Positions 1 to 64,000 of a DNA stretch of 64,000 nt are shown here, one piece after another. How positions within the stretch are numbered: the stretch's first letter is position 1; every line of letters starts with the position of its first letter. The DNA is from a virus. Lineage: Duplodnaviria > Caudoviricetes. The notes below the pieces were generated by a model. It had not been told where the DNA came from. It did not search any database and worked only from the letters and a program-made list of their open reading frames with translations. A program made the position numbers and the translations under genes. The stretch is taken from IMG/VR virus record IMGVR_UViG_3300021400_000027, positions 32,001-96,000 of that record; one strand, written 5' to 3'.

Positions 1-1
1 T

Positions 2-3000
2 AGTAAAATAGGAGACCTATCAAAAGAAGAAATGGACGCTCTCTATAACGGCGATTATGATAAAATCACATCTAAAGAAGGTAAAGAGGCTGTAAAAATT
101 TTCAAGTCTGTACCAGAAGAAGGAGAAGAAATAGATTATTTAAAGAGCGACTTAACAAACAATAGACAACAAGACTGGGAAGATGAAGTAAATAGTTTAA
201 AAGAAATAACGTCCAATGCAGAAAAAATATGGGATTTAAGTAAACTAACTGCAAAAGAAATAGAAGCAATAAAAATACAATATAATAGTTTTTTAGAAAG
301 AGTTCCAGAAGATATAAGGAGTTCTATTGATTCTATACAATTATATTTACAATCCTCATCTGGATTGAGCAAAGATGATTATCAAAAAGCATGGGGATAG
401 GTAAATTGGGCTGATTTAGGAATTGAAAATTTAGAAACCGAAAGAAAGAAATTTATTGACGCATTTAAAGAAAGCGGTGCTACGGAAGAATAGGGAGCAT
501 AGGCTTGGGAAGAGGCATTAAGTGCATATTAGAATGCCGGTGTTATTTCTTTAGATTTTAATAACCCTGAAGAAGCACAAGATTGGCTTGATAAATAGAA
601 AGAAGAATTAGAAAAAACTTTTGATGAAGATGTTTCGGTTTAGTTGGCATTAAAACCTTCTGGTGAAAAATTATCAGTAGATGAACTTGAAGAATGGCAA
701 AAATACGCAGATGAGATTGGCGAGGATATTGAGACTTTTGTTGATTTAGACACCATGACAATTACTGTTGATGCAGAAACTTATGAGGAAAAGAAAAAAG
801 AAGCATTTGAAACGATTAATCGATCTATATCTTCACAACAAACTCAATTAGAAGCTCTTGCTAAAGATACTAAATTAGGAACAGAATTAGAATCTGTTGA
901 AAGCATTTTAGAGAAATATGATGAGATTAAATAGAAAAAAGAAGATGGGATTGCTTTAAATGAAGATGAACTTGAATTTTATGATGAATTAACTCCAAAA
1001 ATGGAAACAATAAATTCTCTTGAAAAAACTCGAAACGGAATGATTACTGCTGCGTTGGTTTAGAAGAAAAAAGAATTAGACGCAATAACAGAAGCAAGAA
1101 AAGATGAATATGAAACTTTAAAAGGTTTAAGAGATGCACAAGATAAATTAAATTAGGCTGTTAAAGATTAGACTGAAAAAGTTTAGGAAGCATAGAAAAA
1201 AATTGATGATTAGGTTAAGAAAAATGCAGAAAACGAACAGAAAGCATTAAAAGAAATTAATGACGCACTTAAAGATGTTGCAGAACAAGAAAATACAATT
1301 TTAGAAAAAGAACAAGCAATAGTTGATAAAACTTAGAAATTAAATGATGCATTATATGGAACTGATAATTACTTATCTAAGCGAAATTCTTTACAAAATT
1401 ATTCTGATAGACTTGATTAGCTATCTTCCGCCGCAGAAAAAGCTAAAAAAGCTCTTGATAATCCAGAAATTGGTGATAATGTTGCAGAATTGGTTAAAAA
1501 TTATGGTGAAGCCATTCATCAAGAAATGGTTTATCAATAGGCTTTAAATTAGAGAAAAGAAGATTAGAAAAATCAAATTTTAGGATATTTATAGGGATTT
1601 GGTTCTGAATATTTCACAATAGTAGATGGATTCTTACAAGCAAATTATTCTGCTATTGATAATGCTTAGATGAATGATTAGCTTAAAGACCAAATTTATC
1701 AATACCTTGATGATTATAATAAGGTTTAGAAAGAGATTATTGATGGTGAAGATAAGTATAATGATTTACTTAAAGACATGAAAGAAAGACGTAAGTCTGC
1801 ACTTTCAGATATGGTAAATCTTTAGAAAGATACTGCAGAAATTCTTAAAGAAAGTTATGAGAAAGAAATTGAAGATGTAAAAGAGAAGTATGATGCAATT
1901 AAAAAAGCTGATGATGAATATTTAGACGCTTTATAGGATGCTATTGACAAACAAAGAAAATTAAGAGAAGAAGAAAACAAATGGAATGATTTAGCTACTA
2001 AAGAAAAGAAATTATCTTTAATTTCAAGAGATACGTCTGGCTCTCAATAGAAAGAAACTTTAAAACTTTAGGAAGAAATTGAAAATGATAGATAGTCATT
2101 ACTTGATAATAGTGTTGATAATATTTTAGATACGTTAAAAGAAACTTATGAGGAATAGTAGAAAGAAAGAGAGGAAGAACTTGAATATCAAGAACAAATG
2201 ATTGAAGATATGGACTTTATGAAATAGGCTATGGAAATTATTTAGTCTATGGATGGAAGTTCAGAAAATTATTTAGCTTGGCTAACGGAAAATGACCCCG
2301 AATATTTAGAAGGCTCTCCTCTTGAACAAGAATTATATTTAGAAGAACACGCAAATGATTTAGCTCCATTTGAAGAGTACGCCGCCATTACAAATTCTAA
2401 TTTCCAAAACTATTTAAATATAACTGCTGATGAAGTAAATCAGGTAATGGCTTAGACTTCTGATAATATGAATGAGTATTTAGAGAGAAGTCATTAGAAT
2501 ACTTTAGACAAAGTTTAGGAAGAATAGGATGCCGCACAAGAAGCATTAAATTAGGCTTATGAAGATTTAGATGAAGCTAAATTAAAACTTGAAGAATTGC
2601 ATGAAAAAGTTACCGAAGCATATGAAAATTATGACCAAACTTTAGCAGATGGAGAATAGGATTTACAAGAGGCTTATGAAAATTATGATTAGGTTTTAAA
2701 AGATGTAAGAGATAATGTTAGAGATACGCAAATTGCATATAATGAAGCTATGGAGGCTGTTCATAAATTAGGCATTACAGATGTTTCTGATATGGATAAA
2801 AAAGTAGAAGATTCTTATAATAAATATATTGCTGCTTAGGGCAGTGCTGAGCAAGCATTACTTACTTATAAATAGAATTTGTTTTCTTATGGAACTGCCG
2901 TAGCTGATGTTCTAGATGCAATATCAGGAGAAGCATCTGCTGATACAATTCGTCAAATAAGTGCAGATTATACTAATGCAGAATCAATAGCTGGAGAGTT

Positions 3001-3526
3001 AAATTCACGCTTACAGAATGCAGAAATTAATTTAACTTGGGCAGCACAAAATAATTTAATGGATGAAGCTGCCCATGCAGCATCAGAATTAAATTCAGCT
3101 AGAAATTCTACTGCATCTGACGCTTCAAATTTTAATAATTCAAGTTCTTATGTTGAATTAGTTAATGAAAATGGAAGATTTATACCTAAAGTTAAAAATA
3201 AATATGCTACTGGCGGTTTGGTTGATTATACTGGACCTGCTTGGGTAGACGGCTCTCCAACTCGTCCAGAAGCCTTCCTTTCTGCCGAAGATACTGCTCG
3301 AATTGGTGCGGCGGCACAACTCTTATCCAATCTTCCGTTCCTTAATACTTCTTCCATTACTGACAATTCTTATTCTTCAAATGTTGGAGATACAACAATC
3401 GAAGTTCACATTAATATAGAAAATGTATCAAGCGAACAGGATATTGATGACATGATTAATCGTGTAAGAGACGACATCGTTTCAATGTCAAATCAAATTG
3501 GAAATCCAGTTCTCTTAAATAAATAA
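2..3526 (+). CDS. Tail tape measure protein, C-terminal part (5' truncated by window; TAG=Gln)
   Basis: ORF fragments 32, 644, 2249 and 2879 are all in one frame, separated only by TAG, and end at TAA 3524-3526. Long E/K/Q-rich coiled coil with a C-terminal YATGGLVDYTGPAWVDGSPTRPEAFL motif typical of tape measure C-termini. Lies directly upstream of a Dit-like gene. Confidence 0.85.
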
Positions 3527-3531
3527 AAGGG

Positions 3532-3558
3532 TAAGGGGTTCTTTATGAACCCCTTTAT
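3532..3558 (+). terminator. Stem-loop after tape measure gene (putative intrinsic terminator)
   Basis: AAGGGGTTC-TTTAT-GAACCCCTT inverted repeat immediately after the stop codon. Confidence 0.6.
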
Positions 3559-3582
3559 CTCAATTAAATGAGGTGAGTTAAA

Positions 3583-6189
3583 ATGAGAGATTTTACGGGC
3601 TTTCGCTTTGGACAAGTTCATTCGGAAGATTTACATTTAGTTGTTGTAAGTTCAAGTAATCGTTATTCTAAAAATGTTTTGCCGGCTCTCAAAGATTATA
3701 CGAAAGAAGTGCCGGGTGGAGATGGTCAATATTTATTTGGTTAGACCTTCTCTACACAAGAATTTACAGCTAATGTGGCTTTTAACGAAGTTGATGAAAA
3801 AACTTGGAGAAAAATTTCACAACTATTTTCAACTGATAAGCCATAGGATTTAGTATTTGATGAATTGCCATTTAAAACTTATCGTGCAAAACTTAAATCT
3901 AAGCCAGAATTCAAATTCATTTGCTTCAATAAGAATGGAGAAAGAGTTTATAAGGGTGAAGGTACTCTTAACTTTATTTGTTATTATCCTTATGCGTTTG
4001 GTTTTAACAAATATGTTGTTAGAGCCGCAGACTATTACAAATGTGCAATGCCAAAAGAAATTATAACTAATTCAATTGAAGAAAACCCATATAAAAGAAA
4101 GGAAAAACCTAAATTTCTGCCGGGCTTAATCAAAGACCATTATAATGTCACCCCCAATATGAGTACGCCTTGGAAAGGCGGCTATCCCTCTATTGAATAG
4201 GTTCAATGGGGTGAACTTTACTTCAATTCGCCGGAAGGCAAAAAGTTAATTGATGTAAGAGATTATTTTAAGAATGTTCCTGAATGGGAGCCGGCGGCGC
4301 AACTACTTACTACTCCAACTTTAGATTATGATAGAGAATTAATTTATATGCCACAATATAGTAGAACCAATTACTATAATATGGATACTGGCTTAAATCG
4401 TCAAAATGGAATGATTGGAAGTAGAATTTTAGTCTATAATCCGGGGGATGTGCCAATTGACTTTGAACTTAAATTAGGAAATTTAGTTTCTCGTTATCGT
4501 GCAAATATGAGTGATAATGATAAGAATTATCGCTTTAGAATTAGTAGATATAATGTTCAAAGACTTTCAATTGAATAGGCAGTTGACTGGTGTGGACTTA
4601 AAACCTATCATAGAGAAGATGATAATGATTACAAATATGCCGGACGCTACTTTACAATTCTTGAAAACAACCCAAAAAACGAGGGTAAAGATTCTACTAA
4701 ACCTTCTTGGTGGTATGAAGAAGAATGGGATTATAAGCCTTTTGAAAGAAGATTGGGTGCGGCCGCGCCACGTCATTGCTATTATGTAGAACCAATTCCA
4801 AGAGAAAAATTAGGCTACTTCATTCGCCTATTCTATTGGCAAAGTTCTCATATTGATGACCCTGAAGGTTATACTGCAATTCCTTGTAATTGGGAGAAAG
4901 GCGTAGAACTTGCAAATAGATATGAGGAGTTATATGAACTTTGTATTACAGATGAAGAACGCTATGAACTTTACTGGGAAACATTAAAGACAGCAATTCT
5001 TGATTGCTATAAAGAAGTTAATGAAAAAATTATTTATGGTTCTGGTCTTAAAGGCAAGAGCTACGGTTTCTTTGATGAAACAAATAAGAATGGCGGTTAT
5101 ACTTATGAAGATTTTGTTCATGATTATATTTATAATCAAGCAGATTACATAAGAGAGAATGATGCAGAATTAGATTATGGTGAATTTAAATTCCATGTAG
5201 GTAGATTGCCTTAGTATATGACCTTTGATTATATTGAACTTAATTCAAATGATTTCGATAAAATTCAGGGTTGTAAATGCGGTTGTGACTGTTTGGTTGA
5301 TGACGACCCTGACCATAATACAATTAAGCCTCTATTTGTTGACTCTGAACGTAGAATGGTTTATAATATAAACAATCCAGAATATGATAAGAATGATGAA
5401 TTAAAGTCAAAGAATTTCTATCATTTTAAACCAGAAAAGAAAATTTTTAACGATAATATTGTTAAAGGTAAATGGTTTAAACTTCCGCCCGGTTGGTCAT
5501 TAATTGAGATTGCTCCAGTTGTTGACGAAGATTTATGGGGTGGCAAGCGTTGGTTAGACGCAAGACCATTTATTTGGGGTAATATTGATTAGCACCTGCG
5601 TGAGCATTTTGATAAAGTCTACTGGCGTGCCGGCGTAGATTGGTTAGCAGAAGCAAATCCATATTTAATTCTTAATAAAGATTGGGGAATTGAGGGAGAT
5701 TTAAAAAATAAGAACTTCAATGAAAATTCAACGCCAGAAGAAATTAAAAATTATCTAACTCAATATTGTTCTAAAGTTGAAGATTTAGAAAATTATCTTT
5801 AGTTTAGACGTTGGTATTTAACAAATAACGAACTCGATTTAAGTAGTAAAGCTAATAGAGTAAATTATTGGTAGAGTCAATATACAAATGAGAACGCTGG
5901 CGGTGAAGATTCTCCATATAAAGATAGATTCTCTGTTAATGATTTATCTGGATTAACCTTTGAAATTCAAAAACGCAGAATTGAAAACGCAGAAAAAGGA
6001 TTTTTAAAGCGTTTAGATGACTATTGGAGAGTTAATAATGTTGATGTTAATGGTTAGCCAAACGGCACAATTGATGATTGGTGGTGGTTTGCTAATAGCT
6101 ATAACTGGAATAATTTCCCACCTATCTATTGGGCATATGCTGACTTATTAAACTCAATTGAAATTAAATATGTTCCTTTGTTCTATTAA
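3583..6189 (+). CDS. Distal tail (Dit)-like protein with large insertion, ~868 aa (TAG=Gln)
   Basis: GAGGTG RBS and ATG 3583. N-terminus MRDFTGFRFGQVHSEDLHLVVV..VPGGDGQYLFGQTF..LVFDELPFKTYRAK is typical of siphophage Dit. Fragments 3865/4348/4753/5218 are in the same frame, joined through TAG; TAA at 6187-6189. Confidence 0.75.
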
Positions 6190-6204
6190 AAGAGGTGATT
6201 AAAG

Positions 6205-9200
6205 GTGGCTATTGAAAAAAAGCCTTATGAAATAAGTATTTGGAGTGAAATACTTGGAGAGAATGGTTAGAAAATAGAACATAAAGATTTTATAATTGGA
6301 GCGCACGACATGGAGTATGCCGGTCGTGCAACTTCCATTAAATTTGAGAAAAAGTTAAATGGAACTCATACTCTTACTTTTTCAATGCCAGATAAGTGGT
6401 ATGATAGTAAGTTGGGTGATTACGTCTATAATGAGTTTATAGACCAAATGTATAATGAGAGAAAGGTTAAGTTCTTTTATAAAAATAAGTGGTATGAGTT
6501 TTATATTAAATCAATTTCAGAAGCTAAGAATTTTAAATCCTATATGAAAACTTATACTTGTAATGATGCTTTTATTGATGAGTTAAGTCGTAATGGTTAT
6601 GGACTTACATTTGATGAAGAGCTTTACAATAATGTTGAGGAAATTGGTACATTTACAGAAGAAATTTTAGAAGATTCCATTTGGTACTATGCGCCGCAAA
6701 ACAACTGGGGAGATTTTACAGAGTTCTTAGAAGAAAAGTTATTTAAAATTCCAGTTAGTCAGTTTAAGTCTCTTTATGGCTATAAACTGAATTATAATGT
6801 AGAAAATTCAGACTCTAAGATTATAAATGCTTATACTAATGAAAAAAGAGATATTGAAATGGGTGACGATTTGGCAAGACAAGAGAGTTTGTTCTGGGAT
6901 TAGAGAGGAGAAAACGGAGAAATTCTTAATCCTTTAATTAGTGTTGCGCCGACACTCATAGAAAATGATGAATACATTTATGTTCCCTATTCTCAATTAA
7001 ATTTCTGCTATAAGACTACTATAGATGGAAATTCGTCTATTGTTACAGCTACAGAAGAACCATGTTTTTATTGGTTAAATGGGGAATAGAAATCTTATGC
7101 CATTGCGCCGGCGACCACTGACCCCTCCGCTTTAATTCAATTTATTGCAATTCCAAAAGATGCAGTTGTTGAAATTGATGAAGCCGGCACGATTGTAAAT
7201 AAGAATTATACTTATGTTATGACTGTTAAGCAATGGAATGATGCATTAAGATAGAATGGAAATTTCTATTCATTTGAACCATTTGAATAGATGAGAGAGC
7301 AAAATGGCGTTTTAGTAAGAAGAAAAATTAAAGATTATGTATTTGGAGAACAGGATGCCAACACAGAATTAACTGGTAATTATACTGCTTATTATGAAGG
7401 ATATTTAGATTCAATTGGAGATATTGAAGTTTTAAAAGGCAAAAAAATTTCAATTTCTGATAGAACAGAAGTTAATATAACGAGTGAAATTGATTAGTAT
7501 GTTAAAGTTTATAATAATTTACCACAAGATATAATTACTAATGATTTTACTTATGCCGGAATGCTTGATGAGAATAAAGATTGGAAAAATGGATATGATA
7601 ATTATAAAATTTGTTCTAAATCTGCAACCAGACAAGTTATTCCTCAACTTGCAAGAAATTTAACTTAGAACGGCGTTAATATTCGTTCAGTTGATGGTTG
7701 GGAAGTTGTTAAATTATCAGATGATAAAAATGTTCCTTCTTCAACCATTAAGTTCATAAAAAAAGGCAATGGCGGCGCAATACAGCTAACAAAATCAGGA
7801 GCTAATGATGGTGAAGAAATTGATGTTGATGTAGCTAGCGGTGAGGGTGATACCAATGCAACTAAAGACTATCAAAAATATGGAAAGCATGACCTTAATA
7901 CCGTAATCAATTTTGGTATCGTTGGACAAAATATAACTTTAAGTAAAGAAAAAATCTATGTTCTTGGATTTAAAGGTAATTTAAGTCCTAATGATGCTAT
8001 TATTATTGGTGAAGGTAGCGTAATTAGTTCTGGCGATTACAAAGTTTATTGGGAACATGCCTCTTTAGGCTATACTGGCAATTTCTATTCAATTAGTTCT
8101 TTTATGATTGACGGTGCTTTAAATGTAAACAATGAAGCTACTTTCATTTTTATTAAACCATTAAGAGATTTTATAAATCCTTATATTGGAATTTGGATGC
8201 GTGATAATGATAAGGATTTAATAAGAGAAGTGGAAGAATTATGGTTTTTTGAAGCATATACAAAAGGTAGAGATTAGTTTGTTAGAGATGATGCTCACTT
8301 TAGATATAGTGGAAGAACAATTAGCGATGGTAGTGATGGTGTTGTTGTTACCGAATAGAATTATACAAATAAAAATGGAGAAACTTATTACAATTATAAA
8401 AAGAAAGGAACGAATTTTATTATCAGACCATATACAAGAAGTGAAATTAAAAAGTATGTAATTTTTGAAGATGACGTTATGCCGGGGGACACTTACGAAT
8501 ATTAGCAATATTTTATTCAACAAATTTCTGCTGGCGACCAAGTGGCAGATACATTTGCTTAGAAAAAATTTTTAAGTGAAGATGGTCCAAAATCAAATAA
8601 TATTCTCCCCTTTAATTCTTCTGAATATACAGAGGACGATTTAAATTTTAATACAGCTTATTTCAATTTAAATAAATGCCCTTATTATAATGAAAATGGG
8701 AATGCTGATTAGCCAGATTGTGGCTATTGTAATGGAACTTGTCTATATTAGAAAGATGGATATTGTCCTTATTTATTCCAAACTGAAAAACATTGTAGAA
8801 AAATTAGAACTCTTAAAAAAGATAAATCAAATCGCTTTAATTTAACTTAGGAATTAAGTAAAGTTTTTGAAATCTATCCAATTTATTTTACTAATAACGA
8901 CAGTCAAGGCAGAATTGTTAAGAAGGTAGAAACTATTGATAATAAGCCTGTTGAAATAATGGATAAAAGAATTTTCTATATCACTGAAAAAGGGAAAGAA
9001 AATAAACTTGGATTTAGATATGAGAAAAACTTATCTAATATTAGTAGAACTTTAAAGAGTGACCAAATTGTCACAAAGCTCTATGTTCAAGATGTAGATA
9101 GCGATATATCTAATACTGGTCTGTGTTCAATTAAGACAGCAGAAGATAATCCTTCTAAAGATAGTTTTATCATTGATTTCTCTTATTATGTCTCTAAAGG

Positions 9201-11832
9201 ATTAATTAGTGCAGATTAGGCAGAACGAGACCTTTATGGAATTGAAAGTGGAGATATGGCTTATCTAAAACAATTAGGTTATTATAACACATAGTATGAT
9301 AAATTATCTAATTTAATTATAAATTTATAGTCAGAATCTTATACTGAATTAGAAGCTAATGTCGATGTAAACTTTGAAGGAATTATTGCGGCAAAATAGC
9401 AACTCCATAAATTAAAGAAACAATTGAGTAAATATGGAGAAACTGTTAATAGCACAAGTGAAAAATCAACAGTATAGAATACAATAATTAAATTTAATGA
9501 ATAGTTAGCAATATTAAATAGTTTATATGAAGAAACATTTGGACTAAATAATGATATATTGGTAATGAATGAAGATGGCGCATATGAATTTAGAGATGAT
9601 ATTAAAGATGTGCTTTATTTAATTGTAGATAAGACATCTGATAGTAATATATATACTCCAGTAACTATGGAGAATTTTAAGGAAACAGATTATTATAAAA
9701 ATCATTTGCATGAATGGGGCATGCTTGGTCAATTTAATAGAGAATATAGACAAATTCAAGAATGGAAAAAATTGCAAGCAACTTATTTAAGGAAAATTAA
9801 TGAATTATCTTTGAACTTCTTTAAAAAATACGAACCATATATTAAAGAGGGTACTTGGACAGATAGCAATTACTTGACTGATAATGCTTATTATTTTGGA
9901 GCATTAGAGGTGGCGGCGGAAGGGGCGATTCCTAAAGTCTCCTATACAATTACAACAGTTGACCTATCTACAAAACCAGAATATGAAGATGATTATGAAT
10001 TTGATATTGCTGACACGACTTACGTTGAAGATATAGGAATGTTTGGAATTAATTAGAAAACTGGTTTGCCGAATAGACTTAAAGTTTTAATTTCAAGTAT
10101 TACAGAAGACCCTGATGTACCAACTTCTAATTCAATTAATGTTCAAAATTTTACCACACAGTTTGAAGATTTATTTTAGCAAGTTTCAGCTACAGTTTAG
10201 TCTTTAACTTATAATGAAAATATTTATAAACGCTCTTCCAATTTTACTTCAAATCAAAACGTAAAAGAAGATAGCTTGCAAGGAACTTTGGATTCAAACA
10301 ATTTAACCTTAATAAACACTAAAGAAAATAATATTGAACTTGATTCACAAGGGCAAGCCGGCAGCGATATAAATAATCATAGTAATAAATATAAATTAAA
10401 TGGTCAAGGTCTGTTCTTCTCAAATAATGGTGGACAGACTTGGAATGTCGGTGTTGGACCGAGTGGTATCAATGCAGATTATATTAAAGTAGGCTCACTT
10501 GATGCCGGCAAAATTAAAATTGTTGATAATGACTTCTTGTACTTCTATTGGGATAAAGATGGAATTATTGCATTAAAAGAACCATCAAAAGATACTTAGT
10601 CATCTATATTTAATTCATATGCTATGTTTAATAGATATGGACTCTCTTTAGTAGAAAACGGAAAAATTAAACTTAGAGCCGGCTATGAATTTAATTCAGC
10701 ATCTAATGGAGAAATAAAAACAGAATCTTCACAAAGTAACCGCTTAGGCTTTTATTTATATGATAATAGCGGCTATCCAATTTTTAGAACAGAGACGGCA
10801 TCTGATATAACGAGTGATGCCAGAGATAAAAAAACTGCAAGATTATCTTTAAGAGGAGAAATGTTTGTTACAGATGGATTCCTTTCTGATTCTTTATAGG
10901 CAGATTTCTATGTTTTTTCTGTGTCTTGTTACTCTCAAAATATTTATTTAGGACATTCATGCCAAAAGCCAAATAATTTTGAAAATGAATATGTTGAATT
11001 TAGTCCTGAACTTAAATGTTATTTCTATACAAGTGATGGCTATAAATATCATGTAAGTCGAGGAGATAGTGAAAGATTTTAGTCAACAGTTGATAATAAT
11101 TTATACTTAATTCATTATAAAGGTAAAAATAATGATAAAGACGAATGGTTCTCTATTAATACTACTGAACAAACAGAACAGGTTTATATTATTGGTGATT
11201 ACGGTGCTAGTGTAGTTACAAATATAAGTAGTGAAGAAAAATTAGAAAGTGTAACCAAAAATAACTCATTAGTATTTGATGGTGTTGAAGGAAATCTTTA
11301 TGGAGAAAAAGTTTACGCATATGGACAATTATATGCGAATGTGAAAACAGTTAAAAATACAGAAAATCCAAATACAATTGGCTTATATCTAAATAATAAA
11401 ATGGAAAACGGTAGTGCATCTGAATAGAATGGCTATATAAAAAGAATATTAAGTTGTGTAAAAGAAGAGAATGGAAATTTAAACAACATTCTTTCTATTT
11501 TACAAAACGGGTCTTTGTATATTGGAGGTGTAGTAGACCCTCAATATAGTAATGAAAGAACAATAAGTGAATTAAGTGATTTAATAAAAATTGATAATGC
11601 TGGAATTGAATTAATTAAAGAAAATGGATAGTACTAGATTAGAATGGATTTCGCAAACTTTAAAGATACCAATGGTAATAACTTAGCATCTTCAATTACT
11701 GGAACATAGGAAGACGTAGGAAATATAAAGAATAAATTAAATGAAGTAATTGAGAGAATTGATAAATGGAATGATGATTGGTTTTATAATCGTCCTACAA
11801 CAGTATGGAATACTGATATTGGTCAAATTTAA
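6205..11832 (+). CDS. Large tail/baseplate-hub (Tal-like, minor structural) protein, ~1875 aa (TAG=Gln)
   Basis: GAGGTG RBS and GTG 6205. Fragments 6310, 7291, 8959, 9559, 10276 and 10624 are all frame 1, joined through TAG; TAA at 11830-11832. Follows Dit; contains GFRYEKNLSNISRT..IVTKLYV and GINADYIKVGSL motifs like phage tail proteins. Confidence 0.75.
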
Positions 11833-11863
11833 TTTGTATAAATTGTATAAAAATTAATAATCA

Positions 11864-11918
11864 ACACGCTCAGAATTTTGTCTAAAACAGAGAAAATTTT
11901 GAGCGTGTCTTTCTTTTT
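11864..11918 (+). terminator. Intrinsic terminator ending the tail operon
   Basis: ACACGCTCA...TGAGCGTGT long stem followed by CTTTCTTTTT. Confidence 0.7.
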
Positions 11919-11983
11919 CCGTAAAAAGTTTCTTCCAAAATCCACTTTTAAGGTGTAAGAACGAAAACACGAGGTGAGGTCAA

Positions 11984-12406
11984 ATGGCATATGGTTATGG
12001 TCAACAACCAAATCTTAATGTACCTTAGCTACAACAAAGTTAGCAAGTGATGGGTTAGCAAAATATACAACCTCTGTTCCCTTAGCCAACAGGTAACGTT
12101 TACAACATTAACTCTACTTTAGAGGTTGCAAACGTTCCTGTCGGCGCAGGAGTATCAATTGCTCTTTGCTTGCCAGAGAATGTAATGTACATTAAGACAA
12201 TGTAGAATGGGAATCCCCTATTCTATCCCTACAAAATAATTCCATTCAATAATGAGGTTCAAGAAGAAAAATCCGCAGATTCTTCTAACTCAATTTCTAT
12301 TGAATAGCTTGCAGAATAGTTAAAAGCCTGCAATGAAAAAATCACAACTTTGGAAACAAAACTAAGCACTATTAAAACAAAGAAAGGAGCTGATTGGGAA
12401 ATATGA
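11984..12406 (+). CDS. Hypothetical protein with Gln/Pro-rich N-terminus, cassette gene 1 (140 aa, 7 TAG=Gln)
   Basis: GAGGTGAGG RBS; MAYGYGQQPNLNVP*LQQS*QVMG*QNIQPLFP*P (TAGs fall inside a Gln-rich tract). TGA overlaps the next ATG (ATGA). Absent from the code-11 track. Confidence 0.8.
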
Positions 12407-12633
12407 ATAATTTAGCTCAAATCGCTTAGATTATGCGGGGCCGCAACCCATAGGAAATTGTAATGAATATGATTAAGAGTCAGCAAATTAATGACCCTAC
12501 AATCACATAGCTAATCAATTTTGCATAGTCCGGCGACACAAATAGTTTAGTTAATCTTGCTACTTCAATTTTTGCTTAGAGGGGTATGGATTTTAATAAA
12601 GAATTCCAATCCTTTATGTCAATGTTGAAGTAA
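12403..12633 (+). CDS. Small helical hypothetical protein, cassette gene 2 (76 aa, 5 TAG=Gln)
   Basis: AAGGAG RBS, ATGA overlap; MNNLAQIAQIMRGRNPQEIVMNMIKSQQ...; ends TAA. Confidence 0.75.
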
Positions 12634-12661
12634 GTAAATAAATTTTATGGAGGTAATACAA

Positions 12662-13696
12662 ATGGAAGAAAAAGGTTTAACAGTAGCAGACGCTCTTGCC
12701 CTACGTAATTCAGGTGATGACGGATTCGGTTTTGGTAATGGTGGCGGTTGGTGGGTAATTATTCTTATCCTCTTCTTAATGTCTGGCTTTGGTCGTGGAT
12801 TCGGCGGCTATGGCAATGGAAACGGAAATGGAACAGATACCAACACAATCTTTGTACCATACGGCGGCGCAGGATTCGGAAACGGTTATAATAACTGGAA
12901 TCCATGTTGTTCACCAGCTACAGCACAGGGCATTTCTGATGCATTCAACTTTAATGCTTTAGATAATGGCATTAGAGCGACTCACGAGGCAGTAACAGAT
13001 GGTTTCTATACTAATAATTTAGCAACTACAAACTTAGGTACTGCCGTTCAGCAATCTTTTGGTCAGGTTCAGTTACAGAACTGCCAAGGATTTAACTCTG
13101 TAATTAATGCTACAAATAGTGGTGTAAATTCACTTAATGCCGCATTTAATGCAGGAATTAATAATCTCAATACTGGAATGACTGCAGGCTTCAACAACCT
13201 AAATACAAATGTAACTGGTAGCACAAATTCACTCCAGAATTCTCTATGTAATGGATTTAATGGAGTGCAGACTGCAATTGCCAATACAAACTGCAAATTA
13301 CAAGATTGCTGCTGTGAAAACAGAGAAGCCTTAATGCAGACAAATTTTGCAAACCAAACTGGCTTTAATACTTTAGGTACAGCCATTGCCACAAATGCTT
13401 GTGACATCGAAAGAGGACAAGACGATATTCGTTATTTAATGGCACAAAATCAAAACCAAACAATGATTGGAATTGACCGTCTTGGCGACCGTTTAATCGA
13501 CTATATGAATCAGAGTAAACTTGATGAACTTCGTACTGAACTCCAGAACGCTAGATTCCAAATCTCTCAGGCAGAATAGACTGATGCCATTATTAATCAA
13601 CTCCAGCCAATTGCAAAACCATCTTGGCTTGTAAACTCTCCTTATCAGTCTTTAAATTATAATGGCGTAAATGCTTGCGGTTGCGGAAATTTCTGA
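12662..13696 (+). CDS. Membrane-anchored Gly/Asn-rich coiled-coil protein with CCC motif, cassette gene 3 (344 aa)
   Basis: GGAGG RBS before ATG 12662. GGGWWVIILILFL hydrophobic segment, N/G-rich repeats, LQDCCCENR. One TAG at 13577 is read through to TGA 13694-13696, ending ACGCGNF. Confidence 0.85.
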
Positions 13697-13709
13697 GGAA
13701 GTGATATAA

Positions 13710-14126
13710 ATGGCTTGCCCAAATGTATCATGTCTTTGTAATCACTTAATACTCTCTCAGAGTGTGACCTTTGCAGACGATACTCTTTTAATTGATTTGC
13801 CGGCAGGCACATATGAGAACGGAGAGAAGTATTGTATTGTTGTTGCCTAGGACATTCCTGAGGATACAACAATAGCCGCCGATGTAGCAATCACAATCGG
13901 CGGCGACACAACCACAACTTATCCCTTAGTAAACAATAATTGTACTAACGTTCAGGCTTGTAATATTTCTACAAGAACTCGTTATGCTACAAGAGTATTT
14001 ACTAATATTGGCAGTGGAGTATTCAAATTACTTGGAAATTTAAACTGTTTTAATTGCAGAAGAAATAATGCGGCGGCTTCGCTTCCTATCGTAGCCGCTG
14101 AAGCAACCGGAGGGGAGAATGGATAA
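13710..14126 (+). CDS. Cys-rich beta-rich hypothetical protein, cassette gene 4 (138 aa)
   Basis: GAGG RBS; MACPNVSCLCNHLILSQSVTFADDTLLIDLPAGTYENGEKYCIVVA*DIP...; one TAG; TAATG overlap with the next gene. Confidence 0.8.
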
Positions 14127-14587
14127 TGGAAACTTTAATGAGAAAAGTCAAGAAAGAACTTGATACTATTGCAGAAAAAGGTCTCACTTCTTCTAATTTA
14201 GAGACAACAAATAAATTAGTTGATATTTATAAAGACCTGAAAGAAATTTGTGAAATCAATGAGAGAGGTGAGAATGGAATGTATGAAGCTCGTGGACGCT
14301 ACAGAGATTATGATAATTATGATAGACGTAGCGATAGAAACTATGGACACTATCCTCTTGACGAAAGAACTGAAAGATATTTTACAAGAATGAGAGAGGG
14401 TATGGAAAATTATGACGCTGGTCGTTCTCGTTATAGAGACGGCGGCAGCAACGAAAGAATGGTTGAAGGCATTGAAATGACTATGGGTGCAATTGTTAAT
14501 TTTATTGAGTCATTAATGGATATTGCTGAAACTTCTTAGGAAAAAGAAATTGTTAGAAAATACGTGGATAGAATTAAGAAGTATTAA
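14126..14587 (+). CDS. Charged R/D/Y-rich hypothetical protein, cassette gene 5 (153 aa)
   Basis: ORF 14126 extended through TAG 14537 to TAA 14585-14587, which overlaps the next ATG (TAATG). Confidence 0.8.
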
Positions 14588-14949
14588 TGTTTGAATACTA
14601 TAATGCTAATCCCTTAGGTCGTCATGTGAGTGACTGTAGTGTAAGAGCAATTTCTTTAGCTACTGGTCGCTCATGGGACGAGACTTATTAGGAGCTTGCG
14701 GAATTTGCAAGACAGTAGGCAATTACTTTTTCAGAAGTTGAATTTCTTAATGATTATTTGGCAGAACAATACCCTCGTTTTTGCCCTGAACAAAAAATAA
14801 ATACGCTATAGGATTTCTTAGACTTGTAGCTGCCGGGCTACTGGTTAGTAACAATGAGTGGTCACATCACGTGCGTTATTGATGGAGTTTGTTACGATAC
14901 CTTTGACCCGTCTGACCGATACATATGGTGTATTTATAAAGTAAAATAA
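14587..14949 (+). CDS. Hypothetical protein with DC-x-VRAI and GH motifs (possible Cys/His hydrolase fold), cassette gene 6 (120 aa)
   Basis: MFEYYNANPLGRHVSDCSVRAISLATGRSWDETY*EL...MSGHITCVIDGVCYDTFD; TAG read-through required; ends TAA. Confidence 0.75.
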
Positions 14950-14975
14950 AAAGAGGTAAGAAATCTTACCTCTTA
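14950..14975. terminator. Bidirectional terminator between convergent arms
   Basis: AAGAGGTAAGA-AA-TCTTACCTCTT inverted repeat between two convergent stop codons. Confidence 0.75.
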
Positions 14976-15701
14976 AAATTCAATAACCTATGTTGCTTTT
15001 ACTTTATGTGCTGCCCAACGACCTATTAGAATAGCGTCAGCCTCATCTTGTGTCACACTTACATCATAAAAACGCTTGATTTTTAATTGAGCGTTTTTCT
15101 TTTTATCTGTACGAGTTTTACCCTTAATTTCAGAGTATGCTCGCCATGTTGCTGCCGGCACTATTAAGAAGTCTATTGATTTCTCATATAGGTAATTACT
15201 AATTACTCCCTGTAAATGAGCTAATTTTTTATAAGTTAGAACTGCTTCTCCCTAACCGTCAATTTTCTATAATTGAATATCTTCAAGAATAACCTAATCA
15301 GGTTTCCACTTCTCAATCATAGATGCAATCCAACATTTGGTTTGAGCAATTCTACTTGTGCTATCTATAGCATCAGATGTCCACTTACCATATTTAACAA
15401 GAGTTTCGTCATCAAATACTGCCCACCCAGACGTAATACTTGCTTGGTCAAAAGCAAGAGTTCTAAATCCATTTTTCTTGACAGCAATATTATCAGTTTT
15501 ATAATACTGATTTTGCTTACAAATTGGACAATCATAACCTTTTCTAAATTTTTCAAAAGAAACAAAACAGTCATGACCTTCAGGACACTTTACCTGAAGG
15601 TCTGTTTTTAAATTTACATATTCTTCAGAAATTAGTTGCCAGCCAACGCCCTCAACATATTCTCTTACATTTTCAATTTTAATTGTACTCACAAGAATCA
15701 A
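14973..15701 (-). CDS. ruvC: RuvC-like Holliday junction resolvase with N-terminal Zn-ribbon (TAG=Gln)
   Basis: CPEGH..CPIC Zn-binding N-terminus. LAFDQASITSGWAV motif is before the first TAG; VILEDIQ and DEADAILIG motifs are reached only by read-through of TAG 15294. TAA at 14973. Confidence 0.8.
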
Positions 15702-16486
15702 CTCTTGTCAGTACTGCCGAATCCGCCTTCTCCTCTATCTGTTTCATCAAGGGTTTCAACCTGTTCCCATCGAATCATTGGTGTCGGCGCAATCAACATT
15801 TGAGCAATTTTATCTCCTTTCTTAATTACCTGAGTTAAGTTACCAGTATTTTCAATAATAACTCCAACCTCTCCACGATAATTAGCATCAATTGTCCCCG
15901 GTGCATTAGCAACTCTTAAAGGAGTTTTAAGACTTAAACCTGAACGAGGTCTAATCTGAATTTCATAGCCTGCAGGAATAGCAATTTTAATACCCGTAGG
16001 AATGACTTTGGTTGTGTGTGGCGGCAAAGATACTTCTTCAACAGCAAATATATCTGCGCCGGCATCAGAATCATGAGCATACTTTGGAATCTGTGCATCT
16101 GGATTTATAAGTTGAATTTTAACCCCAATTCTTTCTCTTGGATTTAATGCGAGGTCAAATAAAGTTGATGTAGATTCTTTAATAATTAATCCAAGCAATT
16201 CTTTCTTTTTATCAGAAAGGTCTTCTTCTTCTTTGATTTCTTCAATAATGCTATCAATGTTCCGTTTTTCTTCCTCAATATCAAATTCAGGATTTGTAGC
16301 AATAATATTGAGAACTTCTTTCTGTACAGCGGCATTATCATAGGCTTTTGCGATTGAATCTTTAATTTCATCAAAGGCACTATCAAACACATCATCGGGT
16401 AAATTCAAAATTAAGAGTAATTGGTCTAATGTGTCTTTATTGCCACCTACGAGTGAAGTTAAATTATTTTTAATTTTATCTGTCAT
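15698..16486 (-). CDS. dut: Trimeric dUTPase with ~115-aa N-terminal helical extension
   Basis: AGADI, RPRSGL, GTIDANYRGE and RGEGGFGST motifs. Confidence 0.93.
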   Translation of the reverse strand: MTDKIKNNLTSLVGGNKDTLDQLLLILNLPDDVFDSAFDEIKDSIAKAYDNAAVQKEVLNIIATNPEFDIEEEKRNIDSIIEEIKEEEDLSDKKKELLGLIIKESTSTLFDLALNPRERIGVKIQLINPDAQIPKYAHDSDAGADIFAVEEVSLPPHTTKVIPTGIKIAIPAGYEIQIRPRSGLSLKTPLRVANAPGTIDANYRGEVGVIIENTGNLTQVIKKGDKIAQMLIAPTPMIRWEQVETLDETDRGEGGFGSTDKS

Positions 16487-17217
16487 ATAATCTCCCCCTC
16501 TTTTACTATCTCATCAATTACGCCATATTTAAGTGCGTCTTCTGGTTCCATGAACCAGTCATCTTTCCTATATTCATCATATTGCTCTGATGAAATTTTC
16601 GTATTATCTATTACGAGTTTTTTAAGGCGAGCCAATTGTTTCTTATAGAAATCTGTGCGTTGAATAAATTTGTGTGCATCGCCGCCATCCATTGAACTTC
16701 CTTCGTGGAATAAGTAGGAGCTATAAGGATAGCCATATCTCTTATGACCACTAATTCCAATGAAGAATCCGCCGCTGTAACCCGTACCAATTGTAACTGT
16801 ATGAACAGGCGTTTCAGATAATTTAATTGAACTAATTATACTGAATGTAGCATCTAAATCTCCACCGGGAGTGTTAATATAAATTCTAATCGGTTCACGT
16901 TCATCTTTCGGTATTTCGTCCATTCTGTCAATTTCATTCCAAAAACGAATAACTTCAAATACACTATTTGCGTGGTCTTGTGTAATTTCATCTGTTAAGA
17001 AAATTGAACGCTGTCTGAAATCGAAACTTTCAAGTGTAGCTTCAACATCAATTATTGCCTCGGGGTCTGAAACCAGTTCAAGACTACTCATATTTTTAAG
17101 TTCTTCTTCTTCATAAGCAGCAACCATTTCTTCATAAATTGATTCAATACCTTTCAGAAACTCTTCCTTAGATTTAACTGTACCGTCTTCATTTAAAAGT
17201 GCAATTTGATTTTCCAT
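16483..17217 (-). CDS. clpP: ClpP-family serine protease
   Basis: IYINTPGG, GTGYSGG (catalytic Ser), YLFHE (His), EDALKYGVIDEI. Confidence 0.88.
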   Translation of the reverse strand: MENQIALLNEDGTVKSKEEFLKGIESIYEEMVAAYEEEELKNMSSLELVSDPEAIIDVEATLESFDFRQRSIFLTDEITQDHANSVFEVIRFWNEIDRMDEIPKDEREPIRIYINTPGGDLDATFSIISSIKLSETPVHTVTIGTGYSGGFFIGISGHKRYGYPYSSYLFHEGSSMDGGDAHKFIQRTDFYKKQLARLKKLVIDNTKISSEQYDEYRKDDWFMEPEDALKYGVIDEIVKEGEII

Positions 17218-17378
17218 TATGCCTGTTCCTCCAATTCTTTTTTCTCTTTTTCAAGTTCAGAAATTTCTAATAGTAATTCAAAAATTCTCTTATTAAGAGC
17301 AAAAACGCTTAAATCTTGTTCATTTAATTCGTTTTTCTTTTCTTTTAAGGCGAAATTAATTTCCTCTAAAGTTTTCAT
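17217..17378 (-). CDS. Small coiled-coil hypothetical protein (53 aa)
   Basis: GAGGTG RBS, MKTLEEINFALKEKKNELNEQ...; TAATG overlap with clpP; directly downstream of a promoter. Confidence 0.65.
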   Translation of the reverse strand: MKTLEEINFALKEKKNELNEQDLSVFALNKRIFELLLEISELEKEKKELEEQA

Positions 17379-17404
17379 TCTTAATCACCTCTTTTATTGT
17401 AAAT

Positions 17405-17433
17405 ATTATATCATAGACTTGATTGAAAGTCAA
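17405..17433 (-). promoter_or_regulatory. SigmaA-type promoter
   Basis: TTGACT-N17-TATAAT with extended TG on the minus strand. Confidence 0.75.
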
Positions 17434-18352
17434 TTGAATGTGTGATTGTTAAAGGGTTTTGTTTTAATAAAAGTCGCAATTCTGTTGGCTATTTTCTAAT
17501 AATATTCTAAACCATATTGTTGTTTTCATAATATTTAGCAAAAGAATATTGAGTACGACTTTTACCCCAGTCTAAAATCTTATTTTCAAGTGTGTCTTGT
17601 GAAATACGATTCTCTAAAAAGATTATATCCTTTTTCTTATAAATTAAAATTGCTTTTACAAGTCTAATTAAATAATTTAATTCTGATTCATTTTCTTTTT
17701 TTGCAAAATGGAAATAGGCTTCTCCAATGTTTTCATAGAAAAAATCTTCATTAAAATCAAAATTGATTATCAATCTTCTATTGAATAGAGTTGTATAACG
17801 ATAGAATTTATTATAAGTTTCTTCATCATTAACAGTTAAAGGATTGTAGAAAATGAAGGCTTTATCTTTATTGTCTTGTACAAATTCCTCTGCCCCCGGC
17901 GTATACAGGAAATTAACATCAGACAAATAGATGTAATGGCGGTCTTTTTTAAATCCACTAAAATCCTCTGTTTCTAATCGAATTAAGGAATCTCGTTTAA
18001 GAGCATCATAACCTCTTGGTATGGTTAATTTATGGGAATAAATATCATAAGGCTCAAAATCTGGTGGCATTGATTTGATTTCTTCTTTTAATTGAGGAAG
18101 TCTACCAAAAAAACCATAGCCTATTAACTATCCTTTATCTAAATTTAAATTTAAAGAATTTGGTATTGCAATATTTGGTTTCTCCTTAAAATAGAAAATT
18201 TGCTAGTACTTGGTTAAGCCGTCATTAGATTTCATCATTATAACTCTATTATTTCGAGAATTGTAATAATTATAAACCTACATCAATTCAAGATTAGGGG
18301 CAGACTTGCCCCTATGTAACATATCAATATCATATAAACCAATAATCGCCAT
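17411..18352 (-). CDS. Hypothetical protein resembling a degenerate phage radical-SAM-type protein (~313 aa, TAG=Gln)
   Basis: TAATG overlap with dnaE; MAIIGLYDIDM..PNLELM; in frame with ORF 17507-18070 through TAGs; no CxxxCxxC motif. Confidence 0.65.
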
Positions 18353-21300
18353 TATTCATCTACCTCCACTCGTTCAGTAACACTTTCTGTGATAAATCCT
18401 CTATCATCAAGTTCAATAATTCTTTCAAATAGTGGGTATTCAATATTTTTATATTTTTTAGGAATAAAATTGTCTCCTCGTCTAATACCAGTTATTATAA
18501 GTTTTGTTCCTCTTGTGAACCAGCTTTTTTCAACAACGTGCTTAATACCGTCTTCTCCACGTTCAGAAATCTGTTTATCCCAAGAGGCAAACTGATTTTT
18601 CCAAACCTTAACAGTCACAACACCATCAGGAGTTAATAACATTACTGAACTTTTGTTCTTATCTTTGTCAATAACTGTTCCGGCAATTCGAGAAATCTTA
18701 AAAAGAGAAATTTCAGAGCCGTCTTTTGTAGTAAAGGTATGTTCAATTTCTGGTTCTTCATTTAAGTTAAAATAGTTTACAATACCATAAACTTCATTCT
18801 TTAAGCTTTTTAATTCATGGTCATGATAGTAGAATCCTAAACTATCCATTTCCCATTTTGAAAGAGAACCCAAAGCATATTTTTCCCAAATTTCCTCAAA
18901 TAACTTTTTATTGAGAGCATTGAGAATATCTAATTGATTCTTCTTCATCCATGCTCTAATCGGGTCCATTGCTTTTTGATAATAGTTATCCCAAGTAGTT
19001 TGTTTAATTTTACCAGATTGCCCATTTTCATTAACAGATACATCTTCCAGCTTATTTTCATCATAATTAGCACAATAAAATTTCATTGCATGGTCGTCAA
19101 GTAAGAAATAGTTTCCATCTTTTAACTTCTTTATATATCTATTAAAGTTAAATACTCTACGTTCAAAATCTAATTCTTCTGGAATCATACCTTTTCCAAT
19201 TAGCATTTGCATATTTTGTAAAGTAATACGCTTTTTCTTGTCACTAACCTTATCAAGATATTCTTCCATAATTTCCTTGCGCCGGCCGCCATAAAGTTCA
19301 TCAAACGCACCTGATTTAATTAACATAATCATTTGGGTTTTGTTTACTTTAATTTTTTCTAAAAAGTCTTCAATTGATGTATAAGGACGTTTGCTAAAAA
19401 TTTCATATACAAGTTGAGTACCAATTCTGTTAATACCTTTCATACCATAAATAATTGCATTTCTTTCTAAATCCGGTTTAAAAATTAAGTCTGACTTATT
19501 TATGTCTGGCGGTAAGACATTAATACCTTTACTTTTAGATTCGCCAATTGCTGCACTAATTTTACCATAGTTCACGCTCTTATTCTTAATTTTACCTTTT
19601 AAATGGATTTCTGCATAATCTTCATCATCATACACATCATCAGCATCAAGTAAATCTGCGCCGCCGGCGTTGACAATTAAGCAAGCACAATTCCAATATA
19701 CGGAGGGGTGATTAGTAGCGAGATATAAAGTTTGAATACCAACAAAAGAATAAGCTAAGGCATGAGGTTTTGCGAAAGCGTAACCCATTTGCGGACCCAT
19801 TGTTGTCTCCCAAACATATTCGCCAAAATTTCTATTCGGACATTGAGAAACAAATTTTTCTTTCAATATTGGAATTTCTTCCATATGCTTTTTAGCTACA
19901 GTTTTTCTTGCACTGTTGGCTTCTTTTAATGTGAAATGTGCAATATTTTTATCCATACAAACCATCATTAAATCCTCTTGTGAAGCCGGCACACCGTAGT
20001 TTGGTAAATAATAAGGTTCAAGAATTCTAATTTCTTCTTCTGAAAGTCCTCTATTTCTGCACTCATTATACCAAAGATTGATATTACTTTTTAATCTACA
20101 ATATCGGTCTAAAGGTCTTTCCTTACCCTTTTCTCCCATAAGTCTCATAAGAGCATTTGCAGAAGTTAATTCGGCTGGATTTTGAGGCTTAACTTGCTTT
20201 GCTGTTGCAAGACCTACACCAGTACTAAACTGGAATACATCAAGAACTTCACCTTTACTTAAAGAATCCCAAAGTCTCTTATCTTCTAAGTTAAGTTTTG
20301 CCGGATGTAAAAACTCGTCATAAATTTGTCTCAAATTTTTGTCTGCCGGCATAACATTGTCTTTTTGCATTAATTCAATACAAGTTGTAATTTTATCACA
20401 AATTTCCGTTACAAGGAAGTCATATTTAACATCACCCATTAAATCTGAATCATGCAATTCAAATTGAGTTGTTAAATCTCCGTTAGGACTTCTCATTAAA
20501 GCATTAGTCTCATAGGGCGAGGTATTGTACATCATAACACCAGATGCGTGCTGTCCTCTTTTATTAACTAAGCCTTCAATTGATTGAATAATTTCAAGCA
20601 AACCGGGGTATTTATTAACCTCATCAATAAAAGCTTGAATTGGTAATCTACCTTTTTCTGGATTTCCATAAACTACGTCATCAATACTCCATAAGAAGCC
20701 ACGTTCTTGCGGAATTAAACCGCTTAAATATTGAGTAGTTTCAACTTCAAGACCATTAGGGAATTGTTCTGAACGATAACCTCTGCCGGCAGCAGCAATC
20801 GCTGAACGAGTTCCTTCAGTACCAAAAGTACAAACTTGAACAAGGTTAAGTTCTCCACGTTCTTGCCGAATCGCTTCAAAGATTCGCTTACGTTTGGACG
20901 GAGACAAATCTATATCAATATCAGGTAATTCCACACGCTCCTTATTAAGAAATCTCCACTCCGGCAATCCCCATACAAGAGGGTCAAGTTGAGTGATACC
21001 TAATAAATAGTTAGAAAGAAAGCATACAGAAGAGCCTCTTCCCGGACCAACAATAGAACCACACTCCCAGAACAAATTAATATAGTGCTGGAAAGTATTA
21101 AAATATTTAAATAAGCAATCTCCTAATTTATTTCCTACGGTATTAATAATGTCTGCTTCAATTTCAAGTCTTTCTAAATACTTGTCATTAACCAAATCTT
21201 TTTCAGATAAAGCTCTTAAACATTCATTAACCCAATAACGTTCCTGAACATTTTCACTTTCTTTTAATGATTCAAGAACTTTATATTTGGAAGTATCAAC

Positions 21301-22278
21301 CTCTACGCTTAAATAATCCTCAACTTCAACTTCTGGAATAATAGGATTACGTTCGAGAGAAAATTCTTCAATTTTATCATAAATTTCCATTGAAGCCTTG
21401 CACATTTCTTTAAACTCTTCTTCGGTAAAGGCTACTTTTAAATTTTCAAAGGCTTCTTCATTGTCCATCATATGAGCATCAAAATAGAACTCATCAACTT
21501 CACGGTCTCCCTCTTTTGAATTCAAATATGCCTTATGCAGAGGTCTTTCTTTTGCAGTTAAATAGTGTGCGTCAGAACCAATTACCATTTTCCTATTATA
21601 GGCTTTAGCAATCATTCCAACTCTTTGATTAAACTTAATCTGGTCTTTTGACGTGCCGGCAGCAACTTCAATATAAAAGTCATCTCCAAACAAATCAATA
21701 TTCCAACGAATAAATTCATCAATATCAGATTTGCAATTAAAAATTTCTTCTGGAACTCCACGTCTTTCAGCGTCAATTAATTGAAGAACTCTGCCACCCA
21801 ATTGTCCACCAATACAAGCAGTAGTAGCAATTAAACTATTTGGATATTTTTTGACAATTTCTTCAAGTTCCTTTTTTTCTGTAGGAACTCTTGTCATATA
21901 TCTTGCAGTATAGCTATATAACCATGCTGTTGAACTAAGTTCTCTTAATGCTCTGTGTCCCTCGGCATTTTTAGCAATTAAGATATAATGCCAATAACGC
22001 TCAATTGCATTACGGTCATCTACTAAATAAATTTCATTTCCCAGAGCCGCTTTAAAGTCTTGTGGAATTGCACCAGAAGCCTTTAATTTTTTTGCGTTTT
22101 GTAACCATTTCAAATGTCCACAAAGACATTCATGGTCTGTCAACGCAAGACCTTTCATTCCAAGTTTTGCCGCAGTTCTAATCATATCTGGAATCTTATT
22201 AATTGAGTCAATCAAACGAATATTGCTATACTCACTATGGCTGTGGGTATCAAATCTTGCCAATTCATTCAAGTTCAT
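18352..22278 (-). CDS. dnaE: DNA polymerase III alpha subunit (family C)
   Basis: PHP domain (HSHSEYS, ALTDH), GPGRGS, PDIDID and KYDFL motifs, C-terminal OB fold; 1308 codons with no TAG. Confidence 0.96.
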   Translation of the reverse strand: MNLNELARFDTHSHSEYSNIRLIDSINKIPDMIRTAAKLGMKGLALTDHECLCGHLKWLQNAKKLKASGAIPQDFKAALGNEIYLVDDRNAIERYWHYILIAKNAEGHRALRELSSTAWLYSYTARYMTRVPTEKKELEEIVKKYPNSLIATTACIGGQLGGRVLQLIDAERRGVPEEIFNCKSDIDEFIRWNIDLFGDDFYIEVAAGTSKDQIKFNQRVGMIAKAYNRKMVIGSDAHYLTAKERPLHKAYLNSKEGDREVDEFYFDAHMMDNEEAFENLKVAFTEEEFKEMCKASMEIYDKIEEFSLERNPIIPEVEVEDYLSVEVDTSKYKVLESLKESENVQERYWVNECLRALSEKDLVNDKYLERLEIEADIINTVGNKLGDCLFKYFNTFQHYINLFWECGSIVGPGRGSSVCFLSNYLLGITQLDPLVWGLPEWRFLNKERVELPDIDIDLSPSKRKRIFEAIRQERGELNLVQVCTFGTEGTRSAIAAAGRGYRSEQFPNGLEVETTQYLSGLIPQERGFLWSIDDVVYGNPEKGRLPIQAFIDEVNKYPGLLEIIQSIEGLVNKRGQHASGVMMYNTSPYETNALMRSPNGDLTTQFELHDSDLMGDVKYDFLVTEICDKITTCIELMQKDNVMPADKNLRQIYDEFLHPAKLNLEDKRLWDSLSKGEVLDVFQFSTGVGLATAKQVKPQNPAELTSANALMRLMGEKGKERPLDRYCRLKSNINLWYNECRNRGLSEEEIRILEPYYLPNYGVPASQEDLMMVCMDKNIAHFTLKEANSARKTVAKKHMEEIPILKEKFVSQCPNRNFGEYVWETTMGPQMGYAFAKPHALAYSFVGIQTLYLATNHPSVYWNCACLIVNAGGADLLDADDVYDDEDYAEIHLKGKIKNKSVNYGKISAAIGESKSKGINVLPPDINKSDLIFKPDLERNAIIYGMKGINRIGTQLVYEIFSKRPYTSIEDFLEKIKVNKTQMIMLIKSGAFDELYGGRRKEIMEEYLDKVSDKKKRITLQNMQMLIGKGMIPEELDFERRVFNFNRYIKKLKDGNYFLLDDHAMKFYCANYDENKLEDVSVNENGQSGKIKQTTWDNYYQKAMDPIRAWMKKNQLDILNALNKKLFEEIWEKYALGSLSKWEMDSLGFYYHDHELKSLKNEVYGIVNYFNLNEEPEIEHTFTTKDGSEISLFKISRIAGTVIDKDKNKSSVMLLTPDGVVTVKVWKNQFASWDKQISERGEDGIKHVVEKSWFTRGTKLIITGIRRGDNFIPKKYKNIEYPLFERIIELDDRGFITESVTERVEVDE

Positions 22279-22483
22279 TCGGTAGACCTCCTATCACTTT
22301 TCTCTTGCATCCCTTATCAGATGTACATTTAGCTTTGCACTTAGGACATTCATATATCCAAGGGATAGCATGAATACTCCAATCTTGTTCACATTCCTAT
22401 TCATCTACTATAAATTGACAATAACATTGCTTACACTCAAAGAATACTTTTCCATATAAACCTTCTCTTATAATTTTTATCAT
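22265..22483 (-). CDS. Small Zn-ribbon protein (72 aa, TAG=Gln)
   Basis: MIKIIREGLYGKVFFECKQC...*...YECPKC; the two CxxC pairs are joined only by TAG read-through; follows a promoter. Confidence 0.65.
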
Positions 22484-22510
22484 ATAGCATCATCTCTCAT
22501 TTCTTTTTAT

Positions 22511-22560
22511 ATTATATCATTTTTTATTAAAAAAGTCAAGAGATTTTATTCTCTTGACTT
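22511..22560 (-). promoter_or_regulatory. Fused terminator / sigmaA promoter
   Basis: Inverted repeat AAGTCAAGAG-N8-CTCTTGACTT followed by a T-tract; its 3' arm is the TTGACT -35, with TATAAT 17 nt downstream. Confidence 0.75.
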
Positions 22561-22567
22561 CTTTATA

Positions 22568-22771
22568 TCACCATCTTTTTACGATTTTTACAATGTAATA
22601 AGAATCAACAACCTCACCTTTAGATTTCTTCTCTTTGAGTGTTGAAGTGTAGCTTGTAATTTCATACCCTTCTGTTTTTGATTTTTCTTTAAAAGATTCA
22701 ATTAGAGCTTTAGCTTCCTGTTCTGTGCCCACTTTAATTTCATCTGTCTGTTTCATTAATTCAAAATCCAT
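22568..22771 (-). CDS. Hypothetical protein (67 aa)
   Basis: GGAGG RBS before MDFELMKQTDEIKV; ends TGA. Confidence 0.7.
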   Translation of the reverse strand: MDFELMKQTDEIKVGTEQEAKALIESFKEKSKTEGYEITSYTSTLKEKKSKGEVVDSYYIVKIVKRW

Positions 22772-22784
22772 ATTATCTGCCTCC

Positions 22785-24587
22785 TTAAAAGTCATAAATT
22801 GTATCTTCTTTAACTTCAATTTCTTCAACTAAAATTTGAGGTTTTCTTCTGCCACCCCATTCATTAATATTAGGTCTGCCGGCAACGTTTAGTTTGAGAG
22901 ACCCAGTATAGCTATTAAGCTGGTTAATAAGGTCTTTAGCCTTAAACTTAATATAGGTAATCCCATTAAATTCAAAACGTAATGTGTCTGAATTTGAACC
23001 AATTACACTATAACCCCTTGCCGGCAAAGCAATGTTCTCAACTACAACAACGGGTTCATCATTAGACTGTCCATATAGCATTTTCCCACCATCAAGACTT
23101 TCAATTAATTCATCTAAGTAAGAACAATTTCCGCTTACTACGAAATCTGCCTCATAGAATCCTTCATTAAAGTTCACATTTGCTAATTCTTTATTAGCAT
23201 ATTTAATTAAATTCGGTATTTTATTAGCTTTAATGCTAAAACCCGCTGCATTCGCATGACCCTCAACAAATTCCATTAAGTTGCTATTTAAAAGAAAGTT
23301 TTTAAAGTCTTTAAGTTCAGAACCCTCACGCCCTCGAATTGAGCCTTTTAAATATCCATCAGAGCTAATTCTCCCAAGCATTACTGGTTTTTTGTGTTCC
23401 GCCGCAACGCCCATTGCGCATAGACCAGTTAAAGTATTAGCAATATCAAGGTCATCAGCATTAAGAATAAGAACTTTATTATCGTCTAAGCAATTCTCAA
23501 TAATTTGAATGTTAAGAAGTTCCATAGCTTTTTCTTTTTCTTTATTTTGACGGTTCTTAGCATTGTTACAATTTCTTACAGTGCTTTCACTTACCGTCTC
23601 TGTCTCGCCCTGCTTATGTCCTCTCTTAGTTGAGGGAACTTCTTTATTAGAATCAATAAAAGAGATAAATAAGCGTTCCTTTTCGGTAGCTGAACCTACA
23701 CGAATTAAAGCATTGATAAGCGGCGTAACATAGTAAGCAATTCCAATTTGAGTTAATTCATCACTATCCCAATAATAATCAGTCCATTGTTCTGGTTTAA
23801 TTCCAAACAATGAAAAACATTGCTTTTTTACAATTTCACGAAAGAAACCATTCTTAATATGGGATAGTCCATAGTCACAAATGAAGCGATTTTCAAGTGT
23901 TTCCATATTCATCATATCACTGATTTCTCCCAATGCAACTAAATCTAAATATTGATTTGCAAAATTTAATCCTTCTTTTTTATCAAAATAGGAAAAGAAT
24001 TTGTAAACAACACCAACCCCACTTAATGCTTTATTCTCATAATTTTGAGAAAGCTAATTATTAATTACTACTGCATTTTCGCTATACTTTTCTGCATCAT
24101 GGTGGTCAAGTACGAGAATGTCGTAACCCATTTCTTTAAGTTCTTTATGCTCCTCATAATCATTACTTGAACTATCTGGCAGAACAATTAAATCCCATTT
24201 CTTTTCTTCTGTAAAAAGAGGCATTAAAGTTCTGAGACCATGTTCTTTTCCTTCTGGCACATGATATTCAATTGTAAAATTATATTTATTACTTAAATGT
24301 TCTGTTAGATAGTTATAGAAAATAGCAGAAGAAGTAAAACCATCAACGTCTGAATCGACACATAAATAAATTTTTGAGCCGGCAGTTAAATGTTTCATTA
24401 AAAGCTGATAGCCTTCTTCCATATGGTCTAAATTTTTAGGGTCAATTAAATTTTCTGTCGTAGGACTAAAAAATTTCTTTTGAAAAGCGTTGTTATCTTC
24501 AATAATTCCCCTATCTACTAATAAATTGATAAGGAAATCTTCTGTAAAATTCTTAGAAGTTTTTCTTATATACTTCAATTCATTCAC
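22785..24587 (-). CDS. recJ: RecJ-like DHH/DHHA1 ssDNA exonuclease (one TAG=Gln)
   Basis: DSDVDG, LDHH, INN*LS..LSGVGV, ALGEISD, GSIR and EGHANAAG motifs. ORFs 24054-24587 and 22785-23933 are in the same frame, joined at TAG 24054. The true start may be TTG at 24578. Confidence 0.88.
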
Positions 24588-24590
24588 TCC

Positions 24591-25643
24591 TTATATCCAT
24601 TTAGAATTTTTATATAAGTTAAGAAATGTTTCCTTACCTCGGTCAAAAGGGCTATCTTTCAGATTCAAAAGATTGTGTGTGTCGAAGATAAAACCCATTT
24701 TACATCTGGATTTATATCGTTCACAAAGACCTTTTAATTTAAGATAATATTTATCTTGCTCTTTCCAATTTTCTCCTTCTTTATCAAAGGCAATCAGAAT
24801 CTTTTCTGCGCCGGCACGGATAAGAAGGTCTAATTGATAAGCATGAAAGGTACTGCCGCAAGCGGCGACACAAACATTTCTATCTTTACCAAACATTGTA
24901 TAATATTGTAGTGCAGATTTTTCTGATTCTGCAACAATAGCAAATTTCATATTTTTAATATTTTCTTTTACTCTATCTAATCCATAAACATTATAACCTA
25001 ATGGATGAGAGTAGATTTTTCCTTCTATTGTAACCGGCATATATTTTCCTAATGCCAAATCTTCTGCATTTAAGGCTCGTCCTCTTATCCCAATTAAATC
25101 TCCATTAACATTATAATGAGGAATTATAATTTTATTTTGTCCTATTGAATAGAGTATATTATATTCCCTCATACTTTCTTCACTAATGCCATCAGAAAGC
25201 CATTCCGGCGTAGGGTGAAAAACAAAAATATTTAAAATATTTGGATTGATAATTGGAATATTTACGTCTGTAATCTGCTTTTTATATTTCTCCATATCAG
25301 ACACATATTTTGTAGGATTTAAATTAAGTTCCTCTTGGTCTCCTGCTATTCTTAAAACTATGTCTTGATAGAAAGAATAAGGAATGCCTAACAATTCATA
25401 GCGTCTTTTAAATAATTCATATATATTGAACGTGTCACCGCAACTTGTATAGCAATGGAACATATTATTTTTCTTATAGTAATAAAGTTTCATGCTAGCA
25501 TCTTCAGTATCAATATTGTGGCAAATTGTTTTGAATTGAATATGGTCTGATTTTTCAATGTAGGCATCACTACCTAATTCAGTAACCAGCTCTATAACCT
25601 TTTCTGGCGTTAAATTCTTTTGAACTGATTTTAAATCAATCAT
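24591..25643 (-). CDS. dnaG: DNA primase (Zn-binding + TOPRIM)
   Basis: ICHN..FHCYTSC Zn domain, IIIPHYN..GIRGR, AESEKS, IAFDKE; adjacent to the helicase. Confidence 0.85.
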   Translation of the reverse strand: MIDLKSVQKNLTPEKVIELVTELGSDAYIEKSDHIQFKTICHNIDTEDASMKLYYYKKNNMFHCYTSCGDTFNIYELFKRRYELLGIPYSFYQDIVLRIAGDQEELNLNPTKYVSDMEKYKKQITDVNIPIINPNILNIFVFHPTPEWLSDGISEESMREYNILYSIGQNKIIIPHYNVNGDLIGIRGRALNAEDLALGKYMPVTIEGKIYSHPLGYNVYGLDRVKENIKNMKFAIVAESEKSALQYYTMFGKDRNVCVAACGSTFHAYQLDLLIRAGAEKILIAFDKEGENWKEQDKYYLKLKGLCERYKSRCKMGFIFDTHNLLNLKDSPFDRGKETFLNLYKNSKWI

Positions 25644-27307
25644 AAGTAATCACTAAAATCCTTTCCTTTTACTTGTTCTTTTATGCTACCAAATGCCTCA
25701 TGTATGTCGGTAAGGAGGCTTGTTGGGTCTTCTTCTGATATTTCTTGTATTTCTACCATTTCCTCTATTCCCTCATTAAACTTATTTTCAAGTTCTTCTA
25801 AAGTAGAATCTTTTTCTTGAATAAAGTCTACAACTTGGAAATCTTCTATTGGCTTTAGGTCAGGCGTTGTTACAAATAAATCATATTTACGACAAGTACC
25901 GAGGTCACTTTTAGTCCAAATTCTTAATTGTGTCCATCTACCACGTCTATTCTTAAACACGTCAATAACACAATTTGGCTAAAAGTTATAAAGTTTTTGA
26001 AATCCAGAAGAAACTATTTTAAGTTCTTCTTTAGAAGGTAAACTCATAATACAAGCAAAGTCAGCTAAGTCTGCAATTGCTTTTGAACCTCTAATATTTT
26101 TAAAGTCTTTAAAACCCTCTCCTTCATCATTACTAATCTGAGTTGAAGTTAAAATAAAGACATTTAATTCTGTAGCCAAATTCTTTAATACAGTTGTAAA
26201 CATTCTTAATACTACATCTTCTCTTAATCCCAAATCTCTATATTCATTGAGCATAGCTGGAGAGGAGAATATGTAGTCATAAAAGAAATTTTCTACGCCT
26301 TGCTGTAATGCATAACGTCTAAACATGTTCTTGATTACAGAAGCTGAAGGGTCAGGCACTTGTGCGGTTAAGAGATAATCAGAATACATTTCCATTATTT
26401 GAATTGCTTTTTCAATTCTCTCTAATTCTTCTCCAGTAAAAGTGCCATAAAGAAAGTTTTCTTCATTAATTCCAGTTAAATATGCTAAAATCATTGTTTG
26501 AATTTCAGAAGTTTCTTGTTCTGTCATTACATAAAGAACTTTTTCTGGATTGCCTGTTGCAATCCATTTACCATATTTCGGTTCAAATCTAATTGGATAA
26601 GCTATATTACAAGCATCACCAACCATTGAACGAGTTTTACCAACACCAGAGCCGGCACTACGTAAGTAGAGCTTTCCTTTTCTACCACCTCTTGTAATGG
26701 TATTAAAGATACTACCTTGCAATCTTATTCCTACTTCTGGTGTTTGTTGAAGTTCAGCAATTAAATTTCTAATGCCGTCACTTGCTTTGCCCTCTTTCAC
26801 TACTGTATTGATTACATATTTACTTTCTAAATTTACCATATCAACTTTGTAGTGATTAAGAATTTGTTCTGTAGTTAGAGTTTCAAATCTTTTACCAATT
26901 TCAAAATCAATATTGAGAGGGTCATCGCAATAGAATGAACTTATATCATATCCATTTTTTTCTAAATCTCTTAATAGGTTAAATTTTTTTAATTTATTAT
27001 AATAGTAAGTAAAATTTCCAGATTCGGTGTTGGTTTCACAATCTATTAAAAACTGAATTCCATTCTCATCTTCAATAACCTTTTTCGCTATCTCGTTAGA
27101 AGATAAATAGTTATCAACATCCTGAGCGTGGATTCTTTCTGCTCCTTGTACATAAAGATTATAAATTGCAGAATAGACATAGCGGTCTAATTTTAAATCA
27201 AAATCATTTGGTTCAAGCTAATACTTATCTATATCGCTCAATAGTTCAGGTCTATTCATCAAACTACCTAAAACCTGAATTATAGTTTTTCTGTCCGCAC
27301 AAACCAT
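25640..27307 (-). CDS. dnaB: DnaB-like replicative helicase (555 aa, two TAG=Gln)
   Basis: Walker A SAGSGVGKT, FFYDYI, STQIS and KNRRG. Starts MVCADRK at 27307; TAGs at codon 30 and at 25979 are in frame with ORFs 25979-26839 and 25640-25960. Confidence 0.88.
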
Positions 27308-27309
27308 TA

Positions 27310-28053
27310 TCAATCACCAAGCGTAGATAAGTCAATTAACTTTTTATTCTTATTACGTTTCTTTTGTCCCATATAGTCAGCAGGATTAAACTTAATTTCA
27401 ATTCTATCTTTTTCAAGTTGCTGTTGAATTAAGTTAGTAATTTCTTCTGCTTTCTTTGCCTGTTTTTCATAATAAAGTCTCGCTTCTTCATAGACAAAAG
27501 GAATTATACCAATTGAACCTTTAGCTTTTCTTTTATCTCCATGCTTAACTTCATAGAAATATTTTAAAGTAAGAAGCTGTCCTCTATAAGGCATTCCCTG
27601 TTTTCTAAATTTTTGCATTTGTACAATATTCCATTTAGTAACAGGCTGGTCTTCCGATTGCTCGCCAAAAAGACGATAAATATAGAAGAATAATGCGTCT
27701 CTATCATTGTATTCATTTGATACAATTTTAAGATTTTCTTCTGATAAATGAGCCTTAACTGTTGCTGGGGTTATTCCCATATCACGGGCAACTTGACTCA
27801 TATTCGCACAAGCTAAATAACGCTCATTAATTTCCTGTTCAAGTTCTGGCGTTATTAAGACTCTTTTTTTTGTAGAAGAAGTTATTGATTCCTATGTGGG
27901 TTGCGCCGCCGGCGCAGCGTCAAAAATAGTTAAATATTTTGATACAGAAGCTACTGATATACCCAACTTTTCTGCAACCTTACTTTTAACTCCCAATTCT
28001 TTATATAAAATGGGAATCTGATTAATAACCTCATCAGGAATTTTCTTTCCCAT
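27310..28053 (-). CDS. Double helix-turn-helix DNA-binding protein (247 aa, one TAG=Gln)
   Basis: KSKVAEKLGISVASVSKY and MSQVARDMGITPATVKAH HTH motifs; TAG at 27892 in the linker; first gene after a promoter, upstream of dnaB. Confidence 0.75.
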
Positions 28054-28087
28054 TAAATCACCCTTTCATTTTTTTTATCATAATATG

Positions 28088-28116
28088 ATTATATCAAAAA
28101 ATTTTTTTAAAGTCAA
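28088..28116 (-). promoter_or_regulatory. SigmaA-type promoter
   Basis: TTGACT-N17-TATAAT with extended TG. Confidence 0.75.
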
Positions 28117-28142
28117 TAAAATAAGGCGACAAAACTGCCGCC

Positions 28143-29405
28143 TTAAATACCGCCATTTAGACTATCCAAATAAGCAGAAGCCTGTGCAGTTAAACTTCTT
28201 TCTATTGTATTCATCTTTACGGTAGCAAATATTTTAGAATAAATAGGAGATTTTCTAAGTTGTAACAATAGCTTTAATCCATTTTTATTTCTAAAAATAG
28301 CACTATCTGCTTGTTTAAAATCTCCGTCAAAGAAAATTCTTGAACCATTACCACAACGTGCAATTAACAATTTAATATGGTCTTCGGTTAGGTTTTGAGC
28401 TTCATTGACAATGATAATTGTATCTTGAAAACTTCTACCTCTAATGAATCCCATAGGAACGATTTCAAGTTGTTCAGTTTTTATCCAATCTTGTACTTGG
28501 TCAATACCAACTAAATCAATAAGTGGACCAATTTGACCTACAGTTTTTTCTAATAATTCGCCGGGGAGTGCGCCAAGTTCCATTGTATTTTCAGTAAAGG
28601 CATTATTAGGCACATAAACAATTTTCTTAATTTTTTCACTTTCAAGTTCTTGAATTGCGAAGTTATTCAGAACGAAAGATTTACCAGTACCAAATTGCCC
28701 ACCAGCATAAATAATAGAAATATCTCGATTGTGTAAAGCATGAAACAGACATTGTTGTTCAGGATTTTTAGGTGTTATCTTATTAATCCATTTATTCACA
28801 ATTGTCTTTTTATCCCACTTTTCACTTAACATTCTTAATTCTTTATTTTTATAAACAAGAATTGCAAGAACAGTATAATCAGTTTCTCCATTTTTAGTTT
28901 GATATGGAGAATTAGAATTTTTTATAATGAAGTACTGATTTTCAAATAGTGGTTTTTTGTAGAAGTCAGATGGGAAACTTTTGTTTTCGAGTATATAGTC
29001 AAGAACGGCACTATATCCATTTTCATCAGCTTCAAGGAAAATTGTTGTAGTTCCTTCATAATCATCTTTCACTCCATATCCAATTACGTCTACGCCGGCG
29101 GCTCTTGCTCTTACTTTTAAATACACGTCATTTGTAACTAAAGTGCTATCAAGAATTTCAGCAACTTTAATTAACTTATCATCAACTGGTATATTTTCTT
29201 TTTCTAATTTTCCAAAGAAATCAATATAGTCCATGTTACGTGAAATCGTAACGGCGGCGCGACGTGCTTGAAAAGCAGTTTCATTATTTGAACTTCTTTT
29301 TAATCCATCAAGTTCTTTTAAAACATCTGTGAGAATTAAAAGGTCTTTGCGTTCCTCTATAATTTGAGGATAATCAAGTAGTACGTTTGTGTCAACTATT
29401 GTCAT
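28143..29405 (-). CDS. phoH: PIN-PhoH (PhoH2/YlaK-like) ATPase
   Basis: IVDTNVLLD PIN motif, GGQFGTGKS, FIRGRSF, NEAQN, DGDFKQAD; GGAGG RBS before ATG 29405. Confidence 0.9.
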   Translation of the reverse strand: MTIVDTNVLLDYPQIIEERKDLLILTDVLKELDGLKRSSNNETAFQARRAAVTISRNMDYIDFFGKLEKENIPVDDKLIKVAEILDSTLVTNDVYLKVRARAAGVDVIGYGVKDDYEGTTTIFLEADENGYSAVLDYILENKSFPSDFYKKPLFENQYFIIKNSNSPYQTKNGETDYTVLAILVYKNKELRMLSEKWDKKTIVNKWINKITPKNPEQQCLFHALHNRDISIIYAGGQFGTGKSFVLNNFAIQELESEKIKKIVYVPNNAFTENTMELGALPGELLEKTVGQIGPLIDLVGIDQVQDWIKTEQLEIVPMGFIRGRSFQDTIIIVNEAQNLTEDHIKLLIARCGNGSRIFFDGDFKQADSAIFRNKNGLKLLLQLRKSPIYSKIFATVKMNTIERSLTAQASAYLDSLNGGI

Positions 29406-29419
29406 TTTATTCCTCCTAC

Positions 29420-29445
29420 AAAAAAGGAGAGGACAAAGCCTCTCC
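29420..29445 (-). terminator. Intrinsic terminator
   Basis: GGAGAGG-N6-CCTCTCC followed by TTTTTT on the minus strand. Confidence 0.65.
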
Positions 29446-29451
29446 ACTTCC

Positions 29452-30411
29452 TTACAGAATCTCTCTAACCTCAGAGAGGACTTGTTCAAGCTGTTCTTTT
29501 TGATTTGCCTGCATTTCAGAAAATTTTAATGGTTTTCCGAACACACGCTCAATAATTTCATTTGCTTTAGGTACTAATTCTCTTTGGATAAGCTGTCCCC
29601 AGAGCACTTTAGCTTCGTCCATTAAGTCTTCAAAGGTTCTTGTGGTATAAGGATTATCTGCATTTGAAGCTTCGCCACCAGAACTAGCAACTTCTTCATC
29701 AATTGCTTCATAAATTGCATTTACGATATTGTCGTAACTAAATTCAACTCGTGGTGCAATGTATCTAAAACGAGATTTTGCAAAGAAACGTTTATCTCCA
29801 CGGAAGAAAATGTATCTCTTACCTACACCATTTTCATCTTCAATTTCACGAATATAGCCAATAATATCGACCATTTTATTAATAATGTCATAAGGACGAT
29901 TAGGTAAAGCCGGTGCAATCTGCTGATATTCCTCTCCCTTTTCATCTTTGAAAGTTTTCTCAGTAGAGTGAGAGATGAAAACAATACCATAGCCGGCGAA
30001 AGTTAATTCTCTAAAGAGAGACTAAAACTCTTTCTTAGCTGTATCATAGCCGCCACCCCAAGGGATGTCACCTAATTTTTCAACACTAGCGTTTGAACAT
30101 ACATATTTTACGCATAAATCCCATGCAGAATCTACGGTATCAATTGCAATATTTTCAAACTTAGCTTGTAGCTCATCTTTCTTACGAATTAACTGATTAG
30201 CAGCCTATTTCCAATCATTCCAGTTTTTAATAGGTTGTACATATACATTATTTAACGCATTTGTACCCTGCTCAAATCCAAGAATAAGAGATTTAGGAAA
30301 TTGTGCTGCTAAGCTGGTTTTACCTACACCCGGCAATCCATATAACATAATATACTTACCTTTTAAGTTTCGAGAAATTTTTTGAGGCTCTAATGCCATT
30401 AAATCTACCAT
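29452..30411 (-). CDS. AAA_24 / Sak4-like P-loop ATPase (319 aa, one TAG=Gln)
   Basis: YGLPGVGKT, IAIDT, IPWGGGY, VFISH, MVDIIGY and AKSR motifs; two ORFs in the same frame joined at TAG 30205; adjacent to SSB. Confidence 0.82.
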
Positions 30412-30456
30412 TCTTATCCCTCCTTAATTTTTTAATTTAAAGCAAAAGTTCGATTA

Positions 30457-31341
30457 TTAAAAATCGAACTCTTTCTTAGTAGAAGCGGACTTTTTGGTTT
30501 TCTTTGCTCCAGCATTAGCCTTTTGCTCTTCAAGATTGGACTTGCGGTTTGCAAGAGCAACCTTAATATCATCAGCGTCATAACTGAGTGCTTCATCTAA
30601 TCCAGAAGGAGAACCACCAGTGATAACAAGTTCTCTATTAGAAATTGTTCTTTCTCTCTCAATAGGTTCGCCAAATCCCTGTTCCTCAGTAATAACGATT
30701 GTCTTATAATTCAGATTAATTCTACCTGTTGCAGTTACAGTATCACCAACAGACCAGTTCTTTTCAATAAATTCTGCGGCGGAATCGGCAGCAACCATGT
30801 TTACTACATTTGCTTTACCCTGATAACCGATAATTACAAACTGAACAATCAGACGACCTGTTTCTTCATCGTCCTTTTCTTCAGGACGCATATTTGCAAT
30901 TACGCCAGAAACTCTGAACTGTGCCTTTTCCTTATCTGTAGGTCTTGCCTTATTCAGGAAGTTTGCAGATACTTGGAATCCATTATATTCAGTACCATCA
31001 GGACCGAAATAAGTATTTTCCTCAAGAGTACCAGTAATACTTACTCTTGAAGCCTGACTTTCATCCTCGGCAGCAGCGGCGGAAGTAAATCTTTCCTTGG
31101 TCTGAAGGATACTATCATAAATTTTGTTATTAGAGCCGTCCTTTTTCTTTCTCATAGAGAAAAATCTAACCGGAATTTCACTTTCAGTTGCTACGCCAGA
31201 AATGTCTTGGTCAACTCTGATTTTGGCAGTCGCACGTACATATTCACGACCGTCAGCAGTTACACCCTCAACTACTTCTAATTCATTCAGTAAACCACAT
31301 ACATTAACTTCATTTTCACTCTGCTTTGTAATCTCTAACAT
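30457..31341 (-). CDS. Single-stranded DNA-binding protein (tandem OB folds)
   Basis: Two OB-like beta-rich halves (NEVNVCG..VSITGTL; FRVSGVI..VGDTVTATGRI) and an acidic/aromatic C-tail EFDF; GGAG RBS before ATG 31341. Confidence 0.7.
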   Translation of the reverse strand: MLEITKQSENEVNVCGLLNELEVVEGVTADGREYVRATAKIRVDQDISGVATESEIPVRFFSMRKKKDGSNNKIYDSILQTKERFTSAAAAEDESQASRVSITGTLEENTYFGPDGTEYNGFQVSANFLNKARPTDKEKAQFRVSGVIANMRPEEKDDEETGRLIVQFVIIGYQGKANVVNMVAADSAAEFIEKNWSVGDTVTATGRINLNYKTIVITEEQGFGEPIERERTISNRELVITGGSPSGLDEALSYDADDIKVALANRKSNLEEQKANAGAKKTKKSASTKKEFDF

Positions 31342-31392
31342 TAAAAAAATCACTCCTTGATAAAATTAAATAAGTTCAAATTGACGTTAAGG

Positions 31393-31417
31393 GTGGCGGA
31401 GATTAACTCCGCCATTT
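31393..31417. terminator. Stem-loop between the wHTH gene and ssb
   Basis: TGGCGGAG-ATTAA-CTCCGCCA inverted repeat. Confidence 0.55.
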
Positions 31418-31430
31418 TGATTAGACTAAA

Positions 31431-31712
31431 TTATTCCTCTACTTCTGCGTCAGGGTCAAATGCTACACCAGCGTCAGTAAGAGCAAAGTACTTAACTTCC
31501 TTTGTCTTTCCGTCTTCTGTTTCAACAGTTTCAGTAAATCTTTCTGCATAACCCTTACGAACAAGACCTGTTACAGAACCAGTTACAGAACCAGCCTTTT
31601 CAAATTTAAGTGCTTCCTGAACCTGCTTTGTAGTGAACTTAACACCTGCACCTGCTGCTTTGAGATAATCGAATACCTTACGAGAATTTTCAGTCATTTT
31701 TGCTTTTGCCAT
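31431..31712 (-). CDS. Small winged-helix DNA-binding protein (93 aa)
   Basis: MAKAKMTENSRKVFDYLK..FTTKQVQEAL..SVTGSVTGLVRKGY..YFALTDAG; has its own tandem promoters. Confidence 0.7.
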   Translation of the reverse strand: MAKAKMTENSRKVFDYLKAAGAGVKFTTKQVQEALKFEKAGSVTGSVTGLVRKGYAERFTETVETEDGKTKEVKYFALTDAGVAFDPDAEVEE

Positions 31713-31802
31713 TAAAATCAACTCCATTAATAAATATTTTATAAAATTTTTATTTAAAATAGCGTGGGGTTTCCACATTTGCTATTTTCTTTTTACTTAA
31801 AA

Positions 31803-31924
31803 AGTATAACTGATTTTTAAGAAAAAGTCAATTTTTTAATTGTCTTGTTCCTATATCAGTTAAAGACTATCTCCCTTTCCTTATCTTGTATAAATATTAT
31901 ATCTTATTTTTAAAGATAAGTCAA
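31803..31924 (-). promoter_or_regulatory. Two tandem sigmaA-type promoters
   Basis: TTGACT-N17-TATAAT (31924-31896) and TTGACT-N17-TATACT (31831-31803). Confidence 0.7.
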
Positions 31925-32310
31925 TTTTTTAAATTGCTATCCGCACTCGTAAGTTGAGTGATGAGAGGGGAGATTTCTTCTCTCACTTTCTGAAAAGATT
32001 TAATATAATTTTTTAAACGAGTGTCAACAAAGACAAACGATAAAGCAACTAAATTAACTTCGGTGAGAGACAAATTAAAGTCATTGTCTATAATCTTTCT
32101 TCTAACATTTTCGTATTTCCCTTCATCTTCAATTAATTCTTTAACGAAGTTAGCAACTTTTTCGGAGTCAAAGAGAGCTTCATTTAGCTCTCCTTTATCC
32201 GTGAGGAATTTGTTAGTAGTATTATATAAACAATCAAGGTATTTATCTAATGCGGCAATAGACTCATCTTTATGAGACTTTACCAACTCCTATTTTTCTT
32301 GTAAATTCAT
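31921..32310 (-). CDS. Hypothetical helical protein (129 aa, one TAG=Gln)
   Basis: GGAGG RBS; MNLQEK*ELVKSHKDES in frame with ORF 31921-32286. Confidence 0.7.
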
Positions 32311-34682
32311 TATTCTTCCTCCTAACTCTTAATCAAGTCAATTGCGAAATCATTCTCATTTAAGTTTATAGCTTTTACGCCGAGTGCGAATCGAGAAAGA
32401 ATTCTTAACTCTGATGTAGAAATTTTGATACTATTTCGTTTTGTTATAACAATTATATCAGAATCATTGTCCAAAGTCAAAAATTTAATTACTTTGTCAC
32501 TCTCACGAACTTCTGAAATTTTCTTACCTTTGGTCGCTCTGGAACAGAGTGGGAAGTCATTCATTGAGGCTTTCTTTATTAAGCCATTTTTTGTAAGAGT
32601 TATTAAGAAAGAATCGCTATCTTTAACTACTTTAGAATCAATTACATAGTCATCATCATTTAACTTAATACCTTTTACACCCATAGAAACTCTTCCTATC
32701 GGATTTATTGTTTCTGTATCAATTATAATGCAATTTCCGTTATTAGTCAATAATCCAATTTTCTCATTATTGAGGAACATTACATTGATGACTTCATCAT
32801 CTTCTTTAAGGTTAATAGCCTTAATAGACTTACCTCTTTTTAACTTATATTCTTCTGATTTAGTTTTCTTAACCATACCATTTTTCGTTACAAAAACAAA
32901 GTATTCTGCTTTCTGACGAGTTATTGAAGTAATGGTAGTAGCTTTTTCTCCAACTTCAAAACTGAATAATTGTGCTACATTTATCTTTGCATTAATAGGC
33001 AATTCGTCAATTGATATGCTATACATTTTACCTTTATTAGAGAAAACAAGTAAAGAACTAAAATTGTCATCACTAATAGTCTTAGTAATTACCTCATTTT
33101 CTGCTAACTTAATCTTTGAACCCCTGCCGCCACGCTTAGTTTTAACAAGAGTAGAAGATTCTACAGTATGAATATTACCTAAGTTAGTATAATAAATTAA
33201 AAGTTCTTTCTTTTCAATTGGTTCTGCATCTTCTTCTTTAGAAGAAAAATCAAGGTCTAAAAGTCTAGTACGTCTTTCATCACCAAATTTTTTGGCAACA
33301 TTCCTCATGCCGGCTTCAATTTCTTTATAAAGAAGCTCTTTACTATTGAGAATTTTCTCAAATCCAGCCTTTTCACCAATAATTCTCTCTTTTTCATCTT
33401 TTAAAGATTGAATTTCGAGATTGGCAATTCGGCTTAATGGCATTTTTAAAATTGCATCTGCTTGTTCTTCATTAAAGCCAAAACGTTCAATTAACTTATC
33501 TTTAGCTTCACTCTTACGAGTAGAGTTTTTAATCAAGCTAACAACTTCATCAATGTTGGCAATAGCAAGAAGTAAACCGTCAATAACGTTAATTCTTGCA
33601 AGAATTTTCTCAATTTCCCACTCATACATTCTCTTTTTACAAGCAATTTCGTGGTCAATATGAGCAAGTAAGGCTTTTCTCCAACCAAATACTTTAGGAA
33701 AACAGCCATTATCAAGCATTACCATATTAATAGTAAAGGTATTTTCTAAGCTTGTTTTCTTGAAAAGCTGTGAAATTATTTTATTCGGATTTACGTTTTT
33801 TTCCAGAACAACTTTAATTTTTGCTTTTTTAGTGGAGAGGTCAAGAATTTTAGCAATGCCAATAAGTTCACCAGAATTGATTAATTCAGTTAATTGTTCA
33901 AGAATAGTATCTACATAAGTTCCATAAGGAATTTCAGTAAAGTAAATACAATTTTCTTTTTCGTCAAATTCTGCTGTACTTCTTAACCTTACGCTGCCGC
34001 CTTCACCAACTTTTAAAAGTTCCTTAACTGCACTTGCATTAAGAATTGTGCCGCCGGTGCAGAAATCTGGAGGACAGTAAATTTCGTCATAATCAATTTC
34101 TCTATTCCAAAGAAGTTTAATCATGGCTTCATTTACTTCTTTTAAGTTAAACTGAGGAATTGAACTCGCAAGACCAGTTGCGATACCAGTAGTTCCATTT
34201 ACAATATTGTAAAAGCCAAATGACGGTACAACATCAGGGAACTTTTCAGTATCATCATAGTTATTTGTCCAACTATCAATAGTATTTTTCTTAATACCAT
34301 TAAAAAGAGTACAACCAAGTTCACCTAATCTCATTTCAGTATAACGTGCTGCTGCCGCCTTACCATTTGTAGCAGTACCACACTGACCATCAAAGTCTTC
34401 AAGCATATATCTGGTATTGAATGGTTGTGCCATTCTTACCATTACATCATAACAAGCACCATCACCATGAACATAGAAGTGGTCCATAGCAGAAGCAACA
34501 GATTTATGAGATTTCTTGAAAGGCTTTTCATAGGTAATTTTATCTAATAATTGAGCATACATACACATACGCAAAGCAGGTTTTAAACCATCACGAGCAT
34601 CAATAATGGCTCTATCCATAATTGTCATGCCGGCGTAGGTTTTAAAACTCTCATTTACGCAATCTAATAAATTTATTTCCAT
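32310..34682 (-). CDS. gyrA: Type IIA topoisomerase subunit A (GyrA/ParC-like, with beta-pinwheel CTD)
   Basis: DGLKP, YVHGD, AAARYTE (catalytic Tyr), GIATGLASSIPQFN, CTD repeats and a GyrA-box-like KRGGRG. Code-11 stop is TAG 32322; read-through adds QEEE and gives TAATG coupling at 32310. Confidence 0.92.
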
Positions 34683-34711
34683 TATTCTCTCACTCCTTTC
34701 ATTGTAATACT

Positions 34712-34740
34712 ATTATATCATTTCTTTAAAAAATTTTCAA
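34712..34740 (-). promoter_or_regulatory. SigmaA-type promoter for gyrA
   Basis: TTGAAA-N17-TATAAT with extended TG. Confidence 0.6.
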
Positions 34741-34786
34741 ATATTTATGCCGACTTGCTATAATTTTATGCAAGCCGGCGCAACAA

Positions 34787-36679
34787 TTAAACTGCTCCAT
34801 AATTAGAGAAGTCTATCTGAGAGAATACAAAATCTTTTCTTGGCTGAATATCAATACCCATTAACAGACAAAGTTGTTCCACTCCCTCTTTAGAATAAAT
34901 AATCTGGTCCATACGCTGATTTCCAGTCTTAGAAAACATAGTTGCTTTCAAATCTTTATCATTAAGCTGACCAAGACCTTTAACTCTTTTAACATCACCC
35001 TTAAGAGTTCCTCTTACTTTATCAAATTCCTCATCAGTATAATAGCAACTCATCATATTGTTATTCTTATCTCTTTCAATAAAGAGAGGAGAACGTAACC
35101 AATAAAGTCTATTTTCTTCTAAGAATTTAGGACAAAGACGATAGAGGTTAGCAATAATTAATAATGCAATATGAAAACCGTCATCATCCGCATCAACACA
35201 AATTGCAATCTTACCATAACGAAGTTTCTTGGGGTCATACCTATTAGGGTCAACTCCAAGGGCATAGAGTAAAAGTTCAATCTCCTTATTCTCGTAGTAA
35301 GCCTGTTCATCAGTCTCTTTCAATCCATTCTTCATCTTACCTCTAATTCTCATAATACCGTAGTTCTTAGTATCTCTACCTTCTGCTACTGCATTGCCGG
35401 CAGAATCACCTTCTACGATACAAAGAGTTGCATTTTGACCTAAGTTTTCAGCATCAGTTAGCTTATTAATATAAGCAACTTTCTGCTTTCTTAATTCTGT
35501 CATTTTCTTTTGCTGATTAAGTGCCGCAATTCTTGCTTTTTCTGCCGCTTTCTCTGCTTTTTGGAATTTAGCAATCATTTCCACAATGGAAGTAAATTCA
35601 GAAGTATGAGAGAAGTCTTCCAATCCCTGCTTAAAGGCGGCGGAAGCAAGAACTCTTAAATTTGCATTATTAATTTTGCTTTTTGTCTGTCCTTCAAAAG
35701 AGGGATGAGCAACTCGACAATTAATAGCATAGACTAAACCCCTACGAATGATGTCAGGGTCAAAATCTTTGCCACCAAGTCTTTTCATTGAAGTTGTGAT
35801 AGCTGTTTTTGCACCAGTAATAGGAGAACCACCTTCAGGACAGTATAATCCATTTACAAATACATAGGATTGTGCTGAATCACCAGTCCACATAAAGGCA
35901 ATTTCAACTTGGTCATTTGCGTCATACTTTGTGACAATAATCGGATTTACCATTAAAGGATTTTTAACCTTATCCTTAATAAAATCGGCGATACCATTTT
36001 CAGAATAGAATTCTTTCTTTTTACCAGAAGTTGTTTCTACAATGAAGTGTACACCTTTATTTAAATAGGAAATATTTTGAACTTCTGAACAAATTCTATC
36101 ATAAGAATAAGTTTCTCCTTCACAGTTAATAAATACGTCCATATCTGGTTTGAAACTTACAACTGTGCCAGTTCCATCAAAATTTTGACCAGAAGTTTTT
36201 TTCCATTCTTTTTCACTACATTCGCTATAATCTTTAAGAAGTCCTTTTTCAAAAACAGCACACGCCGTTTTACCATCTCTTACAGACCTCACCATAAATT
36301 TTTCAGAAGTCATACATACTGCTGTGCCGCCGATACCATTCAGACCAGCAACATTCTTGTATGCATTTTCATCAAATTTACCACCTGTATGTGCTTCGGT
36401 ATAAATTGCAACAAGAATATTCTTACCGTCAACAATACCAAAGGGAACTCCTCTACCATAGTCACGAACCGTAACCTCATTTGACTCCTCATTAAGAAGA
36501 ATACAAATTTTATCACCAAAGCCGGCAATAGATTCGTCAGTAGAGTTGTTAATAATTTCTTTTAAAGCTTGATAAGTTCCATTTATATCATCGCTACCAA
36601 GATACATAGGAACTTTTTTACGCATAGCATCTCTTGTATCAAGATGCTTAATATCACTAACACCATAATTATCTGTCAT
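34787..36679 (-). CDS. gyrB: Type IIA topoisomerase subunit B (GyrB/ParE-like)
   Basis: EIINNSTDE, DYGRGVP, HTGGKF, GLNGIG, VEGDSAG, DADDDG and KGLG motifs. Confidence 0.93.
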   Translation of the reverse strand: MTDNYGVSDIKHLDTRDAMRKKVPMYLGSDDINGTYQALKEIINNSTDESIAGFGDKICILLNEESNEVTVRDYGRGVPFGIVDGKNILVAIYTEAHTGGKFDENAYKNVAGLNGIGGTAVCMTSEKFMVRSVRDGKTACAVFEKGLLKDYSECSEKEWKKTSGQNFDGTGTVVSFKPDMDVFINCEGETYSYDRICSEVQNISYLNKGVHFIVETTSGKKKEFYSENGIADFIKDKVKNPLMVNPIIVTKYDANDQVEIAFMWTGDSAQSYVFVNGLYCPEGGSPITGAKTAITTSMKRLGGKDFDPDIIRRGLVYAINCRVAHPSFEGQTKSKINNANLRVLASAAFKQGLEDFSHTSEFTSIVEMIAKFQKAEKAAEKARIAALNQQKKMTELRKQKVAYINKLTDAENLGQNATLCIVEGDSAGNAVAEGRDTKNYGIMRIRGKMKNGLKETDEQAYYENKEIELLLYALGVDPNRYDPKKLRYGKIAICVDADDDGFHIALLIIANLYRLCPKFLEENRLYWLRSPLFIERDKNNNMMSCYYTDEEFDKVRGTLKGDVKRVKGLGQLNDKDLKATMFSKTGNQRMDQIIYSKEGVEQLCLLMGIDIQPRKDFVFSQIDFSNYGAV

Positions 36680-36691
36680 TACATTTCCTCC

Positions 36692-36907
36692 TTACTCATC
36701 GTCATCCATATGGTACATAGGTCTGTCCCAAAATGGGTCATTTGGTGGGATTTTTTCAGTTGGATTATAATACATTGGACAACCATTTACAGTATCTCGT
36801 TTTTCCTCTTTACATTTAGTACAATCACCACATCCTTCTGCTCCGCCATTTTCATAAGCGATTGCACAAGTTTTACAGATACAGTGATTGCAATCTGATT
36901 TCTTCAT
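36692..36907 (-). CDS. Small Cys-rich (metal-binding) protein
   Basis: CNHCICKTC..CGDCTKC..C; GAGGTG RBS; first gene after a promoter. Confidence 0.7.
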   Translation of the reverse strand: MKKSDCNHCICKTCAIAYENGGAEGCGDCTKCKEEKRDTVNGCPMYYNPTEKIPPNDPFWDRPMYHMDDDE

Positions 36908-36937
36908 TTAATTCACCTCTTTATTTTTGCTATAAAA

Positions 36938-36984
36938 ATTATAGCAAATAAAAGCAAAAAAGTCAAGAAATTTATTCTTGACTT
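36938..36984 (-). promoter_or_regulatory. Fused terminator / sigmaA promoter
   Basis: AAGTCAAGAA-N5-TTCTTGACTT hairpin with T-tract; TTGACT-N17-TATAAT. Confidence 0.75.
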
Positions 36985-37000
36985 CATTTTATTATGGAAT

Positions 37001-37579
37001 TTAATATAAAGGCGAATTTACAATAATTTTTTTACCAAAATTCGCTTGGTCAGTTGTGGTTGTATCTCTAAAATATTGTAAAGACCAATCAATAAGTTTA
37101 AATTCTTTGTTTGCGCCGGCTTGCACCAAGAAACAACGTTGATTATAACTTCCTCTTAAATCTCTACCATCTGTCCTAAAATCTTGAATATAAGGACCAT
37201 CAATTAAAAAGTTAATTAACTTTAAAGTATTTGATACTCCTTCTTTTAAAAGAGTCTCAACTGTATAACCAGAATATATAACAATTTTCTTTTCAGGAAA
37301 AACATTTTTTATATCAGAACATAAGGTAAAAATTGTTTCTCTATTTTTAGGGAAGAAAGGGTCTCCTCCACTAAATACTACATGAGAAATATGAGGATTT
37401 GAAATAGCGTCAAAGAATTCTGTCTTGGCATTATCATCAAAAGCTACACCATAATTACAATCCCATGTTTGAGGATTGTGACAACCTTTACATCTATTAC
37501 TACAACCGCTCACAAATAATGTCGTGCTAATTCCATGACAGTTTCCAGTATCAAACTTAATTAGTCCATTATAATTCAT
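37001..37579 (-). CDS. nrdG: Anaerobic ribonucleotide reductase activating protein
   Basis: LFVSGCSNRCKGCHN (CxxxCxxC), SGGDP, LIDGPY, LRGSYNQR. Confidence 0.93.
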   Translation of the reverse strand: MNYNGLIKFDTGNCHGISTTLFVSGCSNRCKGCHNPQTWDCNYGVAFDDNAKTEFFDAISNPHISHVVFSGGDPFFPKNRETIFTLCSDIKNVFPEKKIVIYSGYTVETLLKEGVSNTLKLINFLIDGPYIQDFRTDGRDLRGSYNQRCFLVQAGANKEFKLIDWSLQYFRDTTTTDQANFGKKIIVNSPLY

Positions 37580-37660
37580 TATTTCAGCTCCTTATTATTT
37601 ATTATAAAACTATTCTAAAGAGATATTCCAGAGCGAGTTCAGATAGATTCCCCTATACAA

Positions 37661-37693
37661 AGAAAATAAAAGAGAGCAGATTAACTGCTCTCT
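37661..37693 (-). terminator. Intrinsic terminator of the large ncRNA
   Basis: AGAGAGCAG-TTAAT-CTGCTCTCT followed by TTTATTTTC on the minus strand. Confidence 0.8.
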
Positions 37694-38249
37694 GGAATTA
37701 ATCTCTTTTGACATTCCGTCGCTTCGTACGAGATGAGTTCCCTTAGACAATCACACCAATGCCTCTAAATAAATAGAGGTTGAAACCGAAAAAGAAATAA
37801 TTGGCTAAGTCCCTACTTACCATTCTCCTAAGTAGAACCGGTTTCGACTTTTTCATGGCCCTCCCCAGCTTTTACAACAATACGTTTGTTGAAGGTTATA
37901 GATACCTTTTTGACGAGAGGGGTACGTTTTTCAAGCACATTCCCTTCACCGTGTGATTCGTCTTCGCCGGCTCACAACACCATAGACGGCATGGAGAAAC
38001 AAAGCCTATCTCCCGACAGTCCTTGTTTCCCTTTTTGTTATCGTGGAGCCGTTTAGAACATTCCTCCCCGTAGAATAGATAACTATTCTAATTTGTCCCC
38101 ACAGGGACTATTCACTTGTTAGCCTAACGTAAAAGTTAGGAGGTAATCACCAGTAGAGCATCTGGCGAAATTTAGCCCACAGGCTAAGCTCTATTTATTG
38201 TGCTAAATTAATGTAGTTTTAATAGAGAGGACCTCTAATTTTTTACTAC
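37663..38249 (-). ncRNA. Large structured non-coding RNA (~590 nt; ROOL-like in size)
   Basis: Bounded by its own consensus promoter and intrinsic terminator; no convincing ORF seen; GC higher than flanks; many perfect hairpins (TTAGCC-TGTG-GGCTAA, GTCCC-TGTG-GGGAC, TAGAATAG-TTAT-CTATTCTA, CTACTTA..TAAGTAG, GAAACCG..CGGTTTC). Confidence 0.75.
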
Positions 38250-38255
38250 AAGTTA

Positions 38256-38284
38256 ATTATAGCACAAAATTTAATATGAGTCAA
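38256..38284 (-). promoter_or_regulatory. SigmaA-type promoter of the ncRNA
   Basis: TTGACT-N17-TATAAT with extended TG; predicted TSS ~38249. Confidence 0.8.
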
Positions 38285-38288
38285 AAAG

Positions 38289-38519
38289 TTAAGACTTTTC
38301 TTCGTTTGTTAGTGCAGGTTTGATTTCTGGCTGTTCAAAAGTAATTTGAGTACCTTCTTTAAAAGAGGTAAAAGTAAGGCAAGTTTCACTTACATCTCTA
38401 TTTTCAATAGACTGAGCCTGCCAAGTTAAGTCTAAAAGTTGTACACCTTTACCTTCTTCAACCTTTCTAATCGCATCCACAATGTTCGGTGTTAAAATAA
38501 TGTCATAAATCTTATTCAT
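38289..38519 (-). CDS. Hypothetical protein (76 aa)
   Basis: ORF overlapping the upstream gene's stop; AGGAG RBS. Confidence 0.6.
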   Translation of the reverse strand: MNKIYDIILTPNIVDAIRKVEEGKGVQLLDLTWQAQSIENRDVSETCLTFTSFKEGTQITFEQPEIKPALTNEEKS

Positions 38520-38937
38520 TTTCTTTCATCTCCTGATAAATTTTATTAGGTAATTCTTTTTCAGAAACCCTTGCTTTATTCAAAGCTAATAAATTAACAA
38601 AAAAATCTGTCATATTACATTCGTCTTGTAATTCATAGCTAATTGAATCAATAACAATATTAGAATATTTATAAATGACCTTAATTTGTTCAGTTTCATC
38701 AACATTAATCCCCTCAAATACTGCATACATATCAATATTTTTAGAGCTTCTAATGATGTTAATTAAGTCATCATCTAATACTTTTGATATTAAAGTAATA
38801 TTTCTTTCAAATGGGGCATATAATGTTCTATCATAATGCTCATTATAAGTATTAATATAATCACACTTATCAATAAAATTCCCTGTATCATAATGATAGA
38901 AATAAAGAATTGGACGTTGTATTAAGCTAATATGCAT
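38512..38937 (-). CDS. Hypothetical protein (141 aa)
   Basis: GAGGTG RBS; directly downstream of nrdD. Confidence 0.65.
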   Translation of the reverse strand: MHISLIQRPILYFYHYDTGNFIDKCDYINTYNEHYDRTLYAPFERNITLISKVLDDDLINIIRSSKNIDMYAVFEGINVDETEQIKVIYKYSNIVIDSISYELQDECNMTDFFVNLLALNKARVSEKELPNKIYQEMKENE

Positions 38938-38948
38938 TATCTCACCTC

Positions 38949-41069
38949 TTAATTTAAGTGCTTAACTCTGTTCATAATATCTTCGCTTCTTCCTTGATTT
39001 GGGGTGTAGTTACTAATATAACCACAAATACGATAAGAAGTATGAACCTTTTCAGGGTCAGTTTCTCCACAGCAAGGGCATTTCCATCTTATTGTACCAT
39101 CTTTAGCATAAACTTTCGGAAAATCATATCCGTCAAAGCCACAAGTAGCACAAGTAGAAATTTCAGAATTAATTTCCGCATAAAGACACTCATTACCTAT
39201 ATGTTCAATAAGTTCAAGCATAGCTTCAATATTATTGCTCATATTTGGCACTTCAACATAAGAAATTGAGCCGCCAAGCGTTTTATCACTAAATTGTGCT
39301 TCTATTGAAAGTTTTGTAAAAGCATCCATTTCTTGGAATACTGGAACATGGTATCCATTAGTTTCAAAATTACGAACATGTTCTCCATCAACAGTGCCAA
39401 AATCTCTAATACAAGCCTTTGCAAACTTATCTGTAAGTGTTTCTGCCGGCGTAGCATAGAGTGCAACAGCGATACCAGTTCTTTCTTTTAATTCTGTATT
39501 ATTTTGATTCAGGTAATCTAAAATTTTATGAGCAAGAATTTTACCTTTACCTTCCCAGTGATTTTCTCCAGTAATAAAGTAAACGGCTTCGTGAAGACCA
39601 GAATAACCTAATGTAGTAGTTGCATAGCCACCATACACAAGTGATTCAAGTGTATCTTGTGGGTCTAACTTTGCAAGACCTCCATATTGCCATAAAATAG
39701 GACAAACTTCGGCTTTAATTTTGGCTACATGGTTTGCTCTCCAAATAATGCCTTGATTTGCAACTGAAAGATAGCGGTCGAGATTTGCAAATAGTTGCTC
39801 CTCTGAATGTTCAGTATTGTTTTCCATTGCGATATATGGAAGATTTAAGCTCATAACACCGCAATTGAAGCGTCCCCATGTTACAAACTCTCCTTTTTCA
39901 TTTTTATATGGACTTAATAAGGCTCTGCATCCCATTGATGGAGTTACAACCCCTTTCAATTCCAAATGCTTTTTAACACTCATATAGTCCGGCACAAGTC
40001 TCTTCGCACTGCATTCAGCACAAAGTCTTGTAACATCATAATATTTGCCGCCACGCATTGTGTCCTCATCAAGGAAATATAAAATTTTTGGGAAGTTCGG
40101 ATTTTCTGCAATTCCGTCTTCATTAGGCACGCCGGCGATACGTTGTTTAAGCAATTCCTTAAAAATTAAAATTAAATCATCAGTATATCTTTTATCTTCA
40201 TTTAGATAAACAGAAATTGTAAGGAAAACTGCTTGACCAACATCGGCACAAAGAGTTTGGTTTTGATAGGTAAAGGTCTGGATACCTTGTTTAATTTCTT
40301 CCATTAATTCGTCTGCAATAATTTGGTCTGTAATTTTCTGTGGTAATCCATAGGCTTTAATTCTCTTCTTTAAAGCCTGTCTACTTACATCAACAAATTT
40401 AGCAAGAGCAAGTAAGTTAATTGTACAACCTCCATAGGTATTACTTGTTACATGAGTAAGAATTTGAGTTGCTACTGTACAAGCCACTCTGAAACTATGA
40501 GGTTTATCAACCCAAGTATTATTAATTTTACAACCGTGTTGTAATAAATAATCAAGGTCAAGTAATTCACAATTATGCATAGGTCTAATTGAATAACCTG
40601 CGTCATGTGCATAAACTACGCCTCTGTCATGAGCTTCAATACACGCTTGTGGGAACATTTTCCTAAATTCTTCTCTACTAGGAATTTCTGCAAGATAAGC
40701 GTTTTTAATGTGGGTGAGAACAGCTTTCTTGTTTGCATTTTCTTGGTCAATTTCTGGACTTACATACAGAACTTTATCAATTTCAGAAGGATTTTTTGCG
40801 ATTTCTTCCTTATGAATCTTATAAGAACTATATTCTCTTGCGGCTTGCGGCGCTGCACGATAAAGAACACTCATTACCAAATTTTCAATTTTACTAACTT
40901 CAATTTGGTCATCAACTGCAAGTACCCAAATTAAATCTTCAATCTCATCTACAATTATATCAATTTCGTCAAAATTAGGATAAGAAATTTGATTATAGGC
41001 TTGAATTATTGCATTTCTAATTTTATTTCTATCATAAAGAGTTGCCACACCATTCTTAATAACTTCCAT
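38949..41069 (-). CDS. nrdD: Class III (anaerobic) ribonucleoside-triphosphate reductase
   Basis: N-terminal ATP cone, HNCEL, SMGCR, TPAETL, CxxC..CxxC and glycyl-radical motif RICGY. Confidence 0.94.
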   Translation of the reverse strand: MEVIKNGVATLYDRNKIRNAIIQAYNQISYPNFDEIDIIVDEIEDLIWVLAVDDQIEVSKIENLVMSVLYRAAPQAAREYSSYKIHKEEIAKNPSEIDKVLYVSPEIDQENANKKAVLTHIKNAYLAEIPSREEFRKMFPQACIEAHDRGVVYAHDAGYSIRPMHNCELLDLDYLLQHGCKINNTWVDKPHSFRVACTVATQILTHVTSNTYGGCTINLLALAKFVDVSRQALKKRIKAYGLPQKITDQIIADELMEEIKQGIQTFTYQNQTLCADVGQAVFLTISVYLNEDKRYTDDLILIFKELLKQRIAGVPNEDGIAENPNFPKILYFLDEDTMRGGKYYDVTRLCAECSAKRLVPDYMSVKKHLELKGVVTPSMGCRALLSPYKNEKGEFVTWGRFNCGVMSLNLPYIAMENNTEHSEEQLFANLDRYLSVANQGIIWRANHVAKIKAEVCPILWQYGGLAKLDPQDTLESLVYGGYATTTLGYSGLHEAVYFITGENHWEGKGKILAHKILDYLNQNNTELKERTGIAVALYATPAETLTDKFAKACIRDFGTVDGEHVRNFETNGYHVPVFQEMDAFTKLSIEAQFSDKTLGGSISYVEVPNMSNNIEAMLELIEHIGNECLYAEINSEISTCATCGFDGYDFPKVYAKDGTIRWKCPCCGETDPEKVHTSYRICGYISNYTPNQGRSEDIMNRVKHLN

Positions 41070-41096
41070 CTTATCTCCTCCTTTTATTTTTCTTAA

Positions 41097-41143
41097 ATTA
41101 TATCAAAAGTGAAAAAGAAAGTCAAGATATTAAATCTTGACTT
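41097..41143 (-). promoter_or_regulatory. Fused terminator / sigmaA promoter
   Basis: AAGTCAAGAT-N5-ATCTTGACTT hairpin; TTGACT-N17-TATAAT. Confidence 0.75.
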
Positions 41144-41144
41144 C

Positions 41145-41546
41145 TTAATCAACATCCCACATTTTCATTTCTTCTACAATTGTATGGACATAGGAATTAC
41201 CGCCAAGTACCTAATATCTCTCATACATATCAAGAAGACTTTGTTTAATATATGCTGGTAAGATTTTAGTATCCTTATATTTATAATAAATGTCTGTAAT
41301 ATCGTGACGTAAAGTTACTATATCAGTTTTATCACTCTCATCAAGACGTTTCATAATTTGTGCTTGTCCATTACTTAGTCTTTCGTCCATATCCTAAGTG
41401 GCGGCGGCGCATTCTTCACGCAACATCTTTTTGAAAAATTCTTTTGGTTTTTTCGTAATAATTGTAACAAAAGTTCCTAAAGTTATAAGAATACCAATTG
41501 CACTACCTATACCTTGAAAAATTTCCCATAAGATTGCCCAACTCAT
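41145..41546 (-). CDS. Holin-like single-TM membrane protein (LGGN family; 133 aa, TAG=Gln)
   Basis: MSWAILWEIFQGIGSAIGILITLGTFVTII transmembrane segment; C-terminal MYERY*VLGGNSYV motif; ATGA overlap with the upstream gene. Confidence 0.65.
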
Positions 41547-41968
41547 TTTTTCACCCCACGTTCTATAAGATTATCATTATGATATTTACTTTGAACTCGA
41601 TAAGAAGGCTCAGACAAAACTTTTTTTAAAGTTAAATCTTCTAAATCCCAGTATGGAACTCTAATTAAAGTAATCCCATGCATTAAACAATATTTGTTTT
41701 TCTATCTATCTCGTTCTTTTGACTTTAAAAATCCAGAGTAAGTTTTATGAAAGTATGGAACATATTCATAATGCTATCTTCCATCAAATTCTACCAAGCA
41801 TATCAATTTCCCATTTTTAAATAATCCAAAATCATAACGTAGCAAAGATTTTCTCTTTCCTTTTAAATCCTCAAAACTAACTTCCCTACAATACTATATG
41901 CCGCCCCTCTTAAATAAGTTAATAAGTTTCTATTCGCCTTTAGAAGGTTTATTTGCAACAGTCATCAT
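41543..41968 (-). CDS. PD-(D/E)XK endonuclease, Vsr/DUF559/DUF2726-like (141 aa, TAG=Gln)
   Basis: SKGE*K..LRYDFGL..LVEFDGR*HY..RD..KNKYC..LIRVPYW; the conserved Gln of the EFDGxQH motif is encoded by TAG (41774). Confidence 0.8.
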
Positions 41969-42806
41969 AAATGTCGCCTCTACGTCTCGGCGGCTTTGGT
42001 TCAGGTTTGCAAGGTTTAGGAACAAAAACTGGATAGGGCATTGGAGCAAAGGCTACCTTACCATTTTCAGGGTGATACATTGGAACTTTATTAGGTTCAA
42101 TATGATAAGTAGCGAGATGATAATAAGAGCCATCTTTACAAGGCACTCCATGAGGATATTGAGCGATAATTCTTCTAATTCCTTCTTCTTCTGTTAAACC
42201 TCTTTCATGTTCATAGAACTCACATTCAAGTCTAGCACTAAAGAAAGTAGTATTAATAATATCCATTTTCTTATTTGCTTCAATTTCGTCTTTAGACTCC
42301 TATCTCCATGTTTTAAGGTTATTTGCAATCTCTTTCTTAGAGAAATCACTCATTAAAATTGGAACACCATAGTAAAGTTCTCTACCTTCTCTGATGTCAT
42401 AAAATTTTCTCTATTGATTCCATAGAGCTGTAAAAAGAACATAGTATCCATTAACATTATAAATAAATTGAATAATATCCAAATTTCTCCATCTTGCATC
42501 AATAAATTGACCATCCACACCTGCGGTACTTGTAGAAATCTCTTTTAAGAAAATGGTTTCAGGGTATCTAAAGGTGTAACCACAATAGCCGGGAAGTGCG
42601 CCGCAGGAACTTTCAGGGTCAAAGCATCCTAAGGCTCTATCTTCTTGTGGGTCGCCAAGTACACGCTACATTAATTCTGCGGTTTTTAGATAGTCCTCTC
42701 TAATTCTACAAACTGGAAATTTCTTACAAGTGAAACAACGAGGGTGAATTTGAGTATGACGTGGCGGTTCGTCAACTTTAATGGGAGTTAAAAAGCGTTC
42801 TTTCAT
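41949..42806 (-). CDS. Cys/Pro-rich hypothetical protein (285 aa, TAG=Gln)
   Basis: GAGGTG RBS; MKERFLTPIKV..CFTCKKFPVC; in frame with ORF 41949-42266 through TAGs. Confidence 0.7.
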
Positions 42807-42898
42807 AAAATTCACCTCTTAAATAAAATTAAAGGAGACCTAAGCCTCCTTTTCTTTAAGTTAAGTAGAATTTTAAAAAGAAATTTCTAAGTAGTTGG

Positions 42899-44053
42899 TT
42901 AAGCAATTTGAGAAAACTCACAATCTTCTTTGCTTTTGTCTGAACGCCATTTGGCAATTTTCCCATGACGTAAAGTATAAATACCATTGGTCTTTTCAAT
43001 TTCCATTGCGGTTAATTCCGCTACTTTACCAATTAAGGTTTTTCTTTTTTCGGAATCAATAATATCTTTCTTTAATTCGTCTGTAATACCAGAAATCCAA
43101 CCAATATGATAAGGTTTTCCATCTTTCATTACAGAGAAAGATACTGCACTTGCCCAACCATTAAAATAAGGTTTTGTTACAGGCTCCCACGGTGCGCCGG
43201 CGACATATTCTTGATAATGGTTGTCACTTGACTTCTCTCCGGTTTTAATATTCTCCCAGTAGTTCCAATTCTCAATTTCCTTACCAGAATAGAGACGAGT
43301 AGGAAATTTATAATCACCATCAAGAAAAGCATCAATTGTTTGCTCAATTTCCATTTTTACTTTTAAAGTTTTTCTTGCAGTTCTCTTTCCGGGTTCAGGC
43401 TTACTATCTTGTCTTGTAATAACAATTCCTTCTCCGCCAGCATCAAGAATTTTTCTTAATTCTTCCCAAAGCTCATCGCCTTTTAAATATTCTGCAAATT
43501 CTACACAAGCCGGCGCAAGGTCATTTGAGGATTTTTCTACATTAAGCCAACTTTCATAAAGAGAGTTTAATGCCTTAACTCTCTTCTCCATTGTCTTATC
43601 AAGATAGGTTTCGCCGCCTAATGCCCACATGTCAAAAATATAGTAATGTAAGGGTGAACCTTTTTCTTGACGTTGAACCGCTTTTTCTTTTAAACAACCA
43701 AGAATTGTAGTTACGTTTCTACTTCCTCTTTTTTCGGGAAAATAAAGTTCTCCTAATAATACTGTGCCGGCAGGCAACCAGTCAAAGAAAGTATTAAGCT
43801 GAGGAACCCACTCATGCTTATCCAAATACTCTCCATTCACGGACTTAGTCCTACCCTGCATAATAATATTGCCGTCCATATCTTTAATTAAACGAGAATA
43901 ATGTCCGTCCTTTTTCTCTGCACCCAGATAGGTGCCGGAAGTGATAAAGTTTTTAGTTTCCTTTTTTGAATCTCCTTTATAAGATTTCGGGAAACTCCAA
44001 TATTTCTCTGCCGGAAGTTCAATAAAATCTTTTTCTCCGATATAACCTCTCAT
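42899..44053 (-). CDS. ATP-dependent DNA ligase
   Basis: Motif I EKKDG, LLGELY, YIFDM, EGIVI, LKVK, LRHG..RSDK. Confidence 0.88.
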   Translation of the reverse strand: MRGYIGEKDFIELPAEKYWSFPKSYKGDSKKETKNFITSGTYLGAEKKDGHYSRLIKDMDGNIIMQGRTKSVNGEYLDKHEWVPQLNTFFDWLPAGTVLLGELYFPEKRGSRNVTTILGCLKEKAVQRQEKGSPLHYYIFDMWALGGETYLDKTMEKRVKALNSLYESWLNVEKSSNDLAPACVEFAEYLKGDELWEELRKILDAGGEGIVITRQDSKPEPGKRTARKTLKVKMEIEQTIDAFLDGDYKFPTRLYSGKEIENWNYWENIKTGEKSSDNHYQEYVAGAPWEPVTKPYFNGWASAVSFSVMKDGKPYHIGWISGITDELKKDIIDSEKRKTLIGKVAELTAMEIEKTNGIYTLRHGKIAKWRSDKSKEDCEFSQIA

Positions 44054-44520
44054 TGCACACTCTCCTTTGCTTTTACTGCAAGTCTATCAACAATTTCATT
44101 ATATTGATTACCAGAATGACCTTTAACTTTAACAAAACTAACGCAATCCTCATACTCATCAAGAATGCTCATGGCTTCCTTAATAATTTCTAAGTTCTTG
44201 ATTTCGCCGCCTTTTTTCTTCCAACCATTTGCTCTCCATTTCTTAGCCCATTGAGTTAAGGTATTAAGACTATAGGCACTATCAGTATAGATAACACAAG
44301 CATCAAAAGTTGAACCCGTTTTTGTGAAATCTTTTAGTGCTTCAAGAATAGCCATTAACTCCATGCGATTGTTTGTAGATTCTTTCTCTCCGTAAGACCA
44401 TTGATTAACAACTATTCCGTCAATTAACTTAACATACGCACATCCGCCATTATCTCTTATATATTCTCCATTTACCACACGCATAGTCGCTGCGCCATCA
44501 GTATAATATTCTACCATCAT
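44050..44520 (-). CDS. rnhA: Ribonuclease HI
   Basis: YTDGA, STNNRMEL, IYTDSAY, W..NGWK, VKGHSG..NE.VD.LA. Confidence 0.93.
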   Translation of the reverse strand: MMVEYYTDGAATMRVVNGEYIRDNGGCAYVKLIDGIVVNQWSYGEKESTNNRMELMAILEALKDFTKTGSTFDACVIYTDSAYSLNTLTQWAKKWRANGWKKKGGEIKNLEIIKEAMSILDEYEDCVSFVKVKGHSGNQYNEIVDRLAVKAKESVQ

Positions 44521-44530
44521 CTAATCTCCT

Positions 44531-45157
44531 TTAAATCTTTTTCATGCGCCGCCACGGCTGAATTGGTTTCCAACCTTTCTTGGATTTTACCCCAAGCCGG
44601 CGCAACAAGTCATATTCGTCCAATGCATCTGCTAATCCCATATGAACTTCATTATATCCTTTATTTCCAGTATAGAACTGATAAACTGTTTCAAAAGTTG
44701 CACTGGGGTAGCCCTTTTCTGTTTTATAATCATTCTATTTACAGAACTCAACATATTCCGGCGTATCCATAATTTCAAAAAACGCCGCTGTCATTATATC
44801 ACACGGAGTTAAAATTTTTTTAAGTTCTTCTTCTGGCATTATCTTGCTGAGTTTTCGCCAATCAAACTTTACATTATAAGCATATAATTCCTTAATATCA
44901 TATTCCTATACCATTTTATAAAAGTCATAGGTAAAATCCTCATCAGTATCATAACAAAGAAATTCATCTTTATTTAAATTAAAGTATGATAAATTTTCAG
45001 GAGCATATCTTGCACTCCTATTTTCTTTTATATGATTTGTCATTATAATATTTTTAGTTTCAATTACATTATCCTAATTACCAATTACAATACCAATGTT
45101 ATAAGGTGCTTGTTCGTAAATGTCCGCTTCAACGTCAACTACCATAAAATTTCTCAT
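44531..45157 (-). CDS. DEDDh 3'-5' exonuclease (208 aa, three TAG=Gln)
   Basis: MRNFMVVDVE (Exo I), AYNVKFD (Exo II), HMGLADA (Exo III); absent from the code-11 track. Confidence 0.78.
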
Positions 45158-45161
45158 ATAA

Positions 45162-45665
45162 TCACTCCATAATATACTTATTCGTAAAAATAACTGCTTT
45201 TTCTTTTAAATCTTCAATTGTATCAATATTATCCACTATAATATCGTAGTTATAATTAAACACATTATCATCTGCATGATTACCATATCTTATCGGTTCG
45301 CCACGTTTTACAAGAATAGTAGTTGCATTAAAATCTTTTACTAATCGTTCAATATCTGAACGTTCTCTTGCATCAATAAAAAGGACTTTAGTCCCAGCTT
45401 CCTGTTCCATTAAGATTCTGGACTTTATAACCTGATAAGGACTATCATTATATTCAGCAAGTAAGTCCTTAAGACGACTTAAGAAAAGTCTATCTCTCAT
45501 ATCTTTACTGCCGTCCCAACCAATTGAAGTAGCTATATCCTTTATCATATCAATCATTGACATTTTTGTAAAACGAATATATCTCATCGTACAAACCTCT
45601 TGAACGAGTCTTTCAAATGTGTCTTTACCTACGCCGCCTTGTCCATTTACAATAAATACTTTCAT
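45162..45665 (-). CDS. P-loop kinase, dNMP-kinase-like
   Basis: IVNGQGGVGKDT, LFIDARE, NHAD; nucleotide-metabolism context. Confidence 0.7.
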   Translation of the reverse strand: MKVFIVNGQGGVGKDTFERLVQEVCTMRYIRFTKMSMIDMIKDIATSIGWDGSKDMRDRLFLSRLKDLLAEYNDSPYQVIKSRILMEQEAGTKVLFIDARERSDIERLVKDFNATTILVKRGEPIRYGNHADDNVFNYNYDIIVDNIDTIEDLKEKAVIFTNKYIME

Positions 45666-45677
45666 TGAAATCTCTCC

Positions 45678-46559
45678 TTACTTATATTTAAGTTTTTCGG
45701 TAGAACTCCATTCTCCAAAGTATATTGGCTAAATATCATGTGACCTTAATATAGCAATCGGCATATCACAATTGTTAATATTGCTTTCATCAGGAATATT
45801 CGCCTTATTCTTTAAATAGAATGAAAATTCGCTATCAAGAATTTGAGGATACTTGTCTGTGTAAAAATAGAAGATTAACCCATCAAAATCTTCTACTGCA
45901 TTCAGGATTATCGTATCTTCTTCAATTTCGCCTGTTAATTTTACAAGTGCAATATTATTCTAATATTCTTTTTTTGAAAAGTCAATTAAACATTTGTCTC
46001 TGTTACAGAAACGGTTAAATTGTTGAATCACTGGATTCTTGTCTAATTGAATTTTATCTTTTGGATAATAACCTAACTAATAGAAAATTTGCACCTATCT
46101 TAACTAATCTGGTGTGAATTTTTTTAAAGGTCTCCATATCGGGCAATCAAATTCTTTAAACTCAATGCCTGTTTTTGCTACTTCATATAGAGGATTAAAA
46201 GGCTATATTATAATAGTATTATTACTTTTAATAAGTTTTTTTAATCTGAAAGAAAAAATTTTTTTCTCTTTTTTTACAATGTCTTTCTTTGTATATTTGA
46301 CTTTTCCATAAAGGACAAGCTAAAATTTAAAAGGACAGACTTGTTGTAAATTTTTTAACATTCGATAACAAATTAAACTAATTAAATCATCTTTATAATC
46401 AAGAACAAAAATTTTATTTGCACTATTTTCAAACTATTTAACAAACTCATTCATTTTCTGATTTACTAAATAATTTGTATAGGCTTCTAATGAGAAGTTT
46501 TTAACAGGATATTCCATATCCATATTAAACATTTGAATCTTCTATTCTGTATCTATCAT
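45678..46559 (-). CDS. Hypothetical protein (293 aa, multiple TAG=Gln)
   Basis: GGAGG RBS, MIDTE*KIQMF; open through TAGs to TAA 45678; first gene after a promoter. Confidence 0.65.
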
Positions 46560-46582
46560 TATTATCAACCTCCTTATATAAT

Positions 46583-46611
46583 ATAATATCATAAAATTAA
46601 TAAATAGTCAA
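46583..46611 (-). promoter_or_regulatory. SigmaA-type promoter (leftward arm)
   Basis: TTGACT-N17-TATTAT with extended TG. Confidence 0.65.
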
Positions 46612-46635
46612 TTAAACTATTTTCTTAAAAAAAGG

Positions 46636-46703
46636 AGTGATTGCGTCAATGGAGCGCGAAGCGCGAAATTGACACAATCACGCGCCCAGCGAAGCTGGAG
46701 CGC
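46636..46703. other. GC-rich double-hairpin element with two GCGAAGC loops (candidate replication origin)
   Basis: GTGATTG-CGTCAAT..GCGAAGC..ATTGAC-A-CAATCAC followed by GCGC-CCAGCGAAGCTGG-A-GCGC, between divergent promoters. Confidence 0.5.
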
Positions 46704-46747
46704 AACCTACAAGGCTTAAATCCTTATTTAAAGTAAAACTGGCTAAA

Positions 46748-46776
46748 TTGACTTTATAATAAAAATATGTTAAAAT
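46748..46776 (+). promoter_or_regulatory. SigmaA-type promoter (rightward arm)
   Basis: TTGACT-N17-TAAAAT with extended TG. Confidence 0.65.
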
Positions 46777-46803
46777 AATAGAGAAATAAGGGAGATGATT
46801 AAG

Positions 46804-47052
46804 ATGAATATAACATATAAGTTATAGAGAGATATTGTATCAAGAAGAGCTACAATGCTTGCTTGGAATTTAAAGTCTCTCCACTCTGCTGTACGCATAG
46901 TCCATAATGAAAATGTTATAAATGGAAAATCTCTTATTGGGATTCTTAATACGTATATGCGTGCCGGCGAAACAATTACTGTTGTAGTTGATGAATTAGA
47001 GGACGTTGATAATGTAAAGGAAATTTTTAATGAATTTGCGGTTCTGGTTTAA
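46804..47052 (+). CDS. HPr/Crh-like phosphocarrier-fold protein (82 aa, TAG=Gln at codon 8)
   Basis: GGGAG RBS; INGKSLIGIL (Ser46 motif) and AGETITVVV; the His15 motif is replaced by IVSRRA. Confidence 0.7.
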
Positions 47053-47271
47053 ATGAACGAGAACAACAATTTTCTCAATTTAATTAATATTGCTGACTTT
47101 GTACTTGGAATAATGAACTTATAGGAAAATCTAACACAAAGTGATAAGCAAGAAATTGTTGATAAATTAGGAAAGGAATCTGATGTAATTCTAAATAAAA
47201 TCCATGAACATTTGGAATAGTAGGATAAGAAAATAGATAGGATTTTAGAAATTTTAGAGAAAAAATTGTAA
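47053..47271 (+). CDS. Hypothetical protein (72 aa, TAG=Gln)
   Basis: MNENNNFLNLINIADFVLGIMNL*ENLTQSDKQ..IHEHLE**DKK; ends TAA. Confidence 0.65.
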
Positions 47272-47332
47272 TTCGTTTCTGGCTCAAATAACTAACCCAT
47301 CAAGTTATTTTACGAAGTACAATTTACCATAA

Positions 47333-47361
47333 TGGGATAGGGTTTAGCTCTATCCCTTTCT
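47333..47361 (+). terminator. Stem-loop, putative terminator
   Basis: GGGATAGGG-TTTAG-CTCTATCCC followed by TTTC. Confidence 0.55.
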
Positions 47362-47381
47362 TACTAAGGAGGAGATATAAG

Positions 47382-48392
47382 ATGAATAGAGATTGTGGTT
47401 GTAAACATCATGCAAGAAACATTATGATTGACGACCTTGGTGATAATTTTAATTGGACTGATAGAGAAAAGAATGTATAGAATGCGTTGGAATTGCTCGC
47501 CGGCGCAAGAGACCTTGAATAGTTATCAAAATTAATTAATTCTTTAACAAATAATTTAACTGCTTTAATTAATTTAGAAAATTAGATTAAAGCATTGCAA
47601 GATAAACTTGATGACGTTATCAGTTCTTATAACTTATATGGAACAGTAGATACAGACGGTATATATATAAATCCATATTATAATGGAGATGAAGATGAGC
47701 CTTATTACTATAGAACAATTTTTTGGGATGATGAAAATTAGAAACTTCTATTCCCAGATTTAAATGGCGATGGTGTGGTTGATTTTGCAGACTATAATAT
47801 TGCTTTTTATTTAAAATACTATATAAATGAGGCTTATGAGAAGGGAACTGAAGAAACTCTAAGGAATTATTTGACTCAATCAAAAGAAGAAAGAGAGAGT
47901 GTCGACTTAGCAAATATTAAAGATTTAACACCAGAATTTAGTTAGCTCATTATTTCTTTATTAAATAAAGAACGTAACTTAACTGATTATGACCTTCAAA
48001 TTATTAGTGACTATATTAAAGATGCTACAACTGGTAAGTTAATTTATACTGATGATAAAGATATTGCAAGTGTAGTTGAAATGAGTGAGGACGGGTTTAA
48101 TGATTATGTTAATTTTAAAAATCCTTTACTTTTCTTGCAGTGGCCTGATATAAATGGAGATGGAAGTGTAAATGCTCAGGATGCATCCGCAGTTTTAGTT
48201 ATTTCTGCGAATATAGGTGCAGGAAATAGTAGTGCAATTCCAGCAAATCGACAGAAATGGGTAAAGGATTATGTTAATGCAGGATTCGCCTCAAAGATAT
48301 TAGTTTTTGTGGCAGATAGCGGAGCAGGAAATGTAACAAATAATGAAAAAGGATGGGCAGAATTTTTAATACAGAAAGGAGATAATACTTAA
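47382..48392 (+). CDS. Coiled-coil protein with dockerin-like Ca-binding repeats (336 aa, TAG=Gln)
   Basis: AGGAGG RBS; PDLNGDGVVDFADY (~47754) and PDINGDGSVNAQDASAVL..VNAGFASKIL (~48144-48305); TAATG overlap with the endolysin gene. Confidence 0.72.
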
Positions 48393-49510
48393 TGCCATTA
48401 CTACCAGATTCAACTTATAAGATAGATGGATTAATAGTTAAAGAATACTTCTTAACTAAACATAATCAAAATAAAATTTCTATGCCGTCCTATGCTATGC
48501 CGGCGAAACCCGTAGGAGTTACAATTCATAATACAGATTAGATTACTGTTGCAAGTAATACAACTCCTGCAGAGCAATATACAAGAGCGACAGTTAATGG
48601 GCATATGAAAGACGTTCGAGTTCATTTCTATGTAGATGAAGAGTGCGCATGGTAGAATTTACCTTTAACTTTAAGTGGCTGGCATGCTGCTGATGGTAAT
48701 GGAGATGGAAACAGAAAAACTATTGCAATTGAAATAATTGGTAGTAGTAAGAAAGCAGAAGAAAATGGAATTAAACTTGCAGCTTGGTTACTTAACAAAT
48801 ATGAGCTTAATATTGACCACCTCTATACTCACACTTATTGGCTTAATATTAGAGATAGAAAGAAAGGAACTATTGATTCTCTTAACGTACTATATAATAA
48901 AAGTAAAATGTGTCCTGCTTATATTTTGCCTCATTGGCAAGAATTTAAAGATAAAGTAAAAGAAAAACTTAATATAAAAGACAGTTCTCCTACTGTTGCG
49001 CCGGCAGCCAAAACTTTAAAGGAAGCTCCTAAAGTCGAGAAGGAAATTGAAGTTGACCCAACCTATGAAAAATTAGGTGTTGCGGCGCAAAGTGAAGTAG
49101 ATGTGTTCTATTAGGTTTATACTAAAAGGAAATGGCTTCCAATTGTTAAAAATTTAGAGGACTATGCTGGCTTAAAGAATAATTCCTTTACTTGTTTAGC
49201 TGCCTATTCTTCACAAGGTAAATTAATCTATCGAGTGCATTAGCTTGGCTCATATTGGATGAAATGGGTTAATAAATATGACTTAAAACATATTGATGGT
49301 TATGCCGGAATTGGAGGAGTTAAAATAGATGCAGTTCAAATTAAACTTGAAGACTTACCGGGTTATACTGTAAGATATAGAGTAGCGGCGGTAGGACAAG
49401 ATTACTATCCTTGGGTAGTGGGAGCGAATGACAATACTTTTGCTGGTTTGCAAGGTAAACAAATTGATAGAATTCAAATTGAAATTGTAAAGATAAGAGG
49501 AAACAACTAA
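48392..49510 (+). CDS. Endolysin: Amidase_2 N-acetylmuramoyl-L-alanine amidase with C-terminal cell-wall-binding repeats (372 aa, four TAG=Gln)
   Basis: VTIHNT, VHFYVD..AW*NLP..GWHAADGNGDGNRKTIAIE, THTYW and KMCPAYI motifs; C-terminal Trp-containing YAG repeats. Confidence 0.88.
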
Positions 49511-49569
49511 AGAGTTTCCTCTTTAATTCTACTTTGAGGTTAGAAATCTGAGAAAAAGGAGGGATTTGA

Positions 49570-49881
49570 ATGTTGACTAGTTTAACAGCAGGCACTACGC
49601 TTGGAGTGCTAGGAGCATTATCGGCACTAACAAATATAATTGTAGAACTGGTTAAAGGCTATTTACCTAAAGTTCCAACTAAAATTGTTACTTTAATTGT
49701 GGCAATCACAGTTTGTTTGGTCTATGCAATCATGGAAATGGGATTCGTTGCGCCGGCACTGGTATTTGGAATTTTTGGTGGATTTGTCGTTGCTTATATA
49801 GCAATGAATGGATTTGATACGTTAAGAGATATTACTAACAGATTTAAATTAGAAGATAAAGGAGGTGGAAAGAATGAATGA
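49570..49881 (+). CDS. Holin (multi-TM)
   Basis: Three hydrophobic segments and a charged C-tail; directly after the endolysin. Confidence 0.75.
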   Translation: MLTSLTAGTTLGVLGALSALTNIIVELVKGYLPKVPTKIVTLIVAITVCLVYAIMEMGFVAPALVFGIFGGFVVAYIAMNGFDTLRDITNRFKLEDKGGGKNE

Positions 49882-52800
49882 GTATAATAGTGTAGAGGAA
49901 TTATTAAATGATTTACTTGATGGTGAAGTTGATGGAGTTTTAGACGCTTCTGCGAATAATAGTGAGAAAATAACTAAGAGTAATTTTAATTAGGCTTCAT
50001 TAAAAAATTACTTCTTACATCAGCCAGATTTTTGGTGGGAGTTTGCAAAATACATGAAATAGCATAATGGTACTTTGCAATCTAATTTAAAAGATGTTGG
50101 CGGCACAGGTGATGAAGAGCAATTTTCAGTTGGTAAATATATAGATTCTAAAATTGATTTTTATAATTTATTTGATAATATTTACAACAATTACATTAAA
50201 TAGAATAAGGATTCTATTGATTTGACTTCTGAAACTGGTTTAAGTCCGGAAATTAAAGACTATTTTTGGAACGAATCTATGAATAAATTATTAGCATATT
50301 TCTATGCTAAAATTGACCCAGAAGGAGCAGAAAGTTTAGAAAAAACAAATACAGATGAAGTTCTTCCAGATACAAATAATGTTTTTGAAGATGGAGCAAT
50401 TCCAACTGATGGAACTATTAAAAATTTCTATATGAAAGATGTTAGAAGAGCTGACGCTGGTTTTACATTCAATGCCGGCGGACCGTGGGTTAAGCCTCAA
50501 TATAATATTGATGGAGAAACTTACAAATATGTTCGTGGAATTGATAAAATTATTAGTGTTCTTGCTAATGATGCGGAACTCCAATTTACAAGAAGTGCAA
50601 ATAAAGAAAATGAAAACTATCCAAAATATCTTAGACTATTAATGCCTAAATATTTAAGATATGTTGAAGTAGAAGACCTTAATAGAAATTTCTGGGTAAT
50701 CGGTCAAACAATCTCTGCAATTTCTGCTTATTTATTTTCAGATGATTCTCCTTTAAAAAATGGATTAAAAGGAGCATTAGATGAAATTGCTCAGTTATGG
50801 GAAAATGTTTTCTTTCTTTGGCTAACGGCTGCGGCAACGTCTTAGAAACCAAAATATACTGATTTACATGTAGAAACAGTTTATTTACCAAATTCTGAAC
50901 ATCAGAACTATTTAAAATTTGATGATTTTGATAAGAATAATTTAATAGAATTTGATGAGAATAATCCTCGTTTTGCTATTGGTGCGAATTGGGCAGAAAT
51001 TAAAAAGAGAATTGCTTACATTAAAGATTCATATCCAAAATGTAATATTTGTATAATTCCGGAAATTAGAGCTTTTAATTATAAACACAATTACTATTCT
51101 TTATCTTACTTTCCCGGTCTTTACCTATATGATAGAAATAAAGATGAAGAATATATTGTTAATTTTAAATCTACTGGAAGCGAAAGTGATGGAATAATTT
51201 TTGATATATACAATTATGTAGATTTCTTGTGGGCAATTAGTGAAAATGATTATGAAAATACTTATGAATATTATTTTCCACTTTCAAATATGGCTGTTCG
51301 CACAGAAGAGAAAGACAAAATTTTTTATTGTCTTGGATAGGTAACTTCTGAAATTAATATCGAATATAATGCGGAACAGCAGGCATTTGTGCTTAAAAAA
51401 CTCAGCATTGAACTCATAGACCGTGCTTCTGAATTAATTAATAAAAGAATTAATGCTCCTATATTAATATGTAGACCTACAGAAGCACTTGGAAATGATG
51501 GTATTATTATTAATCCTGATAATTATTTGCTAATGTATAAGGCTTATCCTTATCGTTTATCTCCTTCATTAGTTCCAAAATCTTCTTCTACTATAGAATC
51601 GACTCCAATAGAAGCTGGATATTATCAAGGTGAATTATTAAGCTATTGGAAAGAAGTCACTGTAACTCCTTATAATTTTCAAACTAAAGATATAGGCTTG
51701 TTACCAGCATTTTATTTTTATAAAGTAGAGTAGAGTACGTTAAAATATTTATCTGATGCAGAAAGAAATGTAGATATATATAATAATTATGTTAAGAATT
51801 TTTATGATGCTCTTCCTAGTAACATGCAAAATAATGATAAAATAAAAATGCTTAATAATCAATTTTTATACGCCGGCGGCGCAATTGAAATTTTGGAAGC
51901 TATTGAGCAAGAAATTAAATAGCGTAATTCAGATAAAAACGTTTATATTTTTAAAACGTTCGATTCAAATAATAATTTAAGTTTTTATAGTTGGTCTACA
52001 GCATATGCCTCAATTATTGATAAAATTGTCGATTAGGAAGATATTACCGTTTCTGTATCTTTAAATAATACTCAAATTATTGAAGATAAAGAAGGAGAAT
52101 TCTTTAACGGATTATTTGAATCAATTGGAGAATAGTTAAAAAATAATCAGTTATCAGTTGATGATTTAATTTCATTTGATATAGAGGGCAAAACTGTTGA
52201 AGTCAAAGTTACGGAAGATATGCTTTATGATTTGGCAGATTATTTTGAAAAATGGAATAAAATAAATCAAGTTGTATTAACACTTCTTGGACAAAAGATA
52301 AGAGGAGAAAAAGATACAGTAAATTTAGTAAATCCTTCACAATATATTGAAGGACTATTAAATATGAATTATTATAATGCAAACACAGGTAATAGCTATA
52401 TTCCTTACTATAATTATAATGATGCGATAAGTGTTAATGTTTCTCCAAATACTCAACCATTTAATCCTCATCCATTTATTGTAAATCCAATAGCAGATAA
52501 TGAAAATAATTATTATATTGTTGATGCTTAGTCTAATAGTAGAACAGCGTCAATTAATAGATATGATTTGGATTTAGTCGAAAGAGCAGTAGATTACTGG
52601 GGTAGATATTATGATTCTTTAGGAGATTATAGAACAATTATAATTTCTATGGGTGGTAGACCAGCAGCAGTAGGAAGCAATCTACCTTTCGGTCCAGATA
52701 ATGCAGTTTTTGAAATTTATAATGATATGACCGTAGGCTTAGATAAAAATGAGACACCTTTATCTATTTAGTTGCCGGCATATACAACCATTACTTCAAT

Positions 52801-53848
52801 GGAAAGAGCTGTTGCAGTAAGAGTTCCATATATGGATAATGGAGTACTAAAAAATAAAATAATTAGCTATAAAAATTATCATTCTGCTTATGGCTTTGAA
52901 GATTTTCATAAAAAGTTAATTAATGACTTAAATAATAGCACTTCTCAAAATTATCAATATCGTGGAAATGGAAGCATGTCTTTATTAGGAATTATAAATG
53001 GTTCTGTTGCTGATGGATATTTAGATGGAGACACATATACAACTTCCGTTTCTGGAAATGGCGATAAACAATATTTATTAATGACTGTTGATGGGGACCC
53101 TCTTGGTGAAGATAATTGGTTAATAGTTAAGGTTTCTTTCCCATATGGTGCCGCCGCACCTGATATATTCTATACAAGTAAAATGGTTGGAACACAAGTT
53201 GAAAATACTGACATTGAGTTCAATATTTTCCCATATTGTATGGGATGGAGTGGTGTAGATATTGAGCATACGTATTCTGAAATGAATGAGAATACTATTA
53301 ACAATGCTTATAATGATTACGTTAGAGATAGATTGAGACGACAATTAAGATATAGAAACTCTTTAGTTAATGCTGGAGGAAAATGGTATACTTAGAATAC
53401 TCGTGGTGTAGATGTATTTCTTAATGCTGATATAGTTAATTAGTTAAGAGTAGATATATTTGCGCCGGACGGCAGTTTCTCTACTACAAAATATATTAGA
53501 AATTACACTGGAATGACTATAAATGGAATTCCGAATGTAAAATGGTGTAAGAATACTGAACAGGCTGTAATAAATGATGTAAATAATATTTATTTCCCTT
53601 ATTCCTATAAGTATAATGCATCTACTGGTGTAATTACTCCGGGCGCAGAAATTTCAAGAGAAGGATATTAGGTCATTTATAATTCTAATTCTGGAAAAGA
53701 TTATGAACGTTATAAATCTAATGGACGTTATATTCCTTGTACTGCCGATGACCCTTATACTCCAGATGCTATATTAAATGAATACAATTTGTAGCCAGAT
53801 GATAATGATGACAACTGGCCTATTGTTTGGGCAGAAGGTGTTGAATAA
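49874..53848 (+). CDS. Large putative virion protein, paralog A (~1324 aa, TAG=Gln)
   Basis: GGAGG RBS; fragments 50222/51389/52220/52568/52772 in the same frame; TAATG overlap with paralog B; shares VEVEDLNRNFWVI..QLWENVFxLWL with paralog B. Confidence 0.75.
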
Positions 53849-56800
53849 TGCAAGATAAAAAGATTAAAGAATTATTTGAAGAAATTTCTAAATTGAAAGA
53901 TGGTAAAAATTCAGTTGAAGAAATATTGAAAGAAATGCAAAATGTCGACATTATAAATAATTTGGAATATATTAAAAATGAAATCATAGAGCCGGAAGAG
54001 GATAGTCCTCTTTCGGCAATTGGTTAGAAAATTTATGATTTAGTAAATAGTGATATAGATTTAGATGATTTAGTTTCATATTTTAATAATCATTAGAACT
54101 TAGACTATTGGAACGAATCAATAAATACTCTTTACAATAATTATAAAAAATATTTAAAAGATAAAGAGTAGAATGTGATTCCTGTTTCTAATGGTCGAGT
54201 TGTTGAATGGAAAGAAATTGGAATGGCGGATGCTGCAAACAGTTTTGAAGCTGAATAGAAATGGGTTATTCCTTGGTTTTCAATTTTTGATAGAAGAATA
54301 GAGAATGAGGCTAATTTAGAAGAATTAACTCCAAAGTAGTTTAAAGACTATTTAAAATCCTATAGTGATATAAGAGATATAGATAAGTTTATGAAAGCTA
54401 TCATGTCTAAAAATAATTTACAATTTACTCATGAGAAATAGAATGAAGAATTGTGGTATTGGATAAGATTAATTATGCCAAAAAACACAAGACGAGTAGA
54501 AGTTGAAGATTTAAATAGGAATTTTTGGGTAATTGCCTAGACACTTAGTGGAATTATGGCATACCTTTGGGATACAAAATCTCCTATTACCAATCTATTA
54601 AAAGGAATTTATGATGAATTATTACAATTATGGGAAAACGTATTTTATTTATGGCTTTACTATATATATACTATGGCGGCGAAGGTTAATGGGATTCACA
54701 TTGAATTTTTATACTTATCTGAATCCCCTCATGAAAGAAGTGCTGAATTAAGATTTGATAACTTTTCAAAAATTGAAACAATTGATTATATGAATAAAGA
54801 CTATTGTATAAGAATTAGCTCTTATTTAAAAGAGTTAATAAAAAAATATCCAGACAAACATTTGTGTATAATTCCTTGTATAAGAGAAGAGAATTATGAG
54901 AAAAATTATTTTTCATCTTGTTCAATTCCTATGGTATATTTTTATGATAGAGTTAAAGGAGAATCTTCTATTAAAATGCTTGCAAAAAAAGTTGGAAATA
55001 CTGTAAAGCCATTTAAAGTAGGCATATATGGAGCTTATAAAAATGATGTGGATTATTCCTCTTATTTATATGGATGGTGCGATAATGGTAAAAAGGAATT
55101 AATTTCTTATCCATTTAATCATATAAGTGCTTTTTCAGAAAGTGTTTAGAAGAAGTACTATTGTGCTTTAAGAATTTTACCTGAAATTGATTTAGATTAT
55201 ATTAATGGAGAGTTTATAATTAATTCTTTATCCTTTACTTTAATTGATGCCGTTTAGTCAATGCTTAAAAATAGAGATATGCCAATAGCTAAATGGGAAG
55301 GCACTGGTAATACTACAATATTATTAGAAGAAACCAAATTAAGTAATGAAATAACAAGAGATAGAAAACCTTATGCCGCAAGAGCATTAAGAAGAAGATT
55401 TTATTTAGGTGAAGTTTTGAGTGCAAAGAAGTGGAGTAAACTTAAAACTGAATATCTATTTGACGGAATAGAATAGATAGGTGCAGAAGAAGGAATCTTA
55501 ATAAAAATAGGAAACTATTTGCCGAATTCAACAAGAATTAATAATAGTGACTTTTATAAGGGGGGTAAAGTAGAAGGTCTTGATTTTGCTCCATAGGTTA
55601 CAGCATCAAATTCAAGAACTAATTATTTGTTTAATTTTGTGAGAACGGCATTAAGAACTGGTTCAACACCAAGCGTTAAAGATAGTAATGGAAACTCTTA
55701 TTCATCAAGTGATGTTTCAAAATCTTTAATTAAAGATTGTAATTTCTATATTCCTTGTCAGATGAGTGAGTTATAGAATTATGACCATATAAATATATCT
55801 GGCGAAGTACCAATTTCCAATGCTGAATATTATTGGAATGTAGTTGACGAAGAAATTAATTCAGAAGAATGGAATAGCTTTACTTCTAGCTTTATTCCTT
55901 ATATAACGAATAAAAAAGAATTGCGAGGATATTTGCCGGCAACATCTATCAGTTTGAGAGGATTAAGATTATTAGGCTTTTATATAATTATGAACTATTT
56001 ATTATCTGATTTTAAAAACAATAATTCCAAATTAGATAGTAAAAATATACAAATCTTTTTAAGTGCTTTTGGCGGAAATCCATGGGTTGGCGGCACAATG
56101 AAATATTTGTAGAATCAAAGTAAAAAAATAACCTAGTTCTATTTTAAAGAAAATATGTTATTAGATAATTTTGTATACGTTCCAAAAAGTTATATAACTA
56201 ATGAAGATTTTATTAAATTAAATAATGGATTAGATATATACAAAGATTCTTTAAATTCAGAGCAAATTGCTTCAATTTAGGGTATTAAAGTTGGAGAATA
56301 TGGATATTTACTATATAGAGGTTACATAGGAAAATCTGAAATAAATTTTGGTAGAGACAGTAGCGAAAATTTACAAACTAAATTTAACGAAAATTTAAAA
56401 GATAATCTTTATTTAGATATTTATAATAAGGATAGATGGAGATTACCTCAAATTAATAATATTCCTGTCTTTTCCTCTATTATAAAAGTAAAAGAAGTTG
56501 GCATATAGGATACGAATTCTTTTTATTTAATTTATGATAAAACATTACAAACTTTATATGAAACAGACCCAGAGTCTTTTTCTGACTATATAGATACAGA
56601 AATTAATAAAGAAGACTCTCAATTAATCCCTTTAACTAAAGAAGAAGCACTTAAAAAATTAGGAACTATGTTAATTAAAGACTATAAAGCGAAATGGACT
56701 GTATTTGATGGGTATACTAATTATGCTGATGGTACAGCGGCGAAAAATAATATTTTATCACAAAATTTAATTACAACTGGATTGGGAAGTACTTATGATG

Positions 56801-57933
56801 AACTTGCAGAATTTACTTTTGCTTTTTACAATGGAAATATTGGTCCAGTATTAAAAACAGGAAGACTTCGTTCTATAATTAGAGATAAGAGTGAAGGAGT
56901 AATAAGGTCTTCATGGTATTAGGTGACAACATGGAGTAAAATGGCAGAGCAATTAAATATGATGTGGGTAACTTCTCGTTCGTTTACGGATGATGATTAC
57001 GATCCTTGTTCAGATACTACTCCATATTCACAAAATGAAAAGGATAAATGGGGATAGAAATTTAATATTGAAAAACTTCATGACTTTTATAATGAAGAAA
57101 ATTTAATTTCGTTAGGAATTCCAGAAGAAGAAAAAGTAGTTATACCAGATAATACAAATTTAACATCTTTTAATTATGGAATAGACGTATCAGAAGAATA
57201 GAAGACAATTAATTGGAACACTTTTAGTACAAATACGTCTTCAAATATGGCTAATGCAACTTTTAAAAGAGATTTCGTTATAATTAAAGCTGGCTATGGA
57301 AAATATACGTCTCAAATTGATTAGCAATTTGCTAATAATGTAAACGGATGTAAAACTAATAGTATACCTTTTGGCTTGTATTATCATGCATATGCTCAAT
57401 CTGAGGCAGAAGCAGAACAAGAAGCACAAACATTTTTAAGTATAGCTAATGGAATTTGTGTACCTTCGGATTTAACACTACCAGTTTATTACGAATATGA
57501 TTTAATTAATTCTAATGCCGGCAATATAATTGAAGCCTTTTGTAGAAAAATTGAATAGGCTGGTTTTACTCCCGGATTATGTATTAATGAGTCTAAGCTA
57601 TATGATAAAATAAAGAAGAATAAAGATACTACATAGCTTTCTATAAAAAGGAATACTTATATAAAAAATAATATTGTAGATAGAAAGAGAACATGGGTTA
57701 AATATTATCCTTATAAAGGAGTTAATGGTATGCCAGATGCTGAACAAAGGAAATGTCTTGATTTATTTAAAGATGAAGAAGGGAATTATTTATATGGAAT
57801 TTGGCAATATTCTAATGGTACTGAAACTAATTTAACTAAGGATAATAATAACCAATTAATTGAAAGTCGAGAAATTAATGGTATTAATACTAATACCACT
57901 ATTAATAGAGATATTTTATTTTATGGCTTATGA
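53848..57933 (+). CDS. Large putative virion protein, paralog B, with C-terminal GH25-like muramidase domain (~1361 aa, TAG=Gln)
   Basis: Fragments 54556 to 57730 are all frame 1, joined by TAG; C-terminal YGIDVS..FVIIKAGYG..PFGLYYHAYA..IWQYS. Confidence 0.78.
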
Positions 57934-57945
57934 GAGGTGATTTAA

Positions 57946-58143
57946 ATGCCAGAACTAAATGAGCAAAACGGAATGCATGAAGCTGATATTACTTGGGCAG
58001 ATTACAAATCAATAATTGCCGCAGGCGGATATGAGCCAGACAAAATTTATTTCATTGAGGACTTATCAAGCCAATCTGAGGCTTTAAGAGACCTATTAAC
58101 AACAATGAATTAGTTATAGGCTTTGATTAACAATCATACTTAA
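57946..58143 (+). CDS. Small hypothetical protein (65 aa, TAG=Gln)
   Basis: GAGGTG RBS; MPELNEQNGMHEADITWADY..PDKIYFIED; ends TAA. Confidence 0.65.
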
Positions 58144-58218
58144 AAATAGTAAAATGTTGCGCCGGCACGCATTAAATTGATGAGTGGCGGCGCAAAATAA
58201 ATTGAGAGGTGAAATTAA

Positions 58219-61044
58219 ATGGGTGTAATTATAAGAAATGGTAACGCTTATGGCGGATTTGATAAAGACTTTACTGTAGTAGAAAGTTTAGCTAGCATTG
58301 AATCGCCAAAAACAGAACATTTATATGCAGTTGGAAAGAAACTTTATTATCATAATGGTACTGAATGGATTGAGTTTAATCCTGATATTGAAATTCCGAT
58401 TGGAACTCCGGAAGTTATTAATGCAGAAGAAAATCAAATTTTAGTTGGAGATGGAGATGGATGGACTAAAGGCTCTCATTTTAAATAGTTAAATGGTTCT
58501 TTTGGTGCTGGTATTGATGTTTCAGAAAATGTTCCAATTGAATTTGGTTATAGAGATGGAGACGACTTTAAATATGGTTTATAGATTAAAGCAACTCCTA
58601 ATATTCCTAAAAAAGTAAGACATTGGTCTAATGAATTTGATGGACCTACGATAATCGTAGATGGTGGTTTTATTGAATTAAAAACACAAGGAGCATCTTA
58701 GGAACATTGGACTGGACCAAATATTTCTTTAAGAGGAGATAGTTTAATTGATATTTCAAGTACTCCTACTACTCCATATTATACGCCTTTAAAAAATGAA
58801 GACCATTAGCGTATTAGATAGGCTTTTGATTTACCTCAATATCCAAGCGTAAAATTTACAGCTACTAATATACCAATGTTAAAAATGAAAGATAGTGCAA
58901 CAATAATTATGGAAGAAAATTCTTTACTTCAAATGAAAAATGATGCTATTGTTGAAGTTAGTGGTGCAGCGAAAGTTTCAATTGATGGATATTATAGTAC
59001 TAAAGGCGGCCCTATAGTTAGTGGACCGGACCCAACAGAAGTATTTATTGGACCGGGGTCACATATTAAAATAAGTGGATAGGGCCGTGATAAAACAGGC
59101 TATCCATATGCTGCGATTTCATCCCCATATTTTTGTATGGAAAAAGACCATATAATAATGGCAGTTTTCCCTCCAAGTTCATCAACAATTGAGTATAAGT
59201 CTGGGGGAGATACTTCATTTAGAGTTACTCCTGTTTTTGATGGTGGTACAGGATGGGCCCCTTCTTTAGGTTTCGGTGATGATTCTTCATTTAATGGCAA
59301 ATAGATTGCTGCACATCCTACTCTATGTGATAATCGTACCACATTGAGCGATTCAATGTTATCTTGGAATGGTAGAATTTAGAATCCATATGTTTTAGTT
59401 CAAGGTAAAACAACTATGGAAATTGGAGATGGCGGTGTAATTGGTATTAAAATGGGACCAGAAGAAGGTGGAGTCTTAGGTATTGATTTTACGCCCAGCG
59501 CAGGCTCTTATACTTATATTAAAGCTGGTAGTAAGGGTGGCTCTTCGACTATTTTAGATTTAACAAGTGGTGCCGGAAGTTTTAAGCATATTAAATTTGG
59601 TTTAGAGGACGGTGCGCATTTGGATATGGCTGTAGATTTTGGTGGACATAGTTCAATTAAAATCGCTCCCGGTTCACATGAATCTAATTCTGGTAGCGGT
59701 AACTGTCACCTGCCTACTTAGTTTGCTTTTAATTTAACTCCAGTTCATACTGATATAAGAGCTTAGTGGCATGAGACTTTATGCTATCTTGAAAGTAGAA
59801 AATCTTATATTAAAACATCTGATATTAATCATATTGATATGTCTGGTGGCTTATTAATTTTAAGAAGGAAAAAAGAAGAGGTCGCTTCTTCTTCTTCATG
59901 GCGAGTATATGCAGATACGAATACATATACATATCAAACAAAGACAAATTATAATTCAATTTCTGCATTTTTAGCTGATACTAATAGAAATGAAGAAAAT
60001 ATAGATGCTTTTAATACTGACTTTGGACAAGGTGTCTTTACTAAATATAAACGCATAGTTAATTCAAGTGTAAATTCCGTTCCTTCTGATGGATATGAAG
60101 ATATGTATCAAATTACTCTTTCTAAAGTAATTTGTGATGGAGATATAGTTGTTAATTCAAATACTCCTGTTAATAACTATACTACTTGGTCTTAGGTATA
60201 GAGAAACTCTTCTTATACTTATATAGTTAATAGAGACGGTATGACAAAGAAGGATACTTCTACTTTTAGCGTATCTGGCTATAAGATTCAATTAAAAGAT
60301 ATGCATTTTATTAAAAAGGAATTTACAGTAAAAGGACTTAAAAACTCCTATGATACTCAAACAGTAACATCTTTTGCTGATTTAAATGCAGAAGATTAGG
60401 CAATTATTTAGGCAGATTTAGAAAATTAGGGCTATACAAATATTGACTTTTCTGCTGCAAAATTATCTTCTTCTACTGTTCGTTCAGATATGCGTTATGA
60501 TACTACTATTTCTAATATACAATATTATACTGGTTCTCCAATGGCACATGATTATAGTGGAGTTGTTTAGCCTACTGACGATTATGAAGGATTGCCAATT
60601 CTTCAATTATGTGGTATGTCAAGTATTTTAATGGGTGATTATGTTTATTCTGATAATACTTTTTATGAGTCTTAGGAGGACTTACCTTTATCTGGAGATT
60701 ATGTAGATGTTACAGCATTTAAACAATCTACCGCTTACTCTGCGCTTATAACAGACTTAAAATAGAATAATAGAAATCTAATTAGTTTAGGTAACATATC
60801 CAAGAATCCCGGTTCAACGGCAAATACTTATAAATATTTTTATTCATATGTATATAGACAACATATGATTGCAAGAGATAATCCTATTATTGATGTTCAA
60901 GGAAAATCAACATTATAGCTTGAAAACTTTAATATTAAAGGTTATATCGGAGAAAATGGACCAACAGTTGAATTTGGATATGAAGGAACAACAGTAAGTT
61001 TTACTATTGACGAATTACAAAGATTAAAAGCATTATTAAGCTAA
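58219..61044 (+). CDS. Putative tail fibre / receptor-binding protein (~941 aa, TAG=Gln)
   Basis: GAGGTG RBS; N-terminal LYYHNGTEW fibre-like motif and Gly/Ser-rich beta-repeat middle; fragments 58219/58876/59416/59839 in the same frame; TAA at 61042. Confidence 0.65.
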
Positions 61045-61071
61045 ATTTATTGCAATTAAACAATTATTCTT

Positions 61072-61100
61072 TTGACTTCTTTAAAATTCTATGCTATAAT
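61072..61100 (+). promoter_or_regulatory. SigmaA-type promoter for the glycoside hydrolase gene
   Basis: TTGACT-N17-TATAAT with extended TG. Confidence 0.75.
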
Positions 61101-61134
61101 TAATGCATAAAATAATTCAAAAGGAGTGATTCAA

Positions 61135-62247
61135 ATGGCTACATTTGTTAATTTTGGAACAGACGGCGGTGAATTCGCCGAAACTAACTTCATTGGCGGT
61201 CCAAACATTGGCTACTCAGATGGCTCACCTTTCTTAAGTGCAAATCGTCCAGTGCCGTCTTTCGACCCCAAAGAAAAAATTTGTGGCTTCACATACGGAT
61301 ATATGGCTAATCGTGGGGAGTATCGCTCCCCCCGAGGTGTCGACTCTCAACGTAGACTCTTCGACCTCGGCGTGAATTGGATTTGTTTGGCAATTGCTAA
61401 TTATCAAAACAAATACTATTCAACCGAAATCCATGCAGACTACTTAAAAACACCTACTGACCGTGACATTGCGGCAGTTGTTGAGAGGGCGCACAATAAT
61501 GGTGTTAAGGTCTGTTTAAAACCAATGGTAAATACAGAAGATGGCGTGTGGAGAGCACATATCGGATTCCCTGACCTTCATTCAGGAGACATGGACTATT
61601 ATTGGAAACAGTGGTTCATTAGCTATAAAAATTTCTTACTCCACTATGCTGAACTTGCACAAGAACTTAATTGTGAAATGTTATGTATTGGTTGTGAAAT
61701 GATTGGTACAGAGCATAGAAAATATGATTGGCTTTATTTAATTGAGCAAGTTAGACGTGTTTATAGTGGTAAAATTGTTTATAATGCTAACCATGACCGA
61801 GAGGACGCAGAAAGTTGGTTTGACGAACTCGATTATATTGGTACTTCTGCTTATTACCCTGTCGGACAGAACGGCATTAATGAACAGGCTATGAGAGATG
61901 AATGGCAGAAAATTAAGTGGAGACTTGATGCTATTGCTGAAAGTAGAAATAAGCAATATATTTTTATGGAGACGGGTTGCCGCTCTGCTACAGGAAATTC
62001 AGTAGAACCTTGGGATTTCAGCGACAAGTTCAACGAATTTAATGACCATGAGTAGGCTCTTTACTATTCAACTTGTATGGACGTATTTAAAGATGAGCCT
62101 AAGTTTGCTGGTGTATTCTGGTGGGATTGGCCTACTATATTACCTAGTCAAGAGTTCACAAAGAAAGACCTCACTTATTCTATTTATAATAAGGAAGCGG
62201 AACGAACTCTTAATAAAATTTATAGAGGAATTAGAGGGGTGAGATAA
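61135..62247 (+). CDS. Glycoside hydrolase, GH113 (beta-mannanase)-like TIM barrel (370 aa, one TAG=Gln)
   Basis: VCLKPMV..WRAHI, YAELAQ..CIGCEM, YNANH, GTSAYYP, FMETGCRS, PWD, E*ALYY and GVFWWDW; read-through of TAG 62053 completes the barrel and gives TAATG coupling. Confidence 0.82.
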
Positions 62248-62990
62248 TGCCTGAAATTGAAAACGAGAAAAAACTAAGTAAGCATAAATTTTCTTATGAC
62301 ATTCAAAGAAAATAGTATGTTGAAGGTGACGAAAAGTTTAATACTGAAATGAAAGAAGATGGTTATATATTCTAGTTTGACCGCCTTTATACAGCTCATG
62401 ATGATTAGGATTTAAAGACTTATAAATTTAAAGCTAAATTAACAGAAGAAACTTTAGAAAAAGAGTCCGATGAAGATAGTGAAGTAACCAATATAAGTGA
62501 TGAACAAAATGCTCCATTTGTTTGGTCGTTACTTGATAATGAAATTTGGCATATTGATACTACAATTGCTGATTATAATGCAATGGTAGATACACTTTGG
62601 TAGAATGTATATGATGATACTACTGGAGAACGCCTAAATGAACAAGAAGAAGAAACTATAAATGCAGAACGTGGCGTTCAGTATTATAAAGAAATGAATA
62701 TTATCCTTAATAATGAGGAGTATCATTTACCAGAAGATTGGAATGGTAAAGATAAAATTTATTTCATTACTGATATGAATCCAGAAACCAATCTCGATGT
62801 ATCAAAAACTTATCCACAAATTCCAGAAGGCACAGATGGAATTATTGAATAGGCAATTGGAACAATTGTTAAAGGTCTTAAAGCTCTTGTTACTTTAGAA
62901 GTTGATTATGATGATGTTGTCGCCGGTGGCATTAATCCAGAGGAATATGGTTTTAAAAAGAGCGAAAGTGGAAAGCTGATTAAATCCTAA
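62247..62990 (+). CDS. Acidic hypothetical protein (247 aa, TAG=Gln)
   Basis: TAATG overlap; open through TAGs to TAA 62988; absent from the code-11 track. Confidence 0.7.
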
Positions 62991-63034
62991 AAGTCAATCA
63001 TTAGATTGACTTTTTTATTTTTCTTTAGTATAAT
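62990..63034 (+). promoter_or_regulatory. Fused terminator / sigmaA promoter
   Basis: AAAGTCAATC-ATTA-GATTGACTTT hairpin with T-tract; TTGACT(63006)-N17-TATAAT(63029). Confidence 0.75.
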
Positions 63035-63063
63035 TTAAGAAAAAGTTTTGGAGGGATATTTTA

Positions 63064-64000
63064 ATGGAATTTAATGTACGTCAAAAAAAAGTTATAAATG
63101 CAGAAGAGCCTAAAATTCTCTGCTTATCTTCCGCCGCCAGTGGCAAAACTCGTGTACTCACTGAAAGAGTTAGAGTTTTAATTGAAGAAAAAGGTGTGCC
63201 GGCGAAGGAAATCGTAGCAATTACTTTCACCAATCTTGCAGCAGATGAAATGAGGAAAAGATTAGGTTCAATTGCAGAAGGAATGTATATTGGTACGATT
63301 CATGCCTATGCGGCGAGAATTTGTTATGAAAATAATATAGATGTTTAGCATTTTATTGATACTGAATACTTTGATAAAATTTTGGATAAGGCTTTAACTA
63401 TCAGCAGAAGTCACTATCCTAAAGTTCGTCATCTTTTAATTGATGAGTGTCAGGATTTAAATGACCTTAACTATCGCTTCATCAATCGCATTCCGGCGGA
63501 AAACATCTTTTTCGTAGGTGACGAGAAACAAATGATTTATCAGTTTAGAGGAGCTTCTGAAAAAGAACTTATGAATATCTATAAAGACGTTAATTATAAA
63601 AAGTATTATCTTATAGATAATTATCGTAATGCTCCTTCAATTGTAGAATTTGCAGAAGATTTTCTTGCAAGTTCACATCATTTAAGTCCTCTTTCCAATC
63701 CTGTAAAAAAGAAAAGAGGAACAGTAGTGGAATGTTCTTTTAGAGAAGCGGTTGAAGAATTAGAATATAGTGGCAACTGGGGGTCTTGGTTTGTACTAGG
63801 AAGAACTAATGCTCAAATTCAAGAAGCCCAACGTATCCTTAATGAAAAAGGAATCCCTAATATTAGTTTTAAGAAAGGAGATTTTGACCTTGATGAATTA
63901 ACAGAATTAATGGCATCAGATAAAGTTAAAGTCCTTACCATTCATACGGCAAAAGGGCTTGAAAATAAAAATGTAATTGTTACTGGTGCTAAATTATATA
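63064..64000 (+). CDS. uvrD: Compact UvrD/PcrA-family SF1 helicase (3' truncated by window; TAG=Gln)
   Basis: SAASGKT, AITFTN, GTIH, IDECQD, VGDEKQMIYQFRGA, DNYR, GRTN and TIHTAKGLE motifs; read-through at TAG 63346. Confidence 0.85.

Follow-up and report, generated by a model that had tools for sequence, protein, structure and literature searches.

Sequence evidence that a complete 179.8-kb siphovirus-like phage genome reads TAG as glutamine

The DNA considered here is a window of 64,000 nucleotides (bases 32001 to 96000 of IMG/VR record IMGVR_UViG_3300021400_000027), in which TAG recurs within long collinear reading frames, raising the question of whether this phage uses TAG as a sense codon and, if so, for which amino acid. 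The original prediction, made from the sequence of the window, was that TAG encodes glutamine (genetic code 15). The record is a complete phage genome of 179.8 kb with direct terminal repeats. The phage is a siphovirus-like tailed phage whose closest relatives in culture are large Firmicutes phages (of Geobacillus, Enterococcus, and Bacillus, with 35-40% identity in terminase and PolIII alpha), and standard-code phages are found among its close relatives. It encodes its own tmRNA.

A greedy gene call of the window under code 11 gave 63 ORFs with a median length of 125 aa and a coding density of 59.9%, vs 51 genes with a median of 248 aa and a density of 94.6% when TAG was taken as sense, which is the gain anticipated for table 15. 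With TAG as sense, the part of the window covered by ORFs of at least 100 aa rose from the 64% of table 11 to 95%, and that covered by ORFs of at least 300 aa from 30% to 77%. The two coverages were 68% and 30% with TGA as sense, and with TAA as sense the coverage of 93% by ORFs of at least 100 aa fell to 34% for those of at least 300 aa. The gain in coding density is specific to TAG, as the TGA- and TAA-sense controls fail. The window contains about 213 in-frame TAGs, comprising 173 in 34 of the 51 called genes and 40 in the truncated first gene, and the whole genome about 490. It had also been claimed that all reconstructed genes have TAA or TGA as their stop; this is true (150 TAA and 54 TGA stops for the 204 genes called over the whole genome), but once TAG is read through it holds by construction and is therefore not evidence. 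TAA and TGA are still stops, since reading either as sense brings no gain, and non-trivial support comes from the TAATG junctions that read-through restores, found at 14126, 14587, 48392, 53848, and 62247. With TAG as sense, the window reads as follows.

1..3526, + strand: tape-measure-like protein, C-terminal 1174 aa of 2560 aa; the gene starts 4157 bases before the window
3583..6189, + strand: distal tail protein, Sipho_tail (PF05709, E = 1.7e-9), 868 aa, 9 TAGs
6205..11832, + strand: tail or baseplate protein of no known family, 1875 aa, 30 TAGs; longest code-11 fragment 197 aa
11984..12406, + strand: protein of 140 aa, Gln-rich at its N-terminus, 7 TAGs, including 4 interspersed with CAA codons at 12026-12083
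12647..14949, + strand: four small genes with 1-4 TAGs each, the last three coupled by TAATG at 14126 and 14587
14973..46592, - strand: replication and nucleotide-metabolism block, TAG-poor
41546..41968, - strand: DUF2726-like protein, ~141 aa, motif EFDGR-TAG-H, 4 TAGs
47382..48392, + strand: 336-aa protein, 5 TAGs, weak dockerin-like repeat (PF00404, E = 1.7e-4, below the curated cut-off)
48392..49510, + strand: N-acetylmuramoyl-L-alanine amidase (endolysin; PF01510), 372 aa, 4 TAGs
49865..53848, + strand: paralog A, 1327 aa, 15 TAGs
53848..57933, + strand: paralog B, 1361 aa, 22 TAGs, C-terminal GH25 muramidase domain (PF01183)
58219..61044, + strand: 941-aa protein of no known family, 19 TAGs
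61126..62247, + strand: GH113 mannanase-like glycoside hydrolase (PF22612, E = 5e-99), 373 aa, one TAG (62053)
62247..62990, + strand: 247-aa protein, 5 TAGs, joined by a TAATG junction to the GH113 gene
63064..64000, + strand: UvrD-type helicase, 361 aa in all, running past the window end, internal TAG at codon 95

The first gene, with 40 TAGs inside the window and 85 in its full length, matches no Pfam or PHROG family, and its putative tape-measure role is suggested by its position immediately before the Sipho_tail gene. Neither Pfam nor PHROGs assigns a family to the large tail proteins rich in TAG, and no relatives of the distal tail protein came up in a search with that protein alone. The stretch 11984-12090, which had been described as a poly-Gln tract peppered with TAGs, does combine TAGs with richness in Gln, but it is a Gln-rich N-terminus with four TAGs and not a homopolymer.

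That the TAGs are instead damage, in a decaying or defective phage or through assembly or sequencing error, is a reading whose one point of support is the fragmentation of genes under table 11. The frames are broken by TAG only, with TAA and TGA never inside the long frames, and collinearity holds through as many as 85 TAGs within a single gene. TAG positions are common to relatives, and every in-frame stop that relatives place opposite a TAG site of this phage (198/198) is itself TAG. As noted, the genome is complete and has terminal repeats, and it encodes a matching tRNA-CUA, described below. The TAG-only interruption, the TAG sites common to relatives, and the encoded tRNA-CUA refute pseudogenization and assembly error, and damage as an explanation is hardly conceivable.

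The identity of the amino acid can be approached first at individual sites, all of which were found exactly at the coordinates originally given. The TAG at 48653 in the amidase (AW-TAG-NLP) corresponds to Gln in 120/120 homologs and, in viral DNA loci, to 83 CAA or CAG codons and one TAG; the eight closest homologs of this protein have Gln at three to four of its four TAG sites. At the TAG of the EFDGRxH motif (41774-41776) all 41 homologs aligned at that column have Gln, and the closest homolog of the gene, 96% identical, has Gln at all four TAG positions. The count of TAGs in this gene is four rather than five, the start Met lying 61 codons into the long ORF. In the GH113 gene the TAG at 62053 (HE-TAG-AL) aligns with the Gln of "deq" in the mannanases of PDB entries 7dv7, 7dvz, and 7dvj and is Gln in 5/5 viral loci. 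As predicted, paralog A has CAA at 50705 (FWVIG-Q-T) where paralog B has TAG at 54538 (FWVIA-TAG-T), and this site is Gln in ten relatives and TAG in two; the two paralogs are 31% identical over 502 aa, and beyond this single site their comparison is uninformative about the residue.

A broader, Codetta-like count was made over 103 TAG sites of this phage in 160 related IMG/VR loci, the relatives being compared as DNA, such that Gln in a table-11 tblastn alignment means CAA or CAG. The log-likelihood was -309 for Gln, -391 for Glu, and -396 for Lys. A rival reading is that TAG is sense but specifies another residue, Glu and Lys being the nearest candidates, as could arise from a tRNA-CUA charged by a non-discriminating GluRS and left unamidated. 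After Gln, the residues most often found at TAG columns are Glu and then Lys, some conserved TAG-bearing columns hold Glu, Lys, or Gly in homologs, and the phage encodes no GlnRS. In the terminase, two strongly conserved Glu columns (145 and 577) and one Gly column (225) bear TAG, along with two columns that are Gln in 88/90 (Q82) and 116/128 (Q398) sequences, and this protein alone favors Gln over Glu by only ~2 log units.

Over all sites, however, Gln is ahead of both by ~80 log-likelihood units. The mean column profile at TAG sites in the 160 loci (Q.21, E.14, K.12) matches that of true Gln sites (Q.28, E.12, K.10) and is unlike those of Glu sites (E.44) and Lys sites (K.42). Among the 25 TAG columns that are at least 80% conserved, 11 are Gln, 4 Glu, and 2 Lys, resembling the 74 equally conserved columns at true Gln codons (42 Gln, 8 Lys, and 7 Glu). 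The share of Gln at TAG sites climbs with relatedness from 16% through 27% to 35%, TAG making up another 12% in the closest class, and nine standard-code close relatives have Gln opposite 45% of the TAG sites and 49% of the CAA/CAG sites. In the reciprocal test, in-frame stops of relatives fall on 8.1% of this phage's TAGs, 4.65% of its Gln residues, and at most 0.71% of any other residue; their TAGs fall on its Gln at least six times as often as on any other residue and ~12 times as often as on Glu or Lys. The fraction CAG/(CAA+CAG) is 0.18 in TAG-rich genes vs 0.43-0.49 in the others, that is, CAG is depleted where TAG is rich.

The original prediction had reported no suppressor tRNA in the window, which agrees with the absence of any Rfam tRNA match there at the gathering threshold (an ARAGORN call of tRNA-Lys(UUU) at 29364-29454 on the - strand is false, being 91 nt long, spanning the PhoH start codon, and having no Rfam tRNA match). 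The suggested search of the rest of the genome located a tRNA-CUA at genome positions 119883-119956, ~24 kb past the window end, within a TAG-poor tRNA array (53.8 bits on the Rfam tRNA model). It has U1:A72 and A73, and its first five acceptor pairs, as read from ARAGORN structures, are those of the phage tRNA-Gln(UUG). Its nearest non-suppressor tRNAs are Gln(CUG), with identity to the nearest tRNA-Gln of only 56-59%, and the tRNA-CUA of one relative is 85% identical to a tRNA-Gln(CUG). By these features the tRNA-CUA is predicted to be of Gln type, and its U1:A72 pair and tRNA-Gln neighbors add to the case against decoding as Glu or Lys, which we consider very improbable. A tRNA-CUA is present in four recoded large relatives, and the tRNA-array region of the single standard-code relative examined yielded none. 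The phage genome has no matches to RF1/RF2 (PF00472 and PF03462) or to GlnRS/GluRS (PF00749). An exact search of viral contigs for the anticodon arm of the suppressor returned nothing, and no HDV-like or other ribozymes were found beside the tRNAs with Rfam at E ≤ 0.01, although "theta" ribozymes (PMC10879173) possibly lie outside Rfam 15. The reading of TAG as Gln is thus supported by independent lines.

The TAGs are unevenly distributed. In 10-kb bins their density is 8-27 per 1000 codons in the virion, tail, and lysis modules and 0.7-4.6 in the replication block and the tRNA-array region. Within the replication block, dUTPase, ClpP, PolIII alpha (1308 aa), PhoH, GyrB, NrdG, NrdD, and ligase are TAG-free, RecJ, DnaB, an HTH protein, and an AAA_24 protein have one or two internal TAGs, and GyrA has a single TAG at codon 787 of 790, three codons ahead of TAA. 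This concentration of TAG in structural and lysis modules, with the suppressor tRNA in a region of near-standard code, fits the pattern described by Borges et al. (bioRxiv 10.1101/2021.08.26.457843). The division into early and late genes is not clean, as RecJ, DnaB, AAA_24, and UvrD carry internal TAGs.

Judging from these sequence features, the phage very probably decodes TAG as Gln (code 15), and a late-gene lock is proposed after the published model of recoded phages. Following that model, the host would be one of standard code, in which the first genes expressed would be the tRNA array and the early genes that lack TAG. Lacking a GlnRS, the phage would then depend on host enzymes to load Gln onto the suppressor tRNA, which would compete with host RF1. 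Only afterwards would the TAG-laden late genes, encoding the tape measure, tail, endolysin, and muramidase, be fully translated. Because such genes would be translatable only after the suppressor is charged, recoding would hold late and lytic functions under a translational lock.

TAG might also be dual in meaning, marking a stop in some early genes until the suppressor accumulates and Gln thereafter, in which case some C-terminal extensions would be artefacts of applying code 15 uniformly. The TAG of GyrA may just as well be a true stop, TAG also occurs in the final 0-8 codons of a few other genes, and published work on recoded phages discusses blocks of dual-code genes. Nevertheless, no enrichment of TAG toward gene 3' ends was found: the last 11 codons hold 2 TAGs vs 1.2 expected in TAG-poor genes and 9 vs 15.9 expected in TAG-rich genes, and the base following TAG shows no difference from that following other sense codons (p = 0.2-0.26). 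We find a dual meaning unlikely; it would touch a handful of genes at most and leave the main reading unchanged. A more doubtful than promising variant of the lock is that TAG density serves as a graded timer rather than an on/off switch, three tiers being freed in turn as the suppressor accumulates. The first would be TAG-free (the tRNA-array region, PolIII alpha, GyrB, NrdD/G, and ligase), the second would have one or two internal TAGs (RecJ, DnaB, AAA_24, and UvrD), and the third 10-30 TAGs per 1000 codons (tape measure, tail, and lysins), with the phage tmRNA clearing ribosomes and tagging products that end at TAGs not yet suppressed.

Uniform decoding of TAG as Gln has close parallels in phages already described. 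The preprint of Borges et al. reportedly appeared later in Nature Microbiology in 2022. It describes TAG-to-Gln phages of gut and rumen, with large clades named Agate, Jade, and Sapphire whose mean genomes are ~150-210 kb (bioRxiv 10.1101/2021.08.26.457843). The present genome, at 180 kb, falls in the size class of these clades, a likeness of size class and genome layout only. As in those phages, several recoded structural and lysis modules are spread across the genome, replication genes are variably recoded, the suppressor tRNA lies in standard-code surroundings, and there are standard-code phages among the close relatives. Unlike two TAG-recoded Agate phages, which have RF2 (bioRxiv 10.1101/2021.08.26.457843), it has no RF2, nor a tRNA synthetase among those searched (GlnRS and GluRS).

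The phage phAss-1 of the proposed genus Phassvirus (Babkin et al. 2023, PMC10607447) is likewise a large siphovirus-like gut phage that reads TAG as Gln in terminase, portal, tape-measure, and tail genes. It shares a very long tape-measure gene, a large tRNA set including tRNA-Sup-CTA, the absence of a dedicated synthetase, and a distant relationship to the cultured Enterococcus phage EF1. It differs in genome size (136 kb vs 180 kb here) and in having three tRNA-CUA vs one here, and the terminase proteins are only 31.7% identical, which places the present phage outside Phassvirus, in another genus and as a distant relative at best. TAG-to-Gln reassignment is also common to crAss-like and Lak phages, where the alternative code serves late genes for structure and lysis (Borges et al., bioRxiv 10.1101/2021.08.26.457843), and for crAss-like phages code 15 is reported to be backed by metaproteomics (Peters et al. 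2022, PMC9523058). Their hosts are Bacteroidetes (bioRxiv 10.1101/2021.08.26.457843), whereas the cultured relatives of the present phage infect Geobacillus, Enterococcus, and Bacillus.

TAG recoding, its bias toward late genes, and its patchy spread among close relatives are already published, and no new question is opened here. In practical terms, code 15 is required for gene calling in this genome, because annotation with table 11 badly fragments it and its many relatives, splitting the genes for tape measure, portal, terminase, tail, and endolysin. The phage adds a complete, internally well-evidenced case to the known large TAG-recoded phages, and together with its standard-code sisters, the one examined being without tRNA-CUA, it forms a natural pair for the origin of the code switch.

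Reading TAG as a sense codon raises the share of the window covered by open reading frames (ORFs) of at least 100 aa from 64% in table 11 to 95%, and of those of at least 300 aa from 30% to 77%. With TGA as sense the ORF cover of the window is almost unchanged, and with TAA as sense the gain consists of short ORFs only. The original prediction, that TAG is decoded as glutamine (genetic code 15), had proposed a gene re-call as a check. One greedy gene caller was applied to the window in all four code versions; the gain in density with TAG as sense was not matched by the TGA or TAA control.

Gene calls in the window under four code versions (reading; genes; coding density; median length)
Table 11; 63; 59.9%; 125 aa
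TAG as sense; 51; 94.6%; 248 aa
TGA as sense; 70; 63.3%; 120 aa
TAA as sense; 94; 81.5%; 117 aa

There are ~213 in-frame TAGs in the window, with up to 30 in single genes, and the complete tape-measure gene carries 85. Stop-start coupling of the TAATG type is found at 14126, 14587, 48392, 53848 and 62247. This coupling and the coding density count as evidence. The further argument that all rebuilt genes terminate at TAA or TGA is correct, but it is a consequence of the reading rule and has no evidential weight.

The window corresponds to positions 32001-96000 of an IMG/VR record, rated complete, of 179,787 bp with direct terminal repeats and a GC content of 32-34%, and the gene content is that of a large siphovirus-like phage. 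The genes of the large terminase, the portal and the virion proteins are located upstream of the window in the genome. The genes in the window are as follows.

Within 1-14949, + strand, C-terminal 1174 aa of a 2560-aa tape-measure-like protein
Within 1-14949, + strand, Sipho_tail distal tail protein
Within 1-14949, + strand, 1875-aa tail protein
Within 1-14949, + strand, several small genes
14973-46592, - strand, replication and nucleotide-metabolism block with dUTPase, ClpP, PolIII alpha, RecJ, DnaB, PhoH, AAA_24 protein, GyrA, GyrB, NrdG, NrdD and ATP-dependent ligase
48392-49510 (within 47382-64000), + strand, Amidase_2 endolysin
Within 47382-64000, + strand, two giant paralogs (A and B), one with a terminal GH25 muramidase domain
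Within 47382-64000, + strand, 941-aa protein
61126-62247, + strand, GH113 hydrolase
Within 47382-64000, + strand, UvrD helicase

Judged by protein comparison, even the nearest cultured relatives are remote, with 35-40% shared between the terminase and those of Geobacillus virus E3 and Enterococcus phages, and ~39% between PolIII alpha and those of SPbeta-like and Enterococcus phages. The window also has several features of note apart from the genetic code. The dUTPase domain takes up residues 131-259 of a 262-aa protein (15698-16486), the N-terminal 130 aa of which have no family match. About 930 bp at 37580-38511, bounded by nrdG (37001-37579) on one side and a small nrdD-adjacent gene on the other, hold no convincing gene, and no Rfam family reaches its gathering threshold in this gap. 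The GH25 domain is at C-terminal residues 1112-1323 of paralog B (53848-57933, 1361 aa), and paralog A has no such match; paralog B is probably a virion-associated cell-wall hydrolase distinct from the Amidase_2 endolysin. The GH113 enzyme in the lysis and tail region is full-length and beta-mannanase-like (E 5e-99 to Pfam, E 6.5e-61 to PDB 7dv7), and may act as a depolymerase of a host surface glycan. Directly upstream of the endolysin, a 336-aa protein (47382-48392) gives a weak match to a dockerin type I repeat (E 1.7e-4, below the cut-off), a possible hint of a host among cellulosome-bearing Clostridia.

To identify the amino acid, all proteins of the genome, with X at each TAG, were run against the DNA of 160 related loci from IMG/VR, collected around the amidase and terminase and translated in table 11. 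At 103 TAG sites five or more sense residues could be aligned, and the column log-likelihoods summed over these sites favored Gln (-309) over Glu (-391) and Lys (-396). The commonest residues of the relatives at TAG sites are Q (.21), E (.14) and K (.12), and those at true CAA/CAG sites are Q (.28), E (.12) and K (.10); at Glu sites the commonest is E (.44) and at Lys sites K (.42). With closer relatedness Gln takes a growing share of the TAG sites, from 16% (<45% identity) through 27% (45-60%) to 35%, plus 12% TAG, at identities of at least 60%, and the share at true Gln sites in the same classes is 25%, 34% and 48%. In nine close relatives without any in-frame stop, the proportion of Gln is 45% opposite TAG and 49% opposite CAA/CAG. 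All 198 of 198 subject stops opposite the TAG sites of this phage are TAG. In the reciprocal test, in-frame stops of the relatives fall on 8.1% of this phage's TAG and 4.65% of its Gln, followed by His (0.71%), Lys (0.44%) and Glu (0.37%). The CAG/(CAA+CAG) ratio is 18% where TAG is frequent and 43-49% in genes with few or no TAGs, as expected if TAG took over from CAG. These alignments show TAG to be a sense codon with the evolutionary behavior of Gln.

The coordinates of the individual sites predicted to be Gln were all exact. All 120 homologs have Gln in the column of the amidase TAG at 48653 (AW-TAG-NLP). Viral DNA translated with table 11 has 83 Gln and 1 TAG there, and at the gene's four TAG positions each of the eight closest homologs, 65-91% identical, has 3 or 4 Gln. 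The TAG at 41774-41776 of the EFDGRxH protein is opposite Gln in 41/41 homologs, and a 96% identical homolog has Gln opposite 4/4 TAGs of the real gene, whose start codon is the Met 61 codons after the beginning of the long ORF. In the GH113 enzyme, the TAG at 62053 is aligned with the Gln of "deq" in the solved mannanases 7dv7, 7dvz and 7dvj, and with Gln in five of five viral loci. FWVIG-CAA-T (50705) of paralog A does stand opposite FWVIA-TAG-T (54538) of paralog B, a site with Gln in ten relatives and TAG in two; other sites of this pair are uninformative on the residue, since the paralogs are only 31% identical. The proposed poly-Gln tract (11984-12090) does contain four TAGs among CAA codons, but it is a Gln-rich N-terminus and not a homopolymer. 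The terminase has 13 TAGs, and an exhaustive HMMER search supplied 150 representatives for comparison. Taken by itself, it favors Gln only narrowly: two TAGs are in near-invariant Gln columns (88/90 and 116/128), and in other TAG columns Glu is conserved (two columns) or Gly (one).

In-frame TAG per 1000 codons, counted in 10-kb genome bins, amounts to 7-27 in the virion and tail modules, 8-14 in the lysis and tail-fiber region, 1.6-2.6 in the replication block and 0.7-4.6 at genome 110-150 kb, where the tRNA array is located. The late modules are the heavily recoded ones. PolIII alpha (1308 aa), GyrB, NrdD, NrdG, PhoH, ligase, dUTPase and ClpP are TAG-free, and internal TAGs number one or two in RecJ, DnaB, AAA_24 and UvrD. 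The TAG at codon 787 of 790 in GyrA is ambiguous between sense and stop. Across genes, TAG is not enriched at 3' ends and the base following it is as after any sense codon, which gives no sign of TAG still serving as a stop.

No suppressor tRNA had been noticed in the window, and Rfam likewise finds no tRNA of any kind there; an ARAGORN "tRNA-Lys" at 29364-29454 spans the PhoH start and is a false call. The array is at genome 119.2-125.3 kb, and the suppressor sought in the rest of the genome, a tRNA-CUA scoring 53.8 bits on Rfam tRNA, was found in it at genome 119883-119956, ~24 kb beyond the window end. It has A73 and U1:A72, the latter a mark of bacterial tRNA-Gln, and by our reading of two ARAGORN structures its first five acceptor pairs are common to the phage's own tRNA-Gln(UUG). 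In a set of 116 tRNAs drawn from this phage and five of its large relatives, the closest to it is another suppressor (70%), followed by tRNA-Gln(CUG) (59% and 56%). The suppressor of one relative shares 85% identity with a tRNA-Gln(CUG). A Gln-like tRNA-CUA is shown to be encoded in a TAG-poor region. All four large relatives with in-frame TAGs in structural genes also have a tRNA-CUA, and none was found in the examined tRNA-array region of the one large relative without in-frame TAGs (locus L107, record G003). RF1/RF2 and GlnRS/GluRS domains were sought in the genome and are absent, so that charging and termination would have to depend on the host. Taken together, density, alignments, the reciprocal test, codon usage and the tRNA-CUA support the code-15 reading.

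Other RNA features were also noticed. The tRNA-CUA of one relative (L171:2011, record G004) is 94 nt with a long extra arm, those of other relatives being 74-81 nt. An ARAGORN "tRNA-Glu(CUC)" at genome 138764-138839 has no Rfam tRNA match and may be either degenerate or falsely called. Outside the window, at genome 136820-137161 (L165:820-1161, + strand), there is a tmRNA of full length (Rfam RF00023, 141 bits; tag peptide ADYAIAA per ARAGORN); the co-occurrence of a phage-borne ribosome-rescue RNA with abundant in-frame TAGs may merit attention.

Relatives at 50-67% mean protein identity were compared for in-frame TAG (loci L096, L100, L101, L103, L107 and L133 vs L085-L095, L097, L099, L102 and L117); some have none and others 5-16 per 1000 aligned residues, so the code has switched within the clade. 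L100, L101 and L107 come from standard-code sister phages. TAG-to-Gln recoding with the same module bias has been described in crAss-like phages, Lak phages and six more clades, of which three are large (Borges et al., bioRxiv 10.1101/2021.08.26.457843), and suppressor tRNAs encoded by phages, like sister phages with the standard code, are already published. Such recoding is also published for phAss-1 (Babkin et al., PMC10607447) and was addressed in crAss-like phages by a metaproteomic study (Peters et al., PMC9523058). The present phage matches the published ones in every tested respect. It is not a member of Phassvirus (31.7% to the phAss-1 terminase), and is a further case of a known phenomenon rather than a new kind. 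[quoted passage not shown] For annotation the code-15 reading is of practical use, and sister phages with and without the recoding offer a clean pair for study.

Follow-up and report, generated by a model that had tools for sequence, protein, structure and literature searches.

The question raised by this locus is what kind of gene, if any, occupies about 590 nt between nrdD and nrdG of a large gut phage. The window analyzed, i.e., the whole stretch of 64,000 nucleotides, is part of a phage record of 179,787 bp, which has terminal repeats, and the source habitat of this ~180-kb phage is the guts of cattle and other animals. An initial annotation, made from the letters of the window, had proposed an independently transcribed, highly structured non-coding RNA that is either a member of the ROOL family or a new large RNA class. 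The locus probably carries a stand-alone gene for a stable, folded and trans-acting RNA of ~590 nt, which would found a new family of the ROOL/GOLLD kind.

The RNA gene (37661..38250, minus strand, about 585-590 nt) is supported by full-length homologues, by covariation and by contigs from RNA libraries. It is preceded by a promoter of the sigma-70/sigma-A type (38256..38284, minus strand) with 11 of 12 consensus matches and an extended -10 region. The promoter reads TTGACT-17-TATAAT, with the -35 region at 38284-38279, the TG at 38264-38263 and the -10 region at 38261-38256, and both the -35 region and TGnTATAAT are identical in the related loci L101, L102 and L002, in which the spacer differs. 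At the other end, an intrinsic terminator (37661..37693, minus strand) consists of a 9-bp stem AGAGAGCAG/CUGCUCUCU with five G-C pairs, followed by a U tract (TTTTATTTT); in L002 a different and longer stem is followed by a U tract in the same place. The two signals that had been proposed to delimit the unit (38284-38256 and 37693-37661) were thus found again, as was the enrichment in G + C, which amounts to 0.40-0.46 for positions 37700-38199 vs 0.23-0.35 on either side. The 5′-end of the RNA most likely lies at 38250-38248 and the 3′-end within the U tract at 37670-37661.

Downstream of the RNA lies nrdG, encoding the anaerobic ribonucleotide reductase activase (37001..37579, minus strand; Pfam Fer4_12 with an E-value of 5e-37 and Radical_SAM). 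The neighbor upstream of the RNA is an ORF of 76 aa in the lineage of the window and nrdD itself in L002. Among the relatives, the content of the nrdD-nrdG slot varies, and in L105 and L119, which have no RNA, nrdG abuts the upstream ORF, which agrees with the proposed insertion into the nrdD-nrdG region. Such a cassette would mean that uncultured gut phages bear RNA "morons", i.e., autonomous insertions of promoter, gene and terminator with RNA as cargo and no protein.

The RNA is covered by contigs assembled from four metatranscriptome libraries, which belong to three studies, and sequencing runs of roughly 11 studies contain it. Assembled contigs reveal neither strand nor true ends nor abundance, and DNA may be present in RNA libraries. 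In two studies, contigs terminate at 38243 and 38245 and leave no loose ends, a weak hint at the 5′-end, and the X18 RNA contig ends at 37668, within the terminator. An X4 contig extends from 38307 to 37559 and thereby spans promoter and terminator, so that read-through transcripts may exist. Parts of nrdG are without contig cover in X16, X17 and X4, and the contig depth is higher over the RNA than over its neighbors; neither observation was used as evidence.

Full-length homologues of the RNA were found in the same slot in L101, L102, L116 and L002 (nhmmer E-values from 1e-162 to 1e-197) and a partial one in L104. L002 represents one distant sister phage, whose NrdG (the same protein as P0007) is 49% identical, and the four other homologues stem from close relatives. 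The nucleotide identity of the RNA vs that of the adjacent nrdG is 99.3 vs 95.9% for L101, 92.5 vs 76.2% for L102, 94.1 vs 79.7% for L104 and 72.1 vs 62.9% for L002, i.e., the RNA is conserved much better than nrdG in the three closer relatives compared. The X18 strain contig has 29 differences, of which no more than five are located in the RNA part of 583 nt and at least 24 in the following ~450 nt of coding sequence. The genomes of the window phage and the L002 phage are syntenic, and ~69 kb can be aligned at 64-78% identity; the RNA is thus conserved to the same degree as core genes, and its inheritance appears to be vertical. Its 5′ and central domains are 77-81% identical to L002, and the least conserved part is formed by the 90 nt beside the terminator (47%).

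Several searches were carried out for further copies. A blastn search (word size 11) with the region gave no match among 50,697 phage records, and exact and gapped pattern scans of IMG/VR, JGI metagenomes and GTDB species genomes revealed no further true copy. The scans returned the L002 contig, the contig JAEIGA010010309.1 and chance matches, which were rejected by nhmmer; six further pattern loci are assumed to be chance Shine-Dalgarno-plus-ATG matches. As these scans demand exact conserved blocks, divergent relatives could be missed. Searches of 50 whole NrdG-encoding phage records by BLAST with the RNA, and with R1, a covariance model of the 98-nt core (three-way) domain, found G000 and G001 only, and the RNA is absent from 49 other NrdG-bearing phage records. 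R1 detected nothing at the RNA-less loci L103, L105-L109 and L118-L120, and no homologue of the RNA is located upstream of nrdG in L103, L105, L106, L108/L109, L118 and L119 (NrdG identity 45-53%). Within the searches made, the RNA thus appears in one phage clade only.

The predicted minimum free energy of the window RNA is -179.8 kcal/mol (z = -4.1 vs dinucleotide shuffles), and the homologue from L002 reaches z = -6.5. The z-score is not strand-specific (-4.1 for the minus and -4.7 for the plus strand), and the strand was assigned by the promoter, the terminator, the G-U pairs and the lower absolute energy. In the alignment of five sequences, in which 96% of the cells are paired, 31 pairs changed on both sides and are still paired, vs 9.6 ± 2.5 in shuffles (none of 500 reaches 31) and one to seven in slid controls; these sequences were also the source of the consensus structure, and covariation was judged by such counts against shuffles and slid controls. 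Four of the five sequences are 92-99% alike, so that the alignment holds two well-separated lineages and nearly all covariation comes from the comparison of the window group with L002. With two sequences alone, compensation is seen for 23 of the 122 consensus pairs. When the structure is predicted solely from the window sequence, 22 double-changed pairs are still paired in L002 (mean of partner-shuffled controls 5.7, maximum 13 in 1000), and independent folds of the window RNA and L002 have 61 pairs in 10 helix segments in common. The high degree of structure and the covariation among homologues are in line with the initial annotation, and the RNA is under purifying selection with compensatory changes over its whole length.

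At least 15 helices are supported, including two long-range closing helices, and long invariant single-stranded joiners are part of the fold, the features of which all lie on the minus strand and are given here in 5′ to 3′ direction. The RNA starts with a hairpin UGUAGU...ACUACA around a small AGAGG/CCUCU stem (38210..38250), which contains the GUAGU/ACUAC stem seen before; in L002 the outer stem reads UGUAA/UUACA by eye, where the alignment is ambiguous. The central domain (37934..38204) is closed by AGCACA (38204-38199) and UGUGCU (37939-37934), which in L002 are AGCGGU/ACCGCU, with three pairs changed on both sides and all paired. Both of the hairpins described earlier as sharing a UGUG loop are present in this domain. 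The first, UAGCC-UGUG-GGCUA (38173..38186), has one compensatory pair (C-G to U-A) and occurs in both independent folds, and the second, GUCCC-UGUG-GGGAC (38095..38108), has two compensatory pairs across L104 and L002. Between them lie the hairpin UCGCCAG/CUGGUGA with the conserved 8-nt loop AUGCUCWA (38147..38168), which is predicted independently in both lineages and almost invariant, so that covariation speaks neither for nor against it, and the hairpin CCUAAC/GUUAGG (38123..38140), which has three compensatory pairs and reads CCAAUU/AAUUGG in L002. The motif ACCUCC (38139..38144) is invariant in all homologues and resembles the anti-Shine-Dalgarno core, which may have a functional meaning.

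Three compensatory pairs also support the hairpin UAGAAUAG/CUAUUCUA (38071..38090). It is followed by a three-way domain (37968..38051), which is 80% identical between the lineages, indel-free and supported by compensatory pairs in each helix, i.e., CGGCUC/GAGCCG as closing helix, an arm of 16 bp with the GNRA tetraloop GGGA (38014-38011) at its tip and the hairpin AUGCCG/UGGUGU. Near 38051-38046, two mutually exclusive helices have one covariation each. In the variable region further downstream, all four pairs of the helix AGGG/CCCU (37918..37945) are changed on both sides among the window RNA, L102 and L002, and of the adjacent hairpins AAGGU/ACCUU and CAACAA/UUGUUG (37875..37908) the second has three compensatory pairs. 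The apparently unpaired segment GGGGAGGRCCAUGAAAA (37850..37866) is invariant except for R and resembles a ribosome-binding site with a start codon, after which no conserved frame follows. The long-range pairing GAAACCGG/UCGGUUUC of the initial annotation could be located at 37845-37838 with 37789-37782; it occurs in both independent folds and stays paired in L002 via a C>U/G>A double change, its one compensatory pair. It encloses (span 37782..37845) the hairpin UUCUACUUA/UAAGUAGGG with the conserved 9-nt loop GGAGAAUGG, likewise predicted in both independent folds and having one compensatory pair. In the variable 3′ region (37694..37779; 47% identity to L002), hairpins are kept with other sequences, namely CCUCUA/UAGAGG (37779-37762) and GGAAUGUC/GAUUAAUUCC (37717-37694). 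Consensus helix 17 (columns 309-325 with 518-534 of alignment A3) is broken in L002, and lookalikes of the 11-nt tetraloop receptor and of group II domain V, inspected by eye, are either not conserved or without the defining residues.

The main rival explanation regards the whole RNA as a giant leader or attenuator that acts in cis on nrdG. Its fold would sense a metabolite, a protein, a tRNA or temperature and set terminator formation and hence the level of nrdG, and the terminated leader would make up the abundant 590-nt species. The position speaks for this, since in every homologue the RNA immediately precedes nrdG on one and the same strand despite the differing upstream neighbor, and its intrinsic terminator, which could serve as an expression platform, ends in all of them ~80 nt ahead of the nrdG start codon on that strand. 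Between terminator and gene, no nrdG promoter conserved across the homologues was found. Just past the terminator there is a conserved box in the nrdG leader (37622..37654, minus strand), which is kept in L101, L102, L104 and L002 and occurs once per genome (G000 and G001), and the sequence CUCUUUA past the terminator is able to pair with the nrdG Shine-Dalgarno sequence. The X4 contig, which reads through into nrdG, also fits a leader. Candidate pairings of the box with the RNA body (UCUAUCU/AGAUAGG and UCGCU/GGCGA, the second with one covariation) were dropped, as the size of the search space makes them no better than chance.

Riboswitch and T-box leaders share with the 590-nt RNA the structured, same-strand upstream position and the intrinsic terminator, and the downstream gene needs read-through. 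The RNA differs from them in several respects, by which the leader becomes rather unlikely. With ~590 nt and at least 15 helices it is two to three times as large as the largest known riboswitch and T-box leaders, and known aptamer families gave no match. The segment adjoining the terminator, i.e., the expected site of a switch, is the least conserved one and has a 10-nt deletion in L002, and a conserved anti-terminator pairing was not found by inspection. Furthermore, the RNA-less relatives simply couple nrdG to the upstream ORF, and a strong near-consensus promoter of its own would be odd for an enzyme needed in catalytic amounts.

A relationship to known RNA families was checked with Infernal-type models of Rfam, as had been suggested for ROOL, GOLLD, OLE and the introns. 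None of 4227 Rfam models matched the region at its gathering score or at E ≤ 1; weak matches at E-values of 1-7 were DapZ, DLEU1_2 and SNORD96. The ROOL, GOLLD, OLE and intron models gave no match at gathering score or at E ≤ 10 in 901 nt searched with permissive filters. As no catalogued RNA family was matched, the RNA is a candidate for a new class of large phage RNA, and in the literature no description of this 590-nt RNA was found.

It is very improbable that the RNA belongs to ROOL or GOLLD and has diverged too far to be recognized by the Rfam models. In favor of this, the RNA shares with ROOL the size class, the phage origin, the promoter-to-terminator unit and the animal-gut habitat, and the primary-sequence conservation of ROOL is low (PMC5737381). 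The RNA does not reach the ROOL gathering threshold of 99.1 bits (RF03087), and of 13 candidates scored with the ROOL model over the whole phage none had E ≤ 10, whereas the ROOL of L. salivarius pMP118, used as positive control, scored 130.4 bits with the same tool and mode. Conversely, an nhmmer profile of the 590-nt RNA family detected nothing in the pMP118 ROOL locus (--max, E ≤ 100). The RNA is also far from tRNAs: it is located at 69.7-70.3 kb of G000, ~50 kb from the tRNA island at 119-125 kb, and the closest tRNA call is 8 kb off. Of the two classes first proposed, ROOL membership is therefore not upheld and the new large RNA class is favored, because the ROOL model gives no match and the positive control works.

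It is similarly improbable that the RNA is a decayed or free-standing remnant of a mobile intron or ribozyme. For group I introns and homing endonucleases, nrd and gyrase genes are preferred sites in these phages: gyrB holds group I introns in L002 and L108, the nrdD gene of L002 and that of L102 are split, the latter with an HNH/NUMOD4 ORF beside the split, and the slot itself varies. Against a remnant, the models of Intron_gpI (RF00028) and of group II introns gave no match in a search that finds the gyrB introns of L002 and L108 at 64-65 bits, and no gene is interrupted, as nrdG is complete (its alignment begins at residue 1) and the upstream ORF keeps its own stop. The conserved promoter and terminator and the distribution of compensatory changes over the whole length likewise argue against it.

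A coding region, consisting of small ORFs or of an ORF masked by recoded stop codons, can practically be dismissed. In the window an ORF of 37 aa (37856-37743) follows GGAGG-N3-AUG, and the phage has a suppressor-type tRNA (CUA anticodon), but directly behind AUGAAAA an indel of 1 nt changes the frame among relatives, which, by own reading of alignment A3, ends after nine codons in L102 and L002. The longest ORF has at most 56 aa (table 11), and stop-to-stop frames do not exceed 104 aa if TAG is read as Q or 90 aa if TGA is read as W. Substitutions in the RNA show no 3-nt periodicity (p = 0.53 and 0.91), and 7 of 12 indels vs L002 and 5 of 7 vs L102 are 1 nt long, whereas nrdG as a control has codon-sized indels vs L002 and a third-position excess vs L102. 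The statement that there is no convincing ORF was thereby borne out, and a conserved protein-coding frame was not found.

For the stand-alone RNA gene, the following course is proposed. The host RNA polymerase with a sigma factor of the sigma-70/sigma-A type would start at the extended -10 promoter, and transcription would end at the intrinsic terminator; as a side effect, the terminator of the cassette may insulate nrdG from, or attenuate, transcription entering it. The RNA, presumably stable, most likely acts in trans via its three-dimensional fold, as is thought for ROOL and GOLLD, and it could be a self-assembling or partner-binding scaffold, or a decoy, during infection. A function during infection is plausible, and the promoter is of the TTGACTTT class, which heads the block of replication and nucleotide metabolism. 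The translation machinery would be a specific possibility for a partner. Tentatively, the RNA could represent a new ornate class, the members of which assemble into a higher-order structure made of RNA only, as do ROOL and GOLLD, or attach to the host 30S/70S ribosome. The contact with the ribosome would be made by an invariant and exposed mimic of a ribosome-binding site (GGGGAGGRCCAUGAAAA at 37866-37850, with the GGAGAAUGG loop) and by ACCUCC (38144-38139), which resembles an anti-Shine-Dalgarno sequence. If so, it would be one more translation-directed RNA tool of this phage, which encodes ~25 tRNAs, the suppressor-type tRNA and its own tmRNA.

Large and intricate bacterial and phage RNAs beyond rRNA, RNase P and introns comprise OLE, GOLLD, ROOL, HEARO and raiA, and the 590-nt RNA would add an independent family to this short list. 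Its primary-sequence conservation is unusually strong, a partial fold supported by covariation is already in hand, and the clean transcription unit makes in vitro transcription easy. Cryo-EM of OLE, ROOL and GOLLD revealed unexpected RNA-only assemblies, the generality of which was left open there (PMC12286853).

Among known systems, lnc001 and lnc002 of phage K (Kayvirus) are likewise long non-coding RNAs, with 0.6-1.2 kb, from intergenic regions of a large phage of the Firmicutes type, and one of the two is equipped with an early promoter of its own and received the most reads (PMC9241854). They adjoin tRNA genes, no sequence similarity to the 590-nt RNA was detected by blastn, and a covariation-supported fold is not given for them (PMC9241854). 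ROOL RNAs, with a mean length of 581 nt (PMC5737381), come close in size. Like the 590-nt RNA, which is itself a ~580-nt ORF-free RNA gene of a phage, they are phage-encoded promoter-to-terminator units of ~580-660 nt from animal guts and the rumen, with many helices, multistem junctions and a variable internal region. ROOL forms a homo-octameric RNA-only nanocage. It often adjoins tRNA genes or islands, whereas the genomic context here, unlike that of ROOL and GOLLD, is a nucleotide-metabolism block. The 590-nt RNA further differs from ROOL in its confinement to one phage clade and in a primary sequence that is far more conserved within the family than described for ROOL. GOLLD (RF01998) is likewise a large ornate RNA of phages and prophages; it has 800 nt or more vs 590 nt, and the RNA described here matches no GOLLD model and is not near tRNAs. 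GOLLD expression rises in phage lysis, and GOLLD pulls down ribosomes (PMC12286853), to which the conserved single strands of the 590-nt RNA that resemble a ribosome-binding site and an anti-Shine-Dalgarno sequence may be likened.

The candidate RNA of about 590 nt upstream of nrdG (window 38250-37661, minus strand) is a conserved, autonomous and non-coding transcription unit, whose base-paired architecture is under selection. The window corresponds to positions 32001-96000 of G000, a viral record of 179,787 bp that carries direct terminal repeats. On its minus strand, nrdD (41069-38949) is followed by small ORFs of 141 aa and 76 aa, neither with an assigned family, then by a 700-nt gap housing the RNA, nrdG (37579-37001), a 71-aa ORF, and gyrB and gyrA. 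The gap contains a TTGACT-17-TGnTATAAT promoter (38284-38256, minus strand) and a canonical intrinsic terminator (37693-37661, minus strand), between which the G + C content is 0.40-0.46 compared to 0.23-0.35 in the surroundings and the longest ORF comprises at most 56 aa. By these sequence, composition and ORF checks, the initial annotation of a promoter and a terminator enclosing a GC-enriched stretch with no convincing ORF was confirmed, and every structural detail named there is present. Among the homologues, the −35 hexamer and TGnTATAAT are invariant and the spacer varies. The RNA behaves like an autonomous promoter-gene-terminator insertion, i.e., a 'moron' with RNA cargo. The style of the promoter and the Shine-Dalgarno sequences suggests a host belonging to the Bacillota.

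In the whole G000 genome, 56 perfect TTGAC[AT]-N16-18-TATAAT promoters of two classes were found (including window 36938-36966 and 41097-41125). Those of the TTGACAAA class are clustered at 155-179 kb and 0.3-0.8 kb of G000, adjoining the terminal repeat, and those of the TTGACTTT class are found within the blocks for replication, nucleotide metabolism and tRNAs. The near-consensus RNA promoter is of the TTGACTTT class, which heads the replication/nucleotide-metabolism block, unlike the TTGACAAA class. This two-class layout appears similar to that of the early host-takeover regions in SPO1-like phages.

The identity to the window is 92.5% for the RNA vs. 76.2% for nrdG in the related locus L102, 94.1% vs. 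79.7% in L104, and 72.1% vs. 62.9% in L002, the locus of the sister phage G001. Judged by these identities, the RNA changes at a slower rate than the adjacent nrdG. A bovine-gut strain, known only as an RNA-library contig, has 29 differences, at most five of them in the 583-nt RNA part and at least 24 in the 450 nt of coding sequence next to it. A conserved coding frame, the finding that would count against a non-coding RNA, was searched for by periodicity, indels and recoding, and none was found. Substitutions in the RNA have no codon periodicity and indels are mostly of 1 nt, whereas the nrdG control has codon-sized indels vs. L002 and a third-position excess vs. L102. A 37-aa ORF following GGAGG-N3-AUG within the RNA is frame-shifted in L102 and L002. 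Since the phage encodes a tRNA with a CUA anticodon, stop-codon read-through (TAG = Q or TGA = W) was also considered, and no frame of the RNA region exceeded 104 aa.

The z-score of the folding energy is −4.1 for the RNA of the window and −6.5 for that of L002. Covariation, suggested in the initial annotation as a check of the structure, was found above shuffled controls. Already in a two-sequence comparison, 23 of the 122 consensus pairs are compensated; in the five-sequence alignment, both sides change in 31 of the 161 pairs vs. 9.6 ± 2.5 in shuffles (0 of 500 reach 31) and 1-7 when the partners are slid, and 96% of the cells are paired. To avoid circularity, a fold from the window sequence alone was also used, with which 22 pairs are compensated in L002; shuffled partners gave 5.7 on average and at most 13. 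When the two lineages were folded separately, 61 pairs in 10 helix segments were common to both. The robust elements comprise two long-range helices, roughly a dozen hairpins, several invariant single-stranded joiners, and a three-way domain with a long arm capped by a GNRA (GGGA) tetraloop. Consensus helix 17 breaks in L002, and competing helices occur around 38051-38046.

NrdG relatives were gathered from IMG/VR and a large protein collection, and their contigs were fetched and searched for the RNA using nhmmer. Immediately upstream of nrdG, in the slot it occupies in the window, the RNA was detected in L101 and L116 (NrdG 96% identical to the window, RNA full length), L104 (77%, partial contig), L102 (71%, RNA full length) and L002 (49%, from the 178,685-bp phage G001). 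Six other lineages (NrdG 45-53% identical) lack it upstream of nrdG; in these, the preceding ORF directly adjoins or overlaps nrdG, or the slot is occupied by another small ORF. It is likewise absent from 49 other phage records encoding NrdG relatives, as searched with BLAST and a covariance model built on the 98-nt domain of highest conservation. No further lineage emerged from pattern scans covering IMG/VR, JGI metagenomes and GTDB species genomes; the divergent lineages with the RNA number two. The genomes of G000 and G001 are syntenic and can be aligned over about 69 kb, where their nucleotide identity is 64-78%; the RNA is 72% identical in a global alignment and 77-81% in its 5′ and central domains. 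It matches core genes in conservation and looks vertically inherited. Its downstream neighbour is nrdG in every case, and its upstream neighbour in L002 is nrdD itself instead of the 76-aa ORF.

The surrounding genes vary among the relatives. A C5 DNA methylase gene (PF00145) occurs at varying positions around nrdD/nrdG (L101:724-1644, L103:969-1892, L002:4853-5776, L108:3322-4245) and is absent from this slot in the window; the slot is therefore a cargo-exchange hot spot. nrdD is split in L002 (977-1873, 2778-3278) and in L102, where an HNH/NUMOD4 ORF adjoins the split, and gyrB is interrupted by group I introns (RF00028, about 65 bits) in L002 (6181-6465) and L108 (4650-4933). Both genes are intact in the window. 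In L106 (1-2986), NrdD has 1009 aa vs. 706 aa in the window, which suggests an intein or an inserted domain.

A 1.9-kb stretch around the RNA was searched for in public runs, and it is present, at least in part, in runs of 11 studies; for those examined, the recorded source is an animal gut or bovine gut metagenome. At the RNA level, the evidence consists of contigs, which cover the RNA in four metatranscriptome libraries belonging to three studies. In two studies, contigs terminate without loose ends at 38243 and 38245, 5-7 nt inside the predicted start; one RNA-library contig terminates in the terminator U tract (37668) and another reads through from 38307 to 37559. These data indicate presence in RNA libraries and weakly hint at the 5′-end, short of proving a discrete, abundant transcript.

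The RNA would act in trans as a folded molecule; its conservation, highest in the 5′ and central domains and lowest in the 90 nt adjoining the terminator (47%), is opposite to the pattern predicted for a terminator-controlling switch. This pattern also speaks against a contribution of the cassette to nrdG control in cis, a rather unlikely explanation that could coexist with a trans role. It is nevertheless a serious rival, since the terminator would also lower transcription entering nrdG and is directly followed by a conserved box AGGGGAATCTATCTGAACTCGCTCTGGAATATC (37622-37654, minus strand; one occurrence per genome) and by CUCUUUA (37610-37620), able to base-pair with UAAGGAG, the Shine-Dalgarno sequence of nrdG, and possibly to sequester it. 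Box and CUCUUUA may form a translational control element of nrdG. For an RNA acting in trans, a translation-related role is a speculation drawn from an invariant ribosome-binding-site-plus-AUG mimic without a conserved ORF, the GGAGAAUGG loop and an ACCUCC stretch, together with the about 25 tRNAs, the suppressor tRNA and the genuine tmRNA encoded by the phage.

The tmRNA (RF00023, 141 bits; ARAGORN tag peptide ADYAIAA*) is located outside the window at G000:136820-137161 (L154:821-1162), as is an island of about 24 tRNAs (G000:119194-125284; L153). One member, at 119883-119956, is the tRNA with the CUA anticodon (amber-suppressor type); its presence hints that TAG is recoded in some portion of the genome. 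G001 has only 8 tRNAs. In the window, ARAGORN predicted a 91-nt tRNA-Lys(UUU) (29364-29454, minus strand), either an unusual tRNA or a false call; the Rfam tRNA model has no gathering-level match anywhere in the window.

Initially, the RNA was proposed to be either a ROOL member or a new large RNA class, of which the second is favoured and the first was not supported. The Rfam check, including ROOL, GOLLD, OLE and introns, gave no family match at the RNA: with all 4227 Rfam 15 models run on the whole window, nothing reached the gathering score over it, and a permissive scan of 37500-38400 resulted in only three chance-level matches (DapZ, DLEU1_2, SNORD96; E 1-7). For the ROOL model, 13 candidates were scored over the whole phage, 0 of them at E ≤ 10. 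With identical tool and mode, the known ROOL of L. salivarius pMP118 (PMC5643018; locus L155) scored 130.4 bits (E 3e-28), and a profile of the new RNA family did not match this locus. The group I intron model, which detects the gyrB introns of two relatives, had no match at the RNA. Membership in ROOL and an intron were rejected because the models are negative here while their positive controls score.

A blastn search against a phage-record collection, which should include phage K genomes, gave no match, and neither an Rfam family nor a description of the RNA was found in the literature. ROOL and GOLLD form RNA-only cages whose function is unknown, and GOLLD is reported to pull down ribosomes (PMC12286853). 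Neither has detectable sequence or model similarity to the RNA, but as 'ornate' RNAs they are matched by it in size and helix count. Together with the abundant, early-promoted lncRNAs of phage K (PMC9241854), they are its nearest analogues by behaviour, and the RNA is classed as a new family within the large structured phage RNAs of unknown function.
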